Shown here: positions 1 through 64,000 of the stretch, piece after piece | How positions within the stretch are numbered: the stretch's first letter is position 1 | Layout: each line of letters begins with the position of its first letter | Assembly: GCA_032718475.1 (NCBI GenBank) | Contig: JAUCBJ010008795.1 | Location: 62,001-126,000 of the forward strand | Direction of reading: 5' to 3' | DNA length: 64,000 nucleotides | Origin: Nemertoderma westbladi | Taxonomy: Eukaryota > Animalia > Xenacoelomorpha | Program-made: the position numbers and the translations under genes | Notes under the pieces: model-generated | Databases searched by the model: none | What the model saw: only the letters and a program-made list of their open reading frames with translations | Told to the model about the DNA's origin: nothing

Positions 1-3000
1 CAGGTTAGGTGTTATTGTCCAGTGAGTACATCAGGAGGAACAAGTTAGGTGTTATTGTCCAGTGAGTACATCAGGAGGAACAGGTTGGGTGTTACTGTCC
101 TGTGAGTACATCAGTAGGAACAGGTTAGGTGTTATTGTCCAGTGAGTACATCATGAGGAACAGGTTAGGTGTTACTGTCCTGTGAGTACATCAGGAGGAA
201 CAGGTTAGGTGTTATTGTCCAGTGAGTACATCAGGAGGAACAGGTTAGGTGTTACTGTCCTTTGAGTACATCAGGAGGAACAGGTTAGGTTTTATTGTAC
301 ACTGTACAGTGAGTACATCAGGAGGAACAGGTTAGGTGTTATTGTCCTGTGAGTACATCAGTAGGAACAGGTTAGGTGTTACTGTCCTGTGAGTACATCA
401 GTAGGAACAGGTTAGGTGTTATTGTGCAGTGAGTTCATCATGAGGAACAGGTTATGTGTTATTGTCCTGTGAGTACATCAGTAGGAACAGGTTAGGTGTT
501 ATTGTCCTGTGAGTACATCAGTAGGAACAGGTTAGGTGTTATTGTCCAGGGAGTACATCAGTAGGAACAGGTTAGGTGTTACTGTCCAGTAAGTACATCA
601 GTAGGAACAGGTTAGGTTTTATTGTACACTGTACAGTGAGTACATCAGGAGGAACAGGTTAGGTGTTATTGTCCTGTGAGTACATCAGTAGGTACAGGTT
701 AGGTGTTACTGTCCTGTGAGTACATCAGTAGGAACAGGTTAGGTGTTATTGTGCAGTGAGTTCATCATGAGGAACAGGTTATGTGTTATTGTCCTGTGAG
801 TACATCAGTAGGAACAGGTTAGGTGTTATTGTGCAGTGAGTACATCAGGAGGATCAGGTTAGGTGTTATTGTCCAGTGAGTACATCAGGAGGAACAGGTT
901 AGGTGTTATTGTCCAGTGAGTACATAAGTAGGAACAGGTTAGGTGTTATTGTCCTGTGAGTACATCAGGAGGATCAGGTTAGGTGTTATTGTCCAGTGAG
1001 AACATCATGAGGAACAGGTTAGGCGTTACTGTCCTGTGAGTACATCAGGAGGAACAGGTTAGGTGTTATTGTCCAGTGAGTACATCAGGAGGAACAGGTT
1101 AGGTGTTATTGTCCAGTGAGTACATCAGGAGGAACAGGTTGGGTGTTACTGTCCTGTGAGTACATCAGTAGGAACAGGTTAGGTGTTATTGTCCTGTGAG
1201 TACATCAGGAGGATCAGGTTAGGTGTTATTGTCCAGTGAGTACATCATGAGGAACAGGTTAGGTGTTACTGTTCTGTGAGTACATCAGGAGGAACAGGTT
1301 AGGTGTTATTGTCCAGTGAGTACATCAGGAGGAACAGGTTAGGTGTTACTGTCCTTTGAGTACATCAGGAGGAACAGGTTAGGTTTTATTGTACACTGTA
1401 CAGTGAGTACATCAGGAGGAACAGGTTAGGTGTTATTGTCCTGTGAGTACATCAGTAGGAACAGGTTAGGTGTTACTGTCCTGTGAGTACATCAGTAGGA
1501 ACAGGTTAGGTGTTATTGTGCAGTGAGTTCATCATGAGGAACAGGTTATGTGTTATTGTCCTGTGAGTACATTAGTAGGAACAGGTTAGGTGTTATTGTC
1601 CTGTGAGTACCTCAGTAGGAACAGGTTAGGTGTTATTGTCCAGGGAGTACATCAGTAGGAACAGGTTAGGTGTTACTGTCCAGTAAGTACATCAGTAGGA
1701 ACAGGTTAGGTTTTATTGTACACTGTACAGTGAGTACATCAGGAGGAACAGGTTAGGTGTTATTGTCCTGTGAGTACATCAGTAGGTACAGGTTAGGTGT
1801 TACTGTCCTGTGAGTACATCAGTAGGAACAGGTTAGGTGTTATTGTGCAGTGAGTTCATCATGAGGAACAGGTTATGTGTTATTGTCCTGTGAGTACATC
1901 AGTAGGAACAGGTTAGGTGTTATTGTCCTGTGAGTACATCAGTAGGAACAGGTTAGGTGTTATTGTCCAGGGAGTACATCAGGAGGAACAGGTTAGGTGT
2001 TATGGTCCAGTGAGTACATAATGAGGAACAGGTTAGGTGTTATTGTCCAGGGAGTACATCATGAGGAACAGATTAGGTGTTATTGTCCAGTGAGTACATC
2101 ATGAGGAACAGGTTAGGTGTTATTGTCCAGGGAGTACATCATGAGGAACAGGTTAGGTGTTATTGTCCAGTGAGTACATCATGAGGATCAGGTTAGGTGA
2201 AACTGTCCTGTGAGTACAACAGTAGGAACAGGTTAGGTGTTATTGTCCTGTGAGTACATCAGGAGGATCAGGTTAGGTGTTATTGTCCTGTGAGTACATC
2301 AGTAGGAACAGGTTAGGTGTTACTGTCCTGTGAGTACATCAGTAGGAACAGGTTAGGTGTTATTGTGCAGTGAGTTCATCATGAGGAACAGGTTATGTGT
2401 TATTGTCCTGTGAGTACATCAGTAGGAACAGGTTAGGTGTTATTGTCCTGTGAGTACCTCAGTAGGAACTGGTTAGGTGTTATTGTCCAGGGAGTACATC
2501 AGTAGGAACAGGTTAGGTGTTACTGTCCAGTAAGTACATCAGTAGGAACAGGTTAGGTTTTATTGTACACTGTACAGTGAGTACATCAGGAGGAACAGGT
2601 TAGGTGTTATTGTCCTGTGAGTACATCAGTAGGTACAGGTTAGGTGTTACTGTCCTGTGAGTACATCAGTAGGAACAGGTTAGGTGTTATTGTGCAGTGA
2701 GTTCATCATGAGGAACAGGTTATGTGTTATTGTCCTGTGAGTACATCAGTAGGAACAGGTTAGGTGTTATTGTCCTGTGAGTACATCAGTAGGAATAGGT
2801 TAGGTGTTATTGTCCAGGGAGTACATCAGGAGGAACAGGTTAGGTGTTATGGTCCAGTGAGTACATAATGAGGAACAGGTTAGGTGTTATTGTCCAGGGA
2901 GTACATCATGAGGAACAGGTTAGGTGTTATTGTCCAGTGAGTACATCATGAGGAACAGGTTAGGTGTTATTGTCCAGGGAGTACATCATGAGGAACAGGT

Positions 3001-6000
3001 TAGGTGTTATTGTCCAGTGAGTACATCATGAGGATCAGGTTAGGTGAAACTGTCCTGTGAGTACAACAGTAGGAACAGGTTAGGTGTTATTGTCCTGTGA
3101 GTACATCAGGAGGATCAGGTTAGGTGTTATTGTCCAGTGAGTACATCATGAGGAACAGGTTAGGTGTTACTGTCCTGTGAGTACATCAGGAGGAACAGGT
3201 TAGGTGTTATTGTCCAGTGAGTACATCAGGAGGAACAGGTTAGGTGTTACTGTCCTTTGAGTACATCAGGAGGAACAGGTTAGGTTTTATTGTACACTGT
3301 ACAGTGAGTACATCAGGAGGAACAGGTTAGGTGTTATTGTCCTGTGAGTACATCAGTAGGAACAGGTTAGGTGTTACTGTCCTGTGAGTACATCAGTAGG
3401 AACAGGTTAGGTGTTATTGTGCAGTGAGTTCATCATGAGGAACAGGTTATGTGTTATTGTCCTGTGAGTACATCAGTAGGAACAGGTTAGGTGTTATTGT
3501 CCTGTGAGTACATCAGTAGGAACAGGTTAGGTGTTATTGTGCAGTGAGTACATCAGTGGGAACAGGTTAGGTGTTATTGTGCAGTGAGTTCATCATGAGG
3601 AACAGGTTATGTGTTATTGTCCTGTGAGTACATCAGTAGGAACAGGTTAGGTGTTATTGTCCTGTGAGTACATCAGTAGGAACAGGTTAGGTGTTATTGT
3701 CCAGTGAGTACATCAGTGGGAACAGGTTAGGTGTTATTGTCCAGGGAGTACATCAGTAGGAACAGGTTATGTGTTATTGTCCTGTGAGTACATCAGTAGG
3801 AACAGGTTAGGTGTTATTGTCCTGTGAGTACATCAGTAGGAACAGGTTAGGTGTTATTGTCCAGGGAGTACATCATGAGGAACAGGTTAGGTGTTATTGT
3901 CCAGGGAGTACATCAGGAGGAACAGGTTAGGTGTTATTGTCCTGTGAGTACATCAGTAGGAACAGGTTATGTGTTATTGTCCTGTGAGTACATCAGTAGG
4001 AACAGGTTAGGTGTTATTGTCCTGTGAGTACATCAGTAGGAACAGGTTAGGTGTTATTGTCCAGGGAGTACATCAGTAGGAACAGGTTAGGTGTTATTGT
4101 CCTGTGAGTACATCAGTAGGAACAGGTTAGGTGTTATTGTCCAGGGAGTACATCATGAGGAACAGGTTAGGTGTTATTGTCCAGGGAGTACATCAGTAGG
4201 AACAGGTTAGGTGTTATTGTCCAGTGAGTACATCATGAGGAACATGTTAAGTGTTATTGTCCTGTGAGTACATCAGTAGGAACAGGTTAGGTTTTATTGT
4301 ACACTGTACAGTGAGTACATCAGTAGGAACAGGTTAGGTGTTACTGTCCTGTGAGTACATCAGTAGGAACAGGTTAGGTGTTATTGTCCAGGGAGTACAT
4401 CAGTAGGAACAGGTTAGGTGTTATTGTCCAGTGAGTACATCATGAGGAACATGTTAAGTGTTATTGTCCTGTGAGTACATCAGTAGGAACAGGTTAGGTT
4501 TTATTGTACACTGTACAGTGAGTACATCAGTAGGAACAGGTTAGGTGTTATTGTCCAGTGAGTACATCATGAGGAACATGTTAAGTGTTATTGTCCTGTG
4601 AGTACATCAGTAGGAACAGGTTAGGTTTTATTGTACACTGTACAGTGAGTACATCAGGAGGAACAGGTTAGGAGTTATTGTCCTGTGAGTACATCAGTAG
4701 GTACAGGTTAGGTGTTACTGTCCTGTGAGTACATCAGTAGGAACAGGTTAGGTGTTATTGTGCAGTGAGTTCATCATGAGGAACAGGTTATGTGTTATTG
4801 TCCTGTGAGTACATCAGTAGGAACAGGTTAGGTGTTATTGTCCTGTGAGTACATCAGTAGGAACAGGTTAGGTGTTATTGTCCAGGGAGTACATCAGTAG
4901 GAACAGGTTAGGTGTTACTGTCCAGTGAGTACATCAGGAGGAACAGGTTAGGTGTTATTGTCCAGGGAGTACATCAGTAGGAACAGGTTAGGTGTTATTG
5001 TGCAGTGAGTTCATCATGAGGAACAGGTTAAGTGTTATTGTCCTGTGAGTACATCAGTAGGAACAGGTTAGGTGTTATTGTCCAGGGAGTACATCAGGAG
5101 GAACAGGTTAGGTGTTATGGTCCAGTGAGTACATAATGAGGAACAGGTTAGGTGTTATTGTCCAGTGAGTACATCATGAGGAACAGGTTAGGTGTTATTG
5201 TCCAGGGAGTACACCAGGAGGAACAGGTTAGGTGTTATTGTCCAGTGAGTACATCAGGAGGAACAGGTTAGGTGTTATTGTCCAGGGAGTACATCAGGAG
5301 GAACAGGTTAGGTATTATTGTCCTGTGAGTACATCAGTAGGAACAGGTTAGGTGTTATTGTCCTGTGAGTACATCAGTAGGAACAGGTTAGGTGTTATTG
5401 TCCTGTGAGTACATCAGTAGGAACAGGTTAGGTGTTATTGTCCTGTGAGTACATCAGTAGGAACAGGTTAGGTGTTATTGTCCAGTGAGTACATCATGAG
5501 GAACAGGTTAGGTGTTATTGTCCAGGGAGTACATAATGAGGAACAGGTTAGGTGTTATTGTCCAGTGAGTACATCAGGAGGAACAGGTTAGGTGTTATTG
5601 TCCTGTGAGTACATCAGTAGGAACAGGTTAGGTGTTATTGTCCAGTGAGTACATCATGAGGAACAGGTTAGGTGTTATTGTCCAGGGAGTACATAATGAG
5701 GAACAGGTTAGGTGTTATTGTCCAGTGAGTACATCATGAGGAACAGGTTAGGTGTTATTGTCCTGTGAGTACATCAGTAGGAACAGGTTAGGTGTTATTG
5801 TCCAGTGAGTACATCATGAGGAACAGGTTAGGTGTTATTGTCCAGGGAGTACATAATGAGGAACAGGTTAGGTGTTATTGTCCAGTGAGTACATCAGGAG
5901 GAACAGGTTAGGTGTTATTGTCCAGGGAGTACATCAGGAGGAACAGGTTAGGTGTTATGGTCCAGTGAGTACATCAGGAGGAACAGGTTAGGTGTTATTG

Positions 6001-9000
6001 TCCAGGGAGTACATCATGAGGAACAGGTTAGGTGTTATTGTCCAGTGAGTACATAAGGAGGAACAGGTTAGGTGTTATTGTCCAGGGAGTACATCAGGAG
6101 GAACAGGTTAGGTGTTATGGTCCAGTGAGTACATCAGGAGGAACAGGTTAGGTGTTATTGTCCAGGGAGTACATCATGAGGAACAGGTTAGGTGTTATTG
6201 TCCAGGGAGTACATCATGAGGAACAGGTTAGGTGTTATTGTCCTGTGAGTACATCAGTAGGAACAGGTTAGGTGTTATTGTCCAGGGAGTACATCATGAG
6301 GAACAGGTTAGGTGTTATTGTCCAGGGAGTACATCATGAGGAACAGGTTAGGTGTTATTGTCCAGTGAGTACATCATGAGGATCAGGTTAGGTGTTATTG
6401 TCCAGTGAGTACATCAGGAGGAACAGGTTAGGTGTTATTGTCCAGGGAGTACATCATGAGGAACAGGTTAGGTGTTATTGTCCAGTGAGTACATCATGAG
6501 GAACAGGTTAGGTGTTATTGTCCAGTGAGTACATCAGGAGGAACAGGTTAGGTGTTATTGTCCAGGGAGTACATCATGAGGAACAGGTTAGGTGTTATTG
6601 TCCAGGGAGTACATCAGGAGGAACAGGTTAGGTGTTATTGTCCTGGGAGTACATCAGTAGGAACAGGTTAGGTGTTATTGTCCAGGGAGTACATCAGGAG
6701 GAACAGGTTAGGTGTTATTGTCCAGGGAGTACATCAGGAGGAACAGGTTAGGTGTTATTGTCCAGGGAGTACATCATGAGGAACAGGTTAGGTGTTATTG
6801 TCCAGGGAGTACATCAGGAGGAACAGGTTAGGTGTTATTGTCCAGGGAGTACATCAGGAGGAACAGGTTAGGTGTTATTGTCCTGTGAGTACATCAGTAG
6901 GAACAGGTTAGGTGTTATTGTCCAGGGAGTACATCAGTAGGAACAGGTTAGGTGTTATTGTCCAGGGAGTACATCAGGAGGAACAGGTTAGGTGTTATTG
7001 TCCAGGGAGTACATCAGGAGGAACAGGTTAGGTGTTATTGTCCAGGGAGTACATCATGAGGAACAGGTTAGGTGTTATTGTCCAGGGAGTACATCATGAG
7101 GAACAGGTTAGGTGTTATTGTCCTGTGAGTACATCATGAGGATCAGGTTAGGTGTTATTGTCCAGTGAGTACATCATGAGGATCAGGTTAGGTGTTATTG
7201 TCCAGTGAGTACATCAGGAGGAACAGGTTAGGTGTTATTGCCCAGGGAGTACATCATGAGGAACAGGTTAGGTGTTATTGTCCAGGGAGTACATCATGAG
7301 GATCAGGTTAGGTGTTATTGTCCAGTGAGTACATCAGGAGGAACAGGTTAGGTGTTATTGTCCTGTGAGTACATCATGAGGAACAGGTTAGGTGTTATTG
7401 TCCAGGGAGTACATCAGGAGGAACAGGTTAGGTGTTATTGTCCAGTGAGTACATCATGAGGATCAGGTTAGGTGTTATTGTCCAGGGAGTACATCATGAG
7501 GAACAGGTTAGGTGTTATTGTCCAGGGAGTACATCATGAGGAACAGGTTAGGTGTTATTGTCCAGGGAGTACATCAGTGAGGAACAGGTTAGGTGTTATT
7601 GTCCTGTGAGTACATCAGTAGGAACAGGTTAGGTGTTATTGTCCAGGGAGTACATCATGAGGAACAGGTTAGGTGTTATTGTCCTGTGAGTACATCATGA
7701 GGAACAGGTTAGGTGTTATTGTCCAGGGAGTACATCATGAGGAACAGGTTAGGTGTTATTGTCCAGGGAGTACATCATGAGGAACAGGTTAGGTGTTATT
7801 GTCCTGTGAGTACATCATGAGGAACAGGTTAGGTGTTATTGTCCAGGGAGTACATCATGAGGAACAGGTTAGGTGTTATTGTCCTGTGAGTACATCATGA
7901 GGAACAGGTTAGGTGTTATTGTCCAGGGAGTACATCATGAGGAACAGGTTAGGTGTTATTGTCCAGGGAGTACATCAGGAGGAACAGGTTAGGTGTTATT
8001 GTCCAGTGAGTACATCATGAGGAACAGGTTAGGTGTTATTGTCCAGGGAGTACATCAGTAGGAACAGGTTAGGTGTTATTGTCCAGGGAGTACATCAGTA
8101 GGAACAGGTTAGGTGTTATTGTCCAGGGAGTACATCATGAGGAACAGGTTAGGTGTTATTGTCCAGGGAGTACATCATGAGGAACAGGTTAGGTGTTATT
8201 GTCCAGGGAGTACATCAGTAGGAACAGGTTAGGTGTTATTGTCCAGGGAGTACATCAGTAGGAACAGGTTAGGTGTTATTGTCCAGGGAGTACATCAGTA
8301 GGAACAGGTTAGGTGTTATTGTCCAGGGAGTACATCATGAGGAACAGGTTAGGTGTTATTGTCCAGGGAGTACATCAGTAGGAACAGGTTAGGTGTTATT
8401 GTCCAGGGAGTACATCAGTAGGAACAGGTTAGGTGTTATTGTCCAGGGAGTACATCAGTAGGAACAGGTTAGGTGTTATTGTACAGGGAGTACATCAGTA
8501 GGAACAGGTTAGGTGTTATTGTACAGGGAGTACATCAGTAGGAACAGGTTAGGTGTTATTGTACAGGGAGTACATCAGTAGGTAAAGGTTAGGTGTTATT
8601 GTCCTGTGAGTACATCAGTAGGTAAAGGTTAGGTGTTATTGTCCAGGGAGTACATCATGAGGAACAGGTTAGGTGTTATTGTCCAGGGAGTACATCAGTA
8701 GGAACAGGTTAGGTGTTATTGTACAGGGAGTACATCAGTAGGTAAAGGTTAGGTGTTATTGTCCTGTGAGTACATCAGTAGGAACAGGTTAGGTGTTATT
8801 GTCCAGTGAGTACATCATGAGGAACATGTTAGGTGTTATTGTCCAGGGAGTACATCAGTAGGAACAGGTTAGGTGTTATTGTACAGGGAGTACATCATGA
8901 GGAACAGGTTAGGTGTTATTGTCCAGGGAGTACATCATGAGGAACAGGTTAGGTGTTATTGTCCAGGGAGTACATCAGTAGGAACAGGTTAGGTGTTATT

Positions 9001-12000
9001 GTACAGGGAGTACATCAGTAGGAACAGGTTAGGTGTTATTGTCCAGTGAGTACATCATGAGGAACATGTTAGGTGTTATTGTCCAGGGAGTACATCAGTA
9101 GGAACAGGTTAGGTGTTATTGTCCAGGGAGTACATCAGTAGGAACAGGTTAGGTGTTATTGTCCAGTGAGTACATCAGTAGGAACAGGTTAGGTGTTATT
9201 GTACAGGGAGTACATCATGAGGAACAGGTTAGGTGTTATTGTCCAGGGAGTACATCATGAGGAACAGGTTAGGTGTTATTGTCCAGGGAGTACATCAGTA
9301 GGAACAGGTTAGGTGTTATTGTACAGGGAGTACATCAGTAGGTAAAGGTTAGGTGTTATTGTCCTGTGAGTACATCAGTAGGAACAGGTTAGGTGTTATT
9401 GTCCAGTGAGTACATCATGAGGAACATGTTAGGTGTTATTGTCCAGGGAGTACATCAGTAGGAACAGGTTAGGTGTTATTGTCCAGGGAGTACATCATGA
9501 GGAACAGGTTAGGTGTTATTGTCCAGTGAGTACATCATGAGGATCAGGTTAGGTGTTATTGTCCAGTGAGTACATCAGTAGGTAAAGGTTAGGTGTTATT
9601 GTCCAGGGAGTACATCATGAGGAACAGGTTAGGTGTTATTGTCCAGGGAGTACATCATGAGGATCAGGTTAGGTGTTATTGTCCAGTGAGTACATCATGA
9701 GGATCAGGTTAGGTGTTATTGTCCAGTGAGTACATCAGTAGGTAAAGGTTAGGTGTTATTGTCCAGGGAGTACATCATGAGGAACAGGTTAGGTGTTATT
9801 GTCCAGGGAGTACATCAGTAGGTAACAGGTTAGGTGTTATTGTCCAGGGAGTACATCAGTAGGAACAGGTTAGGTGTTATTGTCCAGGGAGTACATCAGT
9901 AGGAACAGGTTAGGTGTTATTGTCCAGGGAGTACATCAGTAGGAACAGGTTAGGTGTTATTGTCCAGGGAGTACATCAGGAGGAACAGGTTAGGTGTTAT
10001 TGTCCAGGGAGTACATCAGTAGGAACAGATTAGGTGTTATTGTCCTGTGAGTACATCAGTAGGAACAGGTTATGTGTTATTGTCCTGTGAGTACATCAGT
10101 AGGAACAGGTTAGGTGTTATTGTCCAGGGAGTACATCAGTAGGAACAGGTTAGGTGTTATTGTCCAGGGAGTACATCAGTAGGAACAGGTTAGGTGTTAT
10201 TGTCCAGGGAGTACATCAGTAGGAACAGGTTAGGTGTTATTGTCCAGGGAGTACATCAGTAGGAACAGGTTAGGTGTTATTGTCCAGGGAGTACATCAGT
10301 AGGAACAGGTTAGGTGTTATTGTCCTGTGAGTACATCAGTAGGAACAGGTTAGGTGTTATTGTCCTGTGAGTACATCAGTAGGAACAGGTTAGGTGTTAT
10401 TGTCCAGGGAGTACATCAGTAGGAACAGGTTAGGTGTTATTGTCCAGGGAGTACATCAGTAGGAACAGGTTAGGTGTTATTGTCCTGTGAGTACATCAGT
10501 AGGAACAGGTTAGGTGTTATTGTCCAGTGAGTACATCAGTAGGAACAGGTTAGGTGTTATTGTCCAGGGAGTACATCAGTAGGAACAGGTTAGGTGTTAT
10601 TGTCCAGGGAGTACATCAGTAGGAACAGGTTAGGTGTTATTGTCCAGGGAGTACATCAGTAGGAAAGGTTAGGTGTTATTGTCCAGGGAGTACATCAGTA
10701 GGAACAGATTAGGTGTTATTGTCCTGTGAGTACATCAGTAGGAACAGGTTAGGTGTTATTGTCCAGGGAGTACATCAGTAGGAACAGGTTAGGTGTTATT
10801 GTCCTGTGAGTACATCAGTAGGAACAGGTTAGGTGTTATTGTCCAGTGAGTACATCAGTAGGTAAAGGTTAGGTGTTATTGTCCAGGGAGTACATCAGTA
10901 GGAACAGATTAGGTGTTATTGTCCTGTGAGTACATCAGTAGGAACAGGTTAGGTGTTATTGTCCTGTGAGTACATCAGTAGGAACAGGTTAGGTGTTATT
11001 GTCCAGTGAGTACATCAGTAGGTAAAGGTTAGGTGTTATTGTCCAGGGAGTACATCAGTAGGAACAGATTAGGTGTTATTGTCCTGTGAGTACATCAGTA
11101 GGAACAGGTTAGGTGTTATTGTCCAGGGAGTACATCAGTAGGAACAGGTTAGGTGTTATTGTCCTGTGAGTACATCAGTAGGAACAGGTTAGGTGTTATT
11201 GTCCAGGGAGTACATCAGTAGGAACAGGTTAGGTGTTATTGTCCAGGGAGTACATCAGTAGGAACAGGTTAGGTGTTATTGTCCAGGGAGTACATCAGTA
11301 GGAACAGGTTAGGTGTTATTGTCCAGGGAGTACATCAGTAGGAACAGGTTAGGTGTTATTGTCCAGGGAGTACATCAGTAGGAACAGATTAGGTGTTATT
11401 GTCCTGTGAGTACATCAGTAGGAACAGGTTATGTGTTATTGTCCTGTGAGTACATCAGTAGGAACAGGTTAGGTGTTATTGTCCAGGGAGTACATCAGTA
11501 GGAACAGGTTAGGTGTTATTGTCCAGGGAGTACATCAGTAGGAACAGGTTAGGTGTTATTGTCCAGGGAGTACATCAGTAGGAACAGGTTAGGTGTTATT
11601 GTCCAGGGAGTACATCAGTAGGAACAGGTTAGGTGTTATTGTCCAGGGAGTACATCAGTAGGAACAGGTTAGGTGTTATTGTCCTGTGAGTACATCAGTA
11701 GGAACAGGTTAGGTGTTATTGTCCTGTGAGTACATCAGTAGGAACAGGTTAGGTGTTATTGTCCAGGGAGTACATCAGTAGGAACAGGTTAGGTGTTATT
11801 GTCCAGGGAGTACATCAGTAGGAACAGGTTAGGTGTTATTGTCCAGGGAGTACATCAGTAGGAACAGGTTAGGTGTTATTGTCCAGGGAGTACATCAGTA
11901 GGAACAGGTTAGGTGTTATTGTCCAGGGAGTACATCAGTAGGAACAGGTTAGGTGTTATTGTCCTGTGAGTACATCAGTAGGAACAGGTTAGGTGTTATT

Positions 12001-15000
12001 GTCCAGTGAGTACATCAGTAGGAACAGGTTAGGTGTTATTGTCCAGGGAGTACATCAGTAGGAACAGGTTAGGTGTTATTGTCCTGTGAGTACATCAGTA
12101 GGAACAGGTTAGGTGTTATTGTCCAGTGAGTACATCAGTAGGTAAAGGTTAGGTGTTATTGTCCAGGGAGTACATCAGTAGGAACAGGTTAGGTGTTATT
12201 GTCCTGTGAGTACATCAGTAGGAACAGGTTAGGTGTTATTGTCCTGTGAGTACATCAGTAGGAACAGGTTAGGTGTTATTGTCCAGTGAGTACATCAGTA
12301 GGTAACAGGTTAGGTGTTATTGTCCAGGGAGTACATCAGTAGGAACAGATTAGGTGTTATTGTCCTGTGAGTACATCAGTAGGAACAGGTTAGGTGTTAT
12401 TGTCCAGGGAGTACATCAGTAGGAACAGGTTAGGTGTTATTGTCCTGTGAGTACATCAGTAGGAACAGGTTAGGTGTTATTGTCCAGGGAGTACATCAGT
12501 AGGAACAGGTTAGGTGTTATTGTCCAGGGAGTACATCAGTAGGAACAGGTTAGGTGTTATTGTCCAGGGAGTACATCAGTAGGAACAGGTTAGGTGTTAT
12601 TGTCCAGGGAGTACATCAGTAGGAACAGGTTAGGTGTTATTGTCCAGGGAGTACATCAGTGAGGAACAGGTTAGGTGTTATTGTCCTGTGAGTACATCAG
12701 TGAGGAACAGGTTAGGTGTTATTGTCCTGTGAGTACATCAGTAGGAACAGGTTAGGTGTTATTGTCCAGGGAGTACATCAGTAGGAACAGGTTAGGTGTT
12801 ATTGTCCAGGGAGTACATCATGAGGAACAGGTTAGGTGTTATTGTCCAGGGAGTACATCATGAGGAACAGGTTAGGTGTTATTGTCCAGGGAGTACATCA
12901 GTAGGAACAGGTTAGGTGTTATTGTCCAGGGAGTACATCAGTAGGAACAGGTTAGGTGTTATTGTCCTGTGAGTACATCAGTAGGAACAGGTTAGGTGTT
13001 ATTGTCCTGTGAGTACATCAGTGAGGAACAGGTTAGGTGTTATTGTCCAGGGAGTACATCAGTGAGGAACAGGTTAGGTGTTATTGTCCAGGGAGTACAT
13101 CAGTAGGAACAGGTTAGGTGTTATTGTCCAGGGAGTACATCAGTAGGAACAGGTTAGGTGTTATTGTCCAGGGAGTACATCATGAGGAACAGGTTAGGTG
13201 TTATTGTCCAGTGAGTACATCATGAGGATCAGGTTAGGTGTTATTGTCCAGTGAGTACATCAGTAGGTAAAGGTTAGGTGTTATTGTCCAGGGAGTACAT
13301 CAGTAGGAACAGATTAGGTGTTATTGTCCTGTGAGTACATCAGTAGGAACAGGTTAGGTGTTATTGTCCAGGGAGTACATCAGTAGGAACAGGTTAGGTG
13401 TTATTGTCCAGGGAGTACATCATGAGGAACAGGTTAGGTGTTATTGTCCAGGGAGTACATCAGTAGGAACAGGTTAGGTGTTATTGTCCTGTGAGTACAT
13501 CAGGAGGAACAGGTTAGGTGTTATTGTCCAGGGAGTACATCAGTAGGAACAGGTTAGGTGTTATTGTCCAGGGAGTACATCATGAGGAACAGGTTAGGTG
13601 TTATTGTCCAGGGAGTACATCATGAGGAACAGGTTAGGTGTTATTGTCCAGGGAGTACATCAGTAGGAACAGGTTAGGTGTTATTGTACAGGGAGTACAT
13701 CAGTAGGTAAAGGTTAGGTGTTATTGTCCAGGGAGTACATCAGTAGGAACAGATTAGGTGTTATTGTCCTGTGAGTACATCAGTAGGAACAGGTTAGGTG
13801 TTATTGTCCTGTGAGTACATCATGAGGAACAGGTTAGGTGTTATTGTCCTGTGAGTACATCATGAGGAACAGGTTATGTGTTATTGTCCAGTGAGTACAT
13901 CATGAGGAACAGGTTAGGTGTTATTGTCCAGGGAGTACATAATGAGGAACAGGTTAGGTGTTATTGTCCAGGGAGTACATCATGAGGAACAGGTTAGGTG
14001 TTATTGTCCAGTGAGTACATCATGAGGAACAGGTTAGGTGTTATTGTCCAGGGAGTACATAATGAGGATCAGGTTAGGTGTTATTGTCCAGTGAGTACAT
14101 CAGTAGGAACAGGTTAGGTGTTATTGTCCTGTGAGTACATCATGAGGAACAGGTTAGGTGTTATTGTCCAGTGAGTACATCATGAGGAACAGGTTAGGTG
14201 TTATTGTCCAGGGAGTACATAATGAGGAACAGGTTAGGTGTTATTGTCCAGGGAGTACATCAGGAGGATCAGGTTAGGTGTTATTGTCCAGGGAGTACAT
14301 CATGAGGATCAGGTTAGGTGTTATTGTCCAGTGAGTACATCATGAGGAACAGGTTAGGTGTTGTTGTCCTATGAGTACATCAGTAGGAACAGGTTAGGTG
14401 TTATTGTCCAGTGAGTACATCATGAGGATCAGGTTAGGTGTTATTGTCCAGGGAGTACATAATGAGGAACAGGTTAGGTGTTGTTGTCCTATGAGTACAT
14501 CAGTAGGAACAGGTTAGGTGTTATTGTACAGGGAGTACATCATGAGGAACAGGTTAGGTGTTATTGTACAGGGAGTACATCATGAGGATCAGGTTAGGTG
14601 TTATTGTCCAGGGAGTACATAATGAGGAACAGGTTAGGTGTTGTTGTCCTATGAGTACATCATGAGGAACAGGTTAGGTGTTATTGTCCTGTGAGTACAT
14701 CAGTAGGAACAGGTTAGGTGTTATTGTCCAGTGAGTACATCATGAGGATCAGGTTAGGTGTTATTGTCCAGGGAGTACATCAGTAGGAACAGGTTAGGTG
14801 TTATTGTCCAGTGAGTACATCATGAGGATCAGGTTAGGTGTTATTGTCCAGTGAGTACATCATGAGGAACAGGTTAGGTGTTATTGTCCTGTGAGTACAT
14901 CATGAGGAACAGGTTAGGTGTTATTGTCCAGGGAGTACATCATGAGGAACAGGTTAGGTGTTATTGTCCAGTGAGTACATCATGAGGATCAGGTTAGGTG

Positions 15001-18000
15001 TTACTGTCCTGTGAGTACATCAGGAGGAACAGGTTAGGTGTTATTGTCCTGTGAGTACATCAGGAGGAACAGGTTAGGTGTTATTGTCCTGTGAGTACAT
15101 CAGTAGGAACAGGTTAGGTGTTATTGTCCAGGGAGTACATCATGAGGAACAGGTTAGGTGTTATTGTCCAGGGAGTACATCAGGAGGAACAGGTTAGGTG
15201 TTATTGTCCAGGGAGTACATCAGGAGGAACAGGTTAGGTGTTATTGTCCAGGGAGTACATCAGGAGGAACAGGTTAGGTGTTATTGTCCAGGGAGTACAT
15301 CATGAGGAACAGGTTAGGTGTTATTGTCCAGGGAGTACATCAGGAGGAACAGGTTAGGTGTTATTGTCCTGTGAGTACATCAGTAGGAACAGGTTAGGTG
15401 TTATTGTCCAGGGAGTACATCAGGAGGAACAGGTTAGGTGTTATTGTCCAGGGAGTACATCAGGAGGAACAGGTTAGGTGTTATTGTCCAGGGAGTACAT
15501 CATGAGGAACAGGTTAGGTGTTATTGTCCAGGGAGTACATCAGGAGGAACAGGTTAGGTGTTATTGTCCAGGGAGTACATCAGTAGGAACAGGTTAGGTG
15601 TTATTGTCCAGTGAGTACATCAGGAGGAACAGGTTAGGTGTTATTGTCCTGTGAGTACATCAGGAGGAACAGGTTAGGTGTTATTGTCCAGGGAGTACAT
15701 CAGTAGGAACAGGTTAGGTGTTATTGTCCTAGTGAGTACATCAGTAGGAACAGGTTAGGTGTTATTGTCCAGGGAGTACATCAGGAGGAACAGGTTAGGT
15801 GTTATTGTCCAGGGAGTACATCAGTAGGAACAGGTTAGGTGTTATTGTCCTGTGAGTACATCAGTAGGAACAGGTTAGGTGTTATTGTCCAGGGAGTACA
15901 TCAGTAGGAACAGGTTAGGTGTTATTGTCCTGTGAGTACATCAGGAGGAACAGGTTAGGTGTTATTGTCCAGGGAGTACATCAGTAGGAACAGGTTAGGT
16001 GTTATTGTCCAGTGAGTACATCAGTAGGAACAGGTTAGGTGTTATTGTCCAGGGAGTACATCAGGAGGAACAGGTTAGGTGTTATTGTCCAGGGAGTACA
16101 TCAGGAGGAACAGGTTAGGTGTTATTGTCCAGTGAGTACATCAGTAGGAACAGGTTAGGTGTTATTGTCCAGGGAGTACATCAGTAGGAACAGGTTAGGT
16201 GTTATTGTCCAGGGAGTACATCAGTAGGAACAGGTTAGGTGTTATTGTCCAGTGAGTACATCAGTGAGGAACAGGTTAGGTGTTATTGTCCAGTGAGTAC
16301 ATCAGTAGGAACAGGTTAGGTGTTATTGTCCAGGGAGTACATCAGTAGGAACAGGTTAGGTGTTATTGTCCAGGGAGTACATCATGAGGAACAGGTTAGG
16401 TGTTATTGTCCAGTGAGTACATCAGTGAGGAACAGGTTAGGTGTTATTGTCCAGGGAGTACATCAGTAGGAACAGGTTAGGTGTTATTGTCCAGGGAGTA
16501 CATCAGTAGGAACAGGTTAGGTGTTATTGTCCTGTGAGTACATCAGAGGAACAGGTTAGGTGTTATTGTCCAGTGAGTACATCAGAGGAACAGGTTAGGT
16601 GTTATTGTCCAGTGAGTACATCAGGAGGAACAGGTTAGGTGTTATTGTCCAGGGAGTACATCATGAGGAACAGGTTAGGTGTTATTGTCCAGGGAGTACA
16701 TCAGTAGGAACAGGTTAGGTGTTATTGTCCAGTGAGTACATCAGTAGGAACAGGTTAGGTGTTATTGTCCAGTGAGTACATCAGGAGGAACAGGTTAGGT
16801 GTTATTGTCCAGGGAGTACATCAGGAGGAACAGGTTAGGTGTTATTGTCCAGTGAGTACATCAGTAGGAACAGGTTAGGTGTTATTGTCCTGTGAGTACA
16901 TCAGTAGGAACAGGTTAGGTGTTATTGTCCAGGGAGTACATCATGAGGAACAGGTTAGGTGTTATTGTCCAGGGAGTACATCAGTAGGAACAGGTTAGGT
17001 GTTATTGTCCTGTGAGTACATCAGTAGGAACAGGTTAGGTGTTATTGTCCTGTGAGTACATCATGAGGAACAGGTTAGGTGTTATTGTCCTGTGAGTCAT
17101 CAGGAGGAACAGGTTAGGTGTTATTGTCCAGGGAGTACATCATGAGGAACAGGTTAGGTGTTATTGTCCTGTGAGTACATCATGAGGAACAGGTTAGGTG
17201 TTATTGTCCTGTGAGTACATCAGGAGGAACAGGTTAGGTGTTATTGTCCAGGGAGTACATCAGTAGGAACAGGTTAGGTGTTATTGTCCTGTGAGTACAT
17301 CATGAGGAACAGGTTAGGTGTTATTGTCCAGGGAGTACATCAGTAGGAACAGGTTAGGTGTTATTGTCCTAGTGAGTACATCAGTAGGAACAGGTTAGGT
17401 GTTATTGTCCTGTGAGTACATCAGGAGGAACAGGTTAGGTGTTATTGTCCAGGGAGTACATCAGGAGGAACAGGTTAGGTGTTATTGTCCAGGGAGTACA
17501 TCAGTAGGAACAGGTTAGGTGTTATTGTCCTGTGAGTACATCAGTAGGAACAGGTTAGGTGTTATTGTCCTGTGAGTACATCAGGAGGAACAGGTTAGGT
17601 GTTATTGTCCTGTGAGTACATCATGAGGAACAGGTTAGGTGTTATTGTCCAGTGAGTACATCAGTAGGAACAGGTTAGGTGTTATTGTCCTGTGAGTACA
17701 TCATGAGGAACAGGTTAGGTGTTATTGTCCAGGGAGTACATCAGGAGGAACAGGTTAGGTGTTATTGTCCTGTGAGTACATCATGAGGAACAGGTTAGGT
17801 GTTATTGTCCAGGGAGTACATCAGTAGGAACAGGTTAGGTGTTATTGTCCAGGGAGTACATCAGTGAGGAACAGGTTAGGTGTTATTGTCCAGGGAGTAC
17901 ATCAGTAGGAACAGGTTAGGTGTTATTGTCCTGTGAGTACATCAGTAGGAACAGGTTAGGTGTTATTGTCCTGTGAGTACATCAGTAGGAACAGGTTAGG

Positions 18001-21000
18001 TGTTATTGTCCAGGGAGTACATCAGTGAGGAACAGGTTAGGTGTTATTGTCCAGGGAGTACATCAGTAGGAACAGGTTAGGTGTTATTGTCCTGTGAGTA
18101 CATCAGTAGGAACAGGTTAGGTGTTATTGTCCTGTGAGTACATCATGAGGAACAGGTTAGGTGTTATTGTCCAGTGAGTACATCAGTGAGGAACAGGTTA
18201 GGTGTTATTGTCCTGTGAGTACATCAGTAGGAACAGGTTAGGTGTTATTGTCCAGGGAGTACATCATGAGGAACAGGTTAGGTGTTATTGTCCAGTGAGT
18301 ACATCAGTAGGAACAGGTTAGGTGTTATTGTCCTGTGAGTACATCAGGAGGAACAGGTTAGGTGTTATTGTCCAGGGAGTACATCATGAGGAACAGGTTA
18401 GGTGTTATTGTCCAGTGAGTACATCATGAGGAACAGGTTAGGTGTTATTGTCCAGTGAGTACATCAGTAGGAACAGGTTAGGTGTTATTGTCCAGGGAGT
18501 ACATCAGGAGGAACAGGTTAGGTGTTATTGTCCAGTGAGTACATCATGAGGAACAGGTTAGGTGTTATTGTCCAGTGAGTACATCAGGAGGAACAGGTTA
18601 GGTGTTATTGTCCTGTGAGTACATCATGAGGAACAGGTTAGGTGTTATTGTCCAGGGAGTACATCAGTAGGAACAGGTTAGGTGTTATTGTCCAGTGAGT
18701 ACATCAGTAGGAACAGGTTAGGTGTTATTGTCCAGTGAGTACATCATGAGGAACAGGTTAGGTGTTATTGTCCTGTGAGTACATCAGTAGGAACAGGTTA
18801 GGTGTTATTGTCCAGTGAGTACATCATGAGGAACAGGTTAGGTGTTATTGTCCAGGGAGTACATCAGTAGGAACAGGTTAGGTGTTATTGTCCAGTGAGT
18901 ACATCAGTGAGGAACAGGTTAGGTGTTATTGTCCAGTGAGTACATCAGTAGGAACAGGTTAGGTGTTATTGTCCAGTGAGTACATCAGTGAGGAACAGGT
19001 TAGGTGTTATTGTCCAGGGAGTACATCAGTGAGGAACAGGTTAGGTGTTATTGTCCAGGGAGTACATCAGAGGAACAGGTTAGGTGTTATTGTCCAGTGA
19101 GTACATCAGTAGGAACAGGTTAGGTGTTATTGTCCAGGGAGTACATCATGAGGAACAGGTTAGGTGTTATTGTCCAGTGAGTACATCAGTGAGGAACAGG
19201 TTAGGTGTTATTGTCCAGGGAGTACATCAGTGAGGAACAGGTTAGGTGTTATTGTCCAGGGAGTACATCAGTAGGAACAGGTTAGGTGTTATTGTCCAGT
19301 GAGTACATCAGTAGGAACAGGTTAGGTGTTATTGTCCAGGGAGTACATCATGAGGAACAGGTTAGGTGTTATTGTCCAGGGAGTACATCAGTAGGAACAG
19401 GTTAGGTGTTATTGTCCAGGGAGTACATCAGTAGGAACAGGTTAGGTGTTATTGTCCAGGGAGTACATCAGAGGAACAGGTTAGGTGTTATTGTCCAGTG
19501 AGTACATCATGAGGAACAGGTTAGGTGTTATTGTCCAGGGAGTACATCAGTAGGAACAGGTTAGGTGTTATTGTCCAGGGAGTACATCAGTGAGGAACAG
19601 GTTAGGTGTTATTGTCCAGTGAGTACATCAGTAGGAACAGGTTAGGTGTTATTGTCCAGGGAGTACATCATGAGGAACAGGTTAGGTGTTATTGTCCAGG
19701 GAGTACATCATGAGGAACAGGTTAGGTGTTATTGTCCAGTGAGTACATCAGTAGGAACAGGTTAGGTGTTATTGTCCAGGGAGTACATCAGAGGAACAGG
19801 TTAGGTGTTATTGTCCAGGGAGTACATCAGGAGGAACAGGTTAGGTGTTATTGTCCAGGGAGTACATCATGAGGAACAGGTTAGGTGTTATTGTCCAGGG
19901 AGTACATCAGTAGGAACAGGTTAGGTGTTATTGTCCAGGGAGTACATCAGTGAGGAACAGGTTAGGTGTTATTGTCCAGGGAGTACATCAGAGGAACAGG
20001 TTAGGTGTTATTGTCCAGGGAGTACATCAGGAGGAACAGGTTAGGTGTTATTGTCCAGGGAGTACATCAGTGAGGAACAGGTTAGGTGTTATTGTCCAGG
20101 GAGTACATCAGTGAGGAACAGGTTAGGTGTTATTGTCCAGGGAGTACATCAGGAGGAACAGGTTAGGTGTTATTGTCCAGGGAGTACATCAGTGAGGAAC
20201 AGGTTAGGTGTTATTGTCCAGGGAGTACATCAGTAGGAACAGGTTAGGTGTTATTGTCCAGGGAGTACATCAGGAGGAACAGGTTAGGTGTTATTGTCCA
20301 GGGAGTACATCATGAGGAACAGGTTAGGTGTTATTGTCCAGGGAGTACATCAGTAGGAACAGGTTAGGTGTTATTGTCCAGGGAGTACATCATGAGGAAC
20401 AGGTTAGGTGTTATTGTCCAGGGAGTACATCAGTGAGGAACAGGTTAGGTGTTATTGTCCAGGGAGTACATCATGAGGAACAGGTTAGGTGTTATTGTCC
20501 AGGGAGTACATCAGTAGGAACAGGTTAGGTGTTATTGTCCAGGGAGTACATCATGAGGAACAGGTTAGGTGTTATTGTCCAGTGAGTACATCAGTAGGAA
20601 CAGGTTAGGTGTTATTGTCCAGGGAGTACATCAGTGAGGAACAGGTTAGGTGTTATTGTCCAGGGAGTACATCAGGAGGAACAGGTTAGGTGTTATTGTC
20701 CAGTGAGTACATCATGAGGAACAGGTTAGGTGTTATTGTCCTGTGAGTACATCAGTAGGAACAGGTTAGGTGTTATTGTCCTGTGAGTACATCAGTAGGA
20801 ACAGGTTAGGTGTTATTGTCCAGTGAGTACATCAGGAGGAACAGGTTAGGTGTTATTGTCCAGGGAGTACATCAGTAGGAACAGGTTAGGTGTTATTGTC
20901 CAGTGAGTACATCAGGAGGAACAGGTTAGGTGTTATTGTCCAGGGAGTACATCATGAGGAACAGGTTAGGTGTTATTGTCCAGTGAGTACATCAGGAGGA

Positions 21001-24000
21001 ACAGGTTAGGTGTTATTGTCCAGGGAGTACATCAGTAGGAACAGGTTAGGTGTTATTGTCCAGGGAGTACATCATGAGGAACAGGTTAGGTGTTATTGTC
21101 CAGGGAGTACATCAGTAGGAACAGGTTAGGTGTTATTGTCCAGTGAGTACATCATGAGGAACAGGTTAGGTGTTACTGTCCTGTGAGTACATCAGTAGGA
21201 ACAGGTTATGTGTTATTGTCCAGGGAGTACATCAGTAGGAACAGGTTAGGTGTTATTGTCCTGTGAGTACATCAGTAGGAACAGGTTAGGTGTTATTGTC
21301 CTGTGAGTACATCAGTAGGTAAAGGTTAGGTGTTATTGTCCAGGGAGTACATCAGGAGGAACAGGTTAGGTGTTATTGTCCTGTGAGTACATCAGTAGGA
21401 ACAGGTTAGGTGTTATTGTCCTGTGAGTACATCAGGAGGAACAGGTTAGGTGTTATTGTCCAGGGAGTACATCAGTAGGAACAGGTTAGGTGTTATTGTC
21501 CAGTGAGTACATCAGTAGGAACAGGTTAGGTGTTATTGTCCAGGGAGTACATCAGTAGGAACAGGTTAGGTGTTACTGTCCTGTGAGTAAATCATGAGGA
21601 TCAGGTTAGGTTTTATTGTCCTGTGAGTAGGCCTACATCATGAGGAACAGATTAGGTGTTATTGTCCTGTGAGTACATCAGTAGGATCAGGTTATGTGTT
21701 ATTGTCCTGTGAAGGTTAGGTGTTATTGTGCAGTGAGTACATCATGAGGAACAGGTTAGGTGTTATTGTCCTGAGAGTACATCAGTAGGAACAGGTTAGG
21801 TGATATTGTCCAGGGAGTACATCAGTAGGAACAGGTTAGGTGTTATTGTCCTGTGAGTACATCAGGAGGAACAGGTTAGGTGTTATTGTCCTGTGAGTAC
21901 ATCAGTAGGAACAGGTTAGGTGTTATTGTCCTGTGAGTACATCAGTAGGAACAGGTTAGGTGTTATTGTCCAGGGAGTACATCAGTAGGAACAGGTTAGG
22001 TGTTATTGTCCTGTGAGTACATCAGGAGGAACAGGTTATGTGTTATTGTCCTGTGAGTACATCAGTAGGAACAGGTTAGGTGTTATTGTCCTGTGAGTAC
22101 ATCATGAGGAACAGGTTAGGTGTTATTGTCCTGTGAGTACATCAGTAGGAACAGGTTAGGTGTTATTGTCCAGGGAGTACATCAGTAGGAACAGGTTAGG
22201 TGTTATTGTCCTGTGAGTACATCAGTAGGAACAGGTTAGGTGTTATTGTCCGGAGTACATCAGTAGGAAAGGTTAGTGTTATTGTCCGGAGTACATCAGG
22301 AGGAACAGGTTAGGTGTTATTGTCCAGGGAGTACATCAGGAGGAACAGGTTAGGTGTTATTGTCCTGTGAGTACATCAGTAGGAACAGGTTAGGTGTTAT
22401 TGTCCTGTGAGTACATCATGAGGAACAGATTAGGTGTTATTGTCCTGTGAGTACATCAGTAGGATCAGGTTATGTGTTATTGTCCTGTGAGTACATCAGT
22501 AGGAACAGATTAGGTGTTATTGTCCAGTGAGTACATCAGTAGGTAAAGGTTAGGTGTTATTGTCCAGGGAGTACATCATGAGGAACAGATTAGGTGTTAC
22601 TGTCCTGTGAGTACATCAGTAGGAACAGATTAGGTGTTATTGTCCAGTGAGTACATCAGTAGGTAACAGGTTAGGTGTTATTGTCCAGGGAGTACATCAT
22701 GAGGAACAGATTAGGTGTTATTGTCCTGTGAGTACATCAGTAGGAACAGGTTAGGTGTTATTGTCCAGTGAGTACATCAGTAGGAACAGGTTAGGTGTTA
22801 TTGTCCAGGGAGTACATCATGAGGAACAGGTTAGGTGTTATTGTCCAGTGAGTACATCAGTAGGAACAGGTTATGTGTTATTGTCCAGGGAGTACATCAG
22901 TAGGAACAGGTTAGGTGTTATTGTCCTGTGAGTACATCAGTAGGAACAGGTTAGGTGTTATTGTCCTGTGAGTACATCAGTAGGTAAAGGTTAGGTGTTA
23001 TTGTCCAGGGAGTACATCAGGAGGAACAGGTTAGGTGTTATTGTCCTGTGAGTACATCAGTAGGAACAGGTTAGGTGTTATTGTCCTGTGAGTACATCAG
23101 TAGGATCAGGTTATGTGTTATTGTCCTGTGAGTACATCAGTAGGAACAGATTAGGTGTTATTGTCCAGTGAGTACATCAGTAGGAACAGGTTAGGTGTTA
23201 TTGTCCTGTGAGTACATCAGGAGGAACAGGTTAGGTGTTATTGTCCAGTGAGTACATCAGTAGGAACAGGTTAGGTGTTATTGTCCTGTGAGTACATCAG
23301 GAGGAACAGGTTAGGTGTTATTGTCCTGTGAGTACATCAGTAGGAACAGGTTAGGTGTTATTGTCCAGGGAGTACATCAGTAGGAACAGGTTAGGTGTTA
23401 TTGTCCTGTGAGTACATCAGTAGGAACAGGTTAGGTGTTATTGTCCAGGGAGTACATCAGTAGGAACAGGTTAGGTGTTATTGTCCTGTGAGTACATCAG
23501 TAGGATCAGGTTATGTGTTATTGTCCTGTGAGTACATCAGTAGGAACAGATTAGGTGTTATTGTCCAGTGAGTACATCAGTAGGAACAGGTTAGGTGTTA
23601 TTGTCCTGTGAGTACATCAGGAGGAACAGGTTAGGTGTTATTGTCCTGTGAGTACATCAGTAGGAACAGGTTAGGTGTTATTGTCCAGGGAGTACATCAT
23701 GAGGAACAGGTTAGGTGTTATTGTCCAGTGAGTACATCAGTAGGATCAGGTTATGTGTTATTGTCCTGTGAGTACATCAGTAGGAACAGGTTAGGTGTTA
23801 CTGTCCTGTGAGTAAATCATGAGGATCAGGTTAGGTTTTATTGTCCTGTGAGTAGGCCTACATCATGAGGAACAGATTAGGTGTTATTGTCCTGTGAGTA
23901 CATCAGTAGGATCAGGTTATGTGTTATTGTCCTGTGAGTACATCAGTAGGAACAGATTAGGTGTTATTGTCCAGTGAGTACATCAGTAGGAACAGATTAG

Positions 24001-27000
24001 GTGTTATTGTCCAGTGAGTACATCAGTAGGATCAGGTTATGTGTTATTGTCCTGTGAGTACATCAGTAGGAACAGGTTAGGTGTTACTGTCCTGTGAGTA
24101 AATCATGAGGATCAGGTTAGGTTTTATTGTCCTGTGAGTAGGCCTACATCATGAGGAACAGATTAGGTGTTATTGTCCTGTGAGTACATCAGTAGGATCA
24201 GGTTATGTGTTATTGTCCTGTGAGTACATCAGTAGGAACAGGTTAGGTGTTATTGTCCAGTGAGTACATCATGAGGAACAGGTTAGGTGTTATTGTGCAG
24301 TGAGTACATCATGAGGAACAGGTTAGGTGTTATTGTCCAGGGAGTACATCAGTAGGAACAGGTTAGGTGTTATTGTCCTGTGAGTACATCATGAGGAACA
24401 GGTTAGGTGTTATTGTACAGGGAGTACATCATGAGGAACAGGTTAGGTGTTATTGTCCAGTGAGTACATAATGAGGATCAGGTTAGGTTTTATTGTCCTG
24501 TGAGTAGGCCTACATCATGAGGAACAGATTAGGTGTTATTGTCCAGTGAGTACATCAGTAGGATCAGGTTATGTGTTATTGTCCTGTGAGTACATCAGTA
24601 GGAACAGGTTAGGTGTTACTGTCCTGTGAGTAAATCATGAGGATCAGGTTAGGTTTTATTGTCCTGTGAGTAGGCCTACATCATGAGGAACAGATTAGGT
24701 GTTATTGTCCAGTGAGTACATCAGTAGGATCAGGTTATGTGTTATTGTCCTGTGAGTACATCAGTAGGAACAGGTTAGGTGTTATTGTCCAGTGAGTACA
24801 TCAGTAGGAACAGATTAGGTGTTATTGTCCAGTGAGTACATCAGTAGGATCAGGTTATGTGTTATTGTCCTGTGAGTACATCAGTAGGAACAGGTTAGGT
24901 GTTACTGTCCAGTGAGTACATCAGTAGGAACAGGTTAGGTGTTATTGTCCAGGGAGTACATCAGGAGGAACAGGTTAGGTGTTATTGTCCAGTGAGTACA
25001 TCAGTAGGAACAGGTTAGGTGTTATTGTCCAGTGAGTACATCAGGAGGAACAGGTTAGGTGTTATTGTCCTGTGAGTACATCAGTAGGAACAGGTTAGGT
25101 GTTATTGTCCTGTGAGTACATCAGTAGGAACAGGTTAGGTGTTACTGTCCAGTGAGTACATCAGTAGGAACAGGTTAGGTGTTATTGTCCTGTGAGTACA
25201 TCAGTAGGAACAGGTTAGGTGTTATTGTCCAGTGAGTACATCAGTAGGAACAGATTAGGTGTTATTGTCCAGTGAGTACATCAGTAGGATCAGGTTATGT
25301 GTTATTGTCCTGTGAGTACATCAGTAGGAACAGGTTAGGTGTTACTGTCCTGTGAGTACATCAGTAGGAACAGGTTAGGTGTTATTGTCCAGGGAGTACA
25401 TCATGAGGAACAGGTTAGGTGTTATGGTCCTGTGAGTACATCATGAGGAACAGGTTAGGTGTTATTGTCCAGGGAGTACATCAGTAGGAACAGGTTAGGT
25501 GTTACTGTCCTGTGAGTACATCAGTAGGAACAGGTTAGGTGTTATTGTCCTGTGAGTACATCATGAGGAACAGGTTAGGTGTTATTGTCCAGGGAGTACA
25601 TCAGTAGGAACAGGTTAGGTGTTATTGTCCAGTGAGTACATCATGAGGAACATGTTAGGTGTTATGGTCGAGTGAGTACATCAGGAGGAAAAGGTTAGGT
25701 GTTATTGTCCTGTGAGTACATCATGAGGAACAGGTTAGGTGTTATTGTCCAGGGAGTACATTAGTAGGAACAGGTTAGGTGTTATTGTCCAGTGAGTACA
25801 TCAGTAGGAACAGGTTAGGTGTTACTGTCCTGTGAGTACATCAGGAGGAACAGGTTAGGTGTTATTGTCCAATGAGTACATCAGGAGGAACAGGTTAGGT
25901 GTTATTGTCCTGTGAGTACATCAGTGGGAACAGGTTAGGTGTTATTGTCCAATGAGTACATCAGGAGGAACAGGTTAGGTGTTACTGTCCTGTGAGTACA
26001 TCAGGAGGAACAGGTTAGGTGTTATTGTCCAATGAGTACATCAGGAGGAACAGGTTAGGTGTTATTGTCCTGTGAGTACATCAGTGGGAACAGGTTAGGT
26101 GTTATTGTCCAATGAGTACATCAGGAGGAACAGGTTAGGTGTTACTGTCCTGTGAGTACATCAGGAGGAACAGGTTAGGTGTTATTGTCCAATGAGTACA
26201 TCAGGAGGAACAGGTTAGGTGTTATTGTCCTGTGAGTACATCAGTGGGAACAGGTTAGGTGTTACTGTCCTGTGAGTACATCATGAGGAACAGGTTAGGT
26301 GTTATTGTTTCTGTGAGTACATCAGTGGGAACAGATTAGGTGTTACTGTCCTGTGAATACATCATGAGGAACAGGTTAGGTGTTACTGTCCTGTGAGTAC
26401 ATCAGGAGGAACAGGTTAGGTGTTATTGTCCTGTGAGTACATCAGTGGGAACAGGTTAGGTGTTACTGTCCTGTGAGTACATCATGAGGAACAGGTTAGG
26501 TGTTATTGTTTCTGTGAGTACATCAGTGGGAACAGGTTAGGTGTTACTGTCCTGTGAGTACATCAGGAGGAACAGGTTAGGTGTTATTGTCCTGTGAGTA
26601 CATCAGTGGGAACAGGTTAGGTGTTACTGTCCTGTAAGTACATCATGAGGAACAGGTTATGTGTTATTGTTTCTGTGAGTACATCAGTGGGAACAGGTTA
26701 GGTGTTACTGTCCTGTGAGTACATCATGAGGAACAGGTTAGGTGTTACTGTCCTGTGAGTACATCATGAGGAACAGGTTAGGTGTTATTGTCCAGGGAGT
26801 ACATCAGGAGGAACAGGTTAGGTGTTATTGTGCAGTGAGTACATCAGGAGGAACAGGTTAGGTGTTATTGTCCTGTGAGTACACCAGTGGGAACAGGTTA
26901 GGTGTTACTGTCCTGTGAGTACATCATGAGGAACAGGTTAGGTGTTACTGTCCTGTGAGTACATCATGAGGAACAGGTTAGGTGTTATTGTCCTGTGAGT

Positions 27001-28210
27001 ACATCAGGAGGAACAGGTTAGGTGTTATTGTCCAGTGAGTACATTAGTAGGAACAGGTTAGGTGTTATTGTCCTGTGAGTACATCAGGAGGAACAGGTTA
27101 GGTGTTATTGTCCAGGGAGTACATCAGGAGGAACAGGTTAGGTGTTATTGTCCAATGAGTACATCAGGAGGAACAGGTTAGGTGTTATTGTCCTGTGAGT
27201 ACATCAGTGGGAACAGGTTAGGTGTTACTGTCCTGTGAGTACATCATGAGGAACAGGTTAGGTGTTATTGTTTCTGTGAGTACATCAGTAGGAAAAAGGT
27301 TAGGTGTTATAGTACAGGGAGTACATCATGAGGAACAGGTTAGGTGTTACTGTCCTGTGAGTACATCATGAGGAACAGGTTAGGTGTTATTGTCCAGTGA
27401 GTACATCATGAGGAACAGGTTAGGTGTTATTGTCCTGTGAGTACATCAGTAGGAACAGGTTAGGTGTTAATGTGCAGTGAGTACATCATGAGGAACACGT
27501 TAGGTGTTATTGTCCTGTGAGTACATCAGGAGGAAAAGGTTAGGTGTTATTGTCCAGGGAGTACACCAGGAGGAACAGGTTAGGTGTTATTGTCCTGTGA
27601 GTACATCAGTAGGAATAGGTTAGGTGTTATTGTCTAGTGAGTACATCATGATGAACAGGTTAGGTGTTATTGTCCTATGAGTGCATCAGGAGGAACAGGT
27701 TAGGTGTTATTGTCCAGGGAGTACATAATGAGGAACAGGTTAGGTGTTGTTGTCCTATGAGTACATCAGGAGGAACAGGTTAGGTGTTATTGTCCAGTGA
27801 GTACATCATGAGGAACAGGTTAGGTGTTATTGTCCTGTGAGTACATCAGTAGGAAAAGGTTAGGTGTTATTGTCCAGGGAGTACATCATGAGGAACAGGT
27901 TAGGTGTAACTGTCCTGTGAGTACATCAGTAGGAACAGGTTAGGTGTTATTGTACAGGGAGTACATCAGGAGGAACAGGTTAGGTGTTATTGTCCTGGGA
28001 GTACATAAGGAGGAACAGGTTAGGTGTTATTGTCCAGGGAGTACATCATGAGGAACAGGTTAGGTGTTATTGTCCAGGGAGTACATCAGTAGGAACAGGT
28101 TAGGTGTTATTGTCCTGTGAGTACATCAGTAGGAAAAGGTTAGGTGTTATTGTCCAGTGAGTACATCATGATGAACAGTTTAGCTGTCATTGCCCAGTGA
28201 GTACATCATC
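1..28210 (+). repeat. 40-bp tandem satellite (~700 monomers, open at window start), filling an intron of DHX38/PRP16
   Basis: Consensus TTATTGTCC(AGT/AGG/TGT)GAGTACATCA(GTA/TGA/GGA)GGAACAGGTTAGGTG repeated continuously; last degenerate copy ends ~22 bp before the acceptor TTTCAG at 28227-28232. Confidence 0.98.
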
Positions 28211-28893
28211 AATCACATTTTATCTATTTCAGGTTGGCAAAGTTGCTGTGCGGAAGATTTCGGCACAGCGTCAGCAGTTGAATGCGGACAACGTTGCCTG
28301 GGAGACCAGTCGGATGATACGATCCGGGGTGGTCCATTTGGCGAGTGCGGACCCGGACGCTGTAACCGAGACCGAAGGAACCAAAGTACATCTCCTCGTC
28401 CACAACATCGTTCCGCCCTTCCTGGACGGCCGTCTAACCTTCACGAAGCAGCCGGAGCCAGTGGTTCCGATACGAGATCCATCGAGCGCCATGGTTCAGT
28501 TCGCCCGGGCTGGTTCGCTGCTGGTCCGACGGCATCGAGAGGCTCAGGAGAAACGGAAGTCCGCTAAGAAGGAGTGGGAGTTAGCAGGAACCAAGCTAGG
28601 GGATATAATGGGGGTTGAGAAACCCAAAGATGAGGAAGACATAGCGGTTGACGATAAGGGAGAAGTCGATTACAAGTCGAATCAGAAGTTCTCGAGTTTG
28701 TTGCCAAAGTCCTCGGAATCCAAGTGTTTCTGGAAGCAGCGCCAGTTCCTCCCGATATTCGCAGTCCGTTCCGAATTTATACGGATCGTTCGTGACCATC
28801 AGATAGTCGTCGTTGTTGGGGAGACTGGCAGTGGGAAGACCACGCAGCTGACGCAGTACCTGTACGAGGAAGGGTACGCGAGTAGAGGTTGCA

Positions 28894-29425
<532 letters not shown>

Positions 29426-29700
29426 CGAAGTGTGAAGTTGAGAAATTTCAAAATTTGACAAATCACCTTTTTAGATGTGCCGAAAAAAGTTCCAATATTA
29501 TGTCGAAATATAATCGTTGAAGTTACATGGTGCAAGCTGTATTCTTTAAAAATTGTAATTTTTGTCATTTTGAAAAATTATAATGTGCCGAAGGAATTTC
29601 ACTGCAACATGCAACTTTTACAACTTATTAAACCCATAAATTCTTGTACTTTATGTTGGGCTGTTCTGTTGTAATAATTTTCAAATCGCTTCTATCCCAG

Positions 29701-30074
29701 GTGATAAAGTTGGATATGCGATCAGATTCGAGGATGTTACATCGAAGAACACGGTGATCAAATACATGACGGACGGTATATTGTTACGAGAACTCTTAAC
29801 CGACAGCGAGATTGACGGTTACAGCGTTATCATTATGGACGAAGCCCATGAACGGAGTCTCAACACCGACGTGTTGTTCGGTCTATTTCGCGAGGTTCTG
29901 GGTCGCAGACAGGATCTCAAACTCATTGTGACCTCGGCCACTCTCGACGCCGGAAAGTTCGCCACATTCTTCGGGAACGTTCCTACCTTCCATATCCCTG
30001 GTAGAACCTTCCCAGTCGAAATATTCCATTCGAAGAACCCGTGCGAGGATTATGTTGATGCTGCTGTTAAACAG
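29701..30074 (+). CDS. DHX38: DHX38/PRP16 exon containing the DEAH and SAT motifs
   Basis: Acceptor ctatcccag|GT completes Gly; [38 protein letters not shown]; donor CAG|GTAGGA. Confidence 0.95.
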
Positions 30075-30398
30075 GTAGGATATTCCGTTAACTATCGTCT
30101 TGAACCAGAAATCAATGGAGATTAAATTGTACGACCCCATAAATGTGGAAAGTGAACTGCAAATGGAAAGGAATTTCAGATAAGTTCCAACCTTGATCTC
30201 CTGTCATTCAAGGGAACGACGGTTACTGATCTTAGGATTGGGTACTTGGGTAGGTTACTATTGGTGATAAAACCCTATCAAAATATTGACTTCAATGTAT
30301 TATCATGTTGTGCTTTTTCATCAACTGATTAGTCCAGTGTATGTTGTGCTACACATTGTTCGTTATTGGATTGGACAGCTAATAATTTCTGACATTGA

Positions 30399-30882
30399 TA
30401 GGTGTTGGACAGACCCATTAACATAGACACAGGTGGTGGACGCCACTGGACGGACCCATTAACATAGACACAGGTGGTAGACGCCACTGGACGGACCCAT
30501 TACCATAGACACAGGTGGTGGACGACACTGGACGGACCCATTAACATAGACACAGGTGGTGGACGCCACTGGACGGACCCATTAACATAGACACAGGTGG
30601 TGGACGCCACTGGACGGACCCATTCACATAGACACAGGTGGTAGACGCCACTGGACGGACCCATTAACATATACACAGGTGGTGGACGCCACTGGGCGGA
30701 CCCATTAACATAGACACAGGTGGTGGACGCCACTGGACGGACCCATTAACATAGACACAGGTGGTGGACGACACTGGACGGACCCATTAACATAGACACA
30801 GGTGGTGGACGACACTCGACAGACCCATTAACATAGACACAGGCGGTAGACGCCACTGGACGGACCCATTAACATAGACAGA
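30399..30882 (+). repeat. 41-bp intronic minisatellite (~11-12 copies)
   Basis: Unit ACATAGACACAGGTGGTGGACGCCACTGGACGGACCCATTA inside intron 30075-30915. Confidence 0.95.
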
Positions 30883-30915
30883 CGTTATTTATAAATTATT
30901 ATTATTTTCTAACAG

Positions 30916-32409
30916 ATTATCCAGATCCATTTGAGCGGTATATCGGGCGACCTTCTGGTATTTATGCCGGGCCAAGAGGATATCGAGGTCACCTGTAGCG
31001 AAGTTAAGGACCGTCTAGACAACCTGGAGGTGGAGTCCCAGCTAGCGGTCCTCCCCATCTATTCTCAGTTACCTTCCGACCTCCAAGCTAAGATCTTCGA
31101 GAAAGCGCCCGAAGGAGTTCGTAAATGTATCGTGGCTACCAATATCGCGGAGACCTCGCTCACCGTGGACGGAATAGCCTGCGTGGTGGATCCCGGCTAC
31201 TGCAAACTCAAGGTCTACAACCCGCGGGTGGGGATGGACGCGTTGCAGGTCTACCCCTTGAGTCAGGCCAACGCAACCCAGCGCGCCGGCCGCTCGGGGC
31301 GCACCGGCCCCGGAATCTGCTACCGCTTGTACACCGAACGGGCCTACAACGACGAGTTGCTGGTCTCCACGACGCCGGAGATACAGAGAACCAACCTTGG
31401 GAACGTGGTCCTCCTCCTTAAATCCCTCGGGGTCGACGACCTTCTCAAGTTTCACTTTATGGATCCTCCGCCCCAGGATAACATCGTGAACTCCATGTAC
31501 AACCTGTGGGTGTTGGGGGCCCTCGACAACACGGGTCAGCTTACCAACCTCGGTAGAAGCATGGTTGAATTCCCGCTGGATCCCACCATGGGGAAGATGT
31601 TAGTGGTTGCTTCGGAGACCGGATGCTCGGCCGAGGTGCTCATTATAGTGAGCATGCTCAGCATACCAGCGATATTCTTCCGACCTAAAGGACGCGAAGA
31701 GGAATCGGATTTGGCGCGAGATAAATTCCAGGTTGCAGAAAGCGACCATCTCTCTTTACTCAACATATACAATCTCTGGAAGGAGAATAATTACTCGTCG
31801 GTTTGGTGCAACGAACACTTCATTCACTCTAAAGCGCTGCGTAAAGTCCGAGAAGTCAGACAACAACTCAAAGATATAATGGAGCAACAGAAGATGCGTG
31901 TTACCTCTTGTGGGACGGATTGGGATCGAGTTAGGAAGTGTATTTGTTCGGCTTACTTCCACCAGGCGGCCAAACTGAAAGGAATAGGTGAGTACGCGAA
32001 CTGCCGGACTGGGTTGCCGTGCCATCTGCACCCGACGAGCGCGTTGTACGGGATGGGTTACACCTCGGACTATATCGTCTACCACGAGCTGGTGATGACG
32101 ACCAAGGAGTGGATGCAGTGCGTGACCGCGGTTGAGGGCGAGTGGTTGGCCGAGTTGGGTCCCATGTTCTTCTCGGTGAAGGAGTCCGGTAAGACGCGAG
32201 CGGACAACCGCCGGATCGCCAAGGAGCACCAGTTGAGCATGGACGAGGAGATGGAGGTTGCCGCGGAGGAGATGCGAGCTCGCACGGAGGAGCGAGAGAG
32301 GAGTCAGCGGTACACCCCGCGGGGGAGGAGTGTCATAGCGACACCCGGGAGACAAAAACTCGCGACTCAGTCGCCCAGAAGGACTACAACATCCAGATTC
32401 GGATTGTAG
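30916..32409 (+). CDS. DHX38: DHX38/PRP16 terminal coding exon (RecA2, HA2, OB-fold, C-tail)
   Basis: Acceptor ctaacag|ATT in frame with ORF 30931; [39 protein letters not shown]; ends RFGL-stop. Confidence 0.96.
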
Positions 32410-32857
32410 CATTTTATTTTATTTTGTCGCAGTTTTTCCTCACTCCTACCACAGTGTTTACTACGGAGCCCCTAGAGTGACATTAGTGTAAATATTTTAT
32501 TTATTGCTGAGGCATTCAAGTAAATATCATTTCGTATTGTTTACCTAGACCACCTAACGGAATGCTGATGCAGTATAATAATATATTATCCTGCCAAGGA
32601 ATTCACGCAAAAATCGATAATAATACAAAAAAGTCGAGCGAATTTGATTTAAACAGCACTCAGTGTGTGAGAGAGTAGCGACATGGTAGTAGGGGCCGTC
32701 GATTGGTAGTTATCGGTATACAGTTCACTATTGTCGCTTATCTCGCTATTTCATCACAAATAGTAAGCCCCCCCCCCCCCCCCCCCCGTAAGTTACTTTA
32801 AACTAAACTGCCCAAATTGTGCGCGGATAGAAATACAACTTTTTTTTTATTATGGCC

Positions 32858-35800
32858 GTAGGTGAGCTTAGGTTACGGGTATCTCTGAGGGGCGAGCCTC
32901 GAGCTTAGGTTACGGGTATCTCTGTGGGGCGAGCCACGAAGTAGGTGAGCTTAGGTTGTGGCTATCTCTGCGGGGCGAGGCACGAAGTAGACGAGCTTAG
33001 GTTACGGGTATCTCTGAGGGGCGAGCCACGAAGTAGACGAGCTTAGGTTACGGGTATCCCTGAGGGGCGAGCCACGAAGTAGGCGAGCTTAGGTTACGGG
33101 TATCTCTGTGGGGCGAGCCACGAAGTAGGCGAGATTAGGTTACGGGTATCTCTGAGGGGCGAGCCACGAAGTAGGCGAGCTTAGGTTACGGGTATCTCTG
33201 AGGGGCGAGCCACGAAGTAGGCGAGATTAGGTTACGGGTATCTCTGAGGGGCGAGCCACGAAATAGGCGAGCTTAGGTTACGGGTATCTCTGTGGGGCGA
33301 GCCACGAAGTAGGCGAGCTTAGGTTACGGGTATCTCTGAGGGGCGAGCCACGAAGTAGGCGAGCTTAGGTTACGGGTATCTCTGTGGGGCGAGGCACGAA
33401 GTAGGCGAGCTTAGGTTACGGGTATCTCTGTGGGGCGAGGCACGAAGTAGGCGAGCTTAGGTTGCGGGTATCTCTGTGGGGCGAGGCACGAAGTAGGCGA
33501 GCTTAGGTTACGGGTATCTCTGAGGACTGAGCCACGAAGTAGGCGAGCTTAGGTTGTGGGTATCTCTGTGGGGCGAGGCACGAAGTAGGCGAGCTTAGGT
33601 TCTTGGTATCTCTGTGGGGCGAGCCACGAAGTAGACGAGCTTAGGTTACGGGTATCTCTGTGGGGCGAGCCACGAAGTAGACGAGCTTAGGTTACGGGTA
33701 TCTCTGAGGGGCGAGCCTCGAGCTTAGGTTACGGGTATCTCTGAGGGGCGAGCCACGAAGTAGGCGAGCTTAGGTTACGGGTATCTCTGTGGGGCGAGGC
33801 ACGAAGTAGGCGAGCTTAGGTTACGGGTATCTCTGAGGGGCGAGCCACGAAGTAGGTGAGCTTAGGTTGTGGGTATCTCTGAGGGGCGAGCCACGAAGTA
33901 GGCGAGCTTAGGTCACGGGTATCTCTGAGGGGCGAGCCACGAAGTAGGCGAGCTTAGGTTACGGGTATCTCTGAGGGGCGAGCCACGAAGTAGGCGAGCT
34001 TAGGTTACGGGTATCTCTGAGGGGCGAGCCACGAAGTAGACGAGCTTAGGTTACGGGTATCTCTGTGGGGCGAGCCCCGAAGTAGACGATCTTAGGTTAC
34101 GGGTATCTCTGTGGGGCGAGCCACGAAGTAGGTGAGCTTAGGTTACGGGTATCTCTGAGGGGCGAGCCACGAAGTAGGCGAGCTTAGGTTACGGGTATCT
34201 CTGTGGGGCGAGGCATGAAGTAGGCGAGCTTAGGTTACGGGTATCTCTGAGGGGCGAGGCACGAAGTAGGCGAGCTTAGGTTACGGGTATCTCTGTGGGG
34301 CGAGCCACGAAGTAGGTGAGCTTAGGTTACGGGTATCTCTGAGGGGCGAGCCACGAAGTAGGCGAGCTTAGGTTACGGGTATCTCTGAGGGGCGAGGCAC
34401 GAAGTAGGCGAGCTTAGGTTACGGGTATCTCTGTGGGGCGAGGCACGAAGTAGGTGAGCTTAGGTTACGGGTATCTCTGTGGGGCGAGCCACGAAGTAGG
34501 TGAGCTTAGGTTACGGGTATCTCTGAGGGGCGAGCCACGAAGTAGGCGAGCTTAGGTTACGGGTATCTCTGAGGGGCGAGGCACGAAGTAGGCGAGCTTA
34601 GGTTACGGGTATCTCTGTGGGGCGAGGCACGAAGTAGGTGAGCTTAGGTTACGGGTATCTCTGAGGGGCGAGCCACGAAGTAGGCGAGCTTAGGTTGCGG
34701 GTATCTCTGTGGGGCGAGCCACGAAGTAGACGAGCTTAGGTTACGGGTATCTCTGAGGGGCGAGGCCCGAAGTAGGCGAGCTTAGGTTACGGGTATCACT
34801 GTGGGGCGAGGCACGAAGTAGGTGAGCTTAGGTTACGGGTATCTCTGAGGGGCGAGCCACGAAGTAGGCGAGCTTAGGTTACGGGTATCTCTGAGGGGCG
34901 AGCCACGAAGTAGGCGAGCTTAGGTTACGGGTATCTCTGTGGGGCGAGGCCCGAAGTAGGCGAGCTTAGGTTACGGGTATCACTGTGGGGCGAGGCACGA
35001 AGTAGGTGAGCTTAGGTTACGGGTATCTCTGAGGGGCGAGCCACGAAGTAGGCGAGCTTAGGTTACGGGTATCTCTGAGGGGCGAGCCACGAAGTAGGCG
35101 AGCTTAGGTTACGGGTATCTCTGTGGGGCGAGGCACGAAGTAGGTGAGCTTAGGTTACGGGTATCTCTGTGGGGCGAGGCACGAAGTAGGCGAGCTTAGG
35201 TTACGGGTATCTCTGTGGGGCGAGCCACGAAGTAGGCGAGCTTAGGTTACGGGTATCTCTGAGGGGCGATGCACGAAGTAGGCGAGCTTAGGTTACGGGT
35301 ATCTCTGTGGGGCGAGGCACGAAGTAGGTGAGCTTAGGTTACGGGTATCTCTGAGGGGCGAGGCACGAAGTAGGCGAGCTTAGGTTACGGGTATCTCTGT
35401 GGGGCGAGCCTCGAGCTTAGGTTACGGGTATCTCTGTGGGGCGAGGCACGAAGTAGGCGAGCTTAGGTTACGGGTATCTCTGAGGGGCGATGCACGAAGT
35501 AGGCGAGCTTAGGTTACGGGTATCTCTGTGGGGCGAGGCACGAAGTAGGTGAGCTTAGGTTACGGGTATCTCTGAGGGGCGAGGCACGAAGTAGGCGAGC
35601 TTAGGTTACGGGTATCTCTGTGGGGCGAGGCACGAAGTAGGCGAGCTTAGGTTACGGGTATCTCTGAGGGGCGAGCCACGAAGTAGGCGAGCTTAGGTTA
35701 CGGGTATCTCTGAGGGGCGAGCCACGAAGTAGGCGAGCTTAGGTTACGGGTATCTCTGAGGGGCGAGCCACGAAGTAGGCGAGCTTAGGTTACGGGTATC

Positions 35801-35869
35801 TCTGAGGGGCGAGCCACGAAGTAGGCGAGCTTAGGTTACGGGTATCTCTGAGGGGCGAGCCACGAAGTA
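32858..35869. repeat. 46-bp GC-rich minisatellite (~65 copies) between the convergent DHX38 and SAMHD1-like genes
   Basis: Unit GAGCTTAGGTTACGGGTATCTCTG(A/T)GGGGCGAG(C/G)CACGAAGTAGGC. Confidence 0.97.
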
Positions 35870-36559
35870 TCTTAGGGGTGTATCTTGAAATATTATTTCT
35901 TTTATTTTCCTTTTTTTTTCACCAAAATCTTAATTTCGTTTCGTAATATCCGAAATATTTGGGTTTATTCTTGTTTGATCCGCTGTAATCCATTTTAAAT
36001 TACATTAAATTAATACAACTTATTCTAATTTCGTCTGAGACACTTTTACAAAATGTCCGGTACTATATTACTGCATAATTTGTACTAATCTGGGTCGCAC
36101 CAGTTAGTGGCCTGTTAACAATGGGATACTTTCAGTTTCAGGTCATATAACATTCACTCGTACCCGTAACGTTTGGAATTACGAAGTGATTCACAGTTAT
36201 CCTGACTTGACTACCGGGCCCAGGGAAATCCATTAATAATTGCGATACAATTTAATAATTCAGATAAAGAATTTACATTTACAAGTATTTACAATTAATG
36301 TGTAACTATTAATTAAGAAGCAACCTGTGTAACATAAACAATGACATTATAGATAAACTGCACGTTATGTACAACATATTAAAAAAAACATTATTAATAT
36401 CAAAGTGTAAAATATGTAAAATATTGGATCTGCAAGGTTCGTATTTTATAAACAAACTTTATACACAATTTATAATGAGTTATAAAATAAAATATTTAAG
36501 TAGATAGACAGTGATTAAAGAAAACATGGATTAATAAAGTTAAAACATAATACATCTGG

Positions 36560-37006
36560 CTAACCAACCAATGAAAACCTACCAATATCTAACCAACCAA
36601 TGAAAACCTACCAATATCTAACCAACCAATGAAAACCTACCAATAATACAGCACCTATCTCACCATAGGTGAGAATTAAAATGTTACTAAATAGCCGACC
36701 AATGAAAATCTACCAATATCTATCCAACCAATGAAAACCTACCAATGAAAACCTACCAATATCTAACCAACCAATGAAAACCTACCAATATCTAACCAAC
36801 CAATGAAAACCTACCAATATCTAACCAACCAATGAAAACCTACCAATATCTAACCAACCAATGAAAACCTACCAATATCTAACCAACCAATGAAAACCTA
36901 CCAATATCTAACCAACCAATGAAAACCTACCAATATCTAACCAACCAATGAAAACCTACCAATATCTAACCAACCAATGAAAACCTACCAATATCTAACC
37001 AACCAC
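36560..37006. repeat. 29-bp minisatellite (interrupted near 36646-36695), just downstream of the SAMHD1-like stop codon
   Basis: Unit CTAACCAACCAATGAAAACCTACCAATAT. Confidence 0.93.
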
Positions 37007-37079
37007 CATCAATCACCAGATCTAACCACGGAATTATCAACTGATACCAGTTAGCGGTTATACTGGGGTTAGAATCTCT

Positions 37080-38591
37080 CTATAAACATCCATTAAGGTT
37101 TCGTATGACCTCAGTGTTCCCCACGTCTCTACTTTTGTCACTCCGTTTGGTCGGAGACAAGTTATTGCTGACACACCATGAGTGGAATGCGGCCTCGGCG
37201 AGGGTTGGGGGCTTATCGCGAGGCTTCCAGTAGACGCAGAGATACCGGTCCTGGAACTGCTTGGGAAACATGTTGGACAGGAAGTCCTTGTTCAAGGAGC
37301 AGACACTCCGGGTCCCTTTGGTGTAGAACAGGAGGTCTTCCACCGGGTCCAACCCCCGTTTACCGAAGTCCAGACTGTAAACCCGGATCACCAAGTCGTC
37401 CGGACGTCCGCCACCCGGCGTCAACTCGGACAGACGCCGTCCCACTTCCGTCTCGCTTACTTCGTACTCGGGAGGGAGCGAGGTCTCCCCGACGCAGTAG
37501 TATATCCGTCGGCATTGGATGTCGTTTAGCAACCGCCGAGCGGGACCCAGTCTGGGGTCCAACGAGGTCCCCACCAGGTAGACCAGCTGGTCGTTGAGAA
37601 GTCCGTACAGATCCATCCGGTCGGACGCAACGATCTCGGACATAGTGAGCTGGTCGGGGCCGAACCGGAGGTATGGTTCCGCGAGTAGCAGAACCTCCTG
37701 TAGCATAATCTCTACGGCGCGGGTCACTCTGTGCTGGTAGGCGCGTCGGAATAGATCGCAACGGGTCTGGAACATTGAGTAGATATTAAACCATTCCTTG
37801 TCTCGGTAAACAAGGATCCGACGATTGGTACCGGTACTGGTGGCCGTAGCGGTATCGGTACCGGTACTGGTGGCCGTAGCGGTATCGGTACCGGCACAAC
37901 TTCCTACGGAATCAGTCACCACAGCCACCCGGGTAAACTTTATCAATCTGTTGTGGTCGAACGAGTTGTGGATGCCGAGGGCGTGACAATCTCTCGCGAA
38001 GTAATCGAACTTATCTACATCGATCCCGGTCTCCTGATTGGCTACTATCTGGTAGAGGAAGTACTTTTCCGGCCCTCTCATTGGCTCCCCCAAGTATTCA
38101 CTCCCGACTATGCATTGTTTCACGAATAAGAAGTCCGATTCCGCCATTCCGAACTCCTCCATAATCGGCCACAAATTGTGTTTGTCGACCATGAAATCCA
38201 GAAGTTTAGCGGAGTAAACTTCGTGACACCAGTTCACTTCCGGTAGGACGGTTTTAACGAAAGTATCGAAGGCGTGGCTGAAGGGTCCGTGGCCCAGATC
38301 GTGGGTCAAACCAGCGAGTTGGACGCAGAGGGAATCCAACTCTGAGATCGCCAGTTCGGGTTGAACTCTTCGCAACTCGTCTACGGCTAGTTTAGCGAGG
38401 TGCGCCGTCCCGATTCCGTGTTCGAAGCGGTTATGGGAAGCTCCGGGGAACACGTGGTAGACGGCGCCGAGCTGCTTGATGTAGCGGAGCCGTTGGTATT
38501 CGGGTGTGTCGATGAATGCGACCAGGATCGGATGGAGTTCGATGTGACCGTGGACCGGATCGTTAAATACTTTGGAGTTCGACAAACTCAT
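37080..38591 (-). CDS. SAMHD1: SAMHD1-like HD-domain dNTP triphosphohydrolase, no SAM domain, intronless CDS (503 aa)
   Basis: KVFNDPVHGHI, YQRLRYIKQLG, HNRFEHGIG, HDLGHGPFSH, HE, DVDKFDY, AYQHR motifs. Confidence 0.92.
   Translation of the reverse strand: MSLSNSKVFNDPVHGHIELHPILVAFIDTPEYQRLRYIKQLGAVYHVFPGASHNRFEHGIGTAHLAKLAVDELRRVQPELAISELDSLCVQLAGLTHDLGHGPFSHAFDTFVKTVLPEVNWCHEVYSAKLLDFMVDKHNLWPIMEEFGMAESDFLFVKQCIVGSEYLGEPMRGPEKYFLYQIVANQETGIDVDKFDYFARDCHALGIHNSFDHNRLIKFTRVAVVTDSVGSCAGTDTATATSTGTDTATATSTGTNRRILVYRDKEWFNIYSMFQTRCDLFRRAYQHRVTRAVEIMLQEVLLLAEPYLRFGPDQLTMSEIVASDRMDLYGLLNDQLVYLVGTSLDPRLGPARRLLNDIQCRRIYYCVGETSLPPEYEVSETEVGRRLSELTPGGGRPDDLVIRVYSLDFGKRGLDPVEDLLFYTKGTRSVCSLNKDFLSNMFPKQFQDRYLCVYWKPRDKPPTLAEAAFHSWCVSNNLSPTKRSDKSRDVGNTEVIRNLNGCL
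37827..37894 (-). repeat. In-frame 30-bp tandem repeat encoding (GTDTATATST)x2 inside the SAMHD1-like gene
   Basis: GGTACCGGTACTGGTGGCCGTAGCGGTATC at 37827 and 37857, partial at 37887. Confidence 0.9.
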
Positions 38592-40077
38592 ATTGCTGTA
38601 TTGAGTTCCTTCCTTATTCAGTTATTTACAATTAACTGAGTAGAGTTATGGTGATTTGATTATGGTAGGCCTACCGCTATCTGGCTATGGTCTGATGGTA
38701 GATTAATGATAAGGCGATGGTAAGGTGTAAGGAACGGTACCGGTATAGGATAACTGGATACTGCACTCACTTACAGATTACAGGATTATGCCTACTGGCC
38801 TCTGTTGATCTGCCTATCCGCCTATTAATTAATATACGGTACCAGTATACTGATAGTGATATACCTGACATTTGCTTGCTATCAGAATGACAGACATCAG
38901 ACAAAGAAACTGAAAAACTCAAAATGAAAGCATATAATATAGACCTAGACCTATCTGCACCTATCTATAATCAATAATAATATAAAAATCAATAATTTTA
39001 ATTTCCAAGTGTTTCACCCACCACCAGATACATTTCTTGCACTACAATAATAATATTATAATTATAGACGTGGCCAGTGTGTGTGATGGATGATACAACG
39101 AGGAAATGGAGGCAACACAGAAGCCAGAGCTAGAAGGTTGTTGCCTCTAGGGCGTTACGTGTTAGTAGTGATGGTGTCGTCGCGTTTCGGCAACTGTCGC
39201 GATTCGGCAACAGTCGCGTTTCGGCAAAAAAAGTTGCGTTTCGGCAAAAAGATGCGTTTCGGCAAAAAAAAGTCGCGTTTCGGCAAAAAGGTGCGATTCG
39301 GCAAAAAAGTTGCGTTTCGGCAAAAAGTTGCGTTTCGGCAACAGTCGCGATTCGGCAAAAAAAGTTGCGTTTCGGCAAAAGGTTGCGTTTCGGCAAAATT
39401 ATTTCTTTATTGCAGGAGAATACACTATACTATCAACAATACAAGTAAAAGTGAAAAATGAAACAAGCAGGATTATAAATATACAACAATATAGCACTTT
39501 CGTTCGTTAGTTGCAATGCTAATAAAAGTTGAACTTCCCTGCCCTGGAATAGTGTTGTAAAGGATACTCTATGGGGCGCCGTTTGGGCCAAAAATAAAAA
39601 AAACATATTATATTAAAAAGTTGTAATGGTAAGTTTTTTGATCTTGCCGTTTGGGCCAAAAGTTGTAATGGTATGTTTTTTATCTTGCCGTTTGGGCCAG
39701 AAATAGCTGAGAGGGAAATTTGAATTATCACTTTCTATATACGAGAAAGGCATTTCCTAAAGGAAATGCAACCACGAAGCTAAGGAAAATTAAACAAACG
39801 GCCACACTTTGGTTCGTTGCTTAGCCTCGTTTAGTAGCAATTGTCAATAATTAACTTCTATTCCCATGGAAACTAGAGTTCTCTGGAACTGTTGCTTTAA
39901 CCTTTGAAAAAAAATTCAGTACAGATTGTGGTTCAGATAACACATATACTGAGTTTCAGAAAATATTGTAGTTTATGTCCAGATTACCGATTTTCTATCA
40001 AATTGCATCTGTTTGCAGTGGTTGTAATGCACTAAAATTAAACTGCAAAGCACAATTGAACATAATAAATCAAAACC

Positions 40078-41251
40078 TGTAAAAGCTTTTGCGGAATTAA
40101 CCGGTTATTTTCCCCGTAAAGTACTCTGTAGTTGGTTTAACAGGCATAAAAGGCCGTATCCTTACTGTACTGGTGTTTTAGGGGACATAAAAAGCTATTT
40201 CTTCTGTATGTGTACTTTAGCGGACATAATTAGCAATTCTGTGACGCAATGCGCTAGATCCTCTTGAAACAGTGTACATGTGAGCTATCATCTGAGTACA
40301 TCTGAGCTGTACATGTGTAGCTTTTCCCTTGTTCTCTGATGTTTCTTTGTTCGGTCAACCAATCAGAGCGATTCTCCTGCTTTTTGTACAGAAACCTCCG
40401 AGAAATCGCGCAATGCATTATGGGTCAATGTTTACATTTTGTCCTGAGCCCAGAAGACCGGCTTTTGGAATCTCTGTGTTTTCAGTCTTTAGCCCAACAT
40501 TAGTAGGCTTAATTATAGAACGTATATCTGATACAAACTTAACCAATTCTCACATATCATATCAATTTATACCTTAACATTTGTACTGCTATTTACTGCC
40601 GGTTATTCATTATATCTGTTGATGGAATATTATTATATTTGGAATACCGATAAATAATTACAAACCCTCGATCTTCTTGATATACTGAAGGTTAGAGAGA
40701 CCGGTTACATATAACGATTGCGACTTACATTAAAGTGGTTTTGAAGTGAATCTAATGCTATTTCATAGGCACTACATGTATTGGTTGTTGTTCTCTTTAT
40801 ATGTGACTAAAATTAGTGAAGGTCGGCAGATCAGTGTGCAGCATTGTGCAGTATTGTGTATGATTGTGACTGATAACAAAGCATCTCCTAAAGAATGCGC
40901 CATATACGTGAATCTATAGCCATCCCGTTGTGTCTAGTTTAAGTCATAACTCTGTTTACATATTTAGAGCGTCACGTCCTAAAGGAACTGTTAATATTTC
41001 CCGAAAGTGAATAATATTTGTCAGAGATTATATATTACGATCAGTCGAATAATACAGTAGGCCTACACCGCAATACGGTTAGGCTTCCGAATCCAGTCTC
41101 CCGGGTATATCCAGCGGGTGAATGATCGCGCATAGACTGGCTTCGGCTAATGTAGTGTATCAAATACTTGTCATAGGCTAAAGACGATCTATTATCTAGA
41201 AGACATCCCAATTTGGCAGGTTAAACTGCTAAAGGTCTAAAAGCGCGAACA
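40078..41251 (+). repeat. LTR copy 1 (duplicated 5' LTR)
   Basis: TGTAAAAGC...GCGAACA shared with 46997-48168 and 61775-62961. Confidence 0.85.
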
Positions 41252-41597
41252 ATAACAGATATAAAGTTCTGATTGCAGTGTAGGCAATAAATACAGATTA
41301 ATATTGTTCTGGTAAGAACAATAACAGATATAGCTTCTGTATTGCAGTAGGCAATAACGCTGAAGTACCGGACAACCGGTACCTAGTAGGCCTGACTACC
41401 TAACCACCCGGACCGGTACCTACAGCAGTACAGGTACAGTAGTATTATTCGATTGTGATATTGTATACCGGTAGGCTGTTTAAGAGATTAGGGACTGTAC
41501 ACCCCTTGTTTCTTTTGGAGCTTACTTATTTCTGTCAGTTTTATTTATTTGTAGGCCAATATTGAGCAGAAGGCGTGTAAGCCTGCTCAGATTGTAC

Positions 41598-42178
41598 AGA
41601 TAATTTGTAGGCTGGACTGTTGTCTGACTGTTGTTAAGTCTGAGGGGACTGTAGTGTGTGTAGAGCGTATGTCCGAAAAAGTACTAGTTAGGAAAGTAGG
41701 GGCTGCCAGTGCTGTGAGGTGAACCCCCTCGAAAGAATAAGTCGTACTACTCGTTTAGAACGCATACTAACAAACCATTTGTTAGTATGCATATACTGTA
41801 GTTTGTTTAGGCTTGATAGTAGTCTGCCAGCGTTTGGTCTGTACTTTGTTTGTGTAGTCTGTACGGGTAGCGTAATATTTCTTATTTAGATAATTTGTAG
41901 GCTGGATTTTGCCTGGCTGTTGTTAGGTCTGAAGAAATTTCGGTGTGTGTAGAGTGTATGTCCGATAAAGTGCCAGTTGGGAACGTAGGGGCTTCCAGAG
42001 CTGTGAGGTAAACCCCCTCGAAAGAATAAGTCGTACTACTCGGTTAGAACGCATACTAACTAACCATTTCGGAGTCTGCATATACCGTAGTTTGTTTAGG
42101 CTTGATAGTAGTCTGTCAGTATTTGGTCTGCATTTTGTTTGAGTAGTCTGTACGCGTAGCGTAATATTTATTATTCAG
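41598..42178 (+). repeat. Two diverged 290-bp tandem units in the retroelement leader (also at 48282-48862)
   Basis: AGATAATTTGTAGGCTGGA recurs 290 bp apart with colinear similarity. Confidence 0.85.
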
Positions 42179-43117
42179 AGTTTATGTGACTATTCGCAAC
42201 ATTCATATCCCCAAGTTTATTCCTACAGTAATTGTGCTTGTTATATATACCGTAATAGTTAAATTAACCCCGGTACTACATCAGGGCTGCTTGGCGTAGG
42301 TAAAGACTGGTGATTTTGTGCCCCGGTCACTCCAGCAGATACCGTGGTTCTTTTAGCTGTTCAAGTATTTTTAACTACTGATTATTTGTTGTATGAGTAC
42401 TTGTACCTAATTTAGGGTTTAGTGTACAGTGCTTTCCGAAGCTAATTAGTGTGTAGGCAGTATATTTGTGTTGTAAAGTGGTTAATAGGCACGTTGGTTC
42501 TGGTAGACCTCGGTAATTAACTTCTAGGTAGGAACACTCCGTGATACATAACGTAGTACTTATAGCGATACGGCTATAAGTCGTCAGACGGTGGTATTTT
42601 CCTATCTGGACAACGCAGTATATTTACTACTACTTATTATTTTCAAATACCGTAGTACCCTGTCCGTTGTAATAACCAGATATTCTAACCCTTTGTTAGG
42701 CTGGTTTGTAGACTTCTTGTAAAATTACCCTAAAAATTCGTACTTGTAAAATTTTGTGTTTATTTAGAGACTGTAATCTCACCCCGAATTGTACGTAATT
42801 TGTAGTATTAAGTAACTTAGGTAAATTAGAATTATTTGTTTTAGTGTCCAACAAGTAGCACTTCACTGAGAGCGCACAGCTTCTGTGTAGTGACTCCTTC
42901 CCAGAAATAATAACATTTATTTCAAATATTGACAAAACCCATTAAATGGGTATATATATTATAAATCAACTCAAACGATTTATAAATAGTAGGCCTGCCA
43001 TACAACAATTAGGTCTCAATATCAGTTGGACTACTGCTCAAATAACGGTAATAAAGTAAGTTAAAGTAACCAAGTAACCCCTAAAATTCAGAAATTCAAT
43101 TATTATAAAATAATTGA

Positions 43118-43490
43118 CATACCGGTATTCACCATAGACTTATTATATTTATTTCTATAAATTTAGGCTGAAATCATACCGGTATTCTGTAATCAATTCT
43201 AGTCTGTAATTATACTTATATATATACTATAAGTGTAAGCTGTATACCGGTATTCACGATAGGCCTATTATATATTTATAAATTTAGGCTGAAATTATAC
43301 CGGTATTCTGTAATTAATTCTAGTTCATAATTATACTTATATATACTATAAGTGTAAGCTGCATACCGGTATTCACGATAGGCCTATTATATATTTATAT
43401 ATATTCATGCTGAAATTACCTACCGGTATTCTGTGACAAACCTAGTCTGTAATAATACTTATATATACTATAACCATACCGGTATTCTAA
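43118..43490 (+). repeat. ~120-bp AT-rich triplicated unit with ATACCGGTATTC cores upstream of gag (also at ~49802-50175)
   Basis: Units start near 43119, 43244, 43362. Confidence 0.8.
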
Positions 43491-43621
43491 TATATTATAT
43501 ATATATCACGCTACACTGAGTAGCAGTATCGGTAATTAATTACTAGGCTAACAGTGATACTGAATTACTAGACTTGCTTAAACTGTAATATAACAGTAGG
43601 CATTCAACTGTACAAACCAAC

Positions 43622-45580
43622 ATGTCTGACACAAAGCAAAACCTGTCAGACAGTCTCCTAGATACAACCATATGTGACCCAGACAGGAGTGTGGAACGTG
43701 TGGGACCGAAGTTCAACTCACCTCCTACTGTAAGAAAGATCATCCCTCCAGTAGTAATATCAGACCCTAGGCTAGTCCAACATCGTAGGTCTATCATAGG
43801 CACTCGAGCTCAGGTCAAGCGGGACCAAGAAGCAGCGGAACAGCAACTACCCGCGAGCCGAGAACTTATTTCTCAGCGGCCCGACAGCTCCAGTAGTGCG
43901 GATACTGTAGAGCTGACACCCGAGCACGGAGCAAAGATGACAGATGCGGTTTATTCGGATCCCCTTCTCATCCTTCCTGCAGCCGTACTCACTAGGGTAT
44001 TGATTGCGGTGGAGGAACACCAGATTGATTGGGCGAGAAATAAGCGATCGACTAAGGATAGTTATGCTGGATACATAAGGGAAGAACTGAAGCCTATGGT
44101 CGAGTCGCAATGGAACTTCCCCGGACCCGGACTCCCGTTTGATTTATCGGAAGCTGCCTGGGAAGACATACACAGGATGGGAGTAACCAAGGAAACCATC
44201 GATCCAGCTGTGTGGAAGAGGTCCGCAGCCGGATACATACAGGGATTCTTCAGCTCCATGGAGCGATTAGAAGAACAATTGTTTAGACAATCACAAGGAC
44301 CTCAAGAGCAGGGAGAGCTGCTTTATCAAGTTCGAGAAAGAATTCTAAGAATCAGACTAATCCTATTGGCCTTTGAGGAGGCTTCGAAAAGAAAACAGGA
44401 CACGTCGTTGCAAGTTGCCGTAAAAACTTGGTTACTGCGGGTGAGTCTCCAAGTTCAAAGAACTGCCCCATGGAAATCTCAGGTAGCTGAGCGCTCAACC
44501 CATGGAGAATCCACAGACGCTACATTTTCTCAAGTGGAAAGTGAAGCGACGGTGGAGAAACCACATCAGAGGGATGCTATTGACATCTATCTGTCGGACT
44601 ATCAACGTTTTGTAGGAGATGAAGAGTTGAGGAGAAGGCTGGAGGGGCTTAGCCCTAATAGTGAAGGAGCCAAGCTTGTGTTGGACGCAATCGATGTGGA
44701 TATGAGAGCTGCGAACCAAGCTAAATTTGATGAACGCCTCCGCATCACTAGAGTCCAAGAAGAACAAGTAAAGAAAAAACGTATAGAAGACAGAAAGATA
44801 GCAGCAGCGGCAGCAGCAGAGGCAGAAGCAGAAAGAAAAGTGGCAGAAGTGGAAAGAAGAGCGGCAGCGGCAAAAGCTGCAGCGGCAGAATCAGATAGAA
44901 AAGCGGCAGTGGCAGCAGTAGAAGCGGAAAGAAGAGCGGCAGAGGCAAAAGCTGCAGCGGCAGAATCAGATAGAAAAGCGGCAGTGGCAGCAGTAGAAGC
45001 GGAAAGAAGAGCGGCAGAGGCAAAAGCTGCAGCGGCAGAATCAGATAGAAAAGCGGCAGTGGCAGCAGTAGAAGCAGAAAGAAAGCGAGCATTGGCAGAA
45101 GCAGAACGAAGAGCAGCTGAAGAGACCACCCAACTGGAGTTGGAGGATATTCAGGAGAGTCGGGACTGCATAAATAAACAGTTAACAGCTAGTCAAATGC
45201 AGATGATGAGTCGATCTACTCCCAAGAGACAGGGTTTTACATCATCAGATGAGGGCGATACAACAGATCCGGAAGGCGGAGGAAATCGATCTCGTCTCAG
45301 CAGACGTAGAAGAATGTCCCACCGTCAGAAATTGCCTGATTTGCCCCCAGCTGTTCGAAAACAACTAGTTAGCACAGACTTAGGTAGTACAGAACCCACA
45401 GACCAAATTATTAAAATAGACAGACTCCCTACTATAGTAGATGAGCCTGAAATAATTAGGCCTGTTCTCGAATTAGGGAGCCCTGGTTCGATCCCTAGAT
45501 GGGGCAGCACTGTTTGGGCACAGTGCTTTAAATGCTGCAGCCTAGCCCAACCCCGGCTTTCATCCTTCAGTGGTCGATAA
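43622..45580 (+). pseudogene. Truncated copy of the gag-position ORF, reading into a SINE for its last ~35 codons
   Basis: Nearly identical to ORF 50307 up to IIRPVLE, then unrelated. Confidence 0.85.
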
Positions 45581-45700
45581 ATGGGAACCAAGGCAACTTG
45601 GGAAACAGAGTGGAAGGGTTTACTGTGGAAGAGCACCCATGGTGGTGAACAGGCATTCCTTGGCTTAACGAGCCTAAAAGATTCTCCCAATAGTCATTAA
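45474..45700 (+). mobile_element. 5'-truncated tRNA-derived SINE fragment
   Basis: B-box GGTTCGATCCC followed by CTTTCATCCTTCAGTGGTCGATAAATGGGAACC, resembling a Nin/Deu-type conserved SINE core; A-box missing at the duplication junction; 3' end approximate. Confidence 0.6.
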
Positions 45701-45736
45701 TATTAAATATAATTTAAATCTTCGAGCTTTACTCTG

Positions 45737-45972
45737 CAGATAGGGGGGAACTTGACGCAATAAAAATTCATCCCTATCCAGGGGAAATTGGTCGCAAATA
45801 ACAGATGATTACTCTCAAAAATAAAACTGTGTTCTATTGTGTTTAGTTTATTGTTTTGGTTAAAATATCGTGCCACTGTAACCTGCTCCTTTCCCTCAAT
45901 TGAGAATTTAACATTGAGGCGGGATATTAATTCGCCAAGGCGGGTTTTGCGTCGAGTTTCCCCCCCTGTCTC
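45737..45972. mobile_element. 236-bp hAT-like MITE
   Basis: Imperfect TIRs CAGATAGGGGGGAACTTGACGCAA / TTGCGTCGAGTTTCCCCCCCTGTCTC; exact 8-bp TSD TTACTCTG at 45729-45736 and 45973-45980. Confidence 0.75.
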
Positions 45973-46166
45973 TTACTCTGTATGTATATATAGGGACAAA
46001 TAACTGAAAAACAATAATTTTTTAATAATCAAAGAATTATCAATCAATTCAATAGAATTATAAAATTACTTATCCCAAATTCAAAGAATTATCAATAAAC
46101 ACTACCGGTAGTTAAAATAACCAATAGTTATGACCCGACTAATAATTATTAAATCCGTTAATATTC

Positions 46167-46484
46167 TCAAATCAGAGTAAATTCTGGAGACATTAGAATG
46201 TCGTCAGTAACCAATTGGAAGAATATATTGGAATTCGCTGCTAGATACCGAGTATTGAGAGGGAAGTGAATAGTTTGTGAGCAGGTATCCGCATAGAGCC
46301 TCTTAAAACCATCCTGTGAAAGAGATTCATCTTTCTCGAATTCGAGATTACCTTCGAAGTTTGGAAATCTACTGCCACTTCCAAATTGTAATATATCCGC
46401 AAGAAATAAGTATTTCCTGTTGGTGTCTTCAAAATCCGTCTTTATAAAGGCGATGATGAAAGGCGAAAGGCCTCCATTGTCCAT
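46167..46484 (-). pseudogene. HECT E3 ubiquitin ligase C-lobe remnant inside the IS3EU-like element
   Basis: LADILQFGSGS...P, YADTCSQTIHFP (A-x-T-C catalytic Cys motif), Phe at -4 from the C-terminus (PEFTLI). Confidence 0.6.
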
Positions 46485-46996
46485 TCTGCCAGTTCAAATT
46501 TCCCTCTCTGCTATTTTTGGCCCAAACGGCAAGATAAAAAAACATACCATTACAACTTTTGGCCCAAACGGCAAGATAAAAAACATACCATTATAACTTT
46601 TTAATATAATATGTTTATTTTATTTTTGGCCCAAACGGCGCCCCATAATACTCTGTACGTCGTCGTGTTAACCATGTATTTTGGTGAGGCCCAGAAAGTC
46701 CTAAGTAAGAGGCTTTCTGGGCAGGTTCGTACAATTAAAGATGGTGATATAAATATTGTGTACAGATGGGGACTTAACAAAATACACGGTGGAGTAGAGT
46801 ACCGCGCCTCTGTGCCCATTGCAGGAAAGTAAAAGAGGCCGCTTTCCTAAAACGTAAAGATTTTGTAAAATAGCAGTTTTCTGTTGCATTTATTGTTACA
46901 TAAATCATAAAACACCTCACGGTATTTCAATTGAAAACCTAAATAATGCACTAAAATTAAACTGCAAAGCACAATTGAACATAATAAATCAAAACC

Positions 46997-48168
46997 TGTA
47001 AAAGCTTTTGCGGAATTAACCGGTTATTTTCCCCGTAAAGTACTCTGTAGTTGGTTTAACAGGCATAAAAGGCCGTATCCTTACTGTACTGGTGTTTTAG
47101 GGGACATAAAAAGCTATTTCTTCTGTATGTGTACTTTAGCGGACATAATTAGCAATTCTGTGACGCAATGCGCTAGATCCTCTTGAAACAGTGTAGTTAC
47201 TATGACGACGGCTAACAGCTGAGCTGTACATGTGTAGCTTTTCCCTTGTTCTCTGATGTTTCTTTGTTCAGTCAACCAATCAGAGCGATTCTCCTGCTTT
47301 TTGTACAGAAACCTCCGAGAAATCGCGCAATGCATTATGGGTCAATGTTTACATTTTGTCCTGAGCCCAGAAGACCGGCTTTTGGAATCTCTGTGTTTTC
47401 AGTCTTTAGCCCAACATTAGTAGGCTTAATTATAGAACGTATATCTGATACAAACTTAACCAATTCTCACATATCATATCAATTTATACCTTAACATTTG
47501 TACTGCTATTTACTGTCGGTTATTCATTATATCTGTTGATGGAATATTATTATATTTGGAATACCGATAAATAATTACAAACTCTCGATCTTCTTGATAT
47601 ACTGAAGGTTAGAGAGACCGGTTACATATAACGATTGCGACTTATATTAAAGTGGTTTTGAAGTGAATCTAATGCTATTTCATAGGCACTACATGTATTG
47701 GTTGTTGTTCTCTTTATATGTGACTAAAATTAGTGAAGGTCGGCAGATCAGTGTGCAGCATTGTGCAGTATTGTGTATGATTGTGACTGATAACAAAGCA
47801 TCTCCTAAAGAATGCGCCATATACGTGAATCTATAGCCATCCCGTTGTGTCTAGTTTAAGTCATAACTCTGTTTACATATTTAGAGCGCCACGTCCTAAA
47901 GGAACTGTTAATATTTCCCGAAAGTGAATAATATTTGTCAGAGATTATATATTACGATCAGTCGAATAATACAGTAGGCCTACACCGCAATACGGTTAGG
48001 CTTCCGAATCCAGTCTCCCGGGTATATCCAGCGGGTGAATGATCACGCATAGACTGGCTTCGGCTAATGTAGTGTATCAAATACTTGTCATAGGCTAAAG
48101 ACGATCTATTATCTAGAAGACATCCCAATTTGGCAGGTTAAACTGCTAAAGGTCTAAAAGCGCGAACA
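46997..48168 (+). repeat. 5' LTR (3' boundary uncertain)
   Basis: Region shared with 61775-62961; TG...CA. Confidence 0.85.
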
Positions 48169-50306
48169 ATAACAGATATAAAGTTCTGATTGCAGTGTAG
48201 GCAATAAATACAGATTAATATTGTTCTGGTAAGAACAATAACAGATATAGCTTCTGGCGTGTAAGCCTGCTCAGATTGTACAGATAATTTGTAGGCTGGA
48301 CTGTTGTCTGACTGTTGTTAAGTCTGAGGGGACTGTAGTGTGTGTAGAGCGTATGTCCGAAAAAGTACTAGTTAGGAAAGTAAGGGCTGCCAGTGCTGTG
48401 AGGTGAACCCCCTCGAAAGAATAAGTCGTACTACTCGTTTAGAACGCATACTAACAAACCATTTGTTAGTATGCATATACTGTAGTTTGTTTAGGCTTGA
48501 TAGTAGTCTGCCAGCGTTTGGTCTGTACTTTGTTTGTGTAGTCTGTACGGGTAGCGTAATATTTCTTATTTAGATAATTTGTAGGCTGGATTTTGCCTGG
48601 CTGTTGTTAGGTCTGAAGAAATTTCGGTGTGTGTAGAGTGTATGTCCGATAAAGTGCCAGTTGGGAACGTAGGGGCTTCCAGAGCTGTGAGGTAAACCCC
48701 CTCGAAAGAATAAGTCGTACTACTCGGTTAGAACGCATACTAACTAACCATTTCGGAGTCTGCATATACCGTAGTTTGTTTAGGCTTGATAGTAGTCTGT
48801 CAGTATTTGGTCTGCATTTTGTTTGAGTAGTCTGTACGCGTAGCGTAATATTTATTATTCAGAGTTTATGCGACTATTCGCAACATTCATATCCCCAAGT
48901 TTATTCCTATAGTAATTGTGCTTGTTATATATACCGTAATAGTTAAATTAACCCCGGTACTACATCAGGGCTGCTTGGCGTAGGTAAAGACTGGTGATTT
49001 TGTGCCCCGGTCACTCCAGCAGATACCGTGGTTCTTTTAGCTGTTCAAGTATTTTTAACTACTGATTATTTGTTGTATGAGTACTTGTACCTAATTTAGG
49101 GTTTAGTGTACAGTGCTTTCCGAAGGTAATTAGTGTGTAGGCAGTATATTTGTGTTGTAAAGTGGTTAATAGGCACGTTGGTTCTGGTAGACCGCGGTAA
49201 TTAACTTCTAGGTAGGAACACTCCGTGATACATAACGTAGTACTTATAGCGATACGGCTATAAGTCGTCAGACGGTGGTATTTTCCTATCTGGACAACGC
49301 AGTATATTTACTACTACTTATTATTTTCAAATACCGTAGTACCCTGTCCGTTGTAATAACCAGATATTCTAACCCTTTGTTAGGCTGGTTTGTAGACTTC
49401 TTGTAAAATTACCCTAAAAATTCGTACTTGTAAAATTTTGTGTTTATTTAGAGACTGTAATCTCACCCCGAATTGTACGTAATTTGTAGTATTAAGTAAC
49501 TTAGGTAAATTAGAATTATTTGTTTTAGTGTCCAACAAGTAGCACTTCACTGAGAGCGCACAGCTTCTGTGTAGTGACTCCTTCCCAGAAATAATAACAT
49601 TTATTTCAAATATTGACAAAACCCATTAAATGGGTATATACATTATAAATCAACTCAAACGATTTATAAATAGTAGGCCTGCCATACAACAATTAGGTCT
49701 CAATATCAGTTGGACTACTGCTCAAATAACGGTAATAAAGTAAGTTAAAGTAACCAAGTAACCCCTAAAATTCAGAAATTCAATTATTATAAAATAATTG
49801 ACATACCGGTATTCACCATAGACTTATTATATTTATTTCTATAAATTTAGGCTGAAATCATACCGGTATTCTGTAATCAATTCTAGTCTGTAATTATACT
49901 TAAAATATATACTATAAGTGTAAGCTGTATACCGGTATTCACGATAGTCCTATTATATATTTATAAATTTAGGCTGAAATTATACCGGTATTCTGTAATT
50001 AATTCTAGTTCATAATTATACTTATATATACTATAAGTGTAAGCTGCATACCGGTATTCACGATAGGCCTATTATATATTTATATATATTCATGCTGAAA
50101 TTACCTACCGGTATTCTGTGACAAACCTAGTCTGTAATAATACTTATATATACTATAACCATACCGGTATTCTAATATATTATATATATATCACGCTACA
50201 CTGAGTAGCAGTATCGGTAATTAATTACTAGGCTAACAGTGATACTGAATTACTAGACTTGCTTAAACTGTAATCTAGCAGTAGGCATTCAACTGTACAA
50301 ACCAAC

Positions 50307-52763
50307 ATGTCTGACACAAAGCAAAACCTGTCAGACAGTCTCCTAGATACAACCATATGTGACCCAGACAGGAGTGTGGAACGTGTGGGACCGAAGTTCA
50401 ACTCACCTCCTACTGTAAGAAAGATCATCCCTCCAGTAGTAATATCAGACCCTAGGCTAGTCCAACATCGTAGGTCTATCATAGGCACTCGAGCTCAGGT
50501 CAAGCGGGACCAAGAAGCAGCGGAACAGCAACTACCCGCGAGCCGAGAACTTATTTCTCAGCGGCCCGACAGCTCCAGTAGTGCGGATACTGTAGAGCTG
50601 ACACCCGAGCACGGAGCAAAGATGACAGATGCGGTTTATTCGGATCCCCTTCTCATCCTTCCTGCAGCCGTACTCACTAGGGTATTGATTGCGGTGGAGG
50701 AACACCAGATTGATTGGGCGAGAAATAAGCGATCGACTAAGGATAGTTATGCTGGATACATAAGGGAAGAACTGAAGCCTATGGTCGAGTCGCAATGGAA
50801 CTTCCCCGGACCCGGACTCCCGTTTGATTTATCGGAAGCTGCCTGGGAAGACATACACAGGATGGGAGTAACCAAGGAAACCATAGATCCAGCTGTGTGG
50901 AAGAGGTCCGCAGCCGGATACATACAGGGATTCTTCAGCTCCATGGAGCGATTAGAAGAACAATTGTTTAGACAATCACAAGGACCTCAAGAGCAGGGAG
51001 AGCTGCTTTATCAAGTTCGAGAAAGAATTCTAAGAATCAGACTAATCCTATCGGCCTTTGAGGAGGCTTCGAAAAGAAAACAGGACACGTCGTTGCAAGT
51101 TGCCGTAAAAACTTGGTTACAGCGGGTGAGTCTCCAAGTTCAAAGAACTGCCCCGTGGAAATCTCAGGTAGCTGAGCGCTCAACCCATGGAGAATCCACA
51201 GACGCTACATTTTCTCAAGTGGAAAGTGAAGCGACGGTGGAGAAACCGCATCAGAGGGATGCTATTGACATCTATCTGTCGGACTATCAACGTTTTGTAG
51301 GAGATGAAGAGTTGAGGAGAAGGCTGGAGGGGCTTAGCCCTAATAGTGAAGGAGCCAAGCTTGTGTTGGACGCAATCGATGTGGATATGAGAGCTGCGAA
51401 CCAAGCTAAATTTGATGAACGCCTCCGCATCACTAGAGTCCAAGAAGAACAAGTAAAGAAAAAACGTATAGAAGACAGAAAGATAGCAGCAGCGGCAGCA
51501 GCAGAGGCAGAAGCAGAAAGAAAAGTGGCAGAAGTGGAAAGAAGAGCGGCAGCGGCAAAAGCTGCAGCGGCAGAATCAGATAGAAAAGCGGCAGTGGCAG
51601 CAGTAGAAGCGGAAAGAAGAGCGGCAGAGGCAAAAGCTGCAGCGGCAGAATCAGATAGAAAAGCGGCAGTGGCAGCAGTAGAAGCGGAAAGAAGAGCGGC
51701 AGAGGAAAAAGCTGCAGCGGCAGAATCAGATAGAAAAGCAGCAGTGGCAGCAGTAGAAGCAGAAAGAAAGCGAGCATTGGCAGAAGCAGAACGAAGAGCA
51801 GCTGAAGAGACCACCCAACTGGAGTTGGAGGATATTCAGGAGAGTCGGGACTGCATAAATAAACAGTTAACAGCTAGTCAAATGCAGATGATGAGTCGAT
51901 CTACTCCCAAGAGACAGGGTTTTACATCATCAGATGAGGGCGATACAACAGATCCTGAAGGCGGAGGAAATCGATCTCGTCTCAGCAGACGTAGAAGAAT
52001 GTCCCACCGTCAGAAATTGCCTGATTTGCCCCCAGCTGTTCGAAAACAACTAGTTAGCACAGACTTAGGTAGTACAGAACCCACAGACCAAATTATTAAA
52101 ATAGACAGACTCCCTACTATAGTAGATGAGCCTGAAATAATTAGGCCTGTTCTCGAATCCACCCCTTCGGTGATAGAGACACCTGTACTCCCAGAACCTA
52201 CCTCTAGATTCCCTTTGCATAGCACTAAGCTACCTGTGCCCAGCAGAACAGCCCAGGAGACAGTTCATGTTCTGGACTCCGAGCGAAATATTAATGATTT
52301 GTCGCCCGTTGTCCCTCGTCTGCCCGCTACAACGTTGGCGGCTCCCGCTTCGGCGGTCGAGTGGGTGGATGAGAGACGGCGGGGGATGGATCTCCTGCTC
52401 GGGCAGATGCAGGAGACTTTTAAGCAGTTCAAGGGCACAGTAAGGGAAAGTAGGTTAGAGTTGCAAGAAGTGCAACAAAGTATCGCATTAGAACGCGATA
52501 AATTAGTAAATACTCAAAGGGGTATACCACCACCCCATGTAACAATGTGTCAACCTGTTAGGTCTGAAGTATTTCATGCGCAAGGTGTGGAGCCTACACG
52601 CATCTATACTGCTAGCGAAGTGGAAACTCCTATAGTAAACCCTATTAAGGGTAATTATAAACCTGTTGACAATGATATTCCATATAGACCTGATCATAAT
52701 CCGAGAAATTTATATACCGATAACTCGATATTAAATAAGATAGATAGACAGACAAAGAACTAG
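50307..52763 (+). CDS. Gag-position ORF (818 aa), N-terminal/coiled-coil part only
   Basis: First long ORF after the LTR; three 25-aa Ala/Glu/Arg repeats; no CCHC knuckles before the stop. Confidence 0.7.
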   Translation: MSDTKQNLSDSLLDTTICDPDRSVERVGPKFNSPPTVRKIIPPVVISDPRLVQHRRSIIGTRAQVKRDQEAAEQQLPASRELISQRPDSSSSADTVELTPEHGAKMTDAVYSDPLLILPAAVLTRVLIAVEEHQIDWARNKRSTKDSYAGYIREELKPMVESQWNFPGPGLPFDLSEAAWEDIHRMGVTKETIDPAVWKRSAAGYIQGFFSSMERLEEQLFRQSQGPQEQGELLYQVRERILRIRLILSAFEEASKRKQDTSLQVAVKTWLQRVSLQVQRTAPWKSQVAERSTHGESTDATFSQVESEATVEKPHQRDAIDIYLSDYQRFVGDEELRRRLEGLSPNSEGAKLVLDAIDVDMRAANQAKFDERLRITRVQEEQVKKKRIEDRKIAAAAAAEAEAERKVAEVERRAAAAKAAAAESDRKAAVAAVEAERRAAEAKAAAAESDRKAAVAAVEAERRAAEEKAAAAESDRKAAVAAVEAERKRALAEAERRAAEETTQLELEDIQESRDCINKQLTASQMQMMSRSTPKRQGFTSSDEGDTTDPEGGGNRSRLSRRRRMSHRQKLPDLPPAVRKQLVSTDLGSTEPTDQIIKIDRLPTIVDEPEIIRPVLESTPSVIETPVLPEPTSRFPLHSTKLPVPSRTAQETVHVLDSERNINDLSPVVPRLPATTLAAPASAVEWVDERRRGMDLLLGQMQETFKQFKGTVRESRLELQEVQQSIALERDKLVNTQRGIPPPHVTMCQPVRSEVFHAQGVEPTRIYTASEVETPIVNPIKGNYKPVDNDIPYRPDHNPRNLYTDNSILNKIDRQTKN

Positions 52764-55700
52764 CCGAAGACATCTTTACTGGACAACCCAAGTTCCGAAC
52801 TAAGCTAAACATGTCAGGAATTATGCAGGTTTGGAAATCTACAGTAATAGCGGATTATTATGTAGGTGCGTTGTCCACCCCCCAGGATGAACTAGGAGAA
52901 CATAGTATAAGGTCAGTAAAGATGGTGGCGATAAAGAACTTCGCTACCAGCCAAGTGGAACCTTATAACTGGGATGAGGACGATTTCACCCAGCAGCTCG
53001 AAATATCTAGATTCAACACCGATTACCCTGGAGTGCAAATACTCATCGGTCAAAACGCGCATGAAGCGCTCGAGACATTGGAGAAACGGCCTGCTCAACC
53101 GCAACCACTACAAGCTTATGCGGGAAGAACTAGAGTGGGTTGGTACTTTACTGGCCCTTCCCGTAGAACTCTCATGGAAAGATTACCGAAAGACCAGGTA
53201 TATCAAGTAAGAGAATGGGAAGCTGAGAGCAGTGAGTTAGACGATCCAACTGAGGGAACACCATACTCCTCAGATAATGACGATGTCCACCAACTTTTCG
53301 ACGAGGAGAATACCATTGATCTCCTTAAGGAAAACGAGACTTGGCAAAACCAAGTGAACTTATGTCAGCTCCTTCGTCCATCAGAACGAGATGACTATGA
53401 CGACGAACTTAATGACGTCATTGAACGTTGTAATGCCAAGACTCGGGATGAACACGCCGTACGATTCTTTACTCAAGAGGCTGTAGAGCCCAATTCCTAC
53501 GATAAGGCCCTATCGGTAGAGGAAGAAAGAGCCAAGCAGATCCAAGAGACAACTACACGTTTTCTTAAAGATCAAGGTAGATATGAAATCGGTCTACCTT
53601 TCTGAAAGCGAGAACCAAAGTTCATAAACAACAGACCCTTGGCGGAGAAAAGAATTGCTCAACTACATCGACGCCTTACGGCAAATTCTTCAGCTAAAGA
53701 AATGTATCAAACGCAGTTGAGGAAATTTATTAGCAAGGGATATGCGGAGCGAGTACCGGAAGAAACACCTATAACTGAGAGAACGTATTATTTAACTCAC
53801 TATTACGTTCCCAAACCTGGTAAACCCCATGAGGTACGAGTGGTGTTTGACGGCTCCGCCCTCTATATGGGCCAATCCCTTAATTCCGAATTGTTACCCG
53901 GACCCAACTTACTCCAATCCTTGTTGGGAATACTCTTAAGATTAAGACAATATTCAATAGCTTTCGCCTCAGATATAGAAGGCATGTTCTTACAAGTCAA
54001 GGCGCTGGATAGGGATCGAGATAGCCAACGATTTCTGTGGTGGCCTGAAGGAGACCTCAACCAGAAACCGGTGGAGTACTGGATGACCATCCAGGCTTTT
54101 GGGATAATCTCAAGCCCTTCAAACGCCTGTTCAGTGGTGCGCACCACTGCGGATGACAACCGAGAAGCCTTCTCTAAAGAGGTGATTGACAACATCAAAC
54201 GGGATATATACATGGACGACAATCTAAAGTCCCTTCCATCAGTCGAAGAAGCCATTGATGTCGCTAAAGGAACGGTAGAGTGCTTAAAAAGAGGTGGATT
54301 TCGATTAACTAAATTCACCAGCAACTCCCGTGAGTTTCTGGAGTCGATCCCGGTAGAAGATCGAGGAGCGAAAGACCTAGATCTAATCAAAGATGATCTT
54401 CCAGAAACCAAGACACTTGGTTTGAAATGGGACACAGAGAGAGATATCCTGTTTTTCCAGCTAAAACAGCGAGATAATCCAGTTCGGACTAAACGGATTT
54501 GTTTAAGTATCCTGAGCACTTATTTCGATCCATTGGGATTTATTAGCCCAGTTATATTGATTGCTCGGAGTTTAGTACAACAAATGTGGCTTGAAAACCA
54601 CTCATGGGACGATCCACTTAAGGGAGAATTATTAAAGAAGTGGATGAAATGGGAAGATTCTCTACCAGCCATCGAGAACTTTATAATTTCCCGTTCATAT
54701 TTTGGTCATGTTCTCCCTACGTATTCCTATCAACTCCATGTGTTTGGAGACGCCAGCGATATGGGAATAGGTATAGTAGCCTACCTAAGGGGGGAAACTC
54801 CGGATGGAATCAAAGTCGCCTTGGTTACCACTAAGGCATTGATAAACAACAAGTTGAAAGTTCCTCGAGCGGAGTTAAAAGCGGCTCTATACGCTACAGA
54901 CATCGGCCGGAATGTAACAGAACAGATCGACTATCCACTGGAGAAAACTGTCTATTGGACCGATGCTTTACTCGTGTTGGAGTATATAACCAATGAAGTC
55001 TGTCAGTTCAGCATCTTCGTTACCAACAGAGTAGCTATTATACTCAGTCGCACGACGATGGATCAATGGAGACATTGCCCCGGAACGATCAATCCAGCAG
55101 ACATCGCCTCCAGGGGAGCTACTCCACAAGAACTGGTAGATACTCCAGACTGGTTAGGTGGACCCGACTTCCTCTACAAAGAAGAAGAAGAATGGCCTCC
55201 TCATCTTACTACGGCAGAGATCAGACAGGCCAAGGGAGCGGGAAAGTCAAACCTAAAACTCGGGCGAGTAAATCGAAGTTATTCAAACCTATGGTAGATC
55301 TGTCTGTACTACATACTTCCGGAGACGACGCTTTGGATCAGAAACCCACAGCCTTAAATAAGTCTGTTGAGGAAATCCTTGAGAAGGATTGGAAATCTGG
55401 AATACCAGACGTCTCGCACGGACTCTCACCTCTCCTGCAGAGAGCGATACATCACTACAGTTCCTGGAATCGGCTCTGTAAGGCCGTTACATATTTAAAA
55501 AGATGTTTTCACCATCACTACTCCGGGATGAAGACCAAAAGTGATACCGCTCCGCTGACATCGGTGCAGGTCCATGTTGTTAAAGATCTTCCCAAATATA
55601 AGATATCCGACAGGTTTCTGAAGGAGAAGATCAGTTATCAGGAGCATGAAGAAACCAACAAGCAGATGCTGAGACTCCTGCAATGCTATGAGGATTCCGA

Positions 55701-57091
55701 TAAGTATTTCCTGTTGTTGAGAAATCCACAGATGAGCTTAAGGGATCGTTTCTCTAGCACAATGATAGATGGGTTGATACGTGTTGGAGGAAGATTAACG
55801 AATGCTCCATTATCCTTTGACACTAAGTTTCCCATACTCATTAGAAATCTTGAAATACAAGTCAAGATGATTGTAGATGTTCACAGCAAACTTTATCATG
55901 CTGGTAGAGAACGAGTTCTTAGCGAAATTCGAACTCGCTATTATTTTTATAAACCCCGTAGAGCTCTGAACCAAGTTCTTAGGAACTGCATACCCTGTAG
56001 GAAAGCATTCAGTAGGCCTTTAACACAGCGAGAGGCAGAATTACCTAGGGAACGAGTAAGCTTCTATGAACCACCCTTTACTAATACCGGTGTAGATTTA
56101 TTTGGCCCTATTGAAGTATATCGTGCTAGGACTATAGTCAAGAGATGGTGTGTCATCTTTGTTTGTATGACTTTTAGAGCTATCCATCTCGATATGGTGA
56201 ACGATTTATCTACCAACAGCTTCCTATTAAGCTTACGACGACAGATCGCTCGCTTTGGAACTAGTAACACGATGAGATCTGATAAGGGAACAAACTTCAT
56301 TGGTGCCAACAATGAAATCAAAGCTTACGTCAAAGATTGGAACCAAAGACAGGTGGACGATCAACTACGAGTAACAGCGTCTAGCTGGACCTTCAACGCC
56401 GCCGATGCCCCTTGGTGGGGAGGAAGTTGGGAGAGATTAATAAGAAGTACAGACCGCATTTCACTTTATAGTGCCGTGCCGCGCTTATCTCACCGACGAA
56501 CTTTTGCGGACGTTAATGGAGGAAATCGCCGCCTATCTCAACGAGAGACCGCTTATGCCAGTCTCATCGAGTCCCGATTCCCTGGAAGCGCTAACACCCG
56601 CGCACTTCCTACTGAAGAAACCTGTAGCCATGCTCCCACAATCGGAAATCACAGACGGAGACGAATACTGCCGGCAAACTTGGCAACTCATGCAGTTGTT
56701 ATCCCGTCGTTTCGCTGACCATTTCGAAAAACATTATCTGCCCACGCTACAACTTCGAACTAAGTGGTTTGCGCAGCAAGAAAACGTCAGCGCTGGAGAC
56801 ATGGTCCTTATTGTGGATGCAGATCTTCCACGTAAGCGGTGGCAGACAGGTCGTATCATCGAGACTCACATCTCGGATGACGGTTTGGTGCGATCGGTAG
56901 AACTCGTCGTCATGCGACGTAACTTCAAGAAACCGGGAATTGTCTTCGAGACACAGCAGCTCAATCGCCCAGTTGGTCGTTTATGTTTACTGGAAAGAGA
57001 CAGAGAACTCTCCGGAAACTATGGAAGACAAGATACTCTTCCCACGACCACCTCCCTAATCCAACAAACATCTAGGGACTCCCCAGCTTAG
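52748..57091 (+). pseudogene. pol: BEL/Pao pol: partial protease, RT, RNase H, integrase, C-terminal DUF5641-like region; disrupted
   Basis: ILIG...TRVGW; VRVVFDGS, DIEGMFLQV, YMDD; LHVFGDAS, PRAEL, WTDA, NPADIASRG; HSKLYH..CIPC, GVDLFGP, SDKGTNF, WERL; in-frame TGA 53603-53605, frameshifts near 55250 and 56460. Confidence 0.95.
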
Positions 57092-57640
57092 TAGCATATG
57101 GAGTGGGTGTGTGACCATATTATTTATATTCTTATTATTTTATATTCATGTATGTATTATTATGTAATTTTATTATAATCGTTTTCTTTAATTTTATTTA
57201 GTAGAATGTTATTTTAGCGATTATTTAGTAGATTAGTGCAATATATATTTGCGTTTATTATTTAATTACTTATTTATTATATATTTAGTGCGACGGCGAG
57301 AAATAATTCTTTTTCTCTTTCCTTACTGCCCGTATTATATTACAAATACGTAACTACAGTAAGATGAAATATCCGTACTTATTAAAGTACAATAAAGCTC
57401 CTACTATATTCAAGTATTATTGGTAAAGTAGAGTATTAGGAATGCAAAATTCAGATCCTCGTGTCTCGGCTAAACCAAGCTCTGGGTAGACCTTGGAAAT
57501 GACTTGCCTCTTCTCACTGACATTGCTTCGTGCGATATTGCTCTCATACCGTATATTAAATAATAAATATAGTAGCGTGATGTCCCTTTAACAGTAGCAT
57601 ATAACGCAAAATAAATCTGTTAAACCCTTTGACCATCTGC

Positions 57641-57915
57641 AATTCTAGTCGATTAAGATATCGCGGCACCCACCGATATACTTGAAAGACAAATTCTAGA
57701 ATCAGTGGTTAACGTCCCCAGACAAGTTCTGGAATAAACTGGTGCCCATCCTAAATATTAATTATTAATATTTACAAAATCTGTCAAATTTTAGATCCTT
57801 TAAAATTCTAGTCTATTAAGATACCGTAGCAATTACCGATATTCTTAAAAAGACCAATTTCCTAGAATCAAGGATCCTAGTCCCCAGACATGTTCTGGAA
57901 TAAAATTGTGTCTAT
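57641..57915 (+). repeat. Diverged ~163-bp tandem duplication in the post-pol region
   Basis: AATTCTAGTC..TTAAGATA...GTCCCCAGACA.GTTCTGGAATAAA at 57641 and 57804. Confidence 0.7.
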
Positions 57916-58534
57916 TTAATATTAAATAATAAAATTTACGGGAATAAATTTGAATTCATATTTTAATGAATTTGATAAATTGTCATTTTATACAATTTAT
58001 AACATTCCCAAAATTCCATAAATTAATAGATCATGGGAGCGGAGATTCTCCCTATTAAGTGTATTAGTGTGCGAGAATCTCCAATATATAGTCAATAGCC
58101 AATAAAATTCATAAAATCATGTATAAAGAGGATATTGACAATTAAAGAATTACTATTAAATAGCATCCCAGATCTGTATGCATGAGAATTACCCTAATTC
58201 TACCGCTAGCTTTCCATAATGTCACCATGGCAACAACCACGCTAGAATTAGAAGTAAGTTAAAAGAGCAATAGAAAGCTTGCCCCATTGAATAGCATAGG
58301 GAATAAATAGCGAACTGCTAGTATCCATGGATACATAATAAATAAAGTGACATTCTGGAAGGCACTGACTAACGGACAAATGGCCCGAATGTGTACAGTT
58401 TGTGACAGTTGTGTTGAATTTGTGCGTTTATAGGTGAATGTTACTGCTAAAGTGTGTTTACAGTAGCGAGTCGCAATTGTGAAAGTAGCCCTAACTCTCC
58501 AGAAAGAACCTGAAGTACATCTAAGCCTTTGGGA

Positions 58535-58642
58535 CGGACAGTGGAGTGACTTGTGCCGGTTATCGTTGTCGTTGTGTAGCTACATCATTGGCGAAAGCAC
58601 AGCGACGACGGTACATCGGCGCTGAGGATCTTCCACTGTCCG
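58535..58642 (+). other. Predicted ~108-nt RNA stem-loop
   Basis: CGGACAGTGGA/TCCACTGTCCG outer stem; TATCGTTGTCGTTGTG/CACAGCGACGACGGTA inner stem fully paired with G-U wobbles. Confidence 0.7.
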
Positions 58643-58724
58643 GGGGCAAAAGAGGGGTAGGCAGCGACGCCCGCTAGCCTAATATATAAACTCATTATAA
58701 TATTGATAAACTCATATAGCAGAT

Positions 58725-59102
58725 ATGACTGAGTTGATAGAAGATGATCTTGGTATCAGGGAGCGATATACTCTACCTTTACAAGCGTTTGTCGATAGCT
58801 TGATATGCGGCGATGCTGGTTCAACTACTACGGAGGATGATGGTTGTTATATCGAACCGCCAATGTCCCCGGAGCGACTTACGCGTGAATTGGATTATAG
58901 AAAGTTCACCGCTCGCTATACGCATCGTAATGGTACGTATATGGACTTCTTAACTACTGGCCATCCTATCGATTTACACGATACGGACGACGTAGACACC
59001 GAAAGGGAAATGGTTTTATTTAAATATCATACCCAGCGGAGTCGGAACGATAAACCGAGAATAGAACACGAGAATTATATTCGAAATCAACTCGAAAGAT
59101 AG
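58725..59102 (+). CDS. Hypothetical acidic 125-aa ORF in the retroelement accessory region
   Basis: ATG-initiated, protein-like composition, TATATAAA ~40 bp upstream; no recognised domain. Confidence 0.35.
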   Translation: MTELIEDDLGIRERYTLPLQAFVDSLICGDAGSTTTEDDGCYIEPPMSPERLTRELDYRKFTARYTHRNGTYMDFLTTGHPIDLHDTDDVDTEREMVLFKYHTQRSRNDKPRIEHENYIRNQLER

Positions 59103-59920
59103 AACGTGGAAGAAGGCTTGTAAAGACAAATAGAGGAGAACCACTGGAGAAGAGACATGGGTTAATGTCCAGGGTCCATAATGTGAATAGTTTTCCCCGG
59201 GGCACGGGTGCTCGCGGGCGGTCTCCTTCGGGAGGCTGTAATTTTCTCTTCCTTCATCGTTTTCCTGCAATTATTGTGATCAGTGTCACAATTAAAAGGC
59301 AAGAATGAATGATGACGTGACGGAAAACATGTCCATTGTGGTATCTTATGGATACTACCATATATCCTCCCTCCTCTTTACTTCCCTTATCTCTCTATAC
59401 ATCGCTATTGAAAATACAATATACTTCGTCCCACCTTCTCTTCCCAACGCGCTTGGAGCTTTGGGAGACGATCGACCGATCATTGCCGTATCATGGTATT
59501 GATCATACCGCCTCTTAATAAACCTCCCATCCCTTACTATTAATCTGGATGCTCATATTGGTGTCCGCACCTCCTGTACATGTACCATTGTGTTGGTATT
59601 TATAATATCAACTTCCATCCCTCTTGTCGTTGATTAGATAATCAACCACCAATAATTTCCTTAAGTCCACAACCGTGATTCAAGGACTAAAAGGACACGT
59701 GGATAGTCTGTGAACAACTGGTACCATTATGTGTCATAAATCTGGTTTTTCACCCCCTAATCACTGGGGATAAATTCATTTGGAGATAGTCTTCGAACGT
59801 TTGAATCCTCCTACTGAGAACTGAGATCGTATTTTTGAATATTTCTGAATACGACATAGGTCTTCCCCTGCTCTCTACCACTACCATCAATGGAAGACAT
59901 ATTAGGCATACGACGGGAAT

Positions 59921-61696
59921 ATGGAGAACATTCCATACCCTTTCGTTGATACTCAGCTGATTGCTCCCTGGGCAGAAGGCCGAGGTTTCTTCCGCACTAT
60001 GTATGCCAATACACCCAGCGGCATTACTAAAGTACAACGAACCTCCATCGGACATCTTGCCTTTCAAGAATACGGATGGAATTTCAAGGTTGGAAATCCT
60101 ATCAATTACCAACAAGTATATGGATATCATTATTCTCGTTTATACTTTGATGGACCATTGACCGCACCTGGCGCCGTGTATAGCTTTACGAGTGTTCCAC
60201 TTCGTCCCTCCTTAGCTATATACACGATCTTTGAAAACGCAGCACTTGCCGGTTGGCTAGCCGATGTGTGCAGTCGTACCATACGCGCCCATCCCTTAAT
60301 ACTTGGAACCAAACTCGCCAAGTTAGATGAACACAATAAATTCATCCGCTTCGAATGTTTCAGGCGCTTTCTGACTCCGTTCCGTAACGTTGATAGTCAG
60401 TTCAAGGACCGCGCTCTGACCAAACTCAGCCTAAGAGACTCAGCTGCGGAGAAGCTAAACAGTGCAGGATTTGCCCTTTTCCAGGACGTTTGTATACAGA
60501 ACTTACATTCATCTGTTATACAAAGACCCCGAATACCCACGGGTTATTCTGTCGTGGAAGTTCAGACAGTGGGTCCGCTTGCGGAGACAGCCGCACCTAC
60601 CTCAGCTATGCAATTGGAAGACGAACCAATATGCTTAGAATCTGAGGCGATTCAGCCTACAGCGCCCCGGAGCAGCGATAACGACTACGTCTTAGCGTGG
60701 TATCAAGGTCCACAATGTCTCACCGCATATGATTATCGACACGCTAACTATGTTTCTCGAAAACGTTGTCGATTATGCGCATCGAGAGACCATTTCACCC
60801 CTATGGACTCAGATGTACCCTGCTCCTATTTCCACAAACAACCGATGATGGAGATCTATTGTGCGTATTGCAGACTTAATAACTCGCACATTTTTGCAGT
60901 CTGCCCCCAATTTATGACTCAATGCCACCACTGTCAACTTAAAGGACATGCCAGTTATAATTGCCCCTTTAACCGCGATTTAGAAAGCGTAGATGAGATG
61001 ATTACCCTGCGCTACATCCGAGCTTGGGAAGCAAACGCGGATTTACATTGTGAGTCCCGCCATCGCTATTACCCTGGACGCTCTTACGAGGGAGTTTACG
61101 CGTTCCATCCTTATTTATTCGCGTCTGTTGAACAAAAAACACGCACACCGAGTTACGAACTAATGAAGCGTGTTGGTGAGTGTATTTCCACCAAATTTGT
61201 TCGAAAATATCTCAGGAACGTCAATCCTAACGATATTACTTCATACCATTTGATCAATTTCATCCGTCAAGACCCTGAGTATGGCGATTTATTTATCAAC
61301 TCGCACCCTGAGTTACAGGAAGTATCTCGACGGCCCTACGAATATCGAGCCAGAGAACGCGAGCTGGAAAAAACCATTAAACCGAGGAAGTTTCTCACCA
61401 CTCACGGTCCACCTACCGCCATTGTCCAGACGACCCGTCAAGGACCCGTAGGAGCTGCTGTCCTAAGACGCGCCCTAAAGGCCGTTAGACCTCGCTCCAC
61501 TGAAGTTGATATCGATCAACCAGGTACCTCGACCGGCGGATACACCGATCGTAATCCTAAACCTTCTGATGCAATTGTATTGCACCCTTCACCCAGGAGT
61601 TACAGCCCTCCTAGTAAATTGGCTCGCCCCAAAGAGAAAAGGACTCTGGCTAGCCTCAAAAAACTGCGTAAACGCCGTCCGCGTAAGAAAGACTAA
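59921..61696 (+). CDS. Accessory ORF (591 aa) with three CCHC-type zinc knuckles and a basic C-terminus
   Basis: Uninterrupted ORF; Cx2Cx4Hx9C, Cx2Cx5Hx4C, Cx2Cx4Hx4C at 60767-60964; ends KKLRKRRPRKKD; no evident signal peptide or TM helix. Confidence 0.8.
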   Translation: MENIPYPFVDTQLIAPWAEGRGFFRTMYANTPSGITKVQRTSIGHLAFQEYGWNFKVGNPINYQQVYGYHYSRLYFDGPLTAPGAVYSFTSVPLRPSLAIYTIFENAALAGWLADVCSRTIRAHPLILGTKLAKLDEHNKFIRFECFRRFLTPFRNVDSQFKDRALTKLSLRDSAAEKLNSAGFALFQDVCIQNLHSSVIQRPRIPTGYSVVEVQTVGPLAETAAPTSAMQLEDEPICLESEAIQPTAPRSSDNDYVLAWYQGPQCLTAYDYRHANYVSRKRCRLCASRDHFTPMDSDVPCSYFHKQPMMEIYCAYCRLNNSHIFAVCPQFMTQCHHCQLKGHASYNCPFNRDLESVDEMITLRYIRAWEANADLHCESRHRYYPGRSYEGVYAFHPYLFASVEQKTRTPSYELMKRVGECISTKFVRKYLRNVNPNDITSYHLINFIRQDPEYGDLFINSHPELQEVSRRPYEYRARERELEKTIKPRKFLTTHGPPTAIVQTTRQGPVGAAVLRRALKAVRPRSTEVDIDQPGTSTGGYTDRNPKPSDAIVLHPSPRSYSPPSKLARPKEKRTLASLKKLRKRRPRKKD

Positions 61697-61765
61697 CTGT
61701 TTAGAGTATTTTTATATTTTAGAAACTGTGATTTGTTATATTTTATAGACTTAAATCCCATTTTC

Positions 61766-61774
61766 TGGGAGCGG
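61766..61774 (+). other. Polypurine-tract-like primer site
   Basis: TGGGAGCGG directly before the TGT of the 3' LTR. Confidence 0.6.
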
Positions 61775-62961
61775 TGTAAAAGCTTTTGCGGAATTAACCG
61801 GTTATTTTCCCCGTAAAGTACTCTGTAGTTGGTTTAACAGGCATAAAAGGCCGTATCCTTACTGTACTGGTGTTTTAGGGGACATAAAAAGCTATTTCTT
61901 CTGTATGTGTACTTTAGCGGACATAATTAGCAATTCTGTGACGCAATGCGCTAGATCCTCTTGAAACAGTGTAGTTACTATGACGACGGCTAACAGCTGA
62001 GCTGTACACGTGTAGCTTTTCCCTTGTTCTCTGATGTTTCTTTGTTCGGTCAACCAATCAGAGCGATTCTCCTGCTTTTTGTACAGAAACCTCCGAGAAA
62101 TCGCGCAATGCATTATGGGTCAATGTTTACATTTTGTCCTGAGCCCAGAAGACCGGCTTTTGGAATCTCTGTGTTTTCAGTCTTTAGCCCAACATTAGTA
62201 GGCTTAATTATAGAACGTATATCTGTTATCGAACCATAACATACAAACTTAACCAATTCTCACATATCATATCAATTTATACCTTAACATTTGTACTGCT
62301 ATTTACTGTCGGTTATTCATTATATCTGTTGATGGAATATTATTATATTTGGAATACCGATAAATAATTACAAACCCTCGATCTTCTTGATATACTGAAG
62401 GTTAGAGAGACCGGTTACATATAACGATTGCGACTTACATTAAAGTGGTTTTGAAGTGAATCTAATGCTATTTCATAGGCACTACATGTATTGGTTGTTG
62501 TTCTCTTTATATGTGACTAAAATTAGTGAAGGTCGGCAGATCAGTGTGCAGCATTGTGCAGTATTGTGTATGATTGTGACTGATAACAAAGCATCTCCTA
62601 AAGAATGCGCCATATACATGAATCTATAGCCATCCCGTTGTGTCTAGTTTAAGTCATAACTCTGTTTACATATTTAGAGCGCCACGTCCTAAAGGAACTG
62701 TTAATATTTCCCGAAAGTGAATAATATTTGTCAGAGATTATATATTACGATCAGTCGAATAATACAGTAGGCCTACACCGCAATACGGTTAGGCTTCCGA
62801 ATCCAGTCTCCCGGGTATATCCAGCGGGTGAATGATCGCGCATAGACTGGCTTCGGCTAATGTAGTGTATCAAATACTTGTCATAGGCTAAAGACGATCT
62901 ATTATCTAGAAGACATCCCAATTTGGCAGGTTAAACTGCTAAAGGTCTAAAAGCGCGAACA
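61775..62961 (+). repeat. 3' LTR (possibly truncated)
   Basis: Matches the 5' LTR except ~6 substitutions and 15 extra bp (62226-62240). Confidence 0.88.
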
Positions 62962-62985
62962 AAAACAAATAAATACATTACAGTA

Positions 62986-63143
62986 CGTGCCAATTTGAGC
63001 AAGCGAACATACATTAACTTGCCAATTTGGGCAAGCTAATATATTTAACTTGCCAGTTTTTGCAAGCTAATAGATAACTTGCCCATTTGGGCAAGCTAAT
63101 AGATAACTTGCCCATTTGGGCAAGCTAATATATTTAACTTGTC
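62986..63143. repeat. ~30-32-bp tandem palindromic repeats (~5 copies)
   Basis: TAACTTGCCCATTTGGGCAAGCTAA units (CTTGCCCA/TGGGCAAG arms). Confidence 0.75.
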
Positions 63144-64000
63144 AGTCATGCATTGCAGTCATGTAGTCTTGCATAGTCGACCTATGATGAAGCCGACCAG
63201 CCGACCACTTGCGACTTACCCTCAGTTCACTCACTGGGTCGAATAGTCGCCTGTATACATGACCCAAGAGTGGTTGGAACTTGGCCTAACCTAAATACTT
63301 AAAATTTGAAGTAGTTCCTCGCCCAGAGCACCGTCGTATGCATAATACAATTTAATTTTTAATAATAATAAATAATAAAATTAAATTTATAAATACTTCA
63401 TATGTAAACTAGCCGACTTATAGCGATCTTCCATAAGTCACCTGTGGTCGTCTGTTCGGCTTTCATATATAATAGGTAACACATACACAATAATTCAAAT
63501 AGATATTAAATATATAATTAATATAGTAAATAGTAATAACTTGCCAACAAAAGCCCCCCCCCCCCCCCCCCCTATCTGTGCGATTTCGTAGTGCGAAATT
63601 AATTCCATACAAATAAATTAAATAATACTACTAATTAAATAATACTGCACATTAATACTGCGTAATTGACATAGAGGAAGATCAGTACAATTTTAATAAT
63701 TGAATTCAACCCCGTTCTAACATCTAGGAATTTATATCTTTTGCCGAAATGCAACTTTTTGCCAAAACGCGTCTTTTTTGCCGAAACGCAACTTTTTTGC
63801 CGAATCGCGATGAACCGTAGTGATTATGTGAGTATGTGACAAGGCAGAGGCGCCGAAAAGTAGTTAGAGTGAGTAGCCTAGAGTTTTTATATTAATCGAG
63901 AACGTGAAAAAACAAGATACACAGACTTTACTAATCAATATATTAATTGTGCCTTAATTTAAAGGATTTGTAACTTCCGAGCAAACCGCAAATCTTTAAT

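Follow-up and report, generated by a model that had tools for sequence, protein, structure and literature searches.

Donor-spanning minisatellites are an already described class of repeat, with members in F7, CBS, 6-16, LMNB2 and PDGF, in amphioxus, where they are called 'mirages', and in ABCA7. The 37-bp VNTR in IVS7 of F7 was described by Borensztajn et al. (2006; PMC1557585), who also cite the cases of CBS IVS13, 6-16, LMNB2 and PDGF, and the F7 minigenes in the available part of that paper, which carried up to 12 units, used only the most upstream of the identical donors. The 'mirage' minisatellites were found in the amphioxus Adh3 and globin genes (Ebner et al., 2010; PMC3087553). The VNTR in intron 18 of ABCA7 ranges from 298 to 10,678 bp, or about 12 to 427 units (De Roeck et al., 2018; PMC5954066), and the accessible text of that report describes use of the second donor and an increase in exon 19 skipping with array length. 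A window of 64,000 nucleotides of the Nemertoderma westbladi genome (contig JAUCBJ010008795.1, positions 62,001 to 126,000) was analysed here. What is new at this locus is the size of an array (at least 28 kb and at least 703 copies) and the fact that a single gene of the core spliceosome has a pair of them; searches of the open full-text literature listed no account of this PRP16 array and none of any larger donor array that derives from an exon. A sequence-only reading of the window had implied that amplification of an exon/donor junction was itself novel, which set the novelty too high.

The host gene was identified as the DEAH helicase gene PRP16/DHX38 from its best matches, which are to PRP16, from its Helicase_C, HA2 and OB domains and from its open frame. 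The part in the window, on the plus strand, comprises a 739-nt exon with a phase-0 start (28233..28971; E 1e-93 against human PRP16), intron 2 (28972..29700; 729 bp, GT-AG), a 374-nt exon (29701..30074), intron 3 (30075..30915; 841 bp, GT-AG), the splicing of which is predicted from homology only, and the last coding exon (30916..32409), which is 72-74% identical to animal PRP16. Together the three exons encode 868 amino acids with no internal stop, and only two introns interrupt these 868 codons. Protein searches returned no full-length PRP16 of the same species, the best identities among the 120 matches listed per search being 74% and 61%. In a tree of 31 rows, made of the window sequence and 30 of the 182 retrieved proteins (9 rows being without the N-terminal part), the window sequence formed a long, unplaced branch among the animal sequences.

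Upstream of the 739-nt exon, a tandem array of 40-bp units on the plus strand occupies window positions 1..28208, its left end being the window edge. TRF gave a period of 40, 702.8 copies and 92% matches for 1-28208, bearing out the previous estimate of about 700 copies and more than 28 kb in a PRP16 intron; as the array continues past the window start, the copy number of 703 and the length of 28 kb are lower bounds. Splitting the array gave 703 unit starts, and 646 of the 702 complete units were exactly 40 bp, the others being 24-47 bp. No unit was longer than 47 bp, so the array is without unique interruption. The mean identity of the units to the consensus was 94.9%, with high-frequency variation at four unit positions, the combinations of which shift patchwise along the array. 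Similarity between units peaked at a lag of four units (0.176), and the 118 distinct GTTAGG-to-GTTAGG segments are arranged as ordered patches. When up to 3 mismatches were allowed, a 20-nt motif from the unit junction had 697 matches in the window versus 0.01 expected from 100 shuffles, all of them at or before 28130 and none on the minus strand. Within the array, AG/GTTAG occurs 633 times and GTGAGT 395 times, in agreement with the statement of the sequence-only reading that many monomers carry GTGAGT. The possibility that the repeat is a coding array was rejected, as there are stops in all six frames and the longest open stretch is 66 codons.

The array closes with a partial unit (28179..28208) that differs at 4 of 30 positions and is the most decayed of all; TT replaces the GT of its donor, and the unit stops at the place of the 7-nt deletion joint described below. 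Between this unit and the acceptor at 28232 lie 24 bp (28209..28232), the sole unique intron 1 sequence in view, with a pyrimidine tract (11 of 14) and the acceptor CAG, and the array makes up 99.9% of the visible intron. Both this acceptor and an exon that starts in phase 0, as read earlier, are present in the sequence. Contigs of four sequencing runs (X1 to X4, four of the eight listed, labelled 'DNA?'; no RNA run was among those listed) were aligned to 28060-28980. In both X1 (28142-28928) and X2 (28149-28928), one DNA contig reaches from the array into the exon. Contig depth gave rough minimum array lengths of about 12 kb in X1, 23 kb in X2 and 1.4 kb in the low-coverage X3; these minimums would halve if contigs were counted twice, and depth is no true copy number. 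At 28800-28869, X2 to X4 also carry another sequence of DEAH-helicase type, probably from a paralogue, that differs at 13 of 70 bases.

The end of the preceding exon, which lies outside the window, was obtained from X4. Its contig 30 spans 28230-28975 with 3 differences in 746 exon bases and then continues with the exon at 29701, the start of which lies in a loose end of the contig. The loose end before 28230 reads TCCAGCGAGTACATCAGGAAGAAAGAGGAA, loose ends being limited to 30 letters. It translates as SSEYIRKKEE and is followed by CAG (Q), so that the protein junction runs from SSEYIRKKEEQ to VGKVAV. The motif is conserved in animal orthologues (for example LSSEYAKKKEE in one retrieved protein), and of the 13 residues between EY and KR.SAQ in the printed orthologues the window exon gives six and the X4 contig the other seven. 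Comparison of this exon end with the most exon-like units showed 16 of 17 and 9 of 9 identical bases in two colinear blocks, with seven bases missing between them in the unit. The 26-mer of the most exon-like type is present in 25 copies, and the majority consensus has one further difference; two colinear blocks this similar would arise by chance with a probability of about 1e-10 (analytic, before allowing for the choice of variant). Counted from GT, unit positions 15-31 and 32-40 match the exon end, so that 26 of the 40 nucleotides are exon-derived, and positions 1-12 would correspond to the 5′ end of intron 1, positions 13-14 being assigned to neither. These data show that the unit is homologous to the end of the upstream PRP16 exon and that this exon is the source of the repeat. 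The direction from exon to repeat is supported because the orthologues keep the motif and because the unit lacks the seven nucleotides needed for the frame, and a transfer from repeat to exon is ruled out by the conservation of the motif. The earlier proposal that the preceding exon gave rise to the repeat, with a small internal deletion in the monomer, is thereby upheld, the deletion being of 7 nt. The exon end had been predicted as SEYIRR..EEQ; the real residues are YIRKKEEQ, the second R of the prediction being a product of the deletion joint. The loose end of the contig stops short of the L codon that precedes SSEY in the monomer. The 47-bp variant units were considered as the undeleted ancestor and rejected, as their 7-nt insertion differs from the seven nucleotides of the exon.

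Contig 30 is spliced at both introns and runs unbroken over both junctions without a single repeat unit. X4 was taken to be an RNA run because this contig is spliced, because the 83-bp repeat of intron 2 (see below) shows no extra depth in X4, and because the ratio of array depth to exon depth is low (3.4, versus 878 to 13,029 in X1 to X3). In the mRNA that this contig represents, the exon end without the 7-nt deletion is followed directly by position 28233. This is one contig of one sample, whose RNA nature is deduced from the features just named; contigs also drop rare isoforms. The genomic junction between the exon and the 5′ end of the array was not captured among the monomer-aligned contigs (91 in X1, 1237 in X2, 40 in X3 and 6 in X4), where no more than about 30 bases of repeat would be expected on a DNA contig running from exon into array. 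Of long unique flanks, these contigs showed the PRP16 acceptor alone (in X1 and X2; none in X3 and X4). A second flank, as would be expected of unlinked 40-mer loci, was not found in the X1 to X4 contigs, which is weak evidence for a single locus, as the search is insensitive and also missed the 5′ junction. From the structure of the unit, we infer that the donor is GTTAGG and that the array would start at it. A pattern scan of metagenomes gave a single match (L001), which is unrepeated, lies in unrelated sequence and was set aside as a chance match.

Taken together, it is very likely that the 40-bp repeat is a copy of the last bases of the PRP16 exon before it plus, probably, the intron start with its donor, that it grew, probably by unequal exchange, that it has no function, and that it is spliced out from the first donor. 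In the proposed sequence of events, a duplication of about 47 bp across the exon-intron boundary would have been shortened by 7 nt through a microhomology of two nucleotides (GA), and the 40-bp deletion derivative would then have been amplified. Unequal exchange or slippage would have expanded and homogenised the array, leaving the patchy variants and the decayed terminal unit. The genomic order would be the exon ending in SSEYIRKKEEQ, then GTTAGGTGTTA, then the first units, perhaps including an undeleted 47-bp copy. If the most upstream donor wins, as in the F7 experiments, rare use of a decoy would lead to a premature stop, and the expansion would be tolerated.

The junction of the unit agrees with the consensus of splice donors at 7 of 9 positions, equal to the two real donors in the window, implying that sequence alone does not silence the decoys. 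In a simulation, which assumes that the first units of the intron resemble those in view, splicing from a decoy located one, two or three units into the array gave a premature stop in 689, 694 and 699 of 700 cases, respectively. On the sense strand of the array, neither AATAAA nor ATTAAA was found, which would ease transcriptional read-through. Recursive splicing at AG/GT is unlikely, as pyrimidines make up 4 of the 14 positions before the unit junction versus 10-11 of 14 at the three real acceptors. Each exon-like unit also holds a 21-nt stretch (1077-1097 in one unit) that runs from a weak acceptor-like AG to a donor-like site and begins with TGA; it is possible, as a speculation, that this is a poison micro-exon.

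The second array lies in intron 2, which opens with units of 83 bp that consist of the last 78 nt of the exon 28233..28971 plus GTGAG and extend from 28972 to about 29422. There are four full copies, 71-74 of whose 78 bases are identical to the exon, one deleted copy and one terminal partial copy; about 280 bp of unique sequence then closes the intron. Here, the array starts directly at the authentic donor (28972) in genomic DNA, and the repeat joint from 28976 back to 28894 is present in X1 and X3 contigs. Contig 30 of X4 exits the exon at the first donor of intron 2 and skips the intron. The 83-bp array is independent of the 40-bp array and has the same anatomy, and two of the three PRP16 introns in view contain donor-derived repeats. 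The stretch GTTAGGTG is common to the 40-bp and 83-bp units.

Compared with the described members of the class, the 40-bp array consists of head-to-tail intronic units within the 10-160 bp range of the class and ends 24 bp before a used acceptor. As in F7, a donor-like site is reiterated within the intron and the most upstream donor is used, although the F7-type cases in the available part of PMC1557585 have 5 to about 25 copies versus at least 703 in PRP16. The first F7 unit spans the exon-intron boundary, whereas overlap of the 40-bp array with the authentic donor is deduced; the F7 units are the real junction with four exon bases, whereas the PRP16 unit is a 7-nt deletion derivative with 26 exon bases. 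The amphioxus mirages resemble the PRP16 arrays in that a boundary of exon and intron is tandemly repeated together with its splice signals, in that there are several of them per lineage, in their concerted evolution with divergent edge units, and in the retention of normal splicing. They differ in size, a globin locus having only a few copies, and the accessible text of PMC3087553 describes no satellite-sized case. The ABCA7 VNTR, as described in the parts of PMC5954066, PMC13747324 and PMC7999247 that were available, likewise begins at a splice donor, carries a donor in each unit and reaches kilobase scale, and retention of one unit leads to a frame shift and a premature stop. Its 25-bp unit, however, starts at GT and has no exon sequence according to these sources, in contrast to the PRP16 unit. 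The PRP16 array is at least 2.6 times as long as the longest ABCA7 allele reported in the available part of PMC5954066; splicing effects were measured for ABCA7, whereas the PRP16 array is known from sequence and contigs. The Y-loop introns of the Drosophila genes kl-3 and kl-5 are also almost wholly tandem repeat (PMC6508621 and PMC11207136, in the parts available), but these are megabase arrays of simple satellites in testis genes and are not described there as exon-derived, whereas the PRP16 array measures tens of kilobases in a core splicing gene. Intron 1 is at least 28.2 kb long, its 5′ end being outside the window, compared with hundreds of kilobases to megabases for Y-loop gigantism.

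Three other readings of the locus were weighed. It is unlikely that the array is the founding sequence of the intron, that is, that a Rogers-type duplication at an exonic AG/GT made the intron itself, a scenario that shares the exon origin of the repeat with the preferred explanation. Such gain would resemble the present case in that an intron is reshaped by duplication at AG/GT or across a boundary. CAGGTT would flank intron 1 at both ends if the deduced 5′ end is right, AGGTGA is present at both ends of intron 2, and the three intron positions (355, 607 and 731 in the numbering of the retrieved protein P0076) coincide with none of the isoform breakpoints at 373, 463, 609, 718 and 755, an indirect comparison based on retrieved, mostly vertebrate isoforms. 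However, a unit produced in this way should include the start of the downstream exon, and past GTT there is no match to 28233 onward, the sequence shared with the downstream exon being only GTT for intron 1 and GTGA for intron 2. Moreover, the closing sequence of either intron is unique, rich in pyrimidines and unlike the ends of the exons. That the array is real while its length is an assembly error, or that it belongs to a dispersed satellite with its main mass elsewhere, is very improbable. Short-read contigs are unable to span the array, and a summed monomer depth of 878 to 13,029 times that of the exon in X1 to X3 would fit more than 703 copies as well as other loci. Against this, 118 distinct segments in ordered patches are not what an assembly that had collapsed or looped would look like, contigs of two samples bridge the 3′ junction, the depth sets rough lower bounds of about 12 kb (X1) and 23 kb (X2), though only 1.4 kb in the low-coverage X3, and the insensitive search for a second flank found none.

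A regulatory role for an array of the same origin is quite unlikely. Under such a role, the decoy donors or the long transcription time would set the dose of PRP16, and decoy use would possibly feed nonsense-mediated decay, possibly as a feedback on spliceosome activity. It would accord with unit junctions as good as the real donors (7 of 9), with the premature stops that nearly always follow simulated decoy use, with the presence of donor arrays in two successive introns of a splicing helicase gene, and with the ABCA7 VNTR, the length of which tracks lower expression and more exon skipping in the available part of PMC5954066. However, joints between a decoy and the acceptor are absent from the X4 contigs, donor positions are kept no better than most other positions of the unit, and several other arrays in the window have no exon match, repeats being common in the region. 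The array is most likely neutral repeat DNA that is tolerated through selection of the first donor, as the preferred explanation holds; by analogy, the splicing changes that accompany array length in ABCA7 speak against pure neutrality of the PRP16 array.

Neither a new kind of element nor a function for the array is indicated. An array of satellite size can seldom be traced to the sequence it came from, as is done here, and a possibly very short intron, with 24 unique base pairs in view, has been enlarged past 28 kb from its own junction. The locus also puts the choice of a 5′ splice site to an extreme test in nature, with more than 600 donor-like sites downstream of the real one, well beyond the 12 units at most of the F7 minigenes and the longest ABCA7 allele (about 427 units) in the parts of these sources available. 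A far broader idea, that a process in this lineage seeds donor satellites and enlarges tiny introns genome-wide, and that the hundreds to thousands of PRP16 decoys act as a length-tunable control of helicase dose, is a conjecture that we would not expect to hold.

Tandem repeats are abundant in the region, and several other arrays in the window are without an exon match. The minisatellite of intron 3 (30406-30880), which has a 41-bp unit, matches none of the exons. An array of about 65 copies of a 46-bp unit (32863-35869), without a PRP16 exon match, lies 450 bp past the PRP16 stop; it begins just after a T-rich tract plus AG and could lie within an untranslated part of either neighbouring gene. 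Two further minisatellites have units of 29 bp (36560-37005; no match to exons) and 18 bp (39182-39398). The hexamer TTAGGT, which we take to resemble telomere-type repeats, is present in three of five tested array units (arrays 1-28208, 28972-29422 and 32863-35869) versus 19 occurrences in 31,413 other bases, a pattern noticed post hoc.

An intronless gene on the minus strand (37083-38591) encodes a SAMHD1-like HD-domain protein of 503 amino acids, about 42% identical to animal SAMHD1 and 36-48% identical to proteins of many animals. No SAM domain was found in this protein, and a short coding repeat lies at 37827-37894. A BEL/Pao-type retrotransposon with Peptidase_A17 and integrase zinc-binding domains spans 40025-62973; to our knowledge, the BEL/Pao group is specific to animals. 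Inside this span, an open frame of 596 codons on the plus strand (59906-61696) has Cys/His-rich motifs and no Pfam match. The pol region of the element is split over frames, a 3.9-kb segment is duplicated (41572-45473 and 48256-52158; 99.5% identity), and there are three LTR-like copies of 1.2-1.3 kb with 97-99% identity.
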